From an uncultured virus (IMG/VR IMGVR_UViG_3300032288_003839) (taxonomy: Duplodnaviria > Heunggongvirae > Uroviricota > Caudoviricetes): a stretch of 62,281 nt of DNA. The DNA lies in the IMG/VR virus record IMGVR_UViG_3300032288_003839, one strand, 5' to 3'. Made by a program: the position numbers and the translations under genes. The notes under the pieces were generated by a model. That model did no database searches. It had not been told where the DNA came from and saw only the letters and a program-made list of their open reading frames with translations. Shown piece by piece: positions 1-62,281 of this stretch. Within the stretch, counting starts at the first letter, position 1; every line of letters starts with the position of its first letter.

Positions 1-1
1 A

Positions 2-331
2 GAAGATAAACAAGAGTTTAAGGATGGTAGAGTTAGAAGAAGAGATATGCCTTCATCTGTTTCTGAAAAAATGAAATTTGGAGAGGATCCTCTAATTTCA
101 GCTATAAGAGGAATAAAAGAAGAATTAGGTGTTAATGTAGAAGGACATCAATTAATAAAAATGAGAGACTTATTCTATAATGGTGGTTCTCAATCTTACC
201 CTGGTTTAAGAACAAGATATAAAGGACATCAATTTACTTGTTTCCTAAATGATGACCAATTTGATGCAAATGGTTATATAGAAGTTCAAAAAGATAAGAG
301 CACATTCTTTAAATGGTTTAAGAAAGATTAA
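2..331 (+). CDS. Nudix-like hydrolase, 5'-truncated by the window edge
   Basis: Frame is open from base 2. The segment EKMKFGEDPLISAIRGIKEELGV resembles a degenerate Nudix box. Confidence 0.5.
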   Translation, partial: EDKQEFKDGRVRRRDMPSSVSEKMKFGEDPLISAIRGIKEELGVNVEGHQLIKMRDLFYNGGSQSYPGLRTRYKGHQFTCFLNDDQFDANGYIEVQKDKSTFFKWFKKD

Positions 332-357
332 AACTTTTAACTTTATAGTCATATAAA
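331..357 (+). promoter_or_regulatory. Class B motif AAAC-N17-TATAAA (putative phage middle promoter)
   Basis: aaac ttttaactttatagtca tataaa before the FKBP gene. Same architecture at 2982, 3929, 17145, 29458, 30473, 32061, 33373, 41375 (+) and upstream of 2015 and 33359 (-). Confidence 0.55.
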
Positions 358-376
358 TTAAAAATATAAATTAATC

Positions 377-799
377 ATGATTATAAAAGGAAGTACCGTG
401 GATGTACATTACATTGGTAAATTAACAACAGGAGAGGTTTTTGATTCCTCGGAAGGTAGAGAACCTTTGAAATTTCAAGTAGGTTCAGGTCAAATAATTC
501 CTGGATTTGAAGAAGCGGTACTTGGTAAACAACCAGGTGATAAAGTAACAATAAACATTCAACCAGAAAATGCTTATGGTCCAGTTAGAGAAGATCTTTT
601 TGTTAAAGTACCAATGGATAAAATGCCAGGTGAAGTTCAAGTAGGTCAATCATTACAAGCAGTTGGTGATGATAATAGACCAGTACAAGTTGTTGTAAAA
701 GAAGTTAATGAAGACCATGTTGTAATTGATGGTAACCATCCGTTAGCTGGTAAAGAATTAGTATTTGATATTGAAGTTGTTGATGTTCAATTCGCGTAA
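377..799 (+). CDS. FKBP-type peptidyl-prolyl isomerase (SlyD/SlpA-like)
   Basis: VHYIGKL..GEVFDSS.GREPL.F.VG.GQIIPGFE; AYG; DGNHPLAGKELVFDIEV. Confidence 0.95.
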   Translation: MIIKGSTVDVHYIGKLTTGEVFDSSEGREPLKFQVGSGQIIPGFEEAVLGKQPGDKVTINIQPENAYGPVREDLFVKVPMDKMPGEVQVGQSLQAVGDDNRPVQVVVKEVNEDHVVIDGNHPLAGKELVFDIEVVDVQFA

Positions 800-821
800 T
801 TTTTTCATAGAATTAAAAATT

Positions 822-850
822 AAACCCATTAGATTAGTCTGATGGGTTTT
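822..850 (+). terminator. Intrinsic terminator
   Basis: aaacccattagattagtctgatgggttttt, hairpin plus T-run. Confidence 0.8.
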
Positions 851-866
851 TTATTATATATAACTT

Positions 867-1403
867 ATGTCAAGAAAATCATCAATTAAAAAAATCAAGA
901 GAAATAACTCTCAATCTAAAAATATAGAAGCTGCTCTTTCTATGCATCTCTATGAAAAACAACACTCACCAATAACAACAAGATTCACAGGATATGGATT
1001 ATCAGAATGTGATGTTATCTCAATTAGTAAATCAGATTATATCTATGAATATGAAATTAAAATATCAAGATCTGATTTCAAGGCAGATTTCAATAAAGAG
1101 AAACACAAACTAATGTTGGAAAGAAAATGCACTAAAGAAAGAATGATTAAAGAAAATAATCAAATGATTAAAGATACTTTATATCTAACTTCAAATTACT
1201 TTCACTTTGTAACACCAACAGGATTAGTTAGTATAGATGAGATACCAGAGTATGCTGGACTAGTTTATATGGATGAAAATTTGAACTTTGAAGTAATAAA
1301 AAAAGCCCCTCTTTTACATAAAGAGAAGGCTAGTTATAATTTCATTAGACAGTTATCACATAATCTAACTTGTAAATTGGTATTCAATAAAGTTAGTACT
1401 TAA
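867..1403 (+). CDS. PD-(D/E)XK nuclease-like protein (MmcB-like)
   Basis: ECDVISI...EYEIKISRSDFKAD; FHFVTP; IPEYAGL. Confidence 0.7.
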   Translation: MSRKSSIKKIKRNNSQSKNIEAALSMHLYEKQHSPITTRFTGYGLSECDVISISKSDYIYEYEIKISRSDFKADFNKEKHKLMLERKCTKERMIKENNQMIKDTLYLTSNYFHFVTPTGLVSIDEIPEYAGLVYMDENLNFEVIKKAPLLHKEKASYNFIRQLSHNLTCKLVFNKVST

Positions 1404-1690
1404 GATTCTAGGTTATTATTAAATATAATATCAGAACATTGAAATTCATTTTTTAATAATTCAACAGTTTCGGTATTATTTTTTAAAGTATTATATTCTT
1501 TATTCATAGAAGGTAAGTGAATATTATCGTCACATCTACAACCATTTACATATCTATCAACTATATACATAAACATATTAATATTTGGTTTTGGTTGGTA
1601 AAATTCTTCTTTATTTTTAAGTAAAGTCCATAGATGTACTGGTGAGTTAATCATCATTGTTCTGGATATTTGTGCTTTATTAATAGACAT
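1400..1690 (-). CDS. Hypothetical protein
   Basis: ORF coupled to the upstream gene; contains GCRCD. Confidence 0.6.
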   Translation of the reverse strand: MSINKAQISRTMMINSPVHLWTLLKNKEEFYQPKPNINMFMYIVDRYVNGCRCDDNIHLPSMNKEYNTLKNNTETVELLKNEFQCSDIIFNNNLES

Positions 1691-2015
1691 ATTTATTTAA
1701 TATTTTATATGATATGTATGATAGAAGGTAAACTGTGGCAAAATTGACTAAACTATTAAATAATAATACATCAATTAAAACAACCCAAAAACAAAAACAA
1801 GGCTTACAAGTAAATAGTTCTACTATAAAACTAGGATGTTTTATTCTTAGAAAATTTAAATAGTCAGCCTTAGGGTTTTCTACCTTATAATCATCAAAAT
1901 CATTTATTCTGAATATCTTTAATTTAAGAAGTTTACAGTAACTTATAAAAGCATCTGTGTTAAACCATAAAAATAAAATTAGATTTATCCAAAAAATTTG
2001 ACTTACAAAACTCAT
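1680..2015 (-). CDS. Membrane protein with CxxCxxxW motif
   Basis: Hydrophobic segments; ELFTCKPCFCFWV; class B motif upstream. Confidence 0.65.
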   Translation of the reverse strand: MSFVSQIFWINLILFLWFNTDAFISYCKLLKLKIFRINDFDDYKVENPKADYLNFLRIKHPSFIVELFTCKPCFCFWVVLIDVLLFNSLVNFATVYLLSYISYKILNKYVY

Positions 2016-2045
2016 ACCAATTATATGAGAAGATCAGATAATAGT

Positions 2046-2192
2046 TTATCTACCTTGTCCTCTATAAACCTTCTTGTAATTCTTAGCTCTTTTAATCTTA
2101 GAAGTTTTAGTCTTAGCATGAATACCAGCTCTTTTTACTTTTGGTTTACTTAGAAATGATCTTTCATTGGATGTTTGTTTTGCCTTAGCCAT
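2046..2192 (-). CDS. Small, highly basic protein (48 aa) ending YRGQGR
   Basis: Start revised to ATG at 2192 (MAKAKQT...), which lies downstream of a TATATA motif; K/R-rich. Confidence 0.75.
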   Translation of the reverse strand: MAKAKQTSNERSFLSKPKVKRAGIHAKTKTSKIKRAKNYKKVYRGQGR

Positions 2193-2259
2193 AGTGATTA
2201 TATTATTTTTCTTATATATAAAAAATAATATATAATTTTTACAAAAATTAACCACTACT

Positions 2260-2961
2260 ATGAAGAAATTAATAATATTATCATTTCTACTCCTATCAGT
2301 ATCTATTAAGGCTCAAAAGGAAATATCCTTAGATAATAGTTTATCAGGAAGTCTAAATCAAGGTAAGGAAGGAAATATAATTGGTCTTAACTTCACAGGT
2401 AACAATTCTTTTGACTTTGGAAAGCACATTGAATTAGATTTAGGTACAAACTACAACATACAATACACACCAGAATTATCTCAAAATGAATTAATCCAAA
2501 AGGCTAATTTAGCTTATAATAAAGAACATTGGGATTTATTCACAACATATCAATATAACTATTCACTAACACGTGAAATTCAAGCTGATAACTGGTTAGG
2601 TATCGGTGGTGGTGTTAAAGAAAAATTTAGTTGGGGTAAGGCTTCTTTTTCATATGCTTTTCTTTATCAGAACACAGATTATATGGTAGATCATAGTACA
2701 AATAAATTAAGACATTCTATTAGAGGTAAAATAAAAATAGAAAAGAAGTTATTTGAATTCTCAACAGAATATTACTATCAACCAAATATTAAAGATTTTA
2801 ATGACTGTATAATTTATGGTACTACTAAATTATCTTTATTCCCTACAAAACCTTTTAATTTTATAATACAAGACCAAATGAACTTTAGAAGTGTTAGTGG
2901 TGTTAGAATGATGAACAATTTAACTTTTGGTATTGCTTATAAATTTAACAAGAAATTTTAA
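2260..2961 (+). CDS. Outer-membrane beta-barrel-like protein (DUF481-like)
   Basis: Signal peptide ending IKAQ; alternating amphipathic strands; EYYYQP; terminal FGIAYKF..F. Confidence 0.65.
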   Translation: MKKLIILSFLLLSVSIKAQKEISLDNSLSGSLNQGKEGNIIGLNFTGNNSFDFGKHIELDLGTNYNIQYTPELSQNELIQKANLAYNKEHWDLFTTYQYNYSLTREIQADNWLGIGGGVKEKFSWGKASFSYAFLYQNTDYMVDHSTNKLRHSIRGKIKIEKKLFEFSTEYYYQPNIKDFNDCIIYGTTKLSLFPTKPFNFIIQDQMNFRSVSGVRMMNNLTFGIAYKFNKKF

Positions 2962-3021
2962 AAATTTTTTATGTTTTTACTAAACAAAGCAATTTAGATT
3001 CGATATATAGAAAGATAATAA

Positions 3022-3053
3022 TTTTTGAGTAGGATTAATTTTCTACTCAAAAA
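3022..3053 (+). promoter_or_regulatory. Leader hairpin before the aaRS-like gene
   Basis: ttttgagtagg-attaattt-tctactcaaaa between the class B motif (2982) and ATG 3066. Followed by A's on both strands, so it is not a U-tail terminator. Confidence 0.4.
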
Positions 3054-3065
3054 AAAAATTTCTAT

Positions 3066-3896
3066 ATGAAAAACACATTAGCCTACAACTCTCTTGTTCA
3101 AAAAATGAGAGAATTTTTTTTGCAAAAAGGATTCGTTGAAGTCCCAACACAATCAAGACTGTCTATTTTAGCAGCTTGTGAAAACCCTCACTCTATTACA
3201 ACTTTTAACTACAGTGGTGAAGTATGGCCTCTTCCACAAACTGGACAAATGTGGCTAGAGCATGAACTTTTGAAAAATCCAGAATGGCCTGGGTGCTTCT
3301 GTATATCAACATCTTATCGCCAAGAAAAAAATCCAATTCCAGGTAGACATGAATTAATATTCCCTATGTTTGAATTTGAGTCTAAAGGTGGGATGAAAGA
3401 ACTTCTAAAATTAGAATCAGAACTTTTATCACACTTAGGTTTTGATCAACCAGTGGAAGTAAAATATGACGATGTTTGCCAAGAATATGGTGGTGTTGAA
3501 ATCTTAGAAGATGAACACGAAAGTAGAATGTGGAAAGAAAAGAGTTCGGTAGTATCTCTTCAATATTTTCCAAGAAGAACAAATCCATTCTGGAATATGA
3601 AACATAAAGATGGAGAAATATTTAATAAAGTGGATGTTATTCTCTATGGACAAGAGACTATCGGATCAGCTGAAAGAAGCTCAGATGTTGATAAAATGAG
3701 AGAAATGTTTTACACAATTGAGGATGGTAAATATTCTGCTAAACTATTTGAACTATTTGGTAAAGAAAGAGTGGAGAAAGAATTAGAACAGTTCTTATCA
3801 TATGACTTCTTTCCAAGATTTGGTGGTGGTATTGGCCTAACAAGAATGGCTAGAGCTATGGAGCTACTACAACAAGAAAAAATGGAATTAGTATAA
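3066..3896 (+). CDS. Class II (Asp/Asn/Lys-type) aminoacyl-tRNA synthetase catalytic-domain protein lacking an anticodon domain
   Basis: Motif 1 GFVEVPT, motif 2 SYRQE....GRH...F.MFEFE, ETIGSAER, motif 3 FGGGIGLTRM; only 276 aa. Confidence 0.85.
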   Translation: MKNTLAYNSLVQKMREFFLQKGFVEVPTQSRLSILAACENPHSITTFNYSGEVWPLPQTGQMWLEHELLKNPEWPGCFCISTSYRQEKNPIPGRHELIFPMFEFESKGGMKELLKLESELLSHLGFDQPVEVKYDDVCQEYGGVEILEDEHESRMWKEKSSVVSLQYFPRRTNPFWNMKHKDGEIFNKVDVILYGQETIGSAERSSDVDKMREMFYTIEDGKYSAKLFELFGKERVEKELEQFLSYDFFPRFGGGIGLTRMARAMELLQQEKMELV

Positions 3897-3922
3897 AAAA
3901 AAGAGGAGAAATCCTCTTTTTT
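3897..3922 (+). terminator. Intrinsic terminator
   Basis: aaaaaagagga-gaaa-tcctctttttt. Confidence 0.8.
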
Positions 3923-3973
3923 ATTTTTAAACTTATTATATTAACTGAATAAAATAAAAAAGAAATTAACTAT

Positions 3974-4588
3974 ATGATTATTTTAATAGACGCTGTTGTT
4001 GGTGCTGGTAAATCAACTTTATCTGAAAAATTAGGTCAGAAACTAAATATACCGGTTCATTATGAACTTCAAAACCAAACAACTATGAATCTATTAGAAG
4101 AATTTTATAAAGATAAAAATAGGTGGTCATTTACTTTACAGATTCATTTCTTAAATGAAAGATTCAAAATGATTAAAGAAATAACCAAAGCAGGTACCGG
4201 AATATTAGACCGTTCTATTTTTGGAGATAGAATATTTGCACAAATGTTAAATGAAGATGGTTGGATGACTAATGATGAATATTCAACTTACTCAAGTCTA
4301 TTGGATAATATGTTAGAACATGTTTCTAAACCAGATTTACTTTTATATATTGATTGTGATTTAGACACAGCAATGGAAAGAATTAAGGGAAGAGGAAGAG
4401 AAATGGAACAATCTGTTGATTCTGTTTATTGGAGTAGATTAAATGAAAAATATACTAAGTGGTATAATGAGTATAATCTTTCTGATAAAATATCAATAGG
4501 TGCTAGGTCTTATCATCCTAATAATGATAATGATATAGACTTAATAGTTAATAAGATTAAGGGAAGATTAGACTTTTCTTTTTCTTAA
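3974..4588 (+). CDS. Deoxynucleoside kinase
   Basis: P-loop VGAGKST; FYKD..RWSF.LQ.HFL..RF; DRSIFGDRIF; RIKGRGREME. Confidence 0.92.
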   Translation: MIILIDAVVGAGKSTLSEKLGQKLNIPVHYELQNQTTMNLLEEFYKDKNRWSFTLQIHFLNERFKMIKEITKAGTGILDRSIFGDRIFAQMLNEDGWMTNDEYSTYSSLLDNMLEHVSKPDLLLYIDCDLDTAMERIKGRGREMEQSVDSVYWSRLNEKYTKWYNEYNLSDKISIGARSYHPNNDNDIDLIVNKIKGRLDFSFS

Positions 4589-4819
4589 TTTTTTATTATA
4601 AACAGAAGTAAAGATATTTTTTATTTCAACAAGTGGATTATTACCCGAAAATAAGAAGTATAATCCAAAGCAAAATCCCGCAAGGCAATACAAAATTAAA
4701 TTGGCTCCTAAATAGGAACCTGTTAATTTCATCAGCATTATCTGAATAGCGTCGAACCCGAACGGGTTGAAGAACATTCCCAACATTAGGAATAGAGTTG
4801 CTAGCTTTTGTTTTGTCAT
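4568..4819 (-). CDS. Small membrane protein (FFNPFGFD motif)
   Basis: Two hydrophobic segments; codons are atypically GC-rich for this window. Confidence 0.55.
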   Translation of the reverse strand: MTKQKLATLFLMLGMFFNPFGFDAIQIMLMKLTGSYLGANLILYCLAGFCFGLYFLFSGNNPLVEIKNIFTSVYNKKLRKRKV

Positions 4820-4983
4820 TTTCTATACTGGGACCAGAATCCATAAAAAATCATAATTTTGACTTACACCTCCAACCTAAAAATTACCTATCACACGATG
4901 AGGGTAGTTATGGTGTATATATAAAAATTAAAAAAATGATTTTTTATATATAATATATACATTATAAAAATTAAAATTTAATT

Positions 4984-5412
4984 ATGAAATACGTTAAAAC
5001 ATTCGAGCAATACTCAGTTATAAATGAGGAAGAAATACTTGGACTTGGTAAGCTTTTCAATAAAGCTGCTGCTACTGAAGTAGACTTATCAAAAACTGAT
5101 GATGTTAAATTAGCTGAATCGGTTAAAAAATATTTAGACTCAACTTATGAGGGTGGTAAAATTACCAAATCTAGTAGATGGGAAATTGTTAAAAATAATA
5201 GAAAAAAAATCACTGAAGCTGGTATACCAACTGAGTTAGTTGATAAAGTACTTGCTGTAATAGTAATGGTTCAAAAAGCTTTACCTTTGTTTACATTCGA
5301 CCCTAAAGTTGCTGAAGAAGAACAAAAAGGACATCTTTTATCATATAATAAAGAAAGTAATATGTTAAAATTTACTCCAGCTTCTGAAAAAACTGTTAAT
5401 CCAAACGGATAA
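4984..5412 (+). CDS. Hypothetical protein with N-terminal MKYVKTFE..INE tag
   Basis: Tag family member; TAATATATA upstream. Confidence 0.75.
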   Translation: MKYVKTFEQYSVINEEEILGLGKLFNKAAATEVDLSKTDDVKLAESVKKYLDSTYEGGKITKSSRWEIVKNNRKKITEAGIPTELVDKVLAVIVMVQKALPLFTFDPKVAEEEQKGHLLSYNKESNMLKFTPASEKTVNPNG

Positions 5413-5414
5413 TT

Positions 5415-5443
5415 AAAACCCCACTATTAATTAGTGGGTTTTT
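5415..5443. terminator. Bidirectional intrinsic terminator
   Basis: aaaacccacta-ttaat-tagtgggtttt between convergent genes. Confidence 0.85.
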
Positions 5444-5447
5444 TATT

Positions 5448-5885
5448 TTAAACATTTTCTAAAATCAACCTATCAATTTCATTGATAGAGGTAACACCTT
5501 TAACTAAAATCTTATCTAAGATATCATTAACTTCAATATTATCTTTATAAAAGTTGGTAACTAATTCATCAATGATATTCGTCATATCAGTACCATTTTC
5601 ATCAATAAAGTTGGTTTTAATATCATTACATAAAAAAACATCTTTTGTTAAATCTTCAAATCGAAAGTCAATAGAGAAGTTAATAAAGTTCTCAACTAAA
5701 TCTTTAATTGTGTGTTGGTCAATAACGCAAAACATAGAGACCATTTCATTCTCATCTAAGAACTCAACATATTCAAACTTTGAGTATATTTTTTCTAAGA
5801 TTTGTAATTGAACAGGACTCGCTGTAGAAACAATATTCTCAATTTCAGACTGAGTGTGTTTTGTTGTTACTTTAATTAATTTCAT
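5448..5885 (-). CDS. Hypothetical protein; probable paralog of 32093..32428
   Basis: TATCTTTG upstream (5911-5918); C-terminal NDILDKI..KGVTSINE.D..IL. Confidence 0.7.
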   Translation of the reverse strand: MKLIKVTTKHTQSEIENIVSTASPVQLQILEKIYSKFEYVEFLDENEMVSMFCVIDQHTIKDLVENFINFSIDFRFEDLTKDVFLCNDIKTNFIDENGTDMTNIIDELVTNFYKDNIEVNDILDKILVKGVTSINEIDRLILENV

Positions 5886-5954
5886 AATCCGTAGTGTTAA
5901 TTATCTTATACAAAGATAAGGCAGGATTTTTTATTTACCAAATTATTTTGATAA

Positions 5955-6149
5955 TTAACTAACATATGATTTTAATATTTCAACAGCCCCATTTTGATAA
6001 CCGCTGAATAAATCTTTTCTATCTAATGATGCTCTACTAACACCTAATTCACTATTATTATATTTAGTGAATACTTTACCTAGATTAACAAAGACTTCTA
6101 TTCTACCAGATAATTTCCATCTAATACATATTACTGTTTGACTTCTCAT
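5955..6149 (-). CDS. Hypothetical protein
   Basis: ATGA overlap with the upstream phosphoesterase. Confidence 0.6.
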   Translation of the reverse strand: MRSQTVICIRWKLSGRIEVFVNLGKVFTKYNNSELGVSRASLDRKDLFSGYQNGAVEILKSYVS

Positions 6150-6898
6150 ATATCTCTTTCATTCCAAAGTTCACCAACATTTAACAATCTGTGTTTAGTA
6201 CCATACATATTAAGAACATCGCTTTTATGAAAGTGTCCATAGTAATGGTGTTCAATATTATTATTCATTTTAACAATTTGAAAAGCATGTGTCATTTGAT
6301 TTCTCTCATACATCAAATCTGTTTTTAAATTCACATCACCAGTATCTCTTATAATACCGTTTACAAAACCACCTAATCCCATTTTATTATCAGGAAAACA
6401 ATAGTCAGGAGCAGTGTGAGTTACTATAATATTAATATCTCTTAAGTCTTTTAATTTATCAATATCAAGTTCAAATACTTCATCAGGCCACCAGCTTTCG
6501 CGACCCATAGTTGGAGTTGTATAAGTTCCAAGTTTTTGTTCTTTGGTATATCTCCACTCACGGTCCACACTGACAGCACCACCAATACAAAGAATATTCT
6601 TTTCTTCTAAATTAAGGACAGTATAATCTTTTACTAATTTAATATTAGTGAACTCAAATGGATCATTATCAAAGTAAGGTTTATAATCATGATTACCGCG
6701 GATAGCCCAAACCATTATATTTCTTTTAACAAGAACATCTTGTGTCATTTGTAGTAGTCTTTTTTCTTTTTCAAGAGTATTAAAACCAACACCAAAATCT
6801 CCTACTTGAATTATGTGAGCATCCTTTAAGTCATACATTTTAATGTATTGATTAATTAGGTTAAAATTACCGTGTATGTCACCGAGGTAGAATATCAT
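6146..6898 (-). CDS. Calcineurin-like metallophosphoesterase
   Basis: GDIHG, VGDFG, RGNHD, THTAP, GHFH. Confidence 0.92.
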   Translation of the reverse strand: MIFYLGDIHGNFNLINQYIKMYDLKDAHIIQVGDFGVGFNTLEKEKRLLQMTQDVLVKRNIMVWAIRGNHDYKPYFDNDPFEFTNIKLVKDYTVLNLEEKNILCIGGAVSVDREWRYTKEQKLGTYTTPTMGRESWWPDEVFELDIDKLKDLRDINIIVTHTAPDYCFPDNKMGLGGFVNGIIRDTGDVNLKTDLMYERNQMTHAFQIVKMNNNIEHHYYGHFHKSDVLNMYGTKHRLLNVGELWNERDI

Positions 6899-6902
6899 AT
6901 TA

Positions 6903-6910
6903 CAAATATA
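6903..6910 (-). promoter_or_regulatory. Class A host-type promoter -7 element TATATTTG
   Basis: Matches the Bacteroidota sigma-A TAnnTTTG element; 4 nt before ATG 6898. Also at 11204, 14899, 19811, 20103, 26328 (-) and 21075, 26840, 29796, 35990, 37129, 38759, 40666, 42763, 49522, 51519, 59235, 61659 (+). Confidence 0.75.
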
Positions 6911-7024
6911 GTTAAAAAATTTAAGACTCCAAAATACATTAGTAATATATCATGATGTTGCATGATTATCATGTCTTTTGGAATGAATTATATAAAATAA
7001 ATATTAAAAAGTTAATATTTATTT

Positions 7025-7033
7025 TAATATATA
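7025..7033 (+). promoter_or_regulatory. Class C motif TAATATATA (putative phage late promoter)
   Basis: Recurs shortly upstream of starts, e.g. 14918, 16780, 18792, 54375 (+) and 21056, 49147 (-); same or near-identical motif before 25215, 29413, 30459, 33133, 37085, 44371, 48452, 49490, 57453, 58577, 60914. Confidence 0.65.
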
Positions 7034-7053
7034 CAAAAAACTACTACAAAAAC

Positions 7054-8838
7054 TTGTCAATTTATTCAAAAATATCACTACTTATCGCTAGTCTAATAAT
7101 GTTATTTTATTTTACTATGCAAACTATGCTTGTATTTGATTTCATATCATATAGTCAGACTATTGGTAACCTTGGATATACTTGCTTTTTATTATTTATG
7201 CCTTTCTTCTTAGTTGTTGTAATGGAATATATTAGAAAAAGTAAAAAAGAAGTTAAAGTTAATAACTACATGAAAAAGTTAAATAATGTTCTTATTTCAC
7301 AATCACATAATGAATTATTTTATGAAGGTAAAATATTAGAAGGAGCTAAGGTTTTGACAAAAGAAGTAGTTAATTCAATTGATACCGATAGATGTTCTAT
7401 ATGGTTATATAACTCTGATAAGACATCTATAATTTGTCAACAACTCTATGTTAAATCAGAAGACAATTGGCACCATGGCATTGAATTATTTAAAAATGAT
7501 TTTAGTGCCTACTTTGAACACTTATCGAAAGATCCTGTAATTATGGCAAATAATGCTGAAACCCACCCAGCTACTTCTTGTTTTACAGATTCTTATTTAA
7601 AGCCTTTAGGTATTAAATCTATGCTAGATGTTCCTATTATATTTAGAGGAGGTGTAATTGGTGTTGTTTGTATAGAAAGCTTATCACTTAGAGAGTGGTC
7701 TAAATGTGAGATTGACTTTTCTAACATGCTATCTTCTATTTATTCTTTTGCTTATTCAGTTAAAGAAGGAAATAAAGTTAGTAAAAACTTACTTGAATTC
7801 GACAAGTTTGTTGATGGTTCTGTAATAGTTAGTAGAGCAGATGCTAATGGTAGGATAACATATGTAAATAAAAGATTCGAGGAGGTATCTGGTTGGAAAC
7901 TAAAAGAAATTAAAGGAAAAGATCATAATATTTTAAACTCTGGAGAACATTCTAAGACATTCTGGAAAGATATGTATAGAACTGTTGTAAAAGAAAAGAA
8001 AATTTGGAATGAGATAGTAACTAATAGAGGTAAAAGTGGTGAAGAATATTTTGTTGACTCTTATATCAAAGCAGATTTTAATGAAGATGGTGACCTATTA
8101 GGATTTATGTCAATAAGATATGATGTAACAGATGTTATTAAAAATACTCAGGAGATTCACAGAAATATTGAAGAGATTAATAAGAAGAATACTTATTTAG
8201 AACATGCTGCTAAAATATTGAGACATGATATGCATTCAGGTATTAATACTTATATGCCTAGAGGTATAAGTTCTTTAGAAAGGCGTTTAACACCTGAGAT
8301 TATAAAAGAATTAAAAATAGAGTCACCTCTTAAAATGATTAAAGAGGGTCTTCAACATACCCAAAAAGTTTATAAAGGCGTTTATGAATTTACAAACTTA
8401 GTTAAGAAAGACGCTGAGCTTAATAAAGAAACACATGATTTGAAACAGATATTGACAGATTATCTTTCAAATACATCTTATTCAAGTCAAGTAGCTATTG
8501 ATTATCTACCAACTGTGGATGTCAATCAAGCACTTTTTTGCACAGCTATTGATAATTTAATTCGTAATGGATTAAAATATAATGATAGTGAAACAAAAAT
8601 GGTTGCTATCTTTATGGAAGATGAACAACATATTGCTATACAAGATAATGGTAGAGGCATGACTCAAGCAGAGTTTGAGCATTTATCACAACCCTATACA
8701 AGAAAAGAAGGACAAAAAGAAACTGGTACCGGACTCGGTCTTAATATCTGTGTTGCTATTTTAGATGAACATGGATTTGAAGTTAGCTGTGAAAAGAACG
8801 AAGTAGGTACAAAAATGAAAATAAAAATAAAAAAATAA
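7054..8838 (+). CDS. Membrane GAF-PAS sensor histidine kinase
   Basis: Two TM segments; GAF (RCSIW, SMLDVPI, GVVCIE); PAS (ADANGRITYVN..F..VSGW); H-box ILRHDM; N-box DNLIRNGLKY; DNGRGM; GTGLGL. ORF track starts at 6952, but TTG 7054 after the class C motif is the more plausible start. Confidence 0.93.
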   Translation: MSIYSKISLLIASLIMLFYFTMQTMLVFDFISYSQTIGNLGYTCFLLFMPFFLVVVMEYIRKSKKEVKVNNYMKKLNNVLISQSHNELFYEGKILEGAKVLTKEVVNSIDTDRCSIWLYNSDKTSIICQQLYVKSEDNWHHGIELFKNDFSAYFEHLSKDPVIMANNAETHPATSCFTDSYLKPLGIKSMLDVPIIFRGGVIGVVCIESLSLREWSKCEIDFSNMLSSIYSFAYSVKEGNKVSKNLLEFDKFVDGSVIVSRADANGRITYVNKRFEEVSGWKLKEIKGKDHNILNSGEHSKTFWKDMYRTVVKEKKIWNEIVTNRGKSGEEYFVDSYIKADFNEDGDLLGFMSIRYDVTDVIKNTQEIHRNIEEINKKNTYLEHAAKILRHDMHSGINTYMPRGISSLERRLTPEIIKELKIESPLKMIKEGLQHTQKVYKGVYEFTNLVKKDAELNKETHDLKQILTDYLSNTSYSSQVAIDYLPTVDVNQALFCTAIDNLIRNGLKYNDSETKMVAIFMEDEQHIAIQDNGRGMTQAEFEHLSQPYTRKEGQKETGTGLGLNICVAILDEHGFEVSCEKNEVGTKMKIKIKK

Positions 8839-8843
8839 AAATT

Positions 8844-9368
8844 ATGGCAACTTACAAAATTGACCCTTATCACTCTGACATCGCGTTCAAAGTGAAACAC
8901 ATGATGATTTCAACCGTTAATGGTTGTTTCCAAAAATTTGATGCTACTATGGAAAGTAGTACAGAAGATTTCTCTGATGCAAAAATTACTTTTGAGTGTG
9001 ATGTAGATTCAGTTTACACAAACATTTCAGATAGAGATGCTCACTTAAAATCTCCTGACTTTTTCGCAGCAGATGAATTTCCAAAAATTACTTATTCCTC
9101 GACTTCAGTTGAAAAAGACGGTGATGAATATATTGTTACTGGTGATTTAACAATCAGAGGTATAACTAAACCAATAGTTTTAGATGGTTCTTATAACGGT
9201 AATGATGTTGATATGTATGGTAATACCAAGCATGGTTTTGAATTATCTGGTAAAGTAAACAGAGCAGACTATGGATTAACATTTAATGCACTTTCTGGAA
9301 AAGGTAATGCAATGGTTGGGGATGAGATTAAATTAATAATAAGCATTCAAATGCTAGAACAAAAATAA
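8844..9368 (+). CDS. YceI family protein
   Basis: IDPYHS.I.FKVKHMMISTV.G.F; RDAHLKSPDFF; GDLTIRGITKP; NRADYGL. Confidence 0.93.
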   Translation: MATYKIDPYHSDIAFKVKHMMISTVNGCFQKFDATMESSTEDFSDAKITFECDVDSVYTNISDRDAHLKSPDFFAADEFPKITYSSTSVEKDGDEYIVTGDLTIRGITKPIVLDGSYNGNDVDMYGNTKHGFELSGKVNRADYGLTFNALSGKGNAMVGDEIKLIISIQMLEQK

Positions 9369-9380
9369 TATAAAAAGAAA

Positions 9381-9818
9381 ATGATAGATTCAATTTTATT
9401 AGTAGATGATGAGGACTTATTTCACTTAGTATTCGAAGACGCATGTAGTCTTCTAGATATTACATTATCATTACAAAGTTTAACAAGCTCAGATGAAGCT
9501 GAAAAGCTTTTCAAAAAGTGGTTTAAAGAAGGACCAATACAAGAAAGACCAGAATGTGTATTCGTTGACTTGAATATTATTGGATCATCTTTTGATGGTA
9601 TAGAGTTAATTAGAAAGATTAACTTTGAATATGGTAATCATGTTGTTATTGGTATAATATCTTCATCAAATGAATCTGAAGAACAAGCTAAGGCGATTAA
9701 AGCAGGTGCTCAATTCTGGATTATAAAATCAGATGAGATAGAACCAAGATTAGAAGAATTCAGAAAGGATTATGAGGGATATAAAAAAAGAACAGCTCCT
9801 TTTAAAGTTTATAAATAA
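9381..9818 (+). CDS. Single-domain response regulator (receiver)
   Basis: ILLVDDE; VFVDLNI (phosphoacceptor Asp); DGIELI; IISSS; GAQFWIIK. Confidence 0.9.
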   Translation: MIDSILLVDDEDLFHLVFEDACSLLDITLSLQSLTSSDEAEKLFKKWFKEGPIQERPECVFVDLNIIGSSFDGIELIRKINFEYGNHVVIGIISSSNESEEQAKAIKAGAQFWIIKSDEIEPRLEEFRKDYEGYKKRTAPFKVYK

Positions 9819-9822
9819 TTAG

Positions 9823-10530
9823 ATGATTAAGATAGATAAAAGAACCAAGGATCAATTACTAGACATGTACAAGACTAAAAAAATTAGTCTTGAAGGAAAC
9901 ATTTTAAAAGTAATTGATCCCGATGGTGATGTTGAGTTTGAAGCTTACATTAAAGAATCTATCGAGAAAGATAAAGATAATAGAAGAAAAAGACTAGAAG
10001 TTACTAAACAAGTTCAAAGTAGAAATAATGATTTAATTAAATCGGAAAAAGAAAATGAAAGAGTTAATAGGCAATTAACAAGGGCATTAGAAGAAGCTGA
10101 AATATCAAATAAGGAATCAATTGTAGCAAAAGAAGAAGCTGAGAAGGCTAGAGATGATGCTGAGATGTCTATGTTAGATGCTCAAAGAGCTAGAGAAGAA
10201 GCAGAAAAATCTATGATTGATGCTCAAAGAGCCAGAGAAGAAGCAGAAAATGCAAAAAAAGTAGCAATTAATGATTTAGAATTAATGCAAAAGAAAACCC
10301 AATTTGAGTTAATTGGAAATATAGTTAGAGTAGCTCTTTGGGTTATTTTAGGAGTAGGAGTAACCACAACAATTGTTTATGTTATATCCTTATTTGCAGG
10401 GTTTAACACAGATGTTATTGGATCTTCATGGGTAAATATAATGAGTATCTTATTAACAAACGCATTTAGTATCATTGGTACCTTAATGGGTATGAAAACA
10501 ATGAGTGATAATAAAGACAAAATCAATTAG
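9823..10530 (+). CDS. Coiled-coil protein with two C-terminal TM helices
   Basis: A/E/K/R heptad repeats followed by two hydrophobic segments; last gene of the kinase operon. Confidence 0.8.
   Translation: MIKIDKRTKDQLLDMYKTKKISLEGNILKVIDPDGDVEFEAYIKESIEKDKDNRRKRLEVTKQVQSRNNDLIKSEKENERVNRQLTRALEEAEISNKESIVAKEEAEKARDDAEMSMLDAQRAREEAEKSMIDAQRAREEAENAKKVAINDLELMQKKTQFELIGNIVRVALWVILGVGVTTTIVYVISLFAGFNTDVIGSSWVNIMSILLTNAFSIIGTLMGMKTMSDNKDKIN
10177..10250 (+). repeat. 42-nt-period tandem duplication within the coiled coil
   Basis: gatgctcaaagagcYagagaagaagcagaaaa at 10177 and 10219. Confidence 0.85.
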
Positions 10531-10745
10531 TCATTCCATAATTCAAATCTTTTCTGACCATTTTCAGTTGAAGAGTTCCAAGACTCTAATGGTCGGGCAT
10601 AATAAGATCCAAATAAAACAGATTTATAAATAACTAAAATCTCATTAGTTTCGGTATGTGGAGACATAAATAAGAATTCATAAATTCCTCCTTTATAATG
10701 TTTATATAATGCTCCTGGTATAGGATATTCTACTTTATCACTCAT
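10527..10745 (-). CDS. DUF1653-like protein
   Basis: G.YKHYKGG.Y...HTET.E.LVIY......YARPL. Confidence 0.85.
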   Translation of the reverse strand: MSDKVEYPIPGALYKHYKGGIYEFLFMSPHTETNEILVIYKSVLFGSYYARPLESWNSSTENGQKRFELWND

Positions 10746-10746
10746 A

Positions 10747-11199
10747 TTATTTATTCATTAAATATTCAACAACGGTTTCCCAATTAGGAAAATTTTCAGT
10801 ATTAAAATGGATCCACTCACCTTCAAATTCCTCTTGACCAGCATTACCCATATCATCAATAAGATAATCACCTTTTAAGAAAGATTTATTAGGAGCCATA
10901 ATTGTTTTCTCAACAATATCAAAACCTAAATGATCCCAAATCCACTGAGCCTTTTCGGTATAACAATTCACATTTCGGAAAGAAGGTCTTGTAAGAATCC
11001 ACAAGTCATATTTTTCTTCAAGTTTTCTGAATCCTTCAATCGCACCAGGAATTTCTTCTAATTTTAGGAAGAAACCCCATTGTGATTGTGGATATTTTTG
11101 ATTTGGATTATCTGTAAGAGCTTGTTTAGCAGCTTTGTAGAAGTTACAAAGAACACCGTCCATGTCAACATATACTCTTTTTTTATCTGACGTTTTCAT
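10747..11199 (-). CDS. 5'(3')-deoxyribonucleotidase (HAD family)
   Basis: YVDMDGVLCNF; EKAQWI; K.FLKGDYLIDD. Start revised to 11199, 4 nt after TATATTTG. Confidence 0.88.
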   Translation of the reverse strand: MKTSDKKRVYVDMDGVLCNFYKAAKQALTDNPNQKYPQSQWGFFLKLEEIPGAIEGFRKLEEKYDLWILTRPSFRNVNCYTEKAQWIWDHLGFDIVEKTIMAPNKSFLKGDYLIDDMGNAGQEEFEGEWIHFNTENFPNWETVVEYLMNK

Positions 11200-11200
11200 A

Positions 11201-11398
11201 CTACAAATATACGGAGTTTTTCCAGTCTTTCCAATTATCAAAATCGTTTAACTTCTCAATTTCAGATTCAAGTTCAGAGATTAATTGGTCTCTTTTAGCT
11301 TGATATTGTTTCAACATAAAATCACTATCTTTATTTGTTGAGTGAAGGTCAATCATTTGATTAACTTTTTTGACTTCTTCTATAATGTCTTGTATCAT
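11201..11398 (-). CDS. Hypothetical protein
   Basis: ORF directly downstream of purA. Confidence 0.6.
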   Translation of the reverse strand: MIQDIIEEVKKVNQMIDLHSTNKDSDFMLKQYQAKRDQLISELESEIEKLNDFDNWKDWKNSVYL

Positions 11399-11400
11399 AA

Positions 11401-12711
<1,311 letters not shown>

Positions 12712-13113
12712 TTATTTGATTATTTTTTCTAGTTTGTGGTTTCTATCCCACTGAGTCATTAAACTCAAAAGGTGTTCATTTAAAAATGGGTCTTTGTTTT
12801 CTAAGGTTAGATCTTTGTTTAATTCAAACTCTTCAATGACAATTTCTCTAAAGTCTAATATATCACCATATCTAGCATTACGGTGCGAGTATTCTTCTGA
12901 CTCTTCCCATTCATCACCATATTCTAAATCTGTTTCACTGGGAACCCAGTCTTTTGGTTTATTGAAAACACTATACCTCTTTTCTTCATAGAAGTCTTCC
13001 CATTTTTTAGCAACATCTTCTGCTATTTTTTTATCAGTAAATAAACCAATAATTTTCCAAGATGTTGAATCATAGTTCTCAAAGTGAGAACGAACTATAT
13101 AAATACTATCCAT
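12712..13113 (-). CDS. Hypothetical protein with C-terminal RxxKL tag
   Basis: Ends DRNHKLEKIIK. Confidence 0.75.
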   Translation of the reverse strand: MDSIYIVRSHFENYDSTSWKIIGLFTDKKIAEDVAKKWEDFYEEKRYSVFNKPKDWVPSETDLEYGDEWEESEEYSHRNARYGDILDFREIVIEEFELNKDLTLENKDPFLNEHLLSLMTQWDRNHKLEKIIK

Positions 13114-13603
13114 TTAATAAATCATCTAAATTAGAATCTCTGATAACACCTGATTCCTTCATAACATCATCCCATATTTCTAAGAAGTTATCGGAGTTAA
13201 TTTTCTTAGTAATATCTTTAATATCATCAATTAAATCATTATACATGTTATCATCTTTATAAAATGACCTTTTGTTATATCCATGATTTACACTAAACCC
13301 ATCTTTAAATACCTCAATTCTTAAATAATTTTCTTCATTATATAATTGATTAGGTTTTGACCTACCACTCTTGATTAGAGTGAGGTCTTCGGTAGATATG
13401 GATATTCTAGAATCACTTACATCAAATCTTAAATTATTTTTATAGTTTGATAATGACAAAATCATTTTTTTGAATTTAGCACTAACCTCTGGATCATATT
13501 CACACCAGGAATATTCCTCTATTTTTTCAGGTACAGGTGAATTATAATTCCTAATCTCTTCCGTGATTATTTTAGCTATTTTTTTTAAATCTTTCTTTTT
13601 CAT
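13106..13603 (-). CDS. Hypothetical protein with C-terminal RxxKL-like tag
   Basis: Ends IRDSNLDDLLNG. Confidence 0.75.
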   Translation of the reverse strand: MKKKDLKKIAKIITEEIRNYNSPVPEKIEEYSWCEYDPEVSAKFKKMILSLSNYKNNLRFDVSDSRISISTEDLTLIKSGRSKPNQLYNEENYLRIEVFKDGFSVNHGYNKRSFYKDDNMYNDLIDDIKDITKKINSDNFLEIWDDVMKESGVIRDSNLDDLLNG

Positions 13604-14052
13604 TTCTTTTCAACTGGGTTATAGTTATAGTCAATTGTAATCCTATATCTTACTTTATATCTAAACCTAAAGATGTTAAATCTAATTGATGTTCTTTTAA
13701 CATTAACTTCAATTAAAACATCTTTGAATATTATTTTCTTTTCTTTTAAGAACTTTAAATAACTAGACATAAACTCATTTATATCCTCATCAGATATATA
13801 ATCATTTAAAATAAGAGTATCTATGTAATTTGACTTTATATGTTTATTATCACTTTTATCTAGTATAATTGATGCAACACTTTCAGTTTGTAAGTTACAA
13901 TCACATTCTGATATGGTTTCTAATCTATTGGTTCCTAAACTATCAAAATAATGATATAGTTCATCTTTAATAGACATTGCATAATAACTTTCACTATTTT
14001 GTGAAATAAGATTTGTAGTTATTAGTGAAAGGATAATAATTAGTTTTTTCAT
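13600..14052 (-). CDS. Putative exported protein
   Basis: Signal-like MKKLIIILSLITTNLISQ. Confidence 0.65.
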   Translation of the reverse strand: MKKLIIILSLITTNLISQNSESYYAMSIKDELYHYFDSLGTNRLETISECDCNLQTESVASIILDKSDNKHIKSNYIDTLILNDYISDEDINEFMSSYLKFLKEKKIIFKDVLIEVNVKRTSIRFNIFRFRYKVRYRITIDYNYNPVEKK

Positions 14053-14408
14053 AATAATTTTTCTAATTTATAATTTCTTAATTCAATTTTTGACCATTCT
14101 ATAAATTTTGGATCAAATCCATATATCTTATTCAATTCTTGATACAAAGTTGTAAAATCCAAATCTTTTAATTTATGACAAGCAAACAAATTAACACCAC
14201 CATATGTAAACTCAACCCATTGTTCTTGTTCACCGTGTTTATATCTGACTATATCAATTTCAATTTTACCCATACTAAAACCATTATACTTAGTTGGTAC
14301 TTGATTAAACACTTTTCCACTTTCATCAATCTCAATCATGTAACATGGTATTGTGACTTTGAAAAGTTCAGATTCCATTAGATAGTATTGTAACTCCCTG
14401 CCGCTCAT
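14049..14408 (-). CDS. Hypothetical protein with C-terminal RxxKL tag
   Basis: Ends LRNYKLEKLL. Confidence 0.75.
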   Translation of the reverse strand: MSGRELQYYLMESELFKVTIPCYMIEIDESGKVFNQVPTKYNGFSMGKIEIDIVRYKHGEQEQWVEFTYGGVNLFACHKLKDLDFTTLYQELNKIYGFDPKFIEWSKIELRNYKLEKLL

Positions 14409-14893
14409 TTATTAAGTATTTGAATAGCTTTATCTGTACAAATATTAGTCAATCCATAACCAATATCAACACAATCAGGATGATCCTGATTATCACTTGT
14501 TTTTACAAAGTTATTTTGTTGAGTAGAAAGCATATCATTATCATCATCTAAGATTACATAGTTAGTAACTTCTGAGTGTTCATCTAACCATTGTTGTATC
14601 TCATTCCCTCTTTCACATCTTTCATAGAAATCTAATCCTTCTTCATCTGGTTCCCAAGTTAAAGTGGTTATATCAATAACCTCACCGGGTATTCCTCTTT
14701 TAAACCACATTTCTTTCATAATATCAAGACCAGATGCCCTCCAAGTGCTACTAATAACTATTTTAGCTCCTGTTTCATCTACAATCCTTTTTAGATTATC
14801 TTCAAAATGTTTATGAAATAATGAACCATAGTCATCATGACCTTGTGGATAAACATTAAGAACACCGTCTATATCTAAAAATATTATTTTCAT
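14405..14893 (-). CDS. HAD-domain protein (Swiss-Army-knife RNA-repair type)
   Basis: IIFLDIDGVLN; AKIVISSTWR; RGNEIQQWL; YVILDDD.DM; GLT. Confidence 0.88.
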   Translation of the reverse strand: MKIIFLDIDGVLNVYPQGHDDYGSLFHKHFEDNLKRIVDETGAKIVISSTWRASGLDIMKEMWFKRGIPGEVIDITTLTWEPDEEGLDFYERCERGNEIQQWLDEHSEVTNYVILDDDNDMLSTQQNNFVKTSDNQDHPDCVDIGYGLTNICTDKAIQILNK

Positions 14894-14947
14894 ATCTACA
14901 AATATATAAAATATAATTAATATATAGTTTACAAATTAAGCATTTTT

Positions 14948-15799
14948 ATGAGAATAGTAAAAACATATAATTCTTTTAATGAAGAAAAAATAGTTAATGA
15001 TATAATTAACTATATTGATTACTCAATTAATGAGGAAGTAGATATAGAATCTATTTGGAATAAAACTATTAATAAAATTAAGAATCTATCCAAAGAAGCT
15101 AAAAGTAAAATAATTAAATATGTTATAGTTTCTTTATTAGCATTTAATACAGTTACTAATGTTTATAATTTAGTTAAAGGTTCTAATGCCGATGCAGAAA
15201 CAAAAGAAATAGCGGCTTCTATATTGGCACAAAAGGATATAGCAAAGGCTGATTCAATAGCAAAGGCTGATTCATTAAAATTAGAAGAAGGTAAGTGGAA
15301 GAGAGGTTATGAATTTACACTTTCTCAAAAGGGATGGGATCATATTAAAATGGAAGAAGGTGATCCAAGACACCCAGGAGAACCTGTTTTAAAAGCTTAT
15401 AAATTAGGAGACGGTATGATAACTGTTGGTTGGGGACATGCTGAACCGGTTAGAAAATCTAAATTTAAAGTTGGTCAAAAAATAACAACTAGTGAGGCTG
15501 ATGAATTACTTAAAATGGATTTAGAAAAAGCAGCTAATGGTGTGAGAAATATATTCAAAGAGTGGGAAGAAAAAGGACTAGATGTTAAAATAAATCAAGA
15601 CATGTTTGATGCTCTTGTTTCTATATCATTCAATACTGGTATTACTGGACTAAGAAAGTCAATGATGATACAAGATATTAAGAAAGGTAACTTTGAAGAA
15701 GCTGGTGAAAAAATTAAAACATTTAATGTTAGTAAGAAATTTCCTGGACTTCAAGATAGAAGAGAAAAAGAAAGTGAAATGTTTTTAGCATCATTATGA
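14948..15799 (+). CDS. GH24 lysozyme with N-terminal tag and extension
   Basis: IK.EEG...LKAY...DG.ITVGWGH; QDMFDALVS..FNTG; GL..RREKE..MF. Starts MRIVKTYNSFNEE. Confidence 0.88.
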   Translation: MRIVKTYNSFNEEKIVNDIINYIDYSINEEVDIESIWNKTINKIKNLSKEAKSKIIKYVIVSLLAFNTVTNVYNLVKGSNADAETKEIAASILAQKDIAKADSIAKADSLKLEEGKWKRGYEFTLSQKGWDHIKMEEGDPRHPGEPVLKAYKLGDGMITVGWGHAEPVRKSKFKVGQKITTSEADELLKMDLEKAANGVRNIFKEWEEKGLDVKINQDMFDALVSISFNTGITGLRKSMMIQDIKKGNFEEAGEKIKTFNVSKKFPGLQDRREKESEMFLASL

Positions 15800-16386
15800 A
15801 ACACTTAAAAAGAATAGATGAAATAATTAAACTAGATATAAAAGTAGGTGATACTTTATTAGGTGGTAGATTTAAAAACAAGAAAACCGTTGTTAAAAAG
15901 ATTGGTAAGAATGATAAAGGAGATATCACTATAAATGGTAAACCACTTCTTAAATATAGAATTATAAAAGAATCTAATTCATATGATAGATTACAAGAAG
16001 ATGTTGATTCTTATCTAGCACATCTTACTGATAGTGGATTTAAAGTTGAAGTTGGTGGAAGTCAGTTAATTGGAAATCCTATTAAAAATAATTATTATAT
16101 TAGAATCTGGAAACCAAAAGATGAAAGACAATCATATAAATATATTAATTGTGTGGATCTTAAATGGTCTGAAATAGAAGAAGAAGTTTTAAGATTTATT
16201 TCTATAATAGAAGAAAGTTGGAACATAGATTATTTATATGCTATTATTAAAACAAAAAACATTCTTATGGAAGAAACCAGTGATAGAAGAATGTTTAGTA
16301 AAGAAGAGTTATCAAATGTTGGTGACTTTAATTTAAAATCTTTTGCAATTGGTTTAGTGAAAGAGGTCAAAAGTTTAGGCGATTAA
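15796..16386 (+). CDS. Hypothetical protein with N-terminal tag
   Basis: Starts MKHLKRIDE; IKVGDTLLGGRFKNK domain; internal IIKES. Confidence 0.75.
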   Translation: MKHLKRIDEIIKLDIKVGDTLLGGRFKNKKTVVKKIGKNDKGDITINGKPLLKYRIIKESNSYDRLQEDVDSYLAHLTDSGFKVEVGGSQLIGNPIKNNYYIRIWKPKDERQSYKYINCVDLKWSEIEEEVLRFISIIEESWNIDYLYAIIKTKNILMEETSDRRMFSKEELSNVGDFNLKSFAIGLVKEVKSLGD

Positions 16387-16387
16387 T

Positions 16388-16774
16388 ATGAAATATTTAA
16401 AGTTATATGAATTATTCAGAACTGATGTTGATGATAGAATAGATGAGCTAAATGAAGAGTGGCAAAAAATATCTAATAAACTATATAAGGAAGGTATTTC
16501 AGTTAAAGCAAGCATTGGGTTAAGAGACTATACTGACATATCACTGTTTTTAATGGATATAAAATCATTAAAGAATACTCCAGGATTAGGAACTAAAGGG
16601 ATGAATGAATTGATATCATTCGCTGATAAGAATAATCTACCAACTTGGCTATTAGCATCATCAAACTATGGATCTGATTTAGATAGATTAGTTAAGTTCT
16701 ATGAAAAATTTGGATTTGTTTATGTTGGTGATTATTTTAATATAGGCAAAGAGATGTATAGAAAACCAAATTAA
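16388..16774 (+). CDS. GNAT-like acetyltransferase with N-terminal tag
   Basis: PGLGTKGMNELI..AD; LVKFYEKFGF; starts MKYLKLYELF. Confidence 0.65.
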   Translation: MKYLKLYELFRTDVDDRIDELNEEWQKISNKLYKEGISVKASIGLRDYTDISLFLMDIKSLKNTPGLGTKGMNELISFADKNNLPTWLLASSNYGSDLDRLVKFYEKFGFVYVGDYFNIGKEMYRKPN

Positions 16775-16792
16775 ATTATTAATATATAAAAT

Positions 16793-17143
16793 ATGAAACA
16801 TATAAAAACTATAAATGAATATCAAAGAACTGTAGGGTTTAGATATTCCGAACCAAAAGAAGGCTTTAATATAAAGGTTTATTTAGATGGTGAACTAACT
16901 GAGGAAGAAGTTGAACTTACTTTAGGTGAGATTGATGTTGCTTTTGGTGATATTTATTTTGATGATGTACCAGATGATTATATACCAGAAGAAGAATGTG
17001 ATACTTTAACTTCATTGTCATTTGATATAAATGTTTATAATGAAAAAGAAATAGAAAGAATAATGGAAGACTTTAGTAAAACTATTTACTTTGATTATAA
17101 TGTTAAAGCATTAGAGGTTTTTATAAAACCTATCAGAAATTAA
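16793..17143 (+). CDS. Acidic hypothetical protein with N-terminal tag
   Basis: Starts MKHIKTINEY; TAATATATA at 16780. Confidence 0.75.
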   Translation: MKHIKTINEYQRTVGFRYSEPKEGFNIKVYLDGELTEEEVELTLGEIDVAFGDIYFDDVPDDYIPEEECDTLTSLSFDINVYNEKEIERIMEDFSKTIYFDYNVKALEVFIKPIRN

Positions 17144-17194
17144 AAAACTTTAGTAATTATAAATAATATAAACTACCAATTAAAAACATTAAAA

Positions 17195-17632
17195 ATGAAA
17201 ATATCAATTGGTTGTGACCACGCTGCATGGGAACTTAAAGAAAAAGTAAGGCAGTATCTTTCTACAAAATCCGGAATTGAAGTAAATGACAAAGGTTGTT
17301 ACTCGTCTGAAAGATGTGATTATCCTGATTTTGGACATGCTGTTGCAAAAGATGTAACAGAAAATAAATGTGATTTTGGCATATTAATGTGTGGTTCTGG
17401 TAACGGAATTAATATGACTGCTAATAAGTGGTCAGGTGTTCGATCAGCTCTTTGTTGGAATTCAGAGATTGCTAATATGGCTAGACTACATAATGATGCT
17501 AATATATTAACTTTACCAGGTAGATATATTTCAGAAGAAGAAGCATTCAAATGTGTTGATGCGTTTATAAATACTGGATTTGAAGGTGGTAGACACACAG
17601 ACAGAGTAAATAAAATTTCAAATAATATTTAA
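17195..17632 (+). CDS. rpiB: Ribose-5-phosphate isomerase B
   Basis: IGCDHA; DYPDF; GILMCGSGNG; ARLHNDAN.L; FEGGRH..RV.KI. Confidence 0.95.
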   Translation: MKISIGCDHAAWELKEKVRQYLSTKSGIEVNDKGCYSSERCDYPDFGHAVAKDVTENKCDFGILMCGSGNGINMTANKWSGVRSALCWNSEIANMARLHNDANILTLPGRYISEEEAFKCVDAFINTGFEGGRHTDRVNKISNNI

Positions 17633-17634
17633 AT

Positions 17635-17994
17635 ATGGAGAATTTATTTATACAACAGACTAAGACAACCCCACTAGTATCAATAAATGATACACATTTA
17701 GAAATATCAGGTAGGTCGATGCCTGAAAACCCGGTAGAATTTTATAAACCATTATTTGATGCTTTGTGTAATAAAAAGAACTTATCAATATTTGATATTA
17801 ATCTAGAATACTTTAATTCAACATCTGCTAAATGTCTACTTAACCTAATATCTTATGTGGGTAAAAAATTTGATAAGGTCATCATAAGTTGGTATCATGA
17901 TATAGATGATGATGAGATGATAGATTTTGTAGATGAAATAATGACTTTATCTGGAGTGAAAATTAAACTAATTGAAACAAGTGAAAATAATTAA
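17635..17994 (+). CDS. SiaC family (DUF1987) protein
   Basis: TKTTP.V; L.ISGRSMPEN..EFY.P; LEYFNSTSAKCL; WY.D.DDDEM. Confidence 0.8.
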   Translation: MENLFIQQTKTTPLVSINDTHLEISGRSMPENPVEFYKPLFDALCNKKNLSIFDINLEYFNSTSAKCLLNLISYVGKKFDKVIISWYHDIDDDEMIDFVDEIMTLSGVKIKLIETSENN

Positions 17995-18137
17995 TTTTTT
18001 TAAAAATATTTTTAATAACATCAAAACTCATTTAGATGAGGTTTGGAGAGGATTACAAGAGATTCAGGACAGAGGATTAGGTCCAAAGTCATAACCTAAA
18101 TTTAATAAATACTTTACAAAAAAATAACCTTAGTTTT

Positions 18138-18362
18138 ATGATACCAGTAAATTTTAGAGAACTCACAAACAAAGTGCTTTGTGGAGAAGAAATTCATGTT
18201 GATAATAAAGATATTATAAATGATTTCGCTGATTATATAAAAGCGTATTGTGCTGATTTAAAATGCACAGAACATGATGTTATTTTTGATGATAAACTAT
18301 ATGATAGAGTTTATGGATTATTTGATAATATTATTTTGAAAGGAAAGTATCAAATAGCTTAA
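18138..18362 (+). CDS. Hypothetical protein
   Basis: ORF with typical codon use. Confidence 0.6.
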   Translation: MIPVNFRELTNKVLCGEEIHVDNKDIINDFADYIKAYCADLKCTEHDVIFDDKLYDRVYGLFDNIILKGKYQIA

Positions 18363-18406
18363 ATCTAAAAATTTATTTTAATATATACTTAAAATTAAAT
18401 CTATTA

Positions 18407-18751
18407 ATGAAAAAGTTTAGTGCTATAAATGAAAGAAAGGTTTTTATAACAGACCCAAGTATAATTAAGAAATATGCTTCTTTTATTATCCCATTCTATA
18501 TAACTGGTGAAATAACTTGTGATACAAAATTAATAGATGAATATCTTGAAATGAATAAAACATCTCAAAGAGCTAAAAGTGCAAATTTAGTTTGTGACTT
18601 AGAAGTTCTAGCTGTTAAACAAATCTTAGATAATCCACTTACCCCAAGAGGATATGAACAACTAAGAACAGATATAGAAAAGGGTTGTATTAAACTAGAA
18701 AGATTCTTAAAGAAGAAACTACAACAAAAAATGGGTAACCAAACTATATAA
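18407..18751 (+). CDS. Hypothetical protein with short N-terminal tag
   Basis: Starts MKKFSAINE; TAATATATA upstream. Confidence 0.7.
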   Translation: MKKFSAINERKVFITDPSIIKKYASFIIPFYITGEITCDTKLIDEYLEMNKTSQRAKSANLVCDLEVLAVKQILDNPLTPRGYEQLRTDIEKGCIKLERFLKKKLQQKMGNQTI

Positions 18752-18755
18752 TATT

Positions 18756-18778
18756 AACACCACTTAAGTGGTGTTTTT
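18756..18778 (+). terminator. Intrinsic terminator
   Basis: aacaccact-ta-agtggtgtt followed by a T-run. Confidence 0.75.
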
Positions 18779-18804
18779 GTTTTAAATACTTTAATATATA
18801 CCAA

Positions 18805-19476
18805 ATGAACTACATCAAATCATATAGAGTATTTGAATCTAAAGATGATGATAAATCATCAAAGATGATTAAAAAGTTCAAGAATGATTATGAAACAGAT
18901 TTAGATTCTAAGTTAGAACCTTATCAAATTGATATCATCAAAGAAGCATTTTCATATTTTAATAAAAAGTTTATAAAGAATAAAATACGAAAGATAATTC
19001 TTAAAGACTTAGGTGGTGTTCATGGTAGGTGGACAAATACACCAAAGAAACATCATATGACTCTTAATCCAACTATCTTTGATTTCAAAAGACAGTTTGA
19101 GAATGTTCCTTATAGTGTTTTTATCATAGTTCATGAAATAGGACATTGTATAGATCATGTTGAAAAAATATCCTTTTCAAAAAAATGGCAAGCAATATCT
19201 GGTTGGAAAAAGTGTGATATCAATGATAGAATACCAGAAGGATATGATAGGTATATTGAGAAAAGAAAAGGTAGAGAAGAAGCAGGCCCTAAAAAGTCTG
19301 ATTGGGTTTATAAAGAAGGATCTAACTTTTGTAGAAAATACTCTTCAAGAAATCCAAGAGAAGACTTTGCAGACTCATTTGCCTTTGCTATATTCAAAGA
19401 TTATGATAAATTTGAAGGAGAAGGTGGTAAGAAGAAATTACAAATTGTAAAAGAATTACTTTCAAGAATAGATTAA
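18805..19476 (+). CDS. Putative zinc metallopeptidase with N-terminal tag
   Basis: IVHEIGHCID; YS..NPREDFADSF; starts MNYIKSYRVFES. Confidence 0.75.
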   Translation: MNYIKSYRVFESKDDDKSSKMIKKFKNDYETDLDSKLEPYQIDIIKEAFSYFNKKFIKNKIRKIILKDLGGVHGRWTNTPKKHHMTLNPTIFDFKRQFENVPYSVFIIVHEIGHCIDHVEKISFSKKWQAISGWKKCDINDRIPEGYDRYIEKRKGREEAGPKKSDWVYKEGSNFCRKYSSRNPREDFADSFAFAIFKDYDKFEGEGGKKKLQIVKELLSRID

Positions 19477-19796
19477 TTCAATTTAAGCACTTTCTCTTTT
19501 CTAAAATAAATCAAACTATAATCAGTTGAATCTAAAAATCTCTTTAATTCAATAAATTCAACATCCTGATTAGAAATAAAAACAAATTGAGAAAGTGTCT
19601 CATTAAATATCAATTTAGATTTGAATATATCTAATAATTCAACAGGAGCTAAGTTAGCACTACCATTTGTAGTTATATTAGATAATTTAATTCTATATTG
19701 ATACATTTTAACTGAATCAACAGAGATAGAATCAGATTGTGAAAATAGATTACTGAATAGTAATGTAGTGAAGATAGTGATTATTATTTTTTTCAT
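19473..19796 (-). CDS. Putative exported protein
   Basis: Signal peptide ending LFSQ; TATATTTG upstream. Confidence 0.7.
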   Translation of the reverse strand: MKKIIITIFTTLLFSNLFSQSDSISVDSVKMYQYRIKLSNITTNGSANLAPVELLDIFKSKLIFNETLSQFVFISNQDVEFIELKRFLDSTDYSLIYFRKEKVLKLN

Positions 19797-19830
19797 AATT
19801 TTATTTTATACAAATATAAGTAATTATTTT

Positions 19831-19883
19831 AAAATAAAAAATCCGAAAAATGAATTTTGCGATTAATTCATTATTTCGGATTT
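19831..19883 (-). terminator. Intrinsic terminator closing the candidate ncRNA
   Basis: Minus strand: aaatccgaaa..tgaatt..aattca..tttcggattt followed by a T-rich run. Confidence 0.7.
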
Positions 19884-20098
19884 CTTAACAAGATTTCAGA
19901 ATTCGCGGTTCATCCATCTTTATCATACACCTTTTAGTTCAACTGTGTCGGCATGACTGACACTAATCTACTGCGGGACCGACAGGTTTTTTGCCCCATA
20001 ACCTCGGTAAAGGTTATCCCATCTTTCATCACGAGTTACCGCAAGTGACTTATATGAGAATATTTGTTAGTTTGGTTTCGGTAAAACTTAATTACCTT
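19835..20098 (-). ncRNA. Candidate structured non-coding RNA (about 260 nt), family not recognised
   Basis: Own TATATTTG (20103-20110) and terminator; GC-richer than flanks; several stems; only a 31-codon ORF with atypical codons. Confidence 0.55.
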
Positions 20099-20129
20099 AT
20101 TACAAATATAAGGATAATTTTTTAAATAC

Positions 20130-20816
20130 CTAATAGTTTATCAAACCTATTTGAATATTAACATTGATATTTCTATTTTCATTCCACGGCATTGCTGACC
20201 CAGCTACTAAATATGATATATCAAAATATCCTCTTTTATATTCTAACATATTGACAAGACTATGCGATATATCATCTACTAAATTTGTTAATTCTTGCTC
20301 ATCAGTAGTTAGTTCAGATTTAAGTGATCTTATTCTTTTTTTAGTAATTTCATTTTTATCAAACTCACATCTTATTGATATATTACCTTTCCAATTTTCA
20401 TTTATCATTTTATGTAATGAAATTCTTATATCATGTTGATGAGGATCCACCTCATCATAAATATCATTCTCTAATGTTGTTAGTTCAAATCCCATATCAT
20501 ATAAGTCAACTAAAGATTCATTTATTATATGGATTTGATCCATACTCAAATTTTCTTTTTGATTAATAGATTCTTTAACCTTTGTGATACCCTTAGCTGG
20601 CTCTAAAAATCTCATATCAGATACTTCATTGGGTTTACCTTTTTTAATCTTCTTACCTTTTTTATCAAATAAATATGATGTTATATCTCCTGAGCCAGAT
20701 GTACCAGTAGTACCAGGTAAAGCACCTGGTTGAGCATTTGAAACTCCACCCATTCCAGCAGTTGACGCGGTAGCAACAGCATCTTCATTAAATTGTTTAT
20801 ATGTTTTAATCTTCAT
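20130..20816 (-). CDS. Hypothetical protein with N-terminal tag and Gly/Ala/Thr-rich segment
   Basis: Starts MKIKTYKQFNED, then ATASTAGMGGV..QPG..PG..G..GSGD. Confidence 0.75.
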   Translation of the reverse strand: MKIKTYKQFNEDAVATASTAGMGGVSNAQPGALPGTTGTSGSGDITSYLFDKKGKKIKKGKPNEVSDMRFLEPAKGITKVKESINQKENLSMDQIHIINESLVDLYDMGFELTTLENDIYDEVDPHQHDIRISLHKMINENWKGNISIRCEFDKNEITKKRIRSLKSELTTDEQELTNLVDDISHSLVNMLEYKRGYFDISYLVAGSAMPWNENRNINVNIQIGLINY

Positions 20817-21051
20817 ATGTTATACTTACTTCTTCTATGTTATTAGAACCACATGCTCTACAAACATCTTCATCATAATTTAAAGAATCAAATTCAGTTC
20901 CACAATCATTACACTTAAATGGGAATAGTTTAAGAGGCTTTACAACCCCACCAACCTCAATTGTATTTGGTTTATCATTTATACCTCTTTTGTAGGCATA
21001 AAGTGATCCAGCCCAAGCATCAGATTCATTAAATTTTTTTAGATACTTCAT
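20806..21051 (-). CDS. Zinc-ribbon protein with N-terminal tag
   Basis: Starts MKYLKKFNES; CNDCG..F...CRACGS. Confidence 0.75.
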   Translation of the reverse strand: MKYLKKFNESDAWAGSLYAYKRGINDKPNTIEVGGVVKPLKLFPFKCNDCGTEFDSLNYDEDVCRACGSNNIEEVSITYED

Positions 21052-21087
21052 TTTGTATATATTAAATTTTTAATTATATTTGTAGGT

Positions 21088-21645
21088 ATGAAACAAATCT
21101 TAAAAAACCTACTAATTGTTATCATAGGTATAACAATTGGATTTTCAGTTTGTTATATAATAGACAGAAAATTAGAATCTAAAACACATGATATTGTCAT
21201 TCATAAAAACATTGACAAAGACTTACCACCATCACTCCGTGTCTACTATTGGATAAACTATTATTCAGACTCACTTGATATTCCGGTTGAATATCTTTAT
21301 GGTATTGCAAATACTGAGTCTACTTGGCAAGGTCCACTTGACTTTAAATATAAACCAAATGTCAGATCATCAGTTGGTGCCTTGGGTCCAATGCAAATCA
21401 TGCCGTCTACAGCTAAATGGATTTTAGGGAAACCAGTAACATCAAAAAGATTAGCAAATGATATTCAGTTAAATGTAATGATATCTGCTATATTGGTTAA
21501 AAAATTATATGATAAAAGTAAGGATTGGAAACTTGTATTTGGTGAATATAATACGGGTAAGTCAATTATAAACTCTTATTCAGAAAAAGTATATAACTAT
21601 CAACCAAACTGGGGTGACTCAGTAATTGTAAATTTAAATAACTAA
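21088..21645 (+). CDS. Membrane-anchored lytic transglycosylase (SLT domain)
   Basis: N-terminal TM; IANTES; S.VGALGPMQIMPSTA; EYNTG. Confidence 0.88.
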   Translation: MKQILKNLLIVIIGITIGFSVCYIIDRKLESKTHDIVIHKNIDKDLPPSLRVYYWINYYSDSLDIPVEYLYGIANTESTWQGPLDFKYKPNVRSSVGALGPMQIMPSTAKWILGKPVTSKRLANDIQLNVMISAILVKKLYDKSKDWKLVFGEYNTGKSIINSYSEKVYNYQPNWGDSVIVNLNN

Positions 21646-21649
21646 AAAT

Positions 21650-22375
21650 ATGCCAAACTGGACATACAACAATTTAAGAATTTCAGGAAGTCCTGAAAAA
21701 ATGAAAGAGTTTTATTCTATTGCGATAAAACCAAATATCAATAATGAAATGTCATTTAGATTCTCTAACATTTTCCCAATGCCTGAGAAGATTAAAAACA
21801 CAGTCTCTCCTAGTTCTTCAGCCAGAAATGTCAAGTGGATGAATGAAGATAAGATAGCAGCTGAAAGAGAAAGTAAAATCAGTGATGTGTTAGGAATAGA
21901 ACCATCAGTTGTTTTAATTCCTTGTGAGAATAATACACCAGAAAAATGCAAAGAACTTATAAGAGAATATGGTTCCGATAACTGGTATGATTGGAATGTT
22001 TCAAACTATGGAACAAAATGGGATGTTGAAGAATTAGCACATGATATTGATATGTCAGATGATGAATTTGTATGTTCATTTGACACAGCTTGGTCACCTC
22101 CAGCAAACTTCTTAAATAAACTACAAGATAAATTTCCTGAACTAGATATTAGATGTTCCTATACATTAGAAGGTTCTGATGATTGTGGATTATTTGAAAC
22201 TTGTAGATATGAGGAAGATGGTAAACAAGTTGTTACTTTGGAACTTGAAGAGGCTGAAGCTAGAATTATATCCGGTGATGGTAGAGAAGTCTATATGAGT
22301 GAAGATGGTGATTATAAATATTGTGATAATGATGAAATCTGCGAAGATTGGTATACTGAAAACCCATTTGATTAA
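21650..22375 (+). CDS. DUF1281/YubB ferredoxin-like domain protein
   Basis: MPNW..N.L.I.G; WYDWN..NYGTKWD; FDTAWSPP; carries an internal tag-like ERESKISDVLGI. Confidence 0.8.
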   Translation: MPNWTYNNLRISGSPEKMKEFYSIAIKPNINNEMSFRFSNIFPMPEKIKNTVSPSSSARNVKWMNEDKIAAERESKISDVLGIEPSVVLIPCENNTPEKCKELIREYGSDNWYDWNVSNYGTKWDVEELAHDIDMSDDEFVCSFDTAWSPPANFLNKLQDKFPELDIRCSYTLEGSDDCGLFETCRYEEDGKQVVTLELEEAEARIISGDGREVYMSEDGDYKYCDNDEICEDWYTENPFD

Positions 22376-22590
22376 TGAAGATAGATTTACATGGAGTTAA
22401 ACACGAAGATGTAAAAAGAAAACTAGATGTATTCTTTTGGGAATCAATGCAAAAGAATATGGGACAGGTTGAAGTAGTAACCGGACATAGTATCAAAATG
22501 AAAGAGATAGTTTATGAGGTTTGTCAGGAATACGGATTTTCAGTAAAAGAAGGATTAATTAATAAAGGCTATTTAATTATTGATATTTAG
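22375..22590 (+). CDS. Stand-alone Smr-domain protein
   Basis: KIDLHG; VVTGHS..MK..V; N.G. Confidence 0.75.
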   Translation: MKIDLHGVKHEDVKRKLDVFFWESMQKNMGQVEVVTGHSIKMKEIVYEVCQEYGFSVKEGLINKGYLIIDI

Positions 22591-23243
22591 TCAAAACAAT
22601 ATTTAAGATATAACTCTTTTAGATTTTCAGGAACATTATAATAATCCATTTCAAATGTCTTAGGCATTTGAGACCAAACTTCTTTAATTTGATAAGGTGC
22701 CTTACCAGTAACATTCCATTTTCTTACTTCTTTCAACATAGTATAGAATAAAATATAAGAGTTAGCTTTTTGAGTTTCTTCTTCAATGTTTATTGGTAAA
22801 TTATAGATTTTAGCTTTTTCGATAGTTCTTCTTTCACAGTCAGATTCAACCTCTATAGATCTTTTAATAAAATCATCTAATTGTTCAGAAGTAAATTCTT
22901 TACCATTTAACCACTCATCTATATAATCAACTGATTCTTTACCATCTATAAAGTTACCAGTCCAAGCCGGTGAGTTCTCAATCCATTGATCCATATGACA
23001 AGACTCATGTGCTAAGACCATAGCGAATTCATCTTTTGGTTTACCCATAGCAACTGCTAAAGTTGGATTACCATAGTCTACAAAATATCCACTACATGGA
23101 AAACCACCAATGATATAAGGAACTGTTTTAGTATCTTCAAATATAATTTTAACACCGTGTTCTTCTCCGATCTTTTTAGTATCTTCTATTAGTTTATCAA
23201 TTAGGTCTTGATTGAACTCTTCGTATAGTTTTAAATATTTCAT
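22587..23243 (-). CDS. HExxH protein with N-terminal tag
   Basis: LAHESCHMDQW; E.DCERR; starts MKYLKLYEEFN. Confidence 0.7.
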   Translation of the reverse strand: MKYLKLYEEFNQDLIDKLIEDTKKIGEEHGVKIIFEDTKTVPYIIGGFPCSGYFVDYGNPTLAVAMGKPKDEFAMVLAHESCHMDQWIENSPAWTGNFIDGKESVDYIDEWLNGKEFTSEQLDDFIKRSIEVESDCERRTIEKAKIYNLPINIEEETQKANSYILFYTMLKEVRKWNVTGKAPYQIKEVWSQMPKTFEMDYYNVPENLKELYLKYCFD

Positions 23244-23311
23244 ATATTTATATATAAATTTGGTGAATTAATTTTTTGTCCTTATATTTATAAAAATAAA
23301 TAAATAAAATC

Positions 23312-23410
23312 ATGATAGAAATTATTATAGGAATAATGACACCAGTTTTACTAATTGGTACATTAGCATTTTTTTACTTCAAAGATAAGAAAAACGGAAA
23401 GAAGTGGTAA
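23312..23410 (+). CDS. Small single-TM peptide (32 aa), absent from the ORF track
   Basis: MIEIIIGIMTPVLLIGTLAFFYFKDKKNGKKW; A-rich initiation region; TATATTTA variant upstream. Confidence 0.55.
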   Translation: MIEIIIGIMTPVLLIGTLAFFYFKDKKNGKKW

Positions 23411-23413
23411 TCA

Positions 23414-23692
23414 CTAAAGATACTTTATTGTAGACTTAGTAGATTTAAGTTGTTTTATGCTCATAAAACCACCATTACTTAATTCCAAATCTTTTAATAT
23501 TTGATCTAAGATTATCTTTGGATTCTGACCGGAATCATAACAAGTCATTATATCATCTTCATAACTAGAGATTATCTCACCTAAATCAATAGGTCTGATA
23601 TTATAATTTCCCAATCCCTTAGTTATATAATCAAAGTACTCTTCAATAGAATATACTGACTCAAATATCTTATATGACTTTATATATCTCAT
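23414..23692 (-). CDS. Hypothetical protein with N-terminal tag
   Basis: Start revised to 23692 (MRYIKSYKIFES), coupled to the upstream stop. Confidence 0.7.
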   Translation of the reverse strand: MRYIKSYKIFESVYSIEEYFDYITKGLGNYNIRPIDLGEIISSYEDDIMTCYDSGQNPKIILDQILKDLELSNGGFMSIKQLKSTKSTIKYL

Positions 23693-25215
23693 TAGGTACA
23701 ATCTGGACAATCATATTCACCTGCTCCATTACAGTTCTCACACTCTACTTCTCCTCTTCCACCACAGTCATCACACTCTTCTTTTCCTTTACCATTGCAA
23801 TCTGAGCAATCAATGTTTCCTTTTCCAGAACAATCTGGACACTCTACTTCATTACCTTCAGAATCTTCAATGTTACCAGACCCATCGCAGTTACTACAAT
23901 CTACTTCACCATTTCCATCACAGTTACTACACTCTATTTCACCATCTCCACCACAATTAGAACATTCTTGTTCACCATTACCACCACAGTCATAACATTC
24001 AATTCTTCCAGATCCACCGCAGTTATCACATCTGCTATAATCACCACCTGTATCTTCTAATGTATATTCACCTTTGTGGCTATTGTTAGATATGATACCA
24101 GAATCAGGTGACCAATATTTAAGTGTGTCTAGATAAGGATATCTCTTATAGTATCCTTTTCTTATATTTACAGTTAGGTCTAATCTAACTGTATTTCCTT
24201 CTGGATCAAAAGCTTGACCAGAATCAGTACTTGAATTATGATATTTATAATACCATCCATTTTCTTTTGCATATTGTCTAAATAATTGAATATCAGAATC
24301 ATTTGATGTGTAAATTCTATCCATAAATTTCTTACCATCATTTAGAGTCCAAAGAAGAGCTCTTCCTAAGATAGTATCAGGATTATCAGGACATTTATAG
24401 ATAATTAAACTGATTCTATCGGGGTTACTCATATAAATATCAAAATAATTAGAATCAACACTAGCCATACATGAACTACCTAATTGACCACTTCTAACAT
24501 AATAATTATCAGAGTTATACCAATATCCAATATCATTTCCTTTTACTTCTTCGAAGAAAAAGAATTTATCATTTAACTTATCAATAGCTGACTTATAAAG
24601 ATTAACAAACTCTTCTAATTCTTTATCAACTATTTTCTCACCAGTTGATGATAAAAGTGCTCTTATACCTCTACCTACACCAATTTCTTGACGACCTCTT
24701 CCCCAAAGTTTAGCAGATGAGTCATCAACAACTGTTAACTTTTGTTGGTTATAAACACCTTCACCATTTTGAAACTTAACCCAAACCCAAGTTTTACCAG
24801 AAGTTGGAGAAACAATCTTTTTAACTACCTCACCTATATCAGATGATTGTGGTTTATAAGGAGCATCTGCCTGTGGCTTGTATCCTAATAAATCAAAAAT
24901 TGCACCATTTTCGGTAATGTTGTGAGTTAACCAACCACCATCACCACGAAATGAAACCATTTCTTTAGAGTTATCTTTTAATATTTCTTGAGCCTTTCTA
25001 TCGGGAAGAAATGTTATTGTATCATTCTTATCTTTAAGAATGTCAAAGTAATTTGATCTTACTGGAAGATCTTTATTTTCAATTTCTAATAATTTACTTG
25101 AGATAGGACTTTGTATGTTACTTATTACTTTTCTGAATTTATCAGAGTAAACAACATCTGATTCTAATAAAAATTCAAAGGATTCTCCAATGAAGTCTAA
25201 ATATCTTTTAATCAT
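23692..25215 (-). CDS. Tagged protein with SCM/RALLW/MDRIY domain and C-terminal DnaJ-type zinc-finger repeats
   Basis: Nine CxxCxGxG repeats plus a terminal CPDC; GSSCM...GRALLW...FMDRIY. Confidence 0.8.
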   Translation of the reverse strand: MIKRYLDFIGESFEFLLESDVVYSDKFRKVISNIQSPISSKLLEIENKDLPVRSNYFDILKDKNDTITFLPDRKAQEILKDNSKEMVSFRGDGGWLTHNITENGAIFDLLGYKPQADAPYKPQSSDIGEVVKKIVSPTSGKTWVWVKFQNGEGVYNQQKLTVVDDSSAKLWGRGRQEIGVGRGIRALLSSTGEKIVDKELEEFVNLYKSAIDKLNDKFFFFEEVKGNDIGYWYNSDNYYVRSGQLGSSCMASVDSNYFDIYMSNPDRISLIIYKCPDNPDTILGRALLWTLNDGKKFMDRIYTSNDSDIQLFRQYAKENGWYYKYHNSSTDSGQAFDPEGNTVRLDLTVNIRKGYYKRYPYLDTLKYWSPDSGIISNNSHKGEYTLEDTGGDYSRCDNCGGSGRIECYDCGGNGEQECSNCGGDGEIECSNCDGNGEVDCSNCDGSGNIEDSEGNEVECPDCSGKGNIDCSDCNGKGKEECDDCGGRGEVECENCNGAGEYDCPDCT

Positions 25216-25307
25216 TTGGTTTAGTTCAATTTTTATTATATATTATTTTAATAAAATACAAAAAATGAATTTTATGTTTTAATATATATATTACATAAAA
25301 AATAATT

Positions 25308-25895
25308 ATGAGTATGAAATACATCAAAACATTTGAAAACTATAAAATTAATGAGAGTGAAGAAGTAGAACTTCCTAAGACTGAAGAAATCATTAAACAA
25401 AAAGTTGAAGCACTTTCAGAAGAAGATAAAAATAAAGCTAGAGAAGAAATATTAGCATTAGCTAGTAAACTTGGATTATCTCCAGAAGATATGACTGATG
25501 CTTCTAAAGTAGAAGCTGCTCTTTCTAAAAAAGAATCTGAACTTAAATTAGAATCTATTTCTGTTAATGAAGGTATAAAAGAATGGTGGGATAAAGCTAA
25601 AAATAAATTCTATAAGTGGTTAACATACACAGGTATTGGTGGTGTAGTTGGTGGTCTAATTACTCTTGCGATTGGTGGTTCAATGCAAGGAGGTGATACT
25701 AACTTAGCTGATTATACAGGAGCAACTGTTCATCCAAATACAGCAGTTATAGTTGGTGGTGTTGCAATGGCAATATCTTTAGTAGCAACTATTGTTGGTA
25801 TGAAGGGTCAAGAAACTCCAGTTACATCTGGTGGTGCTTTAACTGATAGACAAAAAGAAATTATTGCTAATAGAAAACGTAAATACGGTAGATAA
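25308..25895 (+). CDS. Tagged protein with two Gly-rich hydrophobic helices
   Basis: MKYIKTFENYKINES; internal SVNEG; two TM-like segments. Confidence 0.75.
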   Translation: MSMKYIKTFENYKINESEEVELPKTEEIIKQKVEALSEEDKNKAREEILALASKLGLSPEDMTDASKVEAALSKKESELKLESISVNEGIKEWWDKAKNKFYKWLTYTGIGGVVGGLITLAIGGSMQGGDTNLADYTGATVHPNTAVIVGGVAMAISLVATIVGMKGQETPVTSGGALTDRQKEIIANRKRKYGR

Positions 25896-25911
25896 TAAAT
25901 TATTTAAAAAT

Positions 25912-25941
25912 AAAAAACCTCAGATTTCTCTGAGGTTTTTT
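25912..25941. terminator. Bidirectional intrinsic terminator
   Basis: aaaaaacctcaga-tttc-tctgaggtttttt. Confidence 0.85.
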
Positions 25942-25942
25942 A

Positions 25943-26293
25943 TTATTTAGATTTTTCTTCTTTGATTTCATTCAAAACTTCAATAGTGTAGTCAAATTCA
26001 TCATAAGTATCTTTGCTATTTTTGAATAAAAATTTCTTGTATAATGTTTTGTATAAAACAAAGTGAGATACCATTAAAACAATACCAATTGATGCTGCAA
26101 CTTCTGCTCTAGAAGTAAACAAAGAGTAAACAATCATTGCTAAAAAAGGAATCATAGAAGTAACAAAGATAGTAGACTCAGAGTATAAGAATCTGATAAC
26201 TTTTGAAATCTTAATAGCGATGTTGATATTTTTAACAGTTTCGTTGTTGAACTCTTTTTGAATCTCTGCTCTTAAAGTTAATTTGTTTTTCAT
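25943..26293 (-). CDS. Two-TM membrane protein
   Basis: Hydrophobic segments; TATATTTG upstream. Confidence 0.7.
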   Translation of the reverse strand: MKNKLTLRAEIQKEFNNETVKNINIAIKISKVIRFLYSESTIFVTSMIPFLAMIVYSLFTSRAEVAASIGIVLMVSHFVLYKTLYKKFLFKNSKDTYDEFDYTIEVLNEIKEEKSK

Positions 26294-26346
26294 AATCTTT
26301 GTTTTTTTAGTGGTTAATTTTCTTATACAAATATAAGTTATATATT

Positions 26347-26592
26347 CTAATCCACCAAATTTTTTTTATCAAAATCTTCAAGATTTTTTCTAAATATCAT
26401 AAGTTTTTTAATCTTTAAAGAATAAAAAACCGAAACTATCATTAGTAACATAAAAACAAATAAAGCATTATTCAAAGGTTCCATGAATATTGACCAAATT
26501 GTTATTACTAATAAAGTAAGAACTAAGTAATTAAAAGGTTTAATTACTTTTTCACATTTTTGAATTTCTGAAATTAATTTACTTCTTTCCAT
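26347..26592 (-). CDS. Two-TM membrane protein
   Basis: Hydrophobic segments. Confidence 0.65.
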   Translation of the reverse strand: MERSKLISEIQKCEKVIKPFNYLVLTLLVITIWSIFMEPLNNALFVFMLLMIVSVFYSLKIKKLMIFRKNLEDFDKKNLVD

Positions 26593-26818
26593 CTATTTTC
26601 TCTAATTCCTTTTTAATAGTATCATCTATACCTGATATCTTTAGTGACCATTGAGTTATGAAAAAGTTTAAACATAAAAAAATTAATTGTAAGGGTAAAT
26701 TATCTGGAGTGAATTCAAACAAAAAATTAATACCAAATATCTTGAACATAATAGCAAACTCTAGCATTCCTATTATATGATGTATTCCTCTATAATTTCT
26801 CAAATAAAACATTTTCAT
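26579..26818 (-). CDS. Two-TM membrane protein
   Basis: Hydrophobic segments. Confidence 0.65.
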   Translation of the reverse strand: MKMFYLRNYRGIHHIIGMLEFAIMFKIFGINFLFEFTPDNLPLQLIFLCLNFFITQWSLKISGIDDTIKKELEKIDGKK

Positions 26819-26851
26819 AGAAATTATATAAAAAATTAGTATATTTGTTAT

Positions 26852-27028
26852 ATGAAAGATATAAATAAATTAGATAACTATGACTTACTAGAACACTTCA
26901 AAGACGCTATTAAAGACAGGCATTATAATCCAGGTAGTGTAGATTATAATACATCTGGCTTTAAATTATGTGAGTTGGAACAAGAAGTAATGCGTAGAAT
27001 GAAAGAAAATGACACAGAAAGAATATGA
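26852..27028 (+). CDS. Hypothetical protein (58 aa), absent from the ORF track
   Basis: MKDINKLDNYDLLEHF...; ATG 4 nt after TATATTTG at 26840. Confidence 0.65.
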   Translation: MKDINKLDNYDLLEHFKDAIKDRHYNPGSVDYNTSGFKLCELEQEVMRRMKENDTERI

Positions 27029-27344
27029 TAGAGCTATTGACCATGAAATATCTTGGTTAAGATATTATGCTCTAAGATCAACAAGAGAATTATTGAACAA
27101 TGAATCAAATTTATATAAAGACTTAGTTTCAATTGGATATACTAAAAAAGTTATACCACTTTGGCTAAGATGTCCTTATTGTATTGTAACATCAAGTAGT
27201 AAAATTGATCCGAATACAACTATTGAAGAACTTGAAATAGTTAGAGAACCAAAGGATAACGAAAGTAACAGATATACTGCTTTAGAGTTTGAGTGGTTAA
27301 ATCCTAATAAAAGAGAAGACATTATTAAAAAACTAAATGATTAA
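27009..27344 (+). CDS. Hypothetical protein
   Basis: Operon-coupled ORF. Confidence 0.65.
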   Translation: MTQKEYDRAIDHEISWLRYYALRSTRELLNNESNLYKDLVSIGYTKKVIPLWLRCPYCIVTSSSKIDPNTTIEELEIVREPKDNESNRYTALEFEWLNPNKREDIIKKLND

Positions 27345-27651
27345 GATATTCTCATACGGAACTTTATATGACAAAGATATTCAACTATCTGAATTTGGAA
27401 CACATTTTCATGTAGAAGATGATATGGATTATATTGGCGGATATGATATAATTAAAGTTAAAATAAATGGTGAATGGTATAAGGTTGCTGTAGAATCTGA
27501 AACTAGTTTAGTTTCAGGTGCTATTGTTCATATACCAGAGTCACATATAGATTTGATAGATAAGTATGAGGGTAAAGAATATGAAAGAAAACCTATTACA
27601 ACTTTATCTGGTGTTGATTGTCAAATTTATATAAAGAGAGTAGATAAATGA
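27337..27651 (+). CDS. Gamma-glutamylcyclotransferase (AIG2-like)
   Basis: IFSYGTL; IDKYEG.EYER. Confidence 0.75.
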   Translation: MIKIFSYGTLYDKDIQLSEFGTHFHVEDDMDYIGGYDIIKVKINGEWYKVAVESETSLVSGAIVHIPESHIDLIDKYEGKEYERKPITTLSGVDCQIYIKRVDK

Positions 27652-27923
27652 GTTATATTAATCCACCATCAGATGAAATTTTAGAAGTGATTAGAAAACA
27701 CTTTGCTAAAGAATATGGAGTAAATCCAGGTAGAATAGAAATAGATTCAATTGAGTCTTATAAAAATGATGAAGGTGATTTAGAATATTATTTAAATTTC
27801 ACAATTGATTGGTATGGAAGTTATGAAGAGTATTGGGGTGAGATAACACACAATGAAGTGATTGAGGATATGAGAGATAATAAACTAAATAGCATATTAA
27901 AATATAATAACAATGAGAAGTAA
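27648..27923 (+). CDS. Hypothetical protein with C-terminal RxxKL tag
   Basis: MRDNKLNSILK near the C-terminus. Confidence 0.7.
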   Translation: MSYINPPSDEILEVIRKHFAKEYGVNPGRIEIDSIESYKNDEGDLEYYLNFTIDWYGSYEEYWGEITHNEVIEDMRDNKLNSILKYNNNEK

Positions 27924-28374
27924 AATAGATATTAATGAAGTAGCAAACATAACTAAATCAATTAGTCTTTATTATGATTTAGCTAGTTCATTTTACGGAC
28001 TTGATCCATCACAAAAAGAAACATTACAACCATATTGGGATAAGGCGTGCTCTTATTCTAAAGATGGTAAATATATGGACTATCAATCCAATTCTATATG
28101 GGAAAATATTGACTTACATGTAGTTAAACAAATGTGGGGTTCTACTTCTTGTGGTTGGGGTGGTATCGGTGGTGCGGCTATGTCTGAAAGTTATACAACT
28201 ATTATATACAATAGGACATTAGGTGGTGTATTTATATTTTATTCTGGTCAGTTGGCTTATGTTGCACAGGATAGTGATAAAATGAAACCTTATATTGAAT
28301 CTGAGTTTAAGGGTCTACCTGGCTTAGATAGTTGTAAATCAAAATTAGATATAATTTATAAAAAGAAAAGATAA
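27913..28374 (+). CDS. Conserved-looking hypothetical protein
   Basis: QMWGSTSCGWGGIGGAAMS.SYT motif. Confidence 0.7.
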   Translation: MRSKIDINEVANITKSISLYYDLASSFYGLDPSQKETLQPYWDKACSYSKDGKYMDYQSNSIWENIDLHVVKQMWGSTSCGWGGIGGAAMSESYTTIIYNRTLGGVFIFYSGQLAYVAQDSDKMKPYIESEFKGLPGLDSCKSKLDIIYKKKR

Positions 28375-28376
28375 AG

Positions 28377-28703
28377 ATGATAGATAAGAAAATATACTTG
28401 GCAATTCCTTATTCAGGACATGTAGATAAAAGTTTTAGATTAGCAAATGAAATCGCTGCTGAACTTATTCAAAAAGGATTTATAGTTTTCTCACCAATTA
28501 GTATGTCACATCCTATTGCGATATATGGTAAAATGAAAGGCAGTTGGGATGTTTGGAAAAGAATTGATATGGAATTCATCAAATGGTGTGATGAGGTTAT
28601 TGTTATTAATTTTGATAATAATGCTGTTGAGAAATCAATTGGAGTTCAAGCTGAAATAGATTTTGCAAAAGAATTGGGAAAGCCAGTAAAATACTACTAT
28701 TAG
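28377..28703 (+). CDS. DUF1937 / nucleoside deoxyribosyltransferase-like protein
   Basis: IYLAIPYS; VFSPISMSH; W..ID......CDEV; S.GV.AEI..A..LGKPV. Confidence 0.8.
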   Translation: MIDKKIYLAIPYSGHVDKSFRLANEIAAELIQKGFIVFSPISMSHPIAIYGKMKGSWDVWKRIDMEFIKWCDEVIVINFDNNAVEKSIGVQAEIDFAKELGKPVKYYY

Positions 28704-29413
28704 CCTAATTTAATTTTAGATATTTTATTTAAGTCGTTCTCACCGGTATAACTACTCATAATATCAAAGTGAACCAACTCACCATTTAAACGACCCATGT
28801 TACCACTATGTAAATCATTAGTTGATATATCATTACTTTCAAGTTTATCTTTTAGTTCAACAAGTTCTTTAATAAAAGACATTAACCCTTTTTTACTCAG
28901 TCCTAATTGACTAGCAATATCACTTATTTGATTCTTTGTAAAATTTTGGCCTCTATCAAGATCCTCCTCATCAAAGTTATCAAATCCGTTATCTATTAAT
29001 AGATTAAATATTTCCTTTTCTTTTTTAGTTAGACTTTCTGTTCTTTGCATTAGAATTGCCCAAATATCAAAATTTTTAGAATAAACAATATCATAGTATT
29101 CTATACAACCAGGAACTTTTTTATCTATTAAACCTTTAACTTCAGCTGCCTCAGATCTGTTAGAAGTCAATTTAATTATCTTATCACCATCTGCTATAAA
29201 AGCCATACCAAATGCACCAGCATTCATGTATTTTACTTTCTCAACCTTAAATCTCTTAACTAACTTCTTCATTAAATCATGTAAATTAGCATCCTTATCA
29301 CTGATATTACCCATAACAGAAGTAACACCACCGCGTCCACTTTTCCAGTGTTTTTTAATCTTACTAGATTTTTTAACACCTTTAAATCCTTCAAATGCTT
29401 GTAAGTAATTCAT
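28700..29413 (-). CDS. Protein-kinase-like protein with N-terminal tag
   Basis: AGAFGMAF; IIKLT....EA; DLHSGNMG; VHFD; starts MNYLQAFEGF. Confidence 0.75.
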   Translation of the reverse strand: MNYLQAFEGFKGVKKSSKIKKHWKSGRGGVTSVMGNISDKDANLHDLMKKLVKRFKVEKVKYMNAGAFGMAFIADGDKIIKLTSNRSEAAEVKGLIDKKVPGCIEYYDIVYSKNFDIWAILMQRTESLTKKEKEIFNLLIDNGFDNFDEEDLDRGQNFTKNQISDIASQLGLSKKGLMSFIKELVELKDKLESNDISTNDLHSGNMGRLNGELVHFDIMSSYTGENDLNKISKIKLG

Positions 29414-29489
29414 AAACTATATATTATTTTTATTAATGATTATTTAAATAAAAAAGTAAACTCTCTATCAATTATTTAATATATTTTAT

Positions 29490-29771
29490 ATGAAAATTAA
29501 ATTAAACAACGAAGAAGTTAGCAAGTTGGAATTATTTGTATTAGATGTAATTACAACCAATAAAATGAAAAGGCTTAAGAATAAATTTCTAAATGCCAAG
29601 GAAGAAAAACAATTTACCATAATTCATATATCCAATGATGAATATCTATTCCTTTTGGATTCTATAGAATCAAAAATGAACGAGAATATATTTAGTATCT
29701 ATGAAAGATTGATTTCCCAAGATAGTAAAGGTCTTATAAAGCCTATCTATATGACACCTGAAATTATTTAA
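29490..29771 (+). CDS. Hypothetical protein
   Basis: Class B motif upstream. Confidence 0.6.
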   Translation: MKIKLNNEEVSKLELFVLDVITTNKMKRLKNKFLNAKEEKQFTIIHISNDEYLFLLDSIESKMNENIFSIYERLISQDSKGLIKPIYMTPEII

Positions 29772-29807
29772 TTTTTTTATATTAATTAATTTTATTAAAT
29801 TTGTCCT

Positions 29808-29888
29808 ATGAAAGATAAATTAGATAATTTAATTTGGATGTTGATTTTAGTATCAAGTCTTTTAGTTGTAATAACACCACTAATATGA
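29808..29888 (+). CDS. 26-aa hydrophobic peptide, absent from the ORF track
   Basis: MKDKLDNLIWMLILVSSLLVVITPLI; ATG 4 nt after TAAATTTG; ATGA overlap with the next gene. Confidence 0.55.
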   Translation: MKDKLDNLIWMLILVSSLLVVITPLI

Positions 29889-30082
29889 AAAAGAAAATAA
29901 TTGAACCTAAGCCTGATCAATTCATCATTGTAAATGAGTTAGCTCAGGTCTTTTGTGGATTAAAAGGAGGTTATCCGGATTTCTCAGATGATTGGAAAGA
30001 AGCTAAACCTTTAAATAATGAAAATCAATTTAGGGCTGTTCAAAAGGGAACTACCTACAAATTAGAAATGATGTCACTTTAA
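29885..30082 (+). CDS. Hypothetical protein
   Basis: Start revised to 29885 (MKKKIIEPK). Confidence 0.65.
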   Translation: MKKKIIEPKPDQFIIVNELAQVFCGLKGGYPDFSDDWKEAKPLNNENQFRAVQKGTTYKLEMMSL

Positions 30083-30459
30083 TCAGTAATATTTATTTTC
30101 AAATAAAATGTATTACTACCTTTTAGTACCTGTAAGAATACTAAAGATGTTTTTTCAATTAGATTTTTTGGTATACTAATATAAAACTCATCATTTAGAC
30201 CTACATTATTTTCCTGAAATAAAACTTTTCGATGAGATCCATTTTCAATGTCTTGAAAGGTAACTCTAACCATTTCTTCTTTATCTTTGTTATCACCTCT
30301 GATAATAAATTGTGTTGACTCTAAAGTTGTTCTCTTTAGTGTAACATAAGCCACTCCATTCAATAAATATTTAAGTGAGCATTTTTTATTTATAGTATCT
30401 TGTGAATAAATAAAAGATGATAGTAAAATAAAGACTAATAATAAGATTATTTTTCTCAT
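30079..30459 (-). CDS. Putative exported protein
   Basis: Signal peptide ending IYSQ; TAATATATA upstream. Confidence 0.7.
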   Translation of the reverse strand: MRKIILLLVFILLSSFIYSQDTINKKCSLKYLLNGVAYVTLKRTTLESTQFIIRGDNKDKEEMVRVTFQDIENGSHRKVLFQENNVGLNDEFYISIPKNLIEKTSLVFLQVLKGSNTFYLKINITD

Positions 30460-30518
30460 AAACTATATATTAAAACTTTATTTGTGTAAATAATATAAAT
30501 AGAAAACAAAAATAAAAT

Positions 30519-31952
30519 ATGAAATCAGTAATTAAATTATTAGTTTTAGTTTGTATTTTTTTAATCTCTTCTTGTAGTAACAATAAACATGAAGAAAAAA
30601 GATGGGTTAGAAAAAATATACATACCACTGAAGCTAAGAAAGATGTAGAAGCACTTAACAAAGCTTTACAAATCATGAGATCTAAAGATTGTTCTGATCC
30701 ACTTAGTTGGTATTATCAAGGAGCAATGCACTGGATCCCCGATACTATAAAGAATAATCAACTTTGTAGTTGGTATCACAATGTAGGTGATGTAAAAGAA
30801 GGATGGGACAATTGCACTCACACACCAAGTGGTCAAGAGAAAATTCACTTCTTAATTTGGCACAGATTATATATCTATCATTTTGAAAAAATTGTTAGAA
30901 AATTATCAGGATATGAAGACTTTGCACTTCCGTATTGGGATTACACAGCATCTGGAGATAATAAAAAACTACCTGAAATGTTTAGAGATAAAAATAGTTC
31001 ATTATATGAACCAGCTAGATATGAAAATCTAAACAATGGTGAACCTGTTTCCGGTGAGATTGAAAGAGCATTAGACTTAACTAAATTAATGTCTTATACA
31101 AACTTTAAAATGTTCAGTAATAATATGAATAATGCACCACACGGAGCAATGCATGATTATATTGGAGCTGGAAATGATACAACAGGAACTCTTCAATTTA
31201 ACAATTCAATTACTGGTACAGTTACAAATACTGGTTTAATGGGTTGGGTTCCAACCGCGGCATTTGATCCAATCTTCTGGACACATCATTCTAATATTGA
31301 TAGACTTTGGCAACAATGGACAAATTCTGAAAATGGTAAATTAGTTACACTAGAAGAATTAAAATCAGCTGACTGGCCTTATATTTTCTTTGATGAAAAT
31401 GGGCAGAAGGTTACTTATACAATGGATAGCATTATTAAAATAATTTATACAATGGATTATGATTTTGATGATACTAAAGTAATGAGTAAGGAACAAACTC
31501 AACTAGTTAAATGTACTAAACCAGAGATAGTGGCTTCTTCTAATACAAGTGTTACCATAAATAGTCAAATAACAGATGCTGTTACTCAAATGGTTCCAAG
31601 ATTAACTTCTACAACTACAACAAATAATAAATTAACTATGACTTTAGTTGTATCACTTACAAAGGTACCTAAGGGTGTTTATGAGGTTTATGTTAATCAA
31701 TCTAAAACAGAAAAGATACATCCAAGTAATAAAAACTTTGCTGGGTATATGACTTTCTTTGGAGCGGATCATAAAATGGTCGGAGAATCTTGTGAGAAAG
31801 GTTGTTGTCGTCAACTAAGTAAATCAGGAAGACCACAATTTACTTTTGAATATGAGATTGATGCCAGTGATTCATATAATGTTTCAATATACAAACATAA
31901 TGGAAAACATACAGGTGATTTAACTATTGAAAGTATTACTATTACTAAGTAA
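30519..31952 (+). CDS. Tyrosinase / polyphenol oxidase family lipoprotein
   Basis: Lipobox-like LISSC; CuA site AMHW...CTH...FLIWHRLYI; LPYWDY; CuB site PHGAMH...AAFDPIFWTHHSNIDRLW. Confidence 0.93.
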   Translation: MKSVIKLLVLVCIFLISSCSNNKHEEKRWVRKNIHTTEAKKDVEALNKALQIMRSKDCSDPLSWYYQGAMHWIPDTIKNNQLCSWYHNVGDVKEGWDNCTHTPSGQEKIHFLIWHRLYIYHFEKIVRKLSGYEDFALPYWDYTASGDNKKLPEMFRDKNSSLYEPARYENLNNGEPVSGEIERALDLTKLMSYTNFKMFSNNMNNAPHGAMHDYIGAGNDTTGTLQFNNSITGTVTNTGLMGWVPTAAFDPIFWTHHSNIDRLWQQWTNSENGKLVTLEELKSADWPYIFFDENGQKVTYTMDSIIKIIYTMDYDFDDTKVMSKEQTQLVKCTKPEIVASSNTSVTINSQITDAVTQMVPRLTSTTTTNNKLTMTLVVSLTKVPKGVYEVYVNQSKTEKIHPSNKNFAGYMTFFGADHKMVGESCEKGCCRQLSKSGRPQFTFEYEIDASDSYNVSIYKHNGKHTGDLTIESITITK

Positions 31953-31964
31953 GTATCTAAACTT

Positions 31965-31997
31965 AAAAAAGACTCTAATAAATTAGAGTCTTTTTTG
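31965..31997. terminator. Bidirectional intrinsic terminator
   Basis: aaaaaagactctaat-aa-attagagtctttttt. Confidence 0.85.
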
Positions 31998-32092
31998 TGC
32001 ATTGTCGCCAGTGGTCAGGATCCGAATAAATCTTAATCCTAAGTATATATTTATTTTTTAAAACCTATATTAAATTTTACTATATAATAATT

Positions 32093-32428
32093 ATGATAAA
32101 AGTAGTAAAAATTAAAACAGATCTAACTCCTGAAAGAAATGAGGAGATATTAACAAACCTAACACCAGAAAGTAAATTACTACTATCTGACTTAGAGTTA
32201 TATACAGCATTTGACCAAATTGATAATGGTATAATTGTTTCTTATTTAGTAGGTAATGATATTAACATTGAAAAGGTAAAACAACACCTTGTTAAATTTG
32301 ATGTGAAATACACACTAGAAGATATTACAAATAATTTTGTAAAAGATGATAGTGTGGAATCTATAGACACTTTACTAAAGCTAACACCGGAAGATATTTT
32401 AGGCATCAAAGAATCTACAGATATGTAA
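32093..32428 (+). CDS. Hypothetical protein; probable paralog of 5448..5885
   Basis: K..KIKT...EDIT pattern; class B motif upstream. Confidence 0.7.
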   Translation: MIKVVKIKTDLTPERNEEILTNLTPESKLLLSDLELYTAFDQIDNGIIVSYLVGNDINIEKVKQHLVKFDVKYTLEDITNNFVKDDSVESIDTLLKLTPEDILGIKESTDM

Positions 32429-32456
32429 TTCCTATTATATAAGTATAATATATATA

Positions 32457-32825
32457 ATGATGAAATTTATATCTCTTATGATATCTATGATATTTTACAC
32501 AATTATTTTTTTATCTTGTGTAGTATTTGGTGTACTATTTATATCAGATTTATTTAATCTAACATTATTTGCTTTCAGAAAGCAGCCGTTTTATCATGAT
32601 ATTATTTGGATGAGGTCTGTTGTAGTTGACCATCACACTATCAAAGGATCCTATGGCGTTATCAATCTAATAGATGATTATGGATATACCATAAAGTATA
32701 AAGAAGGTAATGGAATTTTTATTATAAAAATTTCAAAAGAAAGAATGAAAAAGTTAATCGAATTACAAAAAGTATCTTACCGATTTAAGATATTCAGACC
32801 ACATATTTATTTCAAATTAGTTTAG
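32457..32825 (+). CDS. Membrane-anchored hypothetical protein
   Basis: N-terminal hydrophobic segment. Confidence 0.6.
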   Translation: MMKFISLMISMIFYTIIFLSCVVFGVLFISDLFNLTLFAFRKQPFYHDIIWMRSVVVDHHTIKGSYGVINLIDDYGYTIKYKEGNGIFIIKISKERMKKLIELQKVSYRFKIFRPHIYFKLV

Positions 32826-33133
32826 AAATATTTTCTCTTATGAAATACATCATTACCTCTTACTCTTCTTTTAGATCTTAATCTATTTTGTCTTTCTAAA
32901 ATTTTACTAGATTCTTTTTTACCATTTGTTCTATATCTCTTAAATAATTTAGGAAGCTCTCTATTTTGTATAGGACCCGATTCTGTCTTTCTGTAAATCC
33001 ATGGGCTAGTCTTTAGTGGTCTATGAAACAAACCTCTTTTAGCTGTTCTAATCCTTTCTCTTTTTCTACCACCGGTTTGTGAATAAGTCAAGAAGGATGT
33101 AAGTATTAATATAAGTATGAGATACTTTTTCAC
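32822..33133 (-). CDS. Signal-peptide-bearing, very basic protein
   Basis: GTG start after TAATATATA; signal ends TYSQ; R/K-rich mature part. Confidence 0.65.
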   Translation of the reverse strand: MKKYLILILILTSFLTYSQTGGRKRERIRTAKRGLFHRPLKTSPWIYRKTESGPIQNRELPKLFKRYRTNGKKESSKILERQNRLRSKRRVRGNDVFHKRKYF

Positions 33134-33143
33134 TTACTATATA

Positions 33144-33359
33144 TTAAAGCTCAATCGCTGATGAGATATGATTAAACCAACTAACTCTCCAATCCTTAGT
33201 AGATTTGATAGATTTTTCAGCAGATTCAATATCAATTGGTTTGGATCCTATCCAAGTAATTTCATCAGATTCAACCACAAAATGATGTTCAATATTATTT
33301 TCAGTTAGAACACCCATTTGTTTAATTATAATTTTTCCTAGTTTAACATACATAATCAA
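33144..33359 (-). CDS. Hypothetical protein
   Basis: Class B motif upstream. Confidence 0.55.
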   Translation of the reverse strand: MIMYVKLGKIIIKQMGVLTENNIEHHFVVESDEITWIGSKPIDIESAEKSIKSTKDWRVSWFNHISSAIEL

Positions 33360-33401
33360 TTTTATATTATAAAAACTAATAAGTTTAATTTAATATAATA
33401 A

Positions 33402-33749
33402 TTGATGAACAAACCATTAATAATAGCTTTTATATTAATTATAATATCTCAAGTACTAGCCTATCTACAATTACAAAGTCAATTCTTTTTCACTTGGGCA
33501 AAACAACATCCAATTATAATAGCAATGTTTGGATTTCCTATTTCTATATTACTAATTTATTTTACTAAATATTGTGCTATTGCCTTTGATGGTCAAACTT
33601 GGCCAGGTAGATTAATAGGATTTTCAGTAGGTGCTATTGTGTTTGCTTTACTTTCACATTTTATATTAAATGAACAGTTTAATACCAAGACATTAATTTG
33701 TTTAGGTTTGTCCTTTTTGATTCTAATTGTTCAAATTTTCTGGAAATAG
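33402..33749 (+). CDS. Four-TM membrane protein (SMR/DMT-like)
   Basis: Four hydrophobic helices; WPGRLIGF; LNE.FN.KT.ICL. Confidence 0.7.
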   Translation: MMNKPLIIAFILIIISQVLAYLQLQSQFFFTWAKQHPIIIAMFGFPISILLIYFTKYCAIAFDGQTWPGRLIGFSVGAIVFALLSHFILNEQFNTKTLICLGLSFLILIVQIFWK

Positions 33750-33794
33750 AGGTTTATTTTTTTATATATAGTATAATAAAAAATAAATTATTTT

Positions 33795-35933
33795 ATGGCA
33801 GGTAAATCAATAGATGATATTCTGAGACAGCAAGCAGCACAAAGCCAAGCTGAGATTCAAAGACAACAAGCTCAAGAAAGAGCTATATATGAACAAAGAG
33901 AAAGAGCTAGACAAGACTATCTTCAAAGAATGAGGATGTTTGAAAAATTGAGTAACTTCAACCCATCAGCAGCTTCTGCTGCGGCTGGAGGTAGTAGACC
34001 AAATCAAGCAATACCAACAATCAATGGTCATGCTGAGATTGTTTTATTTAAAACATCAGATTCAAGCAACTGGCAATATGTTATTCTTGATTATTTAGCA
34101 GAAACTATTTCTGATATTAAAGATACAGGTGTTGATAAGAATGATGGTTATGATATTAACATCGTTGAAAACACCGGATTTATAATTGAATTTGATAATG
34201 ATATATTATTTATTAATGATAATGCTGAAATAATTAAATCAGTAAGTAGATCAACTAATGATATTTATTCATCTAAAAATGGAAGAACATATTACATTGC
34301 TTATATGGACAATGGTACAGTTTATCACTTTGACGGTAAAACTGTAAATACATATAATCTTATTGAAACTTCAATTATTGATAATGTAAGATTTACTAAG
34401 AATGGTACTGTAGCTATAATTACTATTATTGGAACTGATGTTACTGGTTATGCTTGGAACCCAACAATTGGATTAGTATCTGTTTGGACTGGCGATAATG
34501 TATCAGGTGATAGATATAACGGTCTTGTAACATATAATGATGCTGAAATCTTTATGATTACTCAATTTAATGACAGAACTGCTGGTACAGATGGATGGAC
34601 AAAAATTAATGTTTTTGGTGAAGATGGTAGTACTAAATCTTCATTAGATGTTAGTGCTCTAAACACTGTGTTAAATCAAGGATATGATAACTACTTAGGT
34701 GGTAATAATGTAGAGTATAAATTCACTAGAAGTGGTTCTACTCACTCTTACTATTTTAATACTTACGATGCTGACAATGATGTTTGGAGATCTTATAATC
34801 ATGAAAAAGGAACAAGTTATGCTTCAGAAGATATATATTATCAAGAAAAGAATAATGATGGTGTTCAATTCACATCTTTGTCTAATGGTGTCTTACATTT
34901 ATTACATGATGGTACTACTCAAAGTGCTTATAACATTGACTTATATAGACACTTAGATGTTGTTTGGTCAATTGATGGTGGTACTTACAGTAGCTACACA
35001 GTTAACAATACAACAACCGCAACTAAAGGTGTTGATATAAATGATGCTAACCGAGATGGTATCAGTGGTCAATCTTTATATTTTGGTAAATCAATATTCT
35101 TACCAATGTGGTTAAATGATAGTACTTTCAGACTTTTATGCCTTACTTCAACACAGTCAGTTAATATTGCAGTTGGGTCAACTACTGGTCTAAATGGTGG
35201 TCAAGGTGACTCTACTAAAATACCTGGTTGGAACACAGGACAAAGATATGTTTCATTTAGAGTTGGTGATAACTTTGGTGTTTGGTTAGCATATGGTTCA
35301 AGTGATGTTTATAAAATCTACAATGAATTCGGAGCAAATGTAATATCATTAACAATGAGTACTACAGATACAAGATTACAATATACTGGTGATTTAGCGG
35401 TTATTACTAATAATACAACCGGAGTGGAATATGTATTTACTTCTACTGGTTTGAGTGCTTCTACTTACGCTACATACTCAGCACCTGGATACAGTCACTA
35501 TGGTCTAAAACCTACTTATGTTGATGGTGATACAACACCTTCTCTTATGATAAATCTAAATGAAGGTGGTATATCATATGGTTCAAGTAGAATTTATACA
35601 GATACTGATGTATATGATTTTACATTACCTGATATGACATATGCTAGATGGTTAAGTGACCAATATTCTGTTCACTTAGCTCAAAATGATAATTATATTC
35701 TTTACTTCTATGATTGGACAGGTACTTTATTAGCGACAGTTGATACAGGAATTGTTGTTTCAGGTACATCATATGAAGCAAATTTAGTTAAAGATAGAAT
35801 TTACTTTAAGGTAACTAATAGTGGAACAACAACATTCTACTACTTCTCTCCAACTAAATCAGATTCTGTTTCTGTTCAAAATATAACTAGTGATACTGTT
35901 AGTTATGACTATTGGAATTGGAAGATTGATTAA
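33795..35933 (+). CDS. Large beta-rich protein, possibly virion-associated
   Basis: Q/R-rich helical N-terminus, AAAGGS linker, T/S/G/Y/D-rich body; TATATA motif upstream. Confidence 0.7.
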   Translation: MAGKSIDDILRQQAAQSQAEIQRQQAQERAIYEQRERARQDYLQRMRMFEKLSNFNPSAASAAAGGSRPNQAIPTINGHAEIVLFKTSDSSNWQYVILDYLAETISDIKDTGVDKNDGYDINIVENTGFIIEFDNDILFINDNAEIIKSVSRSTNDIYSSKNGRTYYIAYMDNGTVYHFDGKTVNTYNLIETSIIDNVRFTKNGTVAIITIIGTDVTGYAWNPTIGLVSVWTGDNVSGDRYNGLVTYNDAEIFMITQFNDRTAGTDGWTKINVFGEDGSTKSSLDVSALNTVLNQGYDNYLGGNNVEYKFTRSGSTHSYYFNTYDADNDVWRSYNHEKGTSYASEDIYYQEKNNDGVQFTSLSNGVLHLLHDGTTQSAYNIDLYRHLDVVWSIDGGTYSSYTVNNTTTATKGVDINDANRDGISGQSLYFGKSIFLPMWLNDSTFRLLCLTSTQSVNIAVGSTTGLNGGQGDSTKIPGWNTGQRYVSFRVGDNFGVWLAYGSSDVYKIYNEFGANVISLTMSTTDTRLQYTGDLAVITNNTTGVEYVFTSTGLSASTYATYSAPGYSHYGLKPTYVDGDTTPSLMINLNEGGISYGSSRIYTDTDVYDFTLPDMTYARWLSDQYSVHLAQNDNYILYFYDWTGTLLATVDTGIVVSGTSYEANLVKDRIYFKVTNSGTTTFYYFSPTKSDSVSVQNITSDTVSYDYWNWKID

Positions 35934-35945
35934 TCAATAAAGATA

Positions 35946-35973
35946 AAAACCCTCTTTTTAAGAGGGTTTTTTA
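35946..35973 (+). terminator. Intrinsic terminator
   Basis: aaaaccctctt-ttt-aagagggttttt. Confidence 0.85.
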
Positions 35974-36001
35974 TTTTAAATAAATTTAATATATTTGTAA
36001 A

Positions 36002-36211
36002 ATGGAATTAATAGAAATTTGGGGATATCTCTCTATGATAATTGTCCTTATATCAGTAATGATGAAGGATGTGAAAAAACTAAGAATAACAAACTCAATT
36101 GCTTGTGCAATGTTTATTGTTTATGGACTTAATCTACACGCCTACCCAATAGTTATAATGAACTCATTGGTTATTGTAATTAATCTATGGCGATTAAAAA
36201 GTCCTAAGTAG
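36002..36211 (+). CDS. YgjV-like small inner-membrane protein
   Basis: GYL...VLIS..MK....LR..N.I.C..FIVYG....AYP...N. Confidence 0.75.
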   Translation: MELIEIWGYLSMIIVLISVMMKDVKKLRITNSIACAMFIVYGLNLHAYPIVIMNSLVIVINLWRLKSPK

Positions 36212-37085
36212 TGATTGTAACAGTAGAAGCAGTTGTTCCAGCTACATTTACACCAGTTATAGTAACTACATAACTTAATCCGGATGATGCTTTAGTATAA
36301 GCATAACTTCCAGCATTCACAACTTCCTTAGTTACCTGTGATGAGTTATTAACATATATCTCATTTCCTAAATCTGAATAAAGCTTACCAGATTCTTTAA
36401 TAACAACTTGATATCTATCTACACCAGATAATTGATTCCATGTGATATTTAAATTAGGAACACTAACACTCCAAGTAACACCAAGAGCACCAGTTGGTTG
36501 AACAAAAGAAGCAACTCTGTCATTCCATTTTGAAATGGTATAATTTGGACTACCATTTGTCCAAGTAACAGTCTCAACAGATCCTGATGTTGTTACTTTT
36601 TTAATAAACCAATTATCATCAGTATTAGCAGAGCTTGTATTAGTTGAGTATCCATAATATACAGTTGGTGAAGATATATCTCTTCTTAGCCAATTATTAG
36701 CAAAGAAAGAACTAATTATTTTTTCCTCAACAATCATAGATAATTGACCCATTTCTGTATATCTAGCAGACATACCACTACTACCAACAACTTTAACATA
36801 ATATGTATATGTACCAGATACTGGTGTATCAATAACCGACATAGCAACTGTCATATTCAAACCACTAGCTGATGATTCAATGTGAAGTATTTCACCAATT
36901 GCTGTTGAATCTCTATAAATTTGTAATCTATGCCAACCACCGCTACCTACTGGCTCAGCATCTCCAGTGACAGTTATCTTAACCGGAAATCCACTTGTTG
37001 TTATTGTTGCACTTTGTAAAGTACTATTTGTAGCACTTACGGTTACTTGACCCGCGGCACCTATTACATAATTTAAATCTAACAT
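36204..37085 (-). CDS. Ser/Thr/Gly-rich beta protein with FN3-like C-terminus, putative virion protein
   Basis: DTP.SGTYTY.V; W.IKKV...W.DR; ITW......Y.V; TAATATATA upstream. Confidence 0.65.
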   Translation of the reverse strand: MLDLNYVIGAAGQVTVSATNSTLQSATITTSGFPVKITVTGDAEPVGSGGWHRLQIYRDSTAIGEILHIESSASGLNMTVAMSVIDTPVSGTYTYYVKVVGSSGMSARYTEMGQLSMIVEEKIISSFFANNWLRRDISSPTVYYGYSTNTSSANTDDNWFIKKVTTSGSVETVTWTNGSPNYTISKWNDRVASFVQPTGALGVTWSVSVPNLNITWNQLSGVDRYQVVIKESGKLYSDLGNEIYVNNSSQVTKEVVNAGSYAYTKASSGLSYVVTITGVNVAGTTASTVTITT

Positions 37086-37142
37086 ATTAAAAATTTTCTA
37101 ATTTTCTTATATATTAAAAAACAATCCTTATATTTGTAATCT

Positions 37143-37754
37143 ATGAAATTGAATTTTAAACAAAAGGAATTATTCGAATGGAAATACAAACGCCAACCTA
37201 AAGTGTGGTCGATTGAGCAAGTTCATAACCTTTATTTAAAAACTTTAGAAAGACATAATATCAGACAAAAAAAACTACTTGATGTTAGAGATAGAATTGT
37301 TAGTGAAGTAGAAGAATTTGAAAAAGGTAAAAGAAAAGTTTATTTCACCAAAGATGATAAGATTTATCAAAGAGAGTTTAACTATTATTTAGAGTATGAT
37401 AGCTGGGGAACTTCTTGGGATGTTCTTAAATTCACATCAGATAAAACTATTTTTAGCAGAGACCAAAAGTTGGAATTTCTTTTATCAAATGATAAACAAT
37501 TTGAATTAGGTGAGTTATATGAAAGTTTAAAAGGTAATACAAAATGTTTACATCATTATATATGGCATGTTCTTTCTGAAATGGTTGAAGAAAAACTAAG
37601 AGTGGAATTCAAAGGTAAAGACTCACCAGAGATTTTAACTATTGATATATCTGGTCATAAATATTATGTTGTTTGTGATAAACAACACATGTATAATAGA
37701 TTCTATAAGAAATTTGAATTAAAAAATAAAGAAGCTGAACCTATAGAAATATAA
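37143..37754 (+). CDS. Hypothetical protein with internal RxxKL tag
   Basis: SRDQKLEFLL in mid-protein; TATATTTG upstream. Confidence 0.7.
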   Translation: MKLNFKQKELFEWKYKRQPKVWSIEQVHNLYLKTLERHNIRQKKLLDVRDRIVSEVEEFEKGKRKVYFTKDDKIYQREFNYYLEYDSWGTSWDVLKFTSDKTIFSRDQKLEFLLSNDKQFELGELYESLKGNTKCLHHYIWHVLSEMVEEKLRVEFKGKDSPEILTIDISGHKYYVVCDKQHMYNRFYKKFELKNKEAEPIEI

Positions 37755-37756
37755 AT

Positions 37757-38200
37757 ATGGAAATATCATTAATCATACTATCATTCACCTTATTACTGAG
37801 TATTATATTCATTTTTAGATTATATACAATTAACTCAGAATTAAAATCTGAAAATGATAAATTAAAATCAGAAGTAGATAAATCTAAAAAGGATAAGGAA
37901 GAACTTGTTTCAATTGATCCAGGTGATAGAGCAATTATTCCAAATTATGGAATGATACAAACAGACACAAAAGAGTCATTTAAAGTTACTTATGAAGTTG
38001 AGATAGTAGAGGTATCTGTGGATAAAGTAAAAGTTAAAGCCATTGATTTCACATCAAATGATAAATTTGCAAAAGATCCAAAACATAAAAATGCTATAGT
38101 AGATTTTATGAAAGATAAATGGATCTCAAAAAAAGATATTGAATTGATTGTTGATGATTCAATGCGTAGAGATGCTAAACTTCAAGAAATATTAGGATGA
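37757..38200 (+). CDS. Membrane-anchored protein with C-terminal RxxKL tag
   Basis: N-terminal TM, coiled coil; ends RRDAKLQEILG. Confidence 0.75.
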   Translation: MEISLIILSFTLLLSIIFIFRLYTINSELKSENDKLKSEVDKSKKDKEELVSIDPGDRAIIPNYGMIQTDTKESFKVTYEVEIVEVSVDKVKVKAIDFTSNDKFAKDPKHKNAIVDFMKDKWISKKDIELIVDDSMRRDAKLQEILG

Positions 38201-38733
38201 TAACAACAATACATATAGTTGAGAATTCAAATGGTGAACTGGAAATAGTTGACTCAAGTAAACTAAAAGGAGGAGGCCCTTCTCATAGCTATACAATCCG
38301 TAAGAGGTACTTTGATGAAGATGGTGAATCATCCTACTATGATGAGTTTGTTAATATTAAACACACATTTAAAGTTATAACAAGTGGTGAATTCATTCTT
38401 AATGATAATGACACCTCTAATCTAAATGCTTATAATATGACTTCTGGGTTAGGACAGATTAATAAATTAGCTTATGCTTATTCAGCTACTATTCTTATCA
38501 TAGTTGGAACTACTAATAAATTATGGAATAATGATGTTGTTTATACTGAATCAGGAATTAAAGAAACCAGATTTGACATGTATTCATATCATGTAAATGA
38601 ACCTAAACAAAGATATTTAGAAGATAGATTACCATATGAAGTTTATGATAATTTAGATTTCACTAATATCTTATCAAAATATCTAAGCACGTCATTTATT
38701 AGAAATTCTAAAATAGATGAAATATTAAAATAA
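38197..38733 (+). CDS. Hypothetical protein with C-terminal RxxKI tag
   Basis: Ends IRNSKIDEILK. Confidence 0.75.
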   Translation: MITTIHIVENSNGELEIVDSSKLKGGGPSHSYTIRKRYFDEDGESSYYDEFVNIKHTFKVITSGEFILNDNDTSNLNAYNMTSGLGQINKLAYAYSATILIIVGTTNKLWNNDVVYTESGIKETRFDMYSYHVNEPKQRYLEDRLPYEVYDNLDFTNILSKYLSTSFIRNSKIDEILK

Positions 38734-38794
38734 ATTTTGTAGATTAGAAAATTAAATCTATATTTGTAATATAAACCAATTAAAACTAAAAAAC

Positions 38795-39073
38795 ATGTTT
38801 AAAACATTAATGGTATTTGTTGTGTTAGGATTTATAGGGCTGTTAGTATTCTCAGCATATCAAGTCGTAAAACAATTATCAGACAAACCAAAAGAAACAA
38901 AGAAAACAACAACTGATGAAATTGAAGATTTGATCACAAAGATTAAAATCAAAATCACACAAGCTGATTTAGACCAAATGGCTGGTATAGAAGGAGCTGA
39001 AAAAGAATTACAATATTGGAAAGACCAATTAGCACAAACACAATTACTAAAAGAAAAAACTAAAAATCTATAA
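38795..39073 (+). CDS. Single-TM protein preceding the SPFH gene
   Basis: N-terminal TM; TATATTTG at 38759. Confidence 0.7.
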   Translation: MFKTLMVFVVLGFIGLLVFSAYQVVKQLSDKPKETKKTTTDEIEDLITKIKIKITQADLDQMAGIEGAEKELQYWKDQLAQTQLLKEKTKNL

Positions 39074-39074
39074 T

Positions 39075-40325
39075 ATGAATATGTATAACAATTACAACAA
39101 TCAAAATCAAAATCAAATGAATCAAAAATTCCCAATGAAATGGATCCTAATCGGAGCCGCATCTATCTTAGCTATTATTGTAGCAATTTTTATTAACCCA
39201 TTCGCTTGGAACGATTCCAGTGAGAGAACAGTGGTTCAGCAAGCAGGCGGTAACCAATTCGTACAATTTAAATCTGGTGTTTACTACGCTGGATTCTTCG
39301 CCAAAACAACTCAATGGCCAAATCAAATTTCAGTATCTTATCAAGACTCAGTTCCTAATATGCAATTAAATGATGGAACAATTGAGATTGGTAAAGTAAC
39401 AATCCGTTTCGGAGCTGATGCTACTTCAGCAAATGTTAGTGGTATTGTTCAATACATTCTACCTTCTGATGAATCTGAAATGATTGCAATGCACAACGCA
39501 CATAAAACACCACAATCATTAGTAGCTAAAAGATTAGCACCATATACAAAAGAGTGTTTACAATCTTCTGCTCAAATGATGTCTTCTGAAATGCACTACT
39601 CTGGTGGTCGTTCTACTATGTCTCAAGACTTTGGTGACCAATTAAGAAATGGTGTATTCATCTTAAAAACAACTGACCGTGTAATCTTTGACTCTATTGA
39701 AAATGAGAAAAAGAAAGTTTATGTAACTGAAATCATGACAACTAAAAACGGTGAACCTAAACGCAAAAACTCTTCTATTAAAGAATATGGAATTACTGTA
39801 GCTGATGCTAACATTACAGATGTTGACTATGAAAACCGAGTTGATGTGATGTTAGGTAAAAAGATTGACGCAGCAACTGCCGCTTCTATCGCTAAACAAC
39901 AATTCATTACAGCTCAACAACAAGCTTTAACTGCTAAGGCAGTAGGTGAGAAACAGTTAGTTGAAACTGAATATAAAGAAAAACAAATTCAAACACAACA
40001 AGTTGTAAAGGCTGAAACACAAGTTAAGTTGGCTGAACAAGATAAATTCAAACAAAAGATTGCCGCTGAAGCCGCTGAATTAGAAGCTAGAAAAACAAGA
40101 ATTGATGCTGACGCTCAAGCTTACGCAAACGCTAAATTAGTAGCAGCTGGTTTAACACCAACAGACAAAGCTGAATATGAAATGAAAACTAAGATTGGTG
40201 TAGCTGAGGCAATGTCTAAAATCTCTTTACCAGCTACTTACTTTAATGGTAGTGGAAATACTGGAAAAGGTAACTCTATGTTAGAAAGTATATTAGGTGT
40301 TAAGTTATTAGAAGATAAAAAATAA
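39075..40325 (+). CDS. SPFH / band-7 family membrane protein
   Basis: N-terminal TM; band-7-like core (EYGITV.DANITDVDYE); Ala/Glu/Gln coiled coil; GLTP. Confidence 0.75.
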   Translation: MNMYNNYNNQNQNQMNQKFPMKWILIGAASILAIIVAIFINPFAWNDSSERTVVQQAGGNQFVQFKSGVYYAGFFAKTTQWPNQISVSYQDSVPNMQLNDGTIEIGKVTIRFGADATSANVSGIVQYILPSDESEMIAMHNAHKTPQSLVAKRLAPYTKECLQSSAQMMSSEMHYSGGRSTMSQDFGDQLRNGVFILKTTDRVIFDSIENEKKKVYVTEIMTTKNGEPKRKNSSIKEYGITVADANITDVDYENRVDVMLGKKIDAATAASIAKQQFITAQQQALTAKAVGEKQLVETEYKEKQIQTQQVVKAETQVKLAEQDKFKQKIAAEAAELEARKTRIDADAQAYANAKLVAAGLTPTDKAEYEMKTKIGVAEAMSKISLPATYFNGSGNTGKGNSMLESILGVKLLEDKK

Positions 40326-40341
40326 CCATCTAAATTTTATT

Positions 40342-40377
40342 AAAAACCTCACTCCAAAAAAGAGTGAGGTTTTTTTG
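40342..40377 (+). terminator. Intrinsic terminator
   Basis: aaaaacctcactc-caaaaaa-gagtgaggttttttt. Confidence 0.85.
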
Positions 40378-40407
40378 TTTAATATATATTTAAAAATAAT
40401 TAATTAT

Positions 40408-40596
40408 ATGAAAAATTGGACTTCGGTTAGAGCTGTTTATTTACTAATGTCTTTAGTATTATTTGCTTCTATTCTACTTGAAAATTGGTATGTTGTTACA
40501 TTTGTAGCAGTAATGTTACAAGTTGGAACTTGGACAAAATTCTGTCCTTCTAAATGGATATTTGAAAAATTAGGATTTAAGAAATCAGAATTATAA
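40408..40596 (+). CDS. DUF2892/YgaP-like small membrane protein
   Basis: Start revised to 40408; two TM segments then T.FCP.....KLG. Confidence 0.7.
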   Translation: MKNWTSVRAVYLLMSLVLFASILLENWYVVTFVAVMLQVGTWTKFCPSKWIFEKLGFKKSEL

Positions 40597-40602
40597 AAAA
40601 CT

Positions 40603-40630
40603 AACCCATCTTTAAAAAGATGGGTTTTTT
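40603..40630 (+). terminator. Intrinsic terminator
   Basis: aacccatcttt-aa-aaagatgggtttttt. Confidence 0.8.
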
Positions 40631-40677
40631 GTTTATTAAAATTTGGAGAATTAAAAAATAGTTATTATATTTGAAGT

Positions 40678-40953
40678 ATGAAAAATATACTATCACCCGA
40701 AATTATCGAAAACGCAAGTTACTGCGAAAGACGTCTAATTGTTTATCTAATGTGTAAAAGAGGTAAACCTGGCTTACTACTTAGAAATCCAGGAGAAAAG
40801 AATACTCTTAGATTGGAAGCACTATTGAGTTTAGTTCAAAAAGGAGTTGTTAAAATATCTGACTTTAATGATAAAGTTGTTTATTTTAATTTCACTGATA
40901 AGTTTGAGTATGGAAAGATTTCCATTTCACTTGGATCTTATATCAATGTCTAA
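40678..40953 (+). CDS. Hypothetical protein
   Basis: ATG 4 nt after TATATTTG. Confidence 0.65.
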   Translation: MKNILSPEIIENASYCERRLIVYLMCKRGKPGLLLRNPGEKNTLRLEALLSLVQKGVVKISDFNDKVVYFNFTDKFEYGKISISLGSYINV

Positions 40954-41101
40954 ATTTGTTTATATACCAAGATATGGTACTAAAGGAGAAATCCTTTGGG
41001 AAAGGAATGGCTTTTTTAAAATAACATTTTTAGATAATAGTAATAAAGTAATAACTGAAATCTTTCTTAAAGAAGAGTTTGATTTCATAGACTCATTATA
41101 A
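40946..41101 (+). CDS. Small hypothetical protein
   Basis: Start revised to 40946 (MSKFVYIP). Confidence 0.55.
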   Translation: MSKFVYIPRYGTKGEILWERNGFFKITFLDNSNKVITEIFLKEEFDFIDSL

Positions 41102-41389
41102 ATGACAAAATCAAGATACACCCCAATACAATGGAAAGCAACTGTAAGTAAATGTCCTCATTGTGAATGTCTGATAGATGTTGAAGCAACATCTGATATT
41201 AGTGTTCAATGTGTTATGACATACACTTATACTAAAATGATGGATCATATTAGAAAATGCACAAACATTTCAACTATGAATCCTAAAATCAAAACTAAAA
41301 AAATGGCAAGTGTATCTGTTATGATTAAATCCAAATACTCCGGTTCAGCAATAATGTCAGAATGGAAAACATATAAACTTTCCGTATAA
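41102..41389 (+). CDS. Cys/His-containing hypothetical protein
   Basis: CPHC...H..C putative zinc site. Confidence 0.6.
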   Translation: MTKSRYTPIQWKATVSKCPHCECLIDVEATSDISVQCVMTYTYTKMMDHIRKCTNISTMNPKIKTKKMASVSVMIKSKYSGSAIMSEWKTYKLSV

Positions 41390-41405
41390 TCAAAGTATAA
41401 TTCAT

Positions 41406-42152
41406 ATGAATGTATATGAATTTATAGGAGCATCAAGATCTGGACACCACGCGGTAATAAACTGGGCTTTCAAAAATCTTTGTGGTAGTGAATATGATAT
41501 GCATGGTAAGTTCAAGGAAAACAAAGAATCGGGTCTTTATTACATCAATGAGGCAAACTTAGACTTAAGATTAATTAATGATTATCTACCAAAGATATCA
41601 AATAATTGTGAATGTCTTTTTTTAAGTTATGAAAACTCTCAAAGTGATTTTTCACTATTCTCACCTAATTTTAAATATAAAGGACCTTTAGACTTTAAAT
41701 CACCTTTCTTTTCCAAAAAACCAGATTCTAGAAAAAGAATCATTCTTATTAGAGATTTTTATAACAATCTAGCATCTAGAATAAAAGCAAATCTTAATAA
41801 TATATCTGCAAATGTACCTCTACACCCATCCGGTGATGTTAGTATTAATTTTATTAATATGTGGAAAAGCTATGCTAGAGACATAGTAAATAATAGATGC
41901 TACTCAATTAAGTTTGAAGATTGGATATCAAATAAAGAAGTAAGAGTAAAATTTCTACATGATGTTTTTGGAATAAATGAACTTTATGATAGCTCAAATA
42001 TCACTGGTACTATAAGCTCTTTTGGAAATGATGAAGTAACAAATAGAATTAACCAAATAGAAATTGATGATAATATTAAGAATATTATTAATTCAGATAC
42101 AGAATTAAAAGACCTAGTAGAAGCATTAGGATATAAAATTTATAATTTATGA
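41406..42152 (+). CDS. Sulfotransferase-fold protein
   Basis: GASRSGHHA (5'-PSB-like); LIRDFYNNLASR (3'-PB-like); IKFEDW. Confidence 0.6.
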   Translation: MNVYEFIGASRSGHHAVINWAFKNLCGSEYDMHGKFKENKESGLYYINEANLDLRLINDYLPKISNNCECLFLSYENSQSDFSLFSPNFKYKGPLDFKSPFFSKKPDSRKRIILIRDFYNNLASRIKANLNNISANVPLHPSGDVSINFINMWKSYARDIVNNRCYSIKFEDWISNKEVRVKFLHDVFGINELYDSSNITGTISSFGNDEVTNRINQIEIDDNIKNIINSDTELKDLVEALGYKIYNL

Positions 42153-42511
42153 TAAAAGAAGTAGATAATTTAGACAAAAAAATGACCATATCATTAGACT
42201 TTGATGGTGTGATACATAAATACTCAAAGGGATTTCAAGGTTTACACAATGCTTATGATGAACCAATGGAAGGAGCTGAAGAAGCAATTAAGTCATTATA
42301 TGAGCAAGGATTCATTCTAAAGATACTTTCTTCTCGACCTAAGGAAACTATTGAAGAATGGTTAGATAAGTGGAACCTGAGTAAATATATCACTGAGGTG
42401 AGTAATTTCAAATTTCCAGCAACAATCTATATAGATGATAGAGGATTACATTTTATGGATTGGAATCAAGCATTAGAAGATTTGAAAAAACATCCAAAAT
42501 TAAAAAATTAA
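42149..42511 (+). CDS. HAD-superfamily protein
   Basis: LDFDGVIH.Y; ILSSR; K.PA.IYIDDRG..F..W. Confidence 0.85.
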   Translation: MIKEVDNLDKKMTISLDFDGVIHKYSKGFQGLHNAYDEPMEGAEEAIKSLYEQGFILKILSSRPKETIEEWLDKWNLSKYITEVSNFKFPATIYIDDRGLHFMDWNQALEDLKKHPKLKN

Positions 42512-42539
42512 AAAAACCCACCAATTGGTGGGTTTTTTT
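42511..42539. terminator. Bidirectional intrinsic terminator
   Basis: aaaaaacccacc-aatt-ggtgggtttttt. Confidence 0.85.
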
Positions 42540-42714
42540 ATACTTCTTTTTGTTCTTTTAATTTATATCTATTACCATTGTGAGTAATAAATAATAAATC
42601 ACTTAATGATTCTGTTTTCTCCCATATTTCAATAAATCCAGATTGACCTTCAAATGGTTTAGTTATTAAACCATCTTCTGTAAACTTAATAAATCCTTTA
42701 GTTGTTTTATCCAT
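42538..42714 (-). CDS. Hypothetical protein (58 aa), absent from the ORF track
   Basis: MDKTTKGFIKFTEDG...; TATATA motif upstream; stop lies at the terminator. Confidence 0.65.
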   Translation of the reverse strand: MDKTTKGFIKFTEDGLITKPFEGQSGFIEIWEKTESLSDLLFITHNGNRYKLKEQKEV

Positions 42715-42805
42715 AGTTAAAATAATTTTTGTTATATATAATTTTTAATTAATATAAATTCATATATTTGTTAAATGAAGAAGTCAGAAGTTAGACCAAT
42801 TAGGG

Positions 42806-44371
42806 TTATAAACCAAATCTAGATTTAGTTAAGTTCCAAATAGAACTAATTTGTCCAGAAACTAATGATACATCATAGATATCTACTTTAGCTAATTTAC
42901 CATCCCAATAATCAGGATTGTCCCATCTTCTCATCAGTCTAATTCCACCTTGAGATGATATTGATGTACCTGAGTAATTAGAACTTGCAACTAAAGTGTT
43001 ATTTACATATAATTTATTTGAAACACCATCATAAGTACCAACAATGTAGTACCAGTTATTAGGAGTTAAGCTATAAAGACCACTTGTTCTCCATCCACCA
43101 TCAAAGAATCCTGAGCTTATACCATTACTGTAGTTATCACCTATTGAATAGTTTATTTGACCTGCAATCCCAGGATAGACTTCAGTCACAATACACATAC
43201 CAGATCCCACATTATTACCAGTATAATAATGCCAAACACCAACCGACCATTGACTTAAGTTAGGTAGACTTGTATTAGTTTGAGCATATTGAGCACTAGA
43301 TGCGTTAAATGTAAAATAACCACCATTACTAGATGACCAACTTGGACTATTATATAATGTGAATTGCTTTCCTCCAATGGAATCTACCCAACTACCACTA
43401 GTGTAATCAGCAGCATCTAATGATAAAACAGGAGTTATATAAGAAGTCCAATAACCATGTGTATTTAACCAATTCTTAGCAACCAAGGAATCAGAAAATG
43501 TAGGACCAGAATTATATCTAGCTGAAACATAATTTGCTAAAGATACAAAAGATTCATCATTTAATGTATTAGTTCTTAAAAAACCAATTGATGCTGTTTT
43601 ATTTCCTAAAAAATTATAACCTGAAGGATAACCATATTTTGGATAATTTAATATAGTCATTTCACCATATATAGTTGGGCAAAGTGCTGGGTAAAAAGAA
43701 TTTAATCCAGCCATTCCTAAACTACCACTATCTGTTGATGGGTTCTGACTCACATCATTATTCCAGTAACCACCATTTACTCTTATCCAGATTTTAGGTG
43801 ATGCTCCTATACTAATAGCAATATCAATAATATCACCACTAGTCCATGTTGGTAATCCAGATGCTTGTACACTTCCATTAAAATAATATTTACCATCATC
43901 AGAGAATCCAAGGCTTTGAGTATCATTTCCAGGATACGCACCAAAAGGATTTCCTTGATAATTCATTGAATGTCTTCCAACACCTATAGCTCTAGATCCA
44001 ACACCAACTGGTGGATTAGAAGAGGTGAATCTTACACTAAACATCACCTTATCAGTACCTGATATTAATGTTGAACCTAAAACAGATTGTTGATATGAAA
44101 ATATCTGAGTAGCGGTCTGATTTGAATTACTAAGAGAGATATCAGTAGCCTTGTGAGTCGGATCTAAATAAAGACTGTCTTCTGGAACTGGAGTATATTG
44201 GTTATTTAAAGGAGAAGGAATAGCAATAACATATCCAGTTGATTCGTCTGGGCCTATCCAATAATTTAATTCACCAAATCCAGCAGTTGGATATCCAACA
44301 GATACACTACCTACTTGAATTGTTCCTGATACTGTTACACCATTTGGGTTATATGCGAAAGGTCTAGACAT
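42806..44371 (-). CDS. Putative virion fibre/adhesin: split N-terminal module with SPRY-like insert, plus LamG domain
   Basis: SRPFAYN..GYVIA..SFV.LAN..WL..GYWTSY; GDIIDIA..IW.RVNG; WYYIVGTYDG..LYVN; final LamG strand IYD. Confidence 0.75.
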   Translation of the reverse strand: MSRPFAYNPNGVTVSGTIQVGSVSVGYPTAGFGELNYWIGPDESTGYVIAIPSPLNNQYTPVPEDSLYLDPTHKATDISLSNSNQTATQIFSYQQSVLGSTLISGTDKVMFSVRFTSSNPPVGVGSRAIGVGRHSMNYQGNPFGAYPGNDTQSLGFSDDGKYYFNGSVQASGLPTWTSGDIIDIAISIGASPKIWIRVNGGYWNNDVSQNPSTDSGSLGMAGLNSFYPALCPTIYGEMTILNYPKYGYPSGYNFLGNKTASIGFLRTNTLNDESFVSLANYVSARYNSGPTFSDSLVAKNWLNTHGYWTSYITPVLSLDAADYTSGSWVDSIGGKQFTLYNSPSWSSSNGGYFTFNASSAQYAQTNTSLPNLSQWSVGVWHYYTGNNVGSGMCIVTEVYPGIAGQINYSIGDNYSNGISSGFFDGGWRTSGLYSLTPNNWYYIVGTYDGVSNKLYVNNTLVASSNYSGTSISSQGGIRLMRRWDNPDYWDGKLAKVDIYDVSLVSGQISSIWNLTKSRFGL

Positions 44372-44399
44372 TCTAATTTATATTTTTTTATATATTAAG

Positions 44400-47300
44400 T
44401 TACAAACCATATCTACTTTTTCTATTATTATAATTTTGTAATACTTCTGTTGAAGTCAATGCTTTATTGTATATTCTAAAATCACCTATAGTTCCTTTTA
44501 TGTATCTATTATATCCTCCTTTATTAGCACTAATCGCCATAACTCTACCAGTTCCATCTAAATAAGATGATCCTGATCCAGTAAATGATGATACACTATT
44601 TATATAAATCACAACACTTCCGCCACTTTTAGTAATAACCAAATGAAAGTAAGTATTAGTTAAAGGAACTTGGAAGTTGCAAATATTAAATCCACTCCCA
44701 TTCCACCAAGCAAAGTAAAAATTATTAGTACCAATACCAGCATCTGCATTTTGTTGAATAACAAAACCACCTAATCCTGGGGGACCAGCATGACTATAAT
44801 CTAATATATCAGCATAAGCCATTTGAGCACCATCCAACTTAAGGAATGTATCTATTGTAATATCACCAGTAGATAGATTTGTAGCTGAGAAATCAATATA
44901 ATCATTAACACCATCAAGAATCATAACACCACCATCAGCAGAACTATAAGAAACTCCATTTGTTAGTGTTCCATTATTACCATTAGATGTGAGATCATAC
45001 CAAGTTGTTCCTGTTCCAGGATAAGATGAAGCGGATCCAGCATCTAAACTTAGTATTAATTGATCTGGTGAAAATCTCCATTTAGTATCATTATAATTTT
45101 GAAGAACTTCAGTTGATGTTAACGCTCTATTATATACTTGTAAAATGGCTATATTACCTTTAAATGGTCCTTGAACACCACTACTTGGTATCGCACCCAA
45201 TAGTATTTCTTGAGGATCTATATTAATTAATGTATCATTTAATATAGATGTTGATACGGTGTAACCATTAACATACAATTTAATATCCGAGAAATTGGAA
45301 GGTCCGTTATTAACAGTAAAACTAACATTAATCCAACTCATACTACCATAATCAAATGATGATGATTCATATATTCCAGTATTAGCTCCTTCTATGTATA
45401 AGTTATTAGCTAACCAAATACCTAATCTAGCACCAGAGTAACTATTACCACCTATGCCAAATATCTCTTCTCCGATAGAATATCCTCTTTTAGATAAGAA
45501 CCAAGCATTAACACTTAAACTTTTACTACCATATGGTATCTTATTTATATCATAATAAATACTGGCATAGTCATTAACACCATCAAATATCATGGAACCA
45601 CCACCCTCAACAGAACTGAACGAAACCCCATTTATCAATGTAGCATCATTATTATATAGACTTAAATCATACCAAGTTGTTCCTGTTCCAGGATATGATA
45701 ATATGTTACCAGCATCAAGATTTAATACTAATGACTCAGCATCAAATATTGGCTTATATGTATTATAATTACTTAGAACTTGAGTTGCATTAAGAACTGT
45801 GGTGTAAATTGCAGGTCTTCCTATTTTATGCTTAAAGAATTCTTGAGATCCAACATAACTACCTATTAATAAAGGATTAGATGAATTAAATAGTATATCT
45901 CCTGTTTGTGATGAAGTAGTACCAATAAGAACACCATTTGAATAAACACTCATTGTTCCAGATTCATATGTTGCCACTAAATGTGTCCACTTATAAAGAT
46001 AATCATTTGGATTAATAGCAATATCAAACTCAACATAACCATTAGTTGTTTTTACACCGAATGTCACACAATTACCTAATTCAGGTTGGAATACTAACAT
46101 ATAAGTAGGTAAACCACTCTCCAGTCTTAATACTTCACGATAGGTTGATAAGTCTGTAGGATTAACCCAAGCCTCTAAAGTTATTTGAGGTGGTGTTATT
46201 GTTCCATCATTAGTTATCTCAGCATAATCATTTAATCCATCAAGTGTATAAGTATATGTAGATGAATTATAAATAGCACCATTTAGTAAAGTTGAACTTC
46301 TAGAAGTACCATCTAAATACCAAACACCACCGGTTGGTGAAGATGTTGTAGTTGTAGTTGTAGTATTGGTAAATGTTCCATCACCATCAGTAATTGTCCA
46401 ATTATAAGTATCAACAATATACAACTTATTTGATAAAGAAGCACTGCTACCTAAAATATTACCCATATTTAAAGTCACACCAGATTGAAGTGTTAAAAGA
46501 GACCAAGAGTTTAATAAGTTATCATAGTTTGTAACTGAATAATTTGTGTCATCTTTACCAGTCATGAAATCAAACATATCAGTCACATTAGATACATCCC
46601 AACTACTAATATCTTGGTCGAATGAAGTTGCGTTGTTGAACATGTTACTCATATCAGTCACGCTAGAAACTGTCCAACTTCCGATAGGTTGATTAAATGC
46701 AGTTGCAAAACCGAACATTTGATTCATATTAGTAACACTAGATACATTCCATGAGTTGATTGATGATGTACCACCATTATTAAATGATGAATGCACGAAC
46801 ATATAATTCATATTAGTAACACTAGATACATTCCAACTTCCGATATCTTGATTAAAAGGATGACTATCTTTACTATAGAACATAGCCGTCATATCAGTTA
46901 CACTAGAAACATCCCAAGATCCAATTGGTTGGTTAAATTGTGCGTATGCGAACATATTAAACATATTAGTTACATTAGAAACATTCCAAGAACTAATATC
47001 TTGATTAAATGTGGAACTAGAGAACATATCACTCATATTAGTTACACTCGAAACATTCCAAGAACTAATATCTTGGTCAAATGGTGATCCAGAGAACATA
47101 GCACTCATATCAGTCACACTAGATACTGTCCAATATCCAATAGGTTGATTAAATAATATTGCAGATTGGAACATACCACCCATATCACTCACATTAGAAA
47201 CATTCCAAGAACTAATATCTTGGTTAAATATAGAACTAGCGAACATACCATTCATATTAGTTACCGATGAAACATTCCAAGAACCAATATCTTGATTGAA

Positions 47301-48452
47301 TGAAGAGTTTTGGAACATACCACCCATATCAGTCACACTAGATACTGTCCAATATCCAATATTCTGATCAAATTGTGATGTATTGAACATACTATTCATA
47401 TTAGTAACACTAGAAACATCCCAAGAACTAATATCCTGATTAAACTGTGAATTATAGAACATACAACTCATATCAGTTACATTAGAAACGGTCCAACTTC
47501 CAATAGGTTGGTCAAATGATGAACTACTAAACATAAAACTCATATTAGTAACATTTGATACATCCCAACTTACAATATCTTGATTAAATGAAGTTGTATC
47601 AAACATACTATACATATTAGTAACACCCGACACGTCCCAAGACTCTATATTATTAATTGTTGTTATAGTTCCACAATTAACAAACATACCAGATAGATTA
47701 GTAACACCATCTAAATTCAATACATCAGAAACCGCACTTAAATCTAAGTTATAACATCCACCAAAATGATATGAATTAGTAGGTCCTAACTTTAAATTAC
47801 CCCATTGTAAAACTGATGTAATTTTATCAATAGGTTGTCCCTGATCACCTTGGTTAAATGACCAACCATCAATTACCCCATCAATATAAACTAACTTTTC
47901 ACCACCAGTTGCATAAGTATGTGTTGTCTCTGGTTGGTCCCAGGTAGTAATAGATGAAGTTAGCCCATCTCCCCAGTTAACAACAAAACTATAACTACCA
48001 TTAGATACTAATGGTAATGCAATTGTTGGATTACCATCTCCATAATTTGTGTTCCAATTCATAATAAATGCGCCAGCTGGTATAGATGGATATGATGACC
48101 AGTATCCATTTGACTCTAACCAAGTTTTAGCATCAAATCCATTGGTGAAACTTTGACCAGTAAATCTTTTATTTACTAAATCAACAAAGGAACCTTCAGT
48201 TTTATCAACACTTCTCCAAAATCCAACTGAGGTACCACTAACTAAACCAGCACCATTGCCCCAAGTTCTACCAGAACCACCATCATGAGCTATAACATAT
48301 CCTGAATCCTCTTCAGTACCATTATACCATTCCAATCCACTACCACCGATATCTAATCCAGGTAATCCGACTAGTATATTTCCAAATCTTTGAGTATTTG
48401 GTATATCTATTCCCATATATGGGTAGTATGTAAAAGGTCTTGATGTTGGCAT
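44400..48452 (-). CDS. Large putative fibre/adhesin: N-terminal module, PKD-like domain, DUF285/BspA-type repeats, three LamG domains
   Basis: VNWGDG..HTY; 15 FNQ.I..W.VS.VT.M..MF repeats; LDAG...[12 protein letters not shown] twice; IYN.ALT..EV.QNYN. Confidence 0.85.
46555..47700 (-). repeat. Coding tandem repeat, about 72-nt unit (DUF285/BspA-type)
   Basis: 15 mostly 24-aa units; boundaries approximate. Confidence 0.85.
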
Positions 48453-48503
48453 AGGTTAATTATTTTTGATATTGTATATATTAAAATAAATGATTATAAA
48501 CAT

Positions 48504-48531
48504 GAAAAAACCCCCAATAAGGTGGGTTTCT
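48504..48531 (-). terminator. Probable intrinsic terminator
   Basis: Imperfect hairpin aaaccc.cc-aataa-gg.gggttt flanked by A/T runs. Confidence 0.55.
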
Positions 48532-48533
48532 TT

Positions 48534-48647
48534 TTATTTCTCTTTTAGACTTTTAAGAACTTCTTCATTCTTTTTAATTCTCTTAAGATTCTTAACCAGG
48601 TTTTTTCTGTTTCTACCCGGTCTACCTTGTTTTCTTGCTTTACCCAT
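48534..48647 (-). CDS. Small basic protein (37 aa), absent from the ORF track
   Basis: MGKARKQGRPGRNRKNLVKNLKRIKKNEEVLKSLKEK; lies between the 48657 gene and a terminator. Confidence 0.65.
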   Translation of the reverse strand: MGKARKQGRPGRNRKNLVKNLKRIKKNEEVLKSLKEK

Positions 48648-48656
48648 TGCAGTGGT

Positions 48657-49142
48657 TTATTTTTTGTTATGATACATATCAACTAAGAAATGAGTTCTTT
48701 CATCAGGGTTTGTAACCTTAATGTAATTAACAACATCAATATCTCGGAAGTTAGACATGAAATGATTATTCTGAGTTTTAATAGCAGGTATACTAATTCT
48801 CTTCAATCCCTTAACTCTTGAAATCTCTAAATTATCTTTATTTAATTTATATAAATAATATGGAATTTTAATATAACTAAATCCTTGCTTACCAGGAACA
48901 TCTTCTAATATCTCAATCTTTGACCTATCTAAATTAACTCTATGTATAGATATATCATATGAGAATCTATTATCCATAAATATACCATTTAACATTCTCT
49001 CTTTAATATTAAGTATACCAATTGAAGAACCACCAGATGTAATCATATAAGCACCAATGATAGATTTATCCTCAGGTGAGTAAATAACTTTATCAAAATC
49101 TCTTTCAGTTGTTAAATTTTCAAATGTCTTTAAGTATTTCAT
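48657..49142 (-). CDS. Hypothetical protein with N-terminal tag
   Basis: Starts MKYLKTFENL; TAATATATA 4 nt upstream. Confidence 0.75.
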   Translation of the reverse strand: MKYLKTFENLTTERDFDKVIYSPEDKSIIGAYMITSGGSSIGILNIKERMLNGIFMDNRFSYDISIHRVNLDRSKIEILEDVPGKQGFSYIKIPYYLYKLNKDNLEISRVKGLKRISIPAIKTQNNHFMSNFRDIDVVNYIKVTNPDERTHFLVDMYHNKK

Positions 49143-49160
49143 ATTGTATATATTAATTAA

Positions 49161-49490
49161 TTATCTTAACATCCAGTCACCACCAATATTCTTGAATTTG
49201 GATACATCATATTTATACTCATATATCCAACATTCTATATCTGTTGATGTTCTTATTCTACCCCTAACATATTCATCTCCTTCAAATTCATCTAACTGTG
49301 GAAATATAGAAGAGTCTATTAGATAAACATCTCCGATTACCTTTCCATCACCTCTCACAAAACCAGGATAAAAATCATTAACACGGTAGATATTGCCATT
49401 AACAGATGCTTTACCACAGAATTTAGATCCTTCTAAAAGTCCTTTACCAGAGTCTCTAAAAACCCCATATACAAAAATATATTCATCCAT
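49161..49490 (-). CDS. Gamma-glutamylcyclotransferase (AIG2-like), second copy
   Basis: IFVYG; YPG; V.GDVY; LDEFEG.EY.R; WIY.Y; GDW. Confidence 0.85.
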   Translation of the reverse strand: MDEYIFVYGVFRDSGKGLLEGSKFCGKASVNGNIYRVNDFYPGFVRGDGKVIGDVYLIDSSIFPQLDEFEGDEYVRGRIRTSTDIECWIYEYKYDVSKFKNIGGDWMLR

Positions 49491-49533
49491 CTTTAGTGTT
49501 GTATATATTAATTTAATTAATTATATTTGTAAT

Positions 49534-49737
49534 ATGAACCCTTCATGTAGAAATTGCATTTACTTTAAACAAAAAGAAAGTAATGATGGTTGGTATAATA
49601 CAAGAACAATGTATTCTTGTGAATATCATAATCTAAATAAAGGCGAAGTAAATCACCCAGACTCACAAAGGTGTGAAGATTGGGTAGATATAAAAGTAAA
49701 ATTAAGAAACGAGAAAATAGATAAAATATTAAAATGA
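49534..49737 (+). CDS. Cys-rich small protein with C-terminal RxxKI tag
   Basis: Start revised to 49534, 4 nt after TATATTTG; CRNC..C..C; ends LRNEKIDKILK. Confidence 0.75.
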   Translation: MNPSCRNCIYFKQKESNDGWYNTRTMYSCEYHNLNKGEVNHPDSQRCEDWVDIKVKLRNEKIDKILK

Positions 49738-50345
49738 ATTATATAAAATACCTACTATCATTTATTAAAGAACTTATTTTCAATAATAAGATTAAGTTTA
49801 TATTTATAATAATAGCAAGTGTCTTGTTCTACTATGCTGGAACAATACCAAACTCTATTGAAAGCAATAAGATTGTAAAAGAAATTCAAATTGATGATAA
49901 AGTATATCTCTATGTTAGAAGCTCTGTTCAAAATAATCAAATAAATTATGATATTATTCAATCTGATAGACCACAAAAAGTAACTAACGGTATACTACTC
50001 ACATCTGAATATCACGGTGGTAATGTTGCTATGTGGGTTCTATTTGGTATAATATCTCTCGTTTTATTTATATTTACAGTAGTAACATGGGGTGAATCAG
50101 AAGGTTGGGAAATAAATGACTGTTTAGAAAAAGCTTTTCTATCTTTAGTAGAATGCGAATTTGAAGATGGTAAATATTATTATACCTGTTGTGGTAAATT
50201 GTTGGGTATAAAAGAACATAAAGTAACTCACCAATATATCTTGGGTGAGTTTAGAGTTAGAGGATTTGATGAATTAAAGACTTGTCCAAAATTTGAAACT
50301 AAGTCTCAAAGAAGAGAGAAAAGTCTAAAAGAATTAGGAATATAA
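49734..50345 (+). CDS. Two-TM protein with C-terminal tag
   Basis: Ends RREKSLKELGI. Confidence 0.75.
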   Translation: MNYIKYLLSFIKELIFNNKIKFIFIIIASVLFYYAGTIPNSIESNKIVKEIQIDDKVYLYVRSSVQNNQINYDIIQSDRPQKVTNGILLTSEYHGGNVAMWVLFGIISLVLFIFTVVTWGESEGWEINDCLEKAFLSLVECEFEDGKYYYTCCGKLLGIKEHKVTHQYILGEFRVRGFDELKTCPKFETKSQRREKSLKELGI

Positions 50346-50686
50346 TGTTATATTTAATTAGTTACATAAGCGGTGATGTCTCTGGTCATTATGATGAACT
50401 TTATGCTGTAGAAGGCCATTTTAAAACCACTGAAGAGTTATTAGAATATGCTAATCTCCTGGACATTAACTTGTTTTCAGTCAGAAAGATATCGGGATTT
50501 AGCACTCAATTTAAATTTAGATGGGTAGAGTATAGAGGTGATAATTACAGATTTGATTATATTTATATTTTTGATGATAGTGTAACATCAGATATTATTA
50601 TCAATGGTGATTTAGAAAAAGTAGTTAGTGATTATATTAAATCAAATTTAAGAGAAGATAAATTAAATGAATTAGGTATAAAATGA
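50345..50686 (+). CDS. Hypothetical protein with C-terminal tag
   Basis: Ends LREDKLNELGIK. Confidence 0.75.
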   Translation: MLYLISYISGDVSGHYDELYAVEGHFKTTEELLEYANLLDINLFSVRKISGFSTQFKFRWVEYRGDNYRFDYIYIFDDSVTSDIIINGDLEKVVSDYIKSNLREDKLNELGIK

Positions 50687-50883
50687 TCACTGTTATATGT
50701 GTAAAAATAAATACTGATTTTAAACATCATCTACAACTAAAGGTAGGTAATAAATACCTTGCTAAAACTTCATATAATGGTGGGTATGTAATATATGATT
50801 TAAATGAAAAATATATTGGAAGTTATCACTTTGATCAATTTATAACATTAAGAGATTACAATTTAGATAAATTATTAGAATGA
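50683..50883 (+). CDS. Small VxC family (SH3-like) protein with C-terminal tag
   Basis: MITVICV...L.VG.KY; ends LRDYNLDKLLE. Confidence 0.7.
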   Translation: MITVICVKINTDFKHHLQLKVGNKYLAKTSYNGGYVIYDLNEKYIGSYHFDQFITLRDYNLDKLLE

Positions 50884-51278
50884 AAATTAATATAGAATAT
50901 AAAGAAGGAAAAGATATAGGAAAACCCAATTGGAGAATTAGTATATCAAAATCCGGATCAAAGATAACTATTAAGACAGAGAATTTTGAACAGGGATTTC
51001 GAGATGGTGAATGGTGGGATAATGTATTTGCTACTAAGAATGGCAGTGATACTTATGAAAATTATGTAACTGTTATTACAAAAGATAAATCAAAATTAGA
51101 AACTTTCAAGCCACTAATCATAGATAAATTCTACGAAATATTAGAATATAATATTAAACATCATCAGTCAGAAATTAAAAGATTAAATGCTTATGTTAAT
51201 AATTATAAAGATTGTTTAGTTTCCGATTTATTCAAAGATAAAATAAGAGAAGATAAATTAAATGAATTGGGGATTTAG
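50880..51278 (+). CDS. Hypothetical protein with C-terminal tag
   Basis: Ends IREDKLNELGI. Confidence 0.75.
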   Translation: MKINIEYKEGKDIGKPNWRISISKSGSKITIKTENFEQGFRDGEWWDNVFATKNGSDTYENYVTVITKDKSKLETFKPLIIDKFYEILEYNIKHHQSEIKRLNAYVNNYKDCLVSDLFKDKIREDKLNELGI

Positions 51279-51513
51279 GAGAAAAAGAAATTATATTGAA
51301 TGGGATCAAACCAACAATATGTGGCATGATGGTCATATCCGCGTCTATAAAGATGATAAGATAGTTGAACATATCACCTGCCTAAATGGTGGGTATGATG
51401 AAGATGGTAATGTAGATGATAGTTATACAAATCCTTATGACCTAATTGAAGAATTAAAAAATAAATGGAATTTAAAAGAATTAAAAGAAATTAAAGGTCC
51501 AGATTGGAGATAA
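51262..51513 (+). CDS. Hypothetical protein
   Basis: Operon-coupled ORF. Confidence 0.6.
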   Translation: MNWGFRRKRNYIEWDQTNNMWHDGHIRVYKDDKIVEHITCLNGGYDEDGNVDDSYTNPYDLIEELKNKWNLKELKEIKGPDWR

Positions 51514-51530
51514 ATTAGTATATTTGTAGA

Positions 51531-51908
51531 ATGAAAAATCTAAGAATTAGCTTTGACTTTGATTGTACTTTAGGTGAAACCATCATCCAAAGAAAAGCTA
51601 TGCTTATGTTGAAGTCAACCTTACCATCAGATATATTTATTATCACTGCTCGTTGTAAGGATCAAAAGAATCCTGATGTATTCTCAGTTGCTAAAAGATT
51701 AGGTATACCTGATGAGAATATTCATTTCACTGAAGGTAGTTGGAAATGGCGTAAGATAAAAGAATTAGAAATAGATATACACTTTGATGATGTACCAGAA
51801 GAGTGTGAACTAATATCACTTAATACTAATTGCACTCCTCTTTTAATATGGGATGAGTGGTGTAAAGAATCAATAAAACATGATTCATTTGGAAAAGGAA
51901 TTTATTAA
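51531..51908 (+). CDS. HAD-like protein
   Basis: ISFDFDCTL; IITAR; K...I..L.ID.HFDD. Confidence 0.75.
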   Translation: MKNLRISFDFDCTLGETIIQRKAMLMLKSTLPSDIFIITARCKDQKNPDVFSVAKRLGIPDENIHFTEGSWKWRKIKELEIDIHFDDVPEECELISLNTNCTPLLIWDEWCKESIKHDSFGKGIY

Positions 51909-51909
51909 T

Positions 51910-52392
51910 ATGAAACTATCAGAAATAGAATTACAAATAGCGACTAATAAAAACGCTATGAGAGAATTACAAAATCAAATTTCTAAACTATCTACTAGTA
52001 CATCGGGATTAGAAAGATTAAAAGAAAGCATTAAATTAAAAAACTTTGTAGAGTACATTGAGATAGGTAACACCTATGAGTTCAATTCATATACTTATTT
52101 ATCTGGTATTGAGAGCGGATCAAAAACAGGATTAGATCCTAATTTTGTAAAAGGTGATGTGATAGAAATTATCAAAAAGAACAAAATGTCTATTGTTATT
52201 AAATGTATCAAAAAGATTTCTTCAACAAGAGATAGTAATAATATGAGAGTTTTGTCAGAATCAAATCCAAATGCTCAATTTAGAATTGATATACAAAGTT
52301 TATACAATTACATGATAAGAGACCCACAATTTTCAGATGGTCTTAAAATATACTATAAAAGAAAAGAAGCTTTATCTGAATTAGGAATATGA
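51910..52392 (+). CDS. Hypothetical protein with C-terminal tag
   Basis: Start revised to 51910; ends KRKEALSELGI. Confidence 0.75.
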   Translation: MKLSEIELQIATNKNAMRELQNQISKLSTSTSGLERLKESIKLKNFVEYIEIGNTYEFNSYTYLSGIESGSKTGLDPNFVKGDVIEIIKKNKMSIVIKCIKKISSTRDSNNMRVLSESNPNAQFRIDIQSLYNYMIRDPQFSDGLKIYYKRKEALSELGI

Positions 52393-52592
52393 AAACTAAA
52401 GTAATATGTATTCACACTGGTAGAGTTCCAAGTTTAACTTTACATAAAATATATGATGGGTTTATATATGAACCACCTGCTACCACAATTCAAGTTGTTG
52501 ATGATAGTGGTAGAGTTAAAACATATAAAGGTGAAAGGTTTATGAGGTTAGATGAATTTAGAGAAAATAAGCTAAAACAATTAGGGATATGA
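52389..52592 (+). CDS. Small VxC family (SH3-like) protein with C-terminal tag
   Basis: MKTKVICI...LTLHKIY...VVDD.G; ends FRENKLKQLGI. Confidence 0.75.
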   Translation: MKTKVICIHTGRVPSLTLHKIYDGFIYEPPATTIQVVDDSGRVKTYKGERFMRLDEFRENKLKQLGI

Positions 52593-52966
52593 CAAGAGAA
52601 GATTTTATAAACTTTATTGAGGAATTAGGATTTGACCAAACCTGGCAGTCAAATCCTAATTACTATATCCTTTATACTGATAAGATTGGAATTGGATTGT
52701 CCAATAATCAACTGAGTAGATTTGATATGTTGAGTGTTACAATAAATGATGAATATGGAATTGCTCAACTCGCACTTTCACAAATGAGTAGTGTTATGAC
52801 GGCTGGTAAAAACTTTGGTAACTTTAGTTTAAAAACATTCGGTCAGAAAGATGATTTCCAATTGGAAATATTTATGAGTTTTATTAAATCTTCTTTTAAT
52901 AAATTACCAAATACTATTACTCAATATATGAGAGATATGAATATTAAAAATATTTTAAATGATTAA
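52589..52966 (+). CDS. Hypothetical protein with C-terminal tag
   Basis: Ends MRDMNIKNILND. Confidence 0.7.
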   Translation: MTREDFINFIEELGFDQTWQSNPNYYILYTDKIGIGLSNNQLSRFDMLSVTINDEYGIAQLALSQMSSVMTAGKNFGNFSLKTFGQKDDFQLEIFMSFIKSSFNKLPNTITQYMRDMNIKNILND

Positions 52967-53558
52967 AATACATAAGTTAGAAGATGGTGATATCATTAAG
53001 ATATTACCTTTTATTGATAAGGATGATAAAATCACCTGGTGTAAAGATTATACCTGTACTGTTATTAATAAACAATCAATCTATGATAATAGTGATAAAC
53101 AATATCTAAGAAGAATATCACACACTCTTTATAGAAATGATGGTGATGTAAAACTACCAGTTCAAATTAGATATGCCTATAATATCTATATTGGTGGTGA
53201 AATTAAAATAATGAATGTTAGTAGAACTATACAAGATATTATAAGTAATAACCCAGATGTATTAGACATCAGAAGTAATAAACATCTGAATATTGTTCAG
53301 GAAATGAAATCTGGATTTCCATCTTGGGAAAAGTCTTATATTAAAGATAATAATTGGGCACCACCAGTTAGTGATATCAATTCTAAAGATGAATGGTATT
53401 CATTTATCAAAACAAACCAACCAGACTTTGACTCACATATAGAAAGTAATAATATATTTGTTCATAAACAAAAATTAGTAAAGTTCTTAGGATCAGATAT
53501 GTTAGGTGATTTAATATCTGATGATAGACAAAAGAAATTAGATAAATTAGGAATATGA
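52959..53558 (+). CDS. Possible divergent T4 gp32-like ssDNA-binding fold with C-terminal tag
   Basis: IKILP...RYAYNIYI..EIKIM....I..II...L.IV.EMKSGFPSWEKS; ends DRQKKLDKLGI. Confidence 0.45.
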   Translation: MIKIHKLEDGDIIKILPFIDKDDKITWCKDYTCTVINKQSIYDNSDKQYLRRISHTLYRNDGDVKLPVQIRYAYNIYIGGEIKIMNVSRTIQDIISNNPDVLDIRSNKHLNIVQEMKSGFPSWEKSYIKDNNWAPPVSDINSKDEWYSFIKTNQPDFDSHIESNNIFVHKQKLVKFLGSDMLGDLISDDRQKKLDKLGI

Positions 53559-53782
53559 AATTTAAAATAGGTGATAAGGTAATAGTTAATCCAAAAATCA
53601 ATCTACCATCTAAGGCAAATTACAAAGGAGTGATTATTAATATTAAAGAAGATGCTATTTGGCCCTACTTAGTAGAATCATATGGTTATATGGGTAAACA
53701 TGAAGAAAACTTTAATCATAAAGATCTAACCTTAGATATAGAAGAAATTAGAAATGAGAAATTAAAACAATTAGGAATATGA
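53555..53782 (+). CDS. KOW/SH3-like small protein with C-terminal tag
   Basis: MKFKIGDKVIV...G.I.....WPYLVE; ends IRNEKLKQLGI. Confidence 0.75.
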   Translation: MKFKIGDKVIVNPKINLPSKANYKGVIINIKEDAIWPYLVESYGYMGKHEENFNHKDLTLDIEEIRNEKLKQLGI

Positions 53783-54012
53783 TTAATGCTAAAGTAAAAA
53801 TATTTAATGAGGAATATGCTCACTCATTAGAAAAAACAATTAATGTTTTTCTAAAAACAATTGATGTCCGACAGATTATTAAAACAGAATACTCAAGTAG
53901 TGTTTCTGCTGGTCAATATAACACAATCAAGTCACACTCTGCCGTTATCTATTATGTAGATTTTGAAGATATAAGAGGGGCTAAAATTGATAGTGTATTG
54001 GATATTAAATAA
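53779..54012 (+). CDS. Small protein with C-terminal tag
   Basis: KVKIF.....LE..IN.FL; ends IRGAKIDSVLDIK. Confidence 0.7.
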   Translation: MINAKVKIFNEEYAHSLEKTINVFLKTIDVRQIIKTEYSSSVSAGQYNTIKSHSAVIYYVDFEDIRGAKIDSVLDIK

Positions 54013-54359
54013 TGGAAACACTACAAGACATAGAATATAAATACATATCTGATATTGTAAAATTCTTTTGTAAATCATATGTAGAATTGTATGGTCCTAA
54101 TAAACCTAATGCAATTAAAGATTTAATAATGAAACAACTAGATAATAGATTGATTAAGTCAAGTCTAATCAATAACTATGTGGTATCAACAAACATTCTA
54201 TCTACAATAGAAAGAAGAGATTTAGTATTAGATAATTTAGTAAATAATTCTGATAATGATATAGAAGAACATGTAGATGTTTATATTGAACACAGAAGAG
54301 GAATATTCTACTCCTTTAGATACAATCTAAAAGATAGTAGTTTTATTGTAACACCTTAA
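54012..54359 (+). CDS. Hypothetical protein with internal tag-like motif
   Basis: ERRDLVLDNLV. Confidence 0.65.
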   Translation: METLQDIEYKYISDIVKFFCKSYVELYGPNKPNAIKDLIMKQLDNRLIKSSLINNYVVSTNILSTIERRDLVLDNLVNNSDNDIEEHVDVYIEHRRGIFYSFRYNLKDSSFIVTP

Positions 54360-54387
54360 ATTAATTGATGAAATTAATATATAGTAT

Positions 54388-55788
54388 ATGAGAAAAATAT
54401 TAATATTAATATTTATATTTATATACACACTAACAAATGGACAAACATCTTGTGCAACATCACTTCCTATATCAAGTGGTAGTTGCATCAGCACTTCTTT
54501 TCCAGGAAGTGCTAATATGGCAGGAACTTGTGTAGGTGGAACAAATCCAGCAATCTATCTAAGATTCACCGCTGGTTCATGTTCATCATTTAACATAACA
54601 CCATCTTCAAATGCCTCTACTATAGGAAGTGCCATCTATACTTACCCAGGTTGTAGTTATGTTGCAAATAGCGCTGAATGCCATGATAATGTTGTTACTG
54701 GTAATCAATTTAATGCGGGTGCTAATAATACTACAGGTGGATATCTTTTAACATCTGGACAACAATATGTGATGTTACTATGGGGACCGGTTGGAACATC
54801 AACATTTAATATATGTTATAACGCCAATGTTTTGGAGAATAGTTCTAATGAGTGTGGTGGTTCTTTAATTTTAGGAACTACAGCTACTCAATTCTATAAT
54901 GGGAATGATTGCTCATTTACTGGCTCTTATACTGATGCAACTACAACAGATCCAACACCGTCCAGTTTATGTGCTGGTTCATTAGAAAATACACAATGGA
55001 TAACATTTCAACCACTTGTAGGAGTAACATCATTTCAAATCATAGGTTCTAATATTAATTGTACTGGTGGTGGATGTGGATTTCAATTTGGAATATTTTC
55101 AGGAAGTTGTGGGTCTTTAGTATCTGAAGGATGTTATGGTAACAAAGTTTGCTCGGGTGGTCAATCAGTTGCTGGTCCAACAAATGTAAGTTCTACGGAT
55201 GGATTTAGTATATCTTGGAGCGGAACATCATCAACTGGATTTACAGCAACAATCACAAAAACAGGAGGTGGTGCTTTTAATGGAAGTGAGGTATTTTATT
55301 TAGTAATGGATGGTAATGGAGATGCTGATTGCACTTATACTCTACAAGGTATAAATGTGTCAGTTTTACCTATAGAACTATTAGAATTTAAGGGATATAA
55401 TGAAGAATATTATAATATTATTAAATGGTCTACCGCTACTGAAATAAATAATCATTATTTTATTTTGGAAAGAAGTACTGATGGTGTCAAATGGGATCTT
55501 ATTTATACTAAAAATGGAGCGGGTAATTCAAATACAACAGAATTATATGAATACAAAGACTATGAATATCAAAGAGATGTAATTAATTATTATAGACTTT
55601 CTCAAGTAGATTATGATGGTCAAAGAAAATATTTTAATATAATATCAATAGATTATAAAAAAGAAAATACCTGTAAAGAATATGAATACTATAATCTTAT
55701 GGGTGGTAGAGTTAACTACACCGAAGTATCACCAGGAATATACTTAAGAAAGTGTGATGATAAAGTAGAAAAAATAATAAAGTATTAA
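54388..55788 (+). CDS. Secreted Cys-rich protein with Bacteroidota T9SS-cargo-like C-terminus
   Basis: Signal peptide ending NGQ; LPIELLEFKG..WSTATEINN.YF.LERS.DG..YYRL.Q.DYDG; short tail YYNLMG..PGIY. Confidence 0.8.
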   Translation: MRKILILIFIFIYTLTNGQTSCATSLPISSGSCISTSFPGSANMAGTCVGGTNPAIYLRFTAGSCSSFNITPSSNASTIGSAIYTYPGCSYVANSAECHDNVVTGNQFNAGANNTTGGYLLTSGQQYVMLLWGPVGTSTFNICYNANVLENSSNECGGSLILGTTATQFYNGNDCSFTGSYTDATTTDPTPSSLCAGSLENTQWITFQPLVGVTSFQIIGSNINCTGGGCGFQFGIFSGSCGSLVSEGCYGNKVCSGGQSVAGPTNVSSTDGFSISWSGTSSTGFTATITKTGGGAFNGSEVFYLVMDGNGDADCTYTLQGINVSVLPIELLEFKGYNEEYYNIIKWSTATEINNHYFILERSTDGVKWDLIYTKNGAGNSNTTELYEYKDYEYQRDVINYYRLSQVDYDGQRKYFNIISIDYKKENTCKEYEYYNLMGGRVNYTEVSPGIYLRKCDDKVEKIIKY

Positions 55789-55798
55789 TTTAATTATT

Positions 55799-56083
55799 TT
55801 ATTTCCAAATTCTAAGTAAACAAGGTGATTCAGTCCATACTTGTAACGGTTCACCATTTCCTTTAGACATTTCCATTAATTCATTGTATGTCAATTTACC
55901 TACAACACCAGCATGTATTAGATCCTTTTGATATTTAGTTATCGCTTCTATAAAAGCCACTTTATTATCTTCATAACTAGGAAACTTATCAACAGACTTA
56001 TTTAAGAAATCTTTAGCTGTTCTTTCTACAAACCACCAAGTACTTCCTAATCCAAAATACTTATCCCTTTGCGATTCCTTCAT
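55799..56083 (-). CDS. Hypothetical protein, possibly 5'-truncated
   Basis: No promoter motif upstream; abuts a divergent gene remnant. Confidence 0.55.
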   Translation of the reverse strand: MKESQRDKYFGLGSTWWFVERTAKDFLNKSVDKFPSYEDNKVAFIEAITKYQKDLIHAGVVGKLTYNELMEMSKGNGEPLQVWTESPCLLRIWK

Positions 56084-56098
56084 AAAGCGGTTAGGCTT

Positions 56099-56190
56099 AA
56101 AACTAAAAAAGATATTTGGATAGATAAAAGGGCATTCATATCATTAGAAGAATTTAGACAGTCAAAATTAGATAAAATATTAAAAAATGA
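56099..56190 (+). pseudogene. 3' remnant of a C-terminally tagged gene
   Basis: ...KTKKDIWIDKRAFISLEEFRQSKLDKILKK*, ATGA-coupled to 56187; no ATG start or promoter. Confidence 0.5.
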
Positions 56191-56471
56191 GATATAAAAT
56201 AGTTAAACATTATTATACACATAATGATAAAGTAACAGAGTTATTCTATGTTATGTATGAGAAAAAAGTTTGGTGGAAAAAAGAACTTGTTTGGAGACGT
56301 TGTAAAGAAAACAATTATGACTATAAAAAAAATGTTTATAGAAATACTTTAAAAGAAGCCGAAGATTATATCTTACTTCAAATGAAAATTGACAATGGTG
56401 ATTTCGATCCAGAAGATATTAAGATATATGAATGTAGAGATTCTAAATTAAATAAAATACTTAGTGAATAG
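56187..56471 (+). CDS. Hypothetical protein with C-terminal tag
   Basis: Ends CRDSKLNKILSE. Confidence 0.75.
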   Translation: MRYKIVKHYYTHNDKVTELFYVMYEKKVWWKKELVWRRCKENNYDYKKNVYRNTLKEAEDYILLQMKIDNGDFDPEDIKIYECRDSKLNKILSE

Positions 56472-56481
56472 AAGAAATTTC

Positions 56482-56685
56482 ATGAAAGTTATTTGTATCA
56501 GACAGAATCCCGGTAGAGAACCTCAACCCCAATTAGGTCAAGTATATAATGCCGAAATTATAGAAGTTAAAACACCCGATAGAGCGTCAGATTATATGTA
56601 TCATATAAAAGAAGTAAACATGACTTATTCTAATTATTGGGTTATTCCACTAAGAGATTATAACTTAGAACTAATTAATAAATAA
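56482..56685 (+). CDS. Small VxC family (SH3-like) protein with C-terminal tag
   Basis: MKVICIR...LGQVY; ends LRDYNLELINK. Start could instead be 56464. Confidence 0.65.
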   Translation: MKVICIRQNPGREPQPQLGQVYNAEIIEVKTPDRASDYMYHIKEVNMTYSNYWVIPLRDYNLELINK

Positions 56686-57453
56686 CTTTACAGATTCAGC
56701 ACCACCTATCTTAGTTATCTCAGCACCAACATAATTAGCACCTTCTCTTATAGTATTCATCGCATATCCAACAAAATCAGCACTGGCAGAATCACCAGCC
56801 TTTTTAGAAATATTAATTAAATGTTCTGCCATACTTAATGAATATTTAGCCATAGTTATAGATTTTTCACCAATTAACTCAGGATCAATATCTTGATGAC
56901 CATCTCTAATATCAATTAAATAAGCCATAGCTTTCATATATAATTGATTATCACCCATTGTTGTGTGCATTTTTGATTTTAACAAACCAATAGCAGAATT
57001 GATAATATCAGGATCAATAGGCTGACCAGTAGTCTGAGCTTTAACAGAAGAAGCACAAACAACTAAACATATAAACATAATTAAAGTTATTAAGATTACC
57101 TTCCATATAGTAGGATTCTTATCAGCAAACTTATTTAACTTACTAAATATCCAAGTAACAAATTGAACTACCTTACTAACAATAGACATACCAACCTCAA
57201 AAGCAGTCTTTAACATAGTCATTAATATCTTAAAGAACTTTTCCTTAAACCAATTAACAGTAGCTTCACCAGCTTCCATCAACCATTGTTTAGCCCCTTC
57301 AAACCAACCTTCATTAATAGATAATTGTTCTATATAAGAAAAGAATTCACTCTCATTAATATTATCATTACACCAATCTAATGTAATAGAATCTACATCC
57401 TTAAATCTCTTAGATTCATTAATTAACTGTTCAAATGTTTTTAAGTATTTCAT
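56671..57453 (-). CDS. Tagged protein with amphipathic and TM helices
   Basis: Start revised to 57453 (MKYLKTFEQLINES); further INE sites; hydrophobic stretch ending VKAQ. Confidence 0.75.
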   Translation of the reverse strand: MKYLKTFEQLINESKRFKDVDSITLDWCNDNINESEFFSYIEQLSINEGWFEGAKQWLMEAGEATVNWFKEKFFKILMTMLKTAFEVGMSIVSKVVQFVTWIFSKLNKFADKNPTIWKVILITLIMFICLVVCASSVKAQTTGQPIDPDIINSAIGLLKSKMHTTMGDNQLYMKAMAYLIDIRDGHQDIDPELIGEKSITMAKYSLSMAEHLINISKKAGDSASADFVGYAMNTIREGANYVGAEITKIGGAESVKLFIN

Positions 57454-57463
57454 ATTGTATATA

Positions 57464-57838
57464 TTATTCTTTAATATAACTAATTGTAAGTAGTAATGAG
57501 TCACCTCTTTCGAAAGATTTTATCAGTTTCTCATGAGTATCATAATAAGAACCATCTGAAAAATATTTATATCCCTTACTTTGTAAGAAACTATCTAAAT
57601 GATAAAACGCGTCTATGTATTTAAGAGGTGAGAAAGATTTCCCCCTGTTATAATTCCTACTATTAAAAGTAATTTTAATAATGTCTGCCGGTTCCCTACT
57701 GATAGATTTCTCTCTAGGAAAACTTACATCAATACTTGAACCATCATGAATTAGGTCATAGAATATATCTTCACATTCATTTACTATTAATGTTCTTTCA
57801 TCAATTGAGAAACTCTCATATGTTTTTATTCTTCTCAT
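57464..57838 (-). CDS. Hypothetical protein with N-terminal tag
   Basis: Starts MRRIKTYESF. Confidence 0.75.
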   Translation of the reverse strand: MRRIKTYESFSIDERTLIVNECEDIFYDLIHDGSSIDVSFPREKSISREPADIIKITFNSRNYNRGKSFSPLKYIDAFYHLDSFLQSKGYKYFSDGSYYDTHEKLIKSFERGDSLLLTISYIKE

Positions 57839-58577
57839 TCTTTAGTTTTAAAAAATTTTTTGTCTTATCCAGTAAGTATTTAGGAAGAGCATTACCAACA
57901 AGAGCATATTTATTCTTAATATCTCTACCTAATTCTTTAGCACTAAAAAAATTACCAGATAACTTTACTTCATACTTTTTACCTCTATAATTAACAGTAA
58001 CTATATAATCATAAAATCCAGAACCACTCGGTTGCACATCAATAACTTTAATTAATTCTATTTCTTTGAAAGCTCTACTAATTAATTCTGACTTTTCTTT
58101 AGTCATCTTATCTTGATATTCCATCATAATCAACTTAGCATCATCTGGAATAGATTTAATTCTATCCACAATCTCTCTCTTCTTTTCTGACTGCCAATCA
58201 ATATAGAATGGATCATCATTATTTCTAGCTCTAAAAACATCATATGAAAGTAATTCACCATCCACTATACCACCTTGACCCCAATGAGTACCACCTGAAT
58301 AAGAACCTAATTCAGATGCCATTTGTGGAATATAATCCCAAGTTAATCTTAACTTATAACCATCCTTGAAATTGATACGGTACATATTAGCAGTTTTATT
58401 ATGACCATAGAATGCACCACGATTAGATGAACACCAACTTGTTCCTTTATTTTGTTGTTTAGTAGAATCAAATGTCTTAGACACCTTAACTTCAAGATTC
58501 TCATCTTTGTAAAGAGTAGGAGTATTTTGCTCAGTTTCAACAAACTCAAATAATTTATAAGTTATTAGGTATTTCAT
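57816..58577 (-). CDS. Hypothetical protein with N-terminal tag
   Basis: Start revised to 58577 (MKYLITYKLFE); GTSWCSS motif. Confidence 0.75.
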   Translation of the reverse strand: MKYLITYKLFEFVETEQNTPTLYKDENLEVKVSKTFDSTKQQNKGTSWCSSNRGAFYGHNKTANMYRINFKDGYKLRLTWDYIPQMASELGSYSGGTHWGQGGIVDGELLSYDVFRARNNDDPFYIDWQSEKKREIVDRIKSIPDDAKLIMMEYQDKMTKEKSELISRAFKEIELIKVIDVQPSGSGFYDYIVTVNYRGKKYEVKLSGNFFSAKELGRDIKNKYALVGNALPKYLLDKTKNFLKLKNEKNKNI

Positions 58578-58649
58578 TGGAGTATATATTAATAAGGAAA
58601 AAGATATTTTAATTTTATATATATAGTATATAAAAAATAATAATAAATT

Positions 58650-59177
58650 ATGGCAGGTGGTCAAATATATAATGCAGCATTTGTAACAGGTTCACCAGCA
58701 GCACCAACTGGAGCTGAGGTTGTAGGAAATATATTAGTGGTTACTTTACCAAACTCATTTACATCATGGACATCATATCCTATTGTAGGTGGTATATTAT
58801 CAACATATGATTCTAGTGGATATGTTATTATATCAGATAGTACAACAGCCGGTGTTATCGGTAGAACTACTGGTAATAATACAACAAATCCAATTAATGC
58901 ACCTGCAGGAACTGAGATAGCTGACAAGCCAACTTTTTGGGTTTCTAATGCTAAAACCTCTGCTTCATTTTTAGATTTAGTAAATAAATTACCACCATCA
59001 ACAGCTGTTGGATATAATGTTAGTGGTACTACACCTCCAGGTGGTAGACCATTCTTTGATAATGGTGACCCAGGAACTTATAATCTTCCAGCTTTACCCA
59101 ATTTTCCTTATGCTAACGCATATGATGCAGCTAGAGACTGGTTAAAAATTAATGGTTATTGGACTTCTTACCCATAA
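58650..59177 (+). CDS. Stand-alone copy of the N-terminal module of the 44371/48452 fibre proteins
   Basis: GNILV; GYVII; FW.S..KT..SFLDLVNK; A..WL..NGYWTSYP. Confidence 0.75.
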   Translation: MAGGQIYNAAFVTGSPAAPTGAEVVGNILVVTLPNSFTSWTSYPIVGGILSTYDSSGYVIISDSTTAGVIGRTTGNNTTNPINAPAGTEIADKPTFWVSNAKTSASFLDLVNKLPPSTAVGYNVSGTTPPGGRPFFDNGDPGTYNLPALPNFPYANAYDAARDWLKINGYWTSYP

Positions 59178-59189
59178 ACTATAAATATT

Positions 59190-59218
59190 AAAACCTACTT
59201 TATAAGTAGGTTTTTTTT
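59190..59218 (+). terminator. Intrinsic terminator
   Basis: aaaacctactt-tat-aagtaggtttttt. Confidence 0.85.
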
Positions 59219-59246
59219 ATATAGATATAATCCATATATTTGATTC

Positions 59247-59600
59247 ATGATTGCCAAATTAAAACTAGAAGATATATTCATAGTTAATGGATCCATTGTC
59301 CTATGCGGACCCATTGAAGAAGGCGAAATTACCTTAAACTCATTTGTTAAATTAAATGATTTTTTAATACCTATAAGTAGAATAGAAAGATTTAGAAAGT
59401 TTGTAACTAAAGCAGAAAAGGGAGATAACCCAGGATTATTCTTAGATACAAGTTTTAATCATCTTATGAGATTAGATAGTAATGAAGGTAGAGGTAAAAC
59501 TCAATTTGATGAATTAGTATTTAAAAGGAGTAATACTTTATTAAGTATAATTGATATTACCGAATTAAGAAATGAAAAACTAAACCAATTAGGTATATGA
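59247..59600 (+). CDS. Stand-alone EF-Tu domain II-like protein with C-terminal tag
   Basis: LEDIF.V.GS.VL.G.IEEG.I.L...V...I..IE.FRK....A..GDN.GL.L; ends LRNEKLNQLGI. Confidence 0.7.
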   Translation: MIAKLKLEDIFIVNGSIVLCGPIEEGEITLNSFVKLNDFLIPISRIERFRKFVTKAEKGDNPGLFLDTSFNHLMRLDSNEGRGKTQFDELVFKRSNTLLSIIDITELRNEKLNQLGI

Positions 59601-59839
59601 GAATAAAAGTAAAATGTATATCAAACAATTCTGGATTTCACCAACGACTTGAAAGAGGCAAATGGTATGAAGTAGAAGAATATTGCAGTATAAGTGGTAA
59701 TACTGATAAATATATTGTACATGGATTGGGCAATAAAGAACATCATTTAGATGCTGATTATGGGGTTTATGATAAATCATTATTTCTTACCTTAGAAGAA
59801 TGCCGAGATAGAAAAATTAATAAAATATTAAATTACTGA
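59597..59839 (+). CDS. Small VxC family (SH3-like) protein with C-terminal tag
   Basis: MRIKVKCI...LE.GK.YEV; ends CRDRKINKILNY. Confidence 0.75.
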   Translation: MRIKVKCISNNSGFHQRLERGKWYEVEEYCSISGNTDKYIVHGLGNKEHHLDADYGVYDKSLFLTLEECRDRKINKILNY

Positions 59840-59940
59840 AATATAAACATTGACTATAGTATAAATATTTCTACTAAATTTGGTTTAGATACAATTGCAG
59901 GTATTTACCTTTTATTTTGTGATAATTACCGAGCAAATTA

Positions 59941-60138
59941 CTATTGACCGTTTCTCTTGAAGTTATGTGTATCGGGTTTATCTGGACTGGTTACTCCAGC
60001 CATAGTTGATCCACCGAAGTGATGTGTATTAACTTCATCACCTTCATTAAATTGTGTTCCCCATGCTGGTCTACTAATGTAACCACCACATATAGTGTAT
60101 AAACCTAAGAAGTCTTTGTAAATTTTATTTTTAGCCAT
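59941..60138 (-). CDS. Hypothetical protein
   Basis: ORF with an A-rich initiation region. Confidence 0.55.
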   Translation of the reverse strand: MAKNKIYKDFLGLYTICGGYISRPAWGTQFNEGDEVNTHHFGGSTMAGVTSPDKPDTHNFKRNGQ

Positions 60139-60221
60139 TATTTATAGTATTTAGTTGTTTATAATTTTATTGAATGTAGGTGCAATTGTATTTATTAAAA
60201 AAAGAAAAAGCCAACGCACGA

Positions 60222-60593
60222 TTATTCGTATAAATTTTCTGGTTCTTTCTCGTTAAAGACATAATAATTTTCTGTTATTTCTTCTCCTATTTGAATATCT
60301 CGTAATGCAATTGTATCTCCGACACCATACGTATTCGGTGTTTTGGAATGATTCACAAATTTTGCGTTATCAAAACACAAAATCCAACCGCCTCTATTTT
60401 CTGAATAATAAGCAAACCAATCAAAATGCTCTTTTGCTAATGGAGGTAGTTTTTCATATTCTTCTTGAGATATAATTATATCTAATTCTCTATTTAATTC
60501 CCAAATAAGAGTATCTTTTGGTATAAATTCAGCAGCAAATAAGCCTATGCCGTGTACCGCACTCTTGTCGATGTATGTTTTTACTGTTAACAT
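60222..60593 (-). CDS. SET-domain protein (putative lysine methyltransferase)
   Basis: S.VHGIGLFA.EFI.K.T.IW; FVNHS..PN; IALRDI..GEEIT.NY. Confidence 0.9.
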   Translation of the reverse strand: MLTVKTYIDKSAVHGIGLFAAEFIPKDTLIWELNRELDIIISQEEYEKLPPLAKEHFDWFAYYSENRGGWILCFDNAKFVNHSKTPNTYGVGDTIALRDIQIGEEITENYYVFNEKEPENLYE

Positions 60594-60635
60594 ATTTATA
60601 GTTTTTAATTCCTTCCTTTTTTGTTTTTTATCTGG

Positions 60636-60914
60636 TTATTTAATATCCTTAATCATGTCCATTAAATCATCATCTCCTTGTAGTAATGATATAACCAATC
60701 TTGCACCCTCTATGAAACTTTGAGAAACCATTTCTCTCTCCTCACCTGGCTGAGTTCCTTGTCCGTAAGCCCATTCCATAGATTGGTCTTCAATGAGTTT
60801 CATAATTCTATCAACGTCTGATTTATTGTTAATGTCTAAACTATCTTTACCATCAGTAACACCAGAGTTTTCCTCTGACTCGTTAAATCTTTTTATATGC
60901 GTTAAATCTTTCAT
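60636..60914 (-). CDS. Acidic protein with N-terminal tag
   Basis: Starts MKDLTHIKRFNESEE; TAATATATA upstream. Confidence 0.7.
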   Translation of the reverse strand: MKDLTHIKRFNESEENSGVTDGKDSLDINNKSDVDRIMKLIEDQSMEWAYGQGTQPGEEREMVSQSFIEGARLVISLLQGDDDLMDMIKDIK

Positions 60915-61019
60915 CTTTGTAAATTATTTTTTAGTATATATTAAATTAGAAAACCTAAATATATCTGTGACCGTTAGTTGTTAGATTTTCAAATAATTTT
61001 ATATATTTCACAAGTAAGA

Positions 61020-61187
61020 TTAAAATTCGTCTTTTTCAACTATTCTTAAAAGACCTTTTAATTCAACATTAATTCCTAACCAATAACTTTTCATTTCTAA
61101 GTTATCTTTTTCTTTTTCTAACATCTTTTCAGAATTTTCTATTCTTTCATTTAATAATGTTAGTATCCTTTTTTTTACATTTTCCAT
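61020..61187 (-). CDS. Hypothetical protein (55 aa), absent from the ORF track
   Basis: MENVKKRILTLLNERIE... Confidence 0.55.
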   Translation of the reverse strand: MENVKKRILTLLNERIENSEKMLEKEKDNLEMKSYWLGINVELKGLLRIVEKDEF

Positions 61188-61230
61188 ATTTTTAATTTTA
61201 CTAAATTTATACTCAACCGTAAAGAAGGGG

Positions 61231-61578
61231 TTAAACCATCACTTCGTATCTATCAGCATACATATAATGTAGTTGAAGAACATCACCCATTATTGGTTTA
61301 TATCCTGCTTCTTTTGATTGTTTAATAACCTCAGGATTTATAGTATCTTCTGAATGGGCAGCATATGAGTTTAATGTTTTCAATAACATCATATTGCCTT
61401 TCATTCCAACGAATTCTACCATTTCTCTACCATCTTTTATAAGATTGCCGTTATCATCAAATCTCCATATCTGTTTAAGTTTATCACCAACATTAAATGG
61501 AGGATTTTTAGTATTCAGACCACCATATACTAATAGTGTTTCTTTTTCAATTTCCTGTTTTGTTTTTATATGTTTCAT
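61231..61578 (-). CDS. Hypothetical protein with N-terminal tag
   Basis: Starts MKHIKTKQEIE; AAATATATA upstream. Confidence 0.7.
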   Translation of the reverse strand: MKHIKTKQEIEKETLLVYGGLNTKNPPFNVGDKLKQIWRFDDNGNLIKDGREMVEFVGMKGNMMLLKTLNSYAAHSEDTINPEVIKQSKEAGYKPIMGDVLQLHYMYADRYEVMV

Positions 61579-61710
61579 GCTTTTATATATTTACTTCAAA
61601 TATAAACATTAAAATTTATTCTTACAAAAAAATGTGCGGAATTGATTAAATTATTCCATATATTTGTAATATGAAATTCAAATTCACTTCAGAAAGAAAA
61701 AATAAATAAA

Positions 61711-61878
61711 ATGAGTAAAGCAGACCTAAAACAAGAACAATATGATAAAGTAGGAATCATAACATATGATGACCTTATTAATCATTTAAGCACAGATGAA
61801 TTAATATCAAAAGGAATAATTGTAAAAGGTAAGGATGGTTTGGAATATAATACATCGGGGAGCCCTATAAAGGTATAA
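61711..61878 (+). CDS. Small hypothetical protein
   Basis: MSKADLKQEQYDKVG...; downstream of TATATTTG at 61659; end coordinate approximate. Confidence 0.45.
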   Translation: MSKADLKQEQYDKVGIITYDDLINHLSTDELISKGIIVKGKDGLEYNTSGSPIKV

Positions 61879-61917
61879 CAATTTAAATATTTGTAATAAA
61901 CATTAAAAACTAAACTT

Positions 61918-62088
61918 ATGATATCTTTTTTATTTGGAATTTATATCGCTGTATCTATAGGAGTTGGTCTAATTTATGCCTTTCTAAAAGTGCTTGGTGG
62001 TGGAAATGATACTCTGTTGGGTATTGTTTTTCAATCTATATTAATAGGTATATCTTGGCCAATATCTTTATTTTTTAAATGGCATTAA
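61918..62088 (+). CDS. Small two-TM protein (56 aa)
   Basis: MISFLFGIYIAVSIG...ISWPISLFFKWH. Confidence 0.55.
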   Translation: MISFLFGIYIAVSIGVGLIYAFLKVLGGGNDTLLGIVFQSILIGISWPISLFFKWH

Positions 62089-62159
62089 TTTACGAAATTG
62101 AAAGAAACTAAAATGAAATCATGGAACTTTTAATAATAAAATAATAATAAAATAATAAT

Positions 62160-62281
62160 ATGAAAAAAGGAGAAATTAAAGTGGATGGAAAATTCTACCA
62201 ACTGATTACAGGTGAAATTAAAGAGGGTGACATTGTGTCAAAAAAGCTTGGCCCAGAAGACAAAAATAAAACTGTGATACT
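62160..62281 (+). CDS. Hypothetical protein, runs off the window
   Basis: MKKGEIKVDGKFYQL..., open to the end. Confidence 0.55.
   Translation, partial: MKKGEIKVDGKFYQLITGEIKEGDIVSKKLGPEDKNKTVI

Follow-up and report, generated by a model that had tools for sequence, protein, structure and literature searches.

A recurrent C-terminal tag on small early-type proteins of Bacteroidota megaphages, some of them miniature copies of core proteins

Tagged genes of the window

The window, the whole stretch of 62,281 nucleotides that was analysed, is part of a giant bacterial virus from fresh water. About one in five genes of its curated set (22 of 110) encodes a protein ending in R-x-x-K-[LI]-x-x-[LI]-[LG]. 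All 22 had been listed in the original prediction and were found at their coordinates. Three lie on the minus strand: 12712–13113 (133 aa, weak match to DUF7336, tag arginine at 12744), 13106–13603 (165 aa, arginine at 13141), which has a homologue in LR756502 that is also tagged, and 14049–14408 (119 aa, arginine at 14078). The features that follow are on the plus strand. A DUF1281_C-family protein at 21650–22375 contains an internal, low-scoring tag-like copy with its arginine at 21866. The ORF at 27648–27923 (91 aa) has its tag arginine at 27873 and seven additional residues after the tag. The gene at 37143–37754 heads a run behind the element TATATTTG at 37129 and contains an internal copy (arginine at 37458). 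Two tagged genes come directly behind it, 37757–38200 (147 aa, N-terminal hydrophobic segment, from a family of six tagged proteins) and 38197–38733 (178 aa, predicted beta-rich fold). A tag remnant of ten codons and a stop, with no in-frame start, is found at 42779–42811, directly behind a TATATTTG at 42763.

The main tagged run is headed by a TATATTTG promoter-like element at 49522–49529, with an ATG 4 nt downstream. It begins with a Cys-rich protein of 67 aa (49534–49737), followed by tagged ORFs of 203 aa (49734–50345, two hydrophobic segments, family of seven tagged proteins), 113 aa (50345–50686), 66 aa (50683–50883, SH3-like by eye) and 132 aa (50880–51278). Further on are 51910–52392 (160 aa), the tag of which is divergent with Ala in the Lys position, 52389–52592 (67 aa, tagged homologues in the related records G003, G005 and LR756502), 52589–52966 (125 aa), a copy of the core domain of gp32, the T4-type single-stranded DNA-binding protein (52959–53558), 53555–53782 (75 aa), for which the Atlas neighbours are viral clusters without names and an SH3-like fold is only a lead, and 53779–54012 (77 aa, Pfam Spore_Cse60, E = 4e-9). 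The adjoining ORF at 54012–54359 carries a divergent internal copy; the idea, formed by eye, that it is a sheath piece failed on testing. The remnant predicted near 56.1 kb is real and corresponds to a tagged frame of 42 codons (56069–56197) with a tagged homologue in LR756502. It is followed by 56187–56471 (94 aa) and 56482–56685 (67 aa), the latter convergent with the neighbouring next gene. A stand-alone copy of EF-Tu domain 2 with the tag (59247–59600) is the first gene after a TATATTTG at 59235, and 59597–59839 (80 aa, homologue in LR756502) closes that run.

The element TATATTTG, which we take to be the Bacteroidota -7 element, occurs 21 times (shuffle mean 11.9, maximum 20). Of the 22 tagged genes, a scripted assignment put 17 in runs headed by TATATTTG and 2 after a late-type AT element, and left 3 without a class. 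As 37757 and 38197 stand directly behind 37143 and its TATATTTG, the number rises to 19 of 22 by reading. As claimed earlier, the N-terminal leader is absent from every tagged gene. The window holds 31 further early-type genes that have no tag.

Statistics and nature of the tag

The loose pattern was found in the last 18 residues of 22 of the 110 proteins, against 0.13 expected from its internal rate. Shuffling gave at most 3 matches with whole proteins (2000 runs) and at most 4 with the last 18 residues (5000 runs), so that the proposed terminal enrichment withstands comparison with shuffled controls. A strict pattern matched 14 of the 110, with a shuffle maximum of 1. Since the pattern was derived from the window proteins themselves, independent support comes from its recurrence in other genomes. 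A scan of related large phages found it on 11–22% of the ORFs of three related T4-like Bacteroidota megaphage genomes, and in LR756502 and LR745206 as well.

The refined consensus is R-[DENQ]-x-K-[LI]-x-x-[LI]-[LG], in which the arginine is the sole invariant residue. The tag is ten residues long, or about three helical turns, and 0–7 residues can come after its core. Net charge is positive in 16 of the 22 window tags. The internal copies in 21650, 37143 and 54012, present as described, score lower with a position-specific matrix, at 1.7, 8.7 and 9.0 compared with 3.2–27 for terminal copies. The tag is found at C-terminal ends or inserted in loops. It was modelled as a helix in both structure models (52959 and 38197), which suggests a short helical handle. 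From the original proposal of a portable amphipathic helix on unrelated early-type proteins, portability, the protein level and a predicted helix were retained. The hydrophobic moment is modest (mean 0.20).

Selection on the tag acts at the protein level. Pattern matches number 92 in frame and 0 off frame, and the same-codon rate within the tag (0.54/0.43/0.64 against 0.54/0.39/0.59 expected) is near each genome's background. A recombination site or translational-coupling signal in DNA or RNA that merely resembles a peptide is thereby largely refuted, the more so as a downstream gene on the same strand is missing for 43 of 185 tagged genes. A slight codon bias close to the stop (GGA, ATA ahead of TGA), a somewhat higher coupling of tagged genes in G003 (49/92 against 133/413) and the startless remnant at 42779 speak for such an element.

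Distribution and expression class

The late-type element AATATATA was found within 45 nt upstream of 0 of 187 tagged ORFs, against 275 untagged ones (G001, G003 and G005). Tagged genes are thus early-type in their upstream sequences and are probably expressed early. None of 16 full-length core proteins carries the tag. The 461 tagged proteins group into 331 families, the majority without any match, which rules out the common paralogous tail of one family; 31 of 594 tagged bodies have a hydrophobic segment.

Scanned against Pfam and PHROG, 110 window and 443 tagged proteins showed no common family for the tag, although a ten-residue motif can escape HMMER filters. The tag profile gave 3 matches to the PDB, all at chance level (best E 1.5). 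The Flavobacterium olei genome contains 10 pattern matches against 7 in the control, and hence no host tag class. LR756508 has a single match. A de novo search for tail motifs in 100 kb each of LR756508 and LR756500 returned nothing above shuffles; the same search missed the DPYGEE tag of LR756501 presented below.

Two T4 systems were considered as precedents and rejected. The capsid targeting sequence of T4 internal proteins is N-terminal, late and clipped inside the head. Like the tag, it is one short peptide that addresses many unrelated phage proteins, but the tag is C-terminal and none of the 187 tagged ORFs of G001, G003 and G005 follows AATATATA; the N-terminal leader of the phages studied here is a separate element, absent from all tagged proteins. 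The sliding-clamp-binding motif of gp43, gp55 and gp33 is likewise short, C-terminal and interchangeable, and it brings unrelated proteins to a common partner (PMC2988020). That motif is hydrophobic-acidic and was described on three core proteins, whereas the tag is a predicted basic helix on dozens to more than 100 accessory proteins. The tag is missing from the full-length PolB-like ORFs of G001, and the invariant arginine and prevailing positive charge also argue against a clamp motif. No description of the tag was found in the literature searched, and a tag-bearing decoy library would be an undescribed system.

Identified bodies

Two of the 22 window bodies were identified, and in both cases the resemblance proposed earlier was confirmed. 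The body of 59247 (residues ~5–68) matches EF-Tu domain 2 with a profile E of 1.4e-4. Ten of the 11 PDB matches at E <= 0.01 are EF-Tu, at residues ~216–283, the remaining one being archaeal Pbp11. The protein has 117 aa and lacks the GTPase domain and domain 3; its homologues measure 117–154 aa (lengths of 64–205 were searched) and 17 of 17 bear the tag. The body of 52959 has no match in Pfam, PHROG or the PDB by sequence, and only the fold search succeeded. Foldseek returned gp32 chains only (E 1.7e-5 to 2e-4), with Z of 9.6 and 9.5 against gp32 (next match 4.7) and an r.m.s.d. of 4.1 across 167 aligned residues. Residues 1–180 form the core and 181–196 the tag helix. The protein is 199 aa long and ends in the tag without the long acidic C-terminal arm, whereas the phage's own gp32 has 317–335 aa and an acidic tail. 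It has 391 homologues, and the tag pattern is present in 118 among the 120 listed.

In relatives, the bodies comprise capsid segments, the portal clip, a polymerase palm, acyl carrier and the ClpC M-domain. About a dozen body types are identified altogether. Wherever a body could be identified, it is a reduced copy of a core protein of phage or host. Neither this miniature character nor the use of another tag on the same pieces in a sister lineage was part of the original prediction. A miniature family B polymerase palm is tagged (E 6e-5), whereas neither full-length PolB-like ORF of G001 is, the tag being confined to the miniature palm copies. Small matches to the ClpC M-domain are tagged in 3 of 3 cases. 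Tail-sheath C-terminal, tail-tube and terminase pieces are weak leads (PHROG E 0.006–0.05; pairwise E 8e-4 to 0.003). The confident model of 38197 gave no fold match at E <= 0.001 (best Z 4.7) and no usable match in the Atlas.

An all-against-all fragment count revealed no enrichment at E < 0.001 (10 of 578 tagged against 104 of 1683 untagged). As most of the untagged matches shown were truncations at tile edges and paralogues sharing a leader, the count was redone against named core proteins. This second count has low sensitivity, since gp32, portal, sheath and polymerase queries recovered none of the known mimics.

The capsid and portal fragments are 22–56% identical to the capsid and portal of G001 within the matched pieces, and are therefore not recent self copies. 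This divergence would suit fragments that poison the assembly of the capsid, portal, tail and replisome of co-infecting relatives, the tag sending trapped parts to a sink. Such interference is rather improbable, as copies of EF-Tu, acyl carrier and the ClpC M-domain do not fit it and a known rival target is lacking.

Exchange of the handle

LR756501, a 735-kb phage, has a different tag, DPYGEE, which is acidic and contains Pro/Gly. It is present in 109 copies, against 0 in the control, and four other records have none. The same capsid segments (~427–478 and ~508–570) and portal clip carry DPYGEE in this phage. The family of 38197 is tagged in 11 of 12 rows within one clade and in 0 of 19 outside. 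Body and handle are thus separable modules, and the exchange of handles between sister lineages is a built-in control. In LR756501, DPYGEE is also found behind N-terminal leaders, on late-type proteins.

The regular Leu/Ile spacing and the helix in both models would also be compatible with tags that bundle mutually and make the library multivalent without a separate reader. This is very unlikely: the helix has about three turns only, the arginine is invariant, the hydrophobic moment is modest, and in LR756501 the tag is replaced by an acidic one with Pro/Gly. One single reader for the tag is very probable.

It is less probable, but worth considering, that the tag is an address label by which early takeover proteins of diverse kinds dock on a single scaffold of phage or host, such as a membrane hub or replication factory. 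The miniatures would then have no particular connection to defence and would be ordinary paralogues or modulators of assembly, each one client among many. The varied, mostly unmatched bodies, some with a hydrophobic segment, the placement of the tag at ends or in loops, and the leader-bearing late-type proteins with DPYGEE all agree with this. It leaves unexplained the concentration on capsid, portal, protease, polymerase, gp32, EF-Tu and acyl carrier, and the tagging of the same capsid and portal segments in two lineages. The SPFH protein of the window had no match in five related records and is thus not a shared hub.

Clp as candidate reader

All five IMG/VR records, two of which represent one phage (G001 = G004), carry a phage ClpC. 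It is host-derived and lacks the N-domain in G001, G002, G003, G005 and LR756502, with 73–84% identity among phages. ClpP is present in 3 of the 5 records, and the shared gene set includes Clp, DnaK, DnaJ and GrpE. Because of this host-derived ClpC without N-domain, ClpC-ClpP is the lead candidate reader of the tag, a tentative assignment based on gene content.

The chaperone and protease genes, together with the C-terminal position, the hydrophobic end and the restriction to early-type genes, are also what a plain degron would show, one that times the removal of early proteins by Clp or another AAA+ protease without any bait function. This is distinctly unlikely, given the 0–7 residues past the core, the copies within proteins and the 31 untagged early-type genes, and it is silent on the miniature bodies.

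Discussion

The reading preferred here, to which we give somewhat less than an even chance, is that the tagged proteins are counter-defence baits with a common handle. The decoy role taken by itself is evenly balanced. The tag would be a helical docking handle for one common partner early in infection, added by the phage to the small proteins of a large and rapidly changing library. The identifiable bodies would imitate items watched or attacked by defence: capsid, portal, head protease, DNA polymerase and gp32 of the phage, and EF-Tu and acyl carrier protein of the host. Each body would engage a sensor or effector of defence ahead of the appearance of the genuine late proteins, and the handle would pass the bound complex to a common sink, possibly ClpC-ClpP, either the host enzyme or the phage's own ClpC without N-domain.

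Defence sensors of capsid, portal and polymerase are known, and EF-Tu is used or cleaved by defence systems, according to the sections of PMC13581612 consulted. These Avs/STAND triggers, with EF-Tu as cofactor or target, overlap the identified bodies. The sensors are the host side, and phage decoys of the triggers are not described in those sections. A model for the proposed sink is Gp53 of SPO1, an early phage protein, ClpCP adaptor-like, that redirects the host Clp protease; it is one protein with binding shown (PMC6873191), against a whole library in the phages studied here.

Several observations weigh against baits. Capsid pieces of 30–50 residues may not fold, and Avs sensors recognise folded cores across wide interfaces (section 12 of PMC13581612). 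A faithful mimic could trigger the sensor instead of blocking it. Only 2 of the 22 window bodies are identified, most of the 331 families have no match, and neither does the confident 38197 model have a clear one. LR756508 has a Clp ATPase without N-domain yet one tag match, and the Clp of LR756501 retains its N-domain. DPYGEE stands behind leaders on late-type proteins, and capsid-like ORFs are untagged in LR756501 (L210) and G003 (L093:1199).

A bolder version, which we consider improbable, is a modular counter-immune degrader. Up to about 100 baits per genome would tile the epitopes read by sensors, and a lineage-specific handle would recruit a Clp protease, so that sensors are destroyed before structural expression. 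In poxvirus ankyrin-PRANC/F-box proteins and viral BC-box adaptors, a variable binding domain is joined to a shared docking motif at the terminus, which recruits a destruction machine. These belong to the eukaryotic ubiquitin system and use one repeat fold, and the likeness is one of analogy only, without homology. If true, the degrader system would be the prokaryotic equivalent of the ubiquitin-ligase adaptors of viruses, and from the remaining bodies one could read off what defence systems recognise. Should the bodies be baits, their library would show which phage and host surfaces are watched by Bacteroidota defences, unknown ones included.

A C-terminal tag shared by unrelated window genes

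The window has 29% GC, no tRNA and about 110 hand-curated genes, 22 of which have C-termini that match R-[DENQ]-x-K-[LI]-x-x-[LI]-[LG], exactly or in a near variant. The arginine, located 9–16 residues before the stop, is the sole invariant position among these tagged genes. The internal rate of the pattern in the window proteins predicts 0.13 terminal occurrences, and 5000 shuffles of the last 18 residues yielded at most 4, bearing out the 22 shared C-termini of the original prediction. As the pattern was derived from the same proteins, its recurrence in other genomes provides the independent test. The tag is real and lineage-wide.

All tagged genes except a trio near 56 kb had been placed behind a host-type element. 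Runs headed by TATATTTG, which we take to be the Bacteroidota −7 promoter element, do contain 19 of the 22, of which 17 were assigned by script; 37757 and 38197 were added by reading, as both come after 37143. Genes behind TATATTTG are presumably expressed early. As predicted, no tagged window gene carries the N-terminal leader, a separate peptide found on other genes.

The tag as a protein-level, helical module

At gene ends, the core pattern was found 92 times in frame and never off frame. Where two tags have the same residue, the codon was shared at frequencies of 0.54, 0.43 and 0.64, close to what genome codon usage predicts (0.54, 0.39 and 0.59). These values argue strongly against a nucleic-acid element conserved as DNA, which is extremely improbable. 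A same-strand downstream gene is absent for 43 of 185 tagged genes, and the slight surplus of GGA and ATA before TGA at tag ends fits start-stop overlaps.

Predicted models show a helix over the tag in 52959 (residues 181–196) and 38197 (residues 165–177), with pLDDT of about 90. That such helices serve for self-association of the tags is very unlikely. The alignment of 38197 covers 31 of the 39 relatives found; a single truncated row was excluded from the tree. One branch (support 94/95; bootstrap not settled, midpoint root) holds 12 rows, 11 of them tagged, and all 19 rows outside it end where the tag would start; the relatives P0141 and P0147 carry the tag. From these sequences, the family pattern fits a single gain of the tag on a pre-existing body. 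Copies were also found inserted within bodies. Grouping the 461 tagged proteins gave 331 families, 269 of which have a single member. With protein-level selection, the modelled helix and the apparent one-clade gain, the predicted portable handle on unrelated bodies is well supported.

Two longer proteins were also observed: a nucleotidyltransferase-like protein of 377 aa that contains the tag twice internally (L073:14602-15735), and a 615-aa tagged long form (L039:2784-4631) of an untagged 397-aa protein.

Spread among related phages

The DNA pattern of one tag subtype matched 49 IMG/VR stretches, on contigs of up to 483 kb. In three near-complete records, G001, G003 and G005, the ORFs ending in the loose pattern number 51 of 643, 92 of 514 and 44 of 402; a profile set to a false rate of 1% finds 74, 113 and 65 tagged ORFs (11–22%). 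G001 is the closest match for many window genes (identity up to 84%), and its T4 gp23-type capsid protein shares 73–78% identity with the capsid proteins of LR756502 and LR745206. These 635–642-kb freshwater phages are grouped beside Mar_Mega_1 in the available part of PMC9723777.

A stop-anchored DNA pattern gave 52 matches in LR756502 (control 2), 15 in LR756504 (8), 4 in LR756501 (4), 2 in Lak-A2 (5) and 1 in PTm1 (2). With a stricter pattern, 26 were obtained in LR745206 (0), 1 in LR756500 (1), 1 in LR756508 (0) and 10 in the Flavobacterium olei genome (7). The tag thus recurs in G001, G003, G005, LR756502 and LR745206. LR756504 has an R-K/x-x-K-I variant, on 20 of 110 ORFs within 50 kb.

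Bodies resembling pieces of core proteins

Most bodies, the proteins apart from their tags, were left unnamed by family scans (143 against Pfam; 300 of 317 non-window representatives against PHROGs). Those that can be named share one theme, pieces of core phage or host proteins. The EF-Tu-like and gp32-like labels given earlier both hold. The body of window gene 59247 is an EF-Tu domain 2 standing by itself (E 1.4e-4 in a profile search), with the tag in 17 of 17 homologues. For 52959, one of five predicted models (pLDDT 93.5) shows the core fold of gp32: Foldseek gave E 1.7e-5, and 167 residues aligned at Z 9.6 and rmsd 4.1, against Z 4.7 for the best unrelated structure. The tag stands where gp32 has its acidic arm. 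The protein has 391 homologues, with the tag pattern in 118 of 120 among the matches listed.

Tagged proteins of relatives include a family B polymerase palm (about 215 aa, E 6e-5), a portal clip piece, acyl-carrier copies, part of a head protease and copies of the ClpC M-domain (tagged in 3 of 3 matches). The capsid protein is represented by pieces of four or more of its regions. The capsid profile matched 12 of 2211 small ORFs, 26% of which are tagged overall. Four were set aside as they match the low-complexity N-terminal stretch only; of the other eight, five have a terminal tag, one an internal tag and two an internal variant seen by reading only. Nine partial Gp23 loci occur in G002, LR756502 and LR756504, and all eight that were read contain a tag-like element. 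In G001, the tag is on 0 of 16 core proteins of full length.

A second handle in LR756501

LR756501 (735 kb) lacks the Arg tag, with 0 of 148 ORFs within 100 kb. Exact matches coding for DPYGEE number 109 there (control 0), with none in LR756502, LR756504, LR756500 or Lak-A2. In the 36 proteins read, the consensus extends as x-W. As with the Arg tag, DPYGEE is joined to capsid segments ~427–478 and ~508–570 (G001 protein numbering) and to the same portal clip region; it is also joined to a head-protease piece. Unlike the Arg tag, it also occurs behind N-terminal leaders and within large proteins, lying at least 30 residues from the protein end in 24 of 36. These common pieces indicate that two lineages couple the same pieces to unrelated handles. 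DPYGEE-x-W loci (L206, L219, L220, L223–L252) include C-termini of small proteins and positions behind leaders.

Other features of the window

TATATTTG ends 4–6 nt upstream of ATG in 10 of 13 cases (6146, 14405, 21088, 26852, 36002, 37143, 40678, 49534, 51531 and 59247), which suggests that early transcripts are leaderless or nearly so. Genes behind the AATATATA element (for example 16388, 16793, 20806, 22587, 25308 and 48657) have an MKYLK-type N-terminal leader, never together with the C-terminal tag; this leader presumably resembles a capsid-loading signal. An untagged leader-bearing ORF (20130–20816) weakly resembles at its start the capsid low-complexity N-terminal stretch (E 7e-4). At 42763–42811, a tag remnant without a start follows a promoter-like element, an arrangement that looks like the outcome of a deletion of the intervening gene body. 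A gene-free stretch of about 300 nt with higher GC (19840–20100), behind TATATTTG at 20103 (minus strand), is possibly a structured RNA.

A GAF-PAS histidine kinase, a YceI protein and a response regulator (6952–10530), kept in G001 at 51–84% identity, form a phage-borne two-component system. Also encoded are a host-like adenylosuccinate synthetase (11401–12711), a tyrosinase-domain protein (30519–31952) and a class II synthetase-like protein (3066–3896), which we take to be possibly asparagine synthetase A.

Possible function

The capsid targeting sequence is a single peptide on many proteins and is like the tag in this respect; the tag does not belong to it. The T4 clamp-binding motif, in the part of PMC2988020 available, likewise serves many proteins with one peptide, and the tag is not a member of it either. 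An address label directing proteins to a scaffold is a possible but doubtful function. No description of the Arg tag, DPYGEE or tagged core-protein pieces was found in the literature searched, which included papers on the related genomes and outside which supplements, subscription papers and the original huge-phage paper could mention them; "motif" and "C-terminal" have no occurrence in the Lak taxonomy preprint.

Tagged phages have DnaK, DnaJ, GrpE and ClpC in common. Their ClpC is 73–84% identical among them and lacks the N-domain (G004 ClpC being that of G001), and ClpP accompanies it in three of five records. It is nearest to Bacteroidota ClpC (up to 77%), which points to Bacteroidota as host phylum. 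The highly conserved loci (L066:15339-17453, L077:7826-9994, L095:13802-15922, L114) encode a Bacteroidota ClpC derivative whose entire N-domain is gone; G001 and G003 have two ClpP genes. A phage Clp adaptor has a precedent in SPO1 Gp53 (available part of PMC6873191). Clp may be the reader of the handle, a tentative lead against which LR756508 has an N-domain-less Clp ATPase and no tag. That the tag is a plain degron is rather unlikely.

The identified bodies follow the defence triggers and targets in the available parts of PMC13581612 and PMC13728456. Direct STAND-sensor triggers include capsid, portal and DNA polymerase, and EF-Tu is an Avs7 cofactor that Lit and type IV Thoeris also target (PMC13581612); CBASS escape involves the prohead protease (PMC13728456). 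Interference with rival phages is an unlikely use of such bodies. The preferred reading, with somewhat below even confidence, is a bait joined to a handle. Against it, only 2 of the 22 window bodies are identified, sensors recognise folded cores (same part of PMC13581612), and short capsid pieces may lack such a core. Under the bait-and-handle reading, the body would imitate a core phage or host protein and bind a defence sensor or effector, and the handle would pass the resulting complex to a shared sink.
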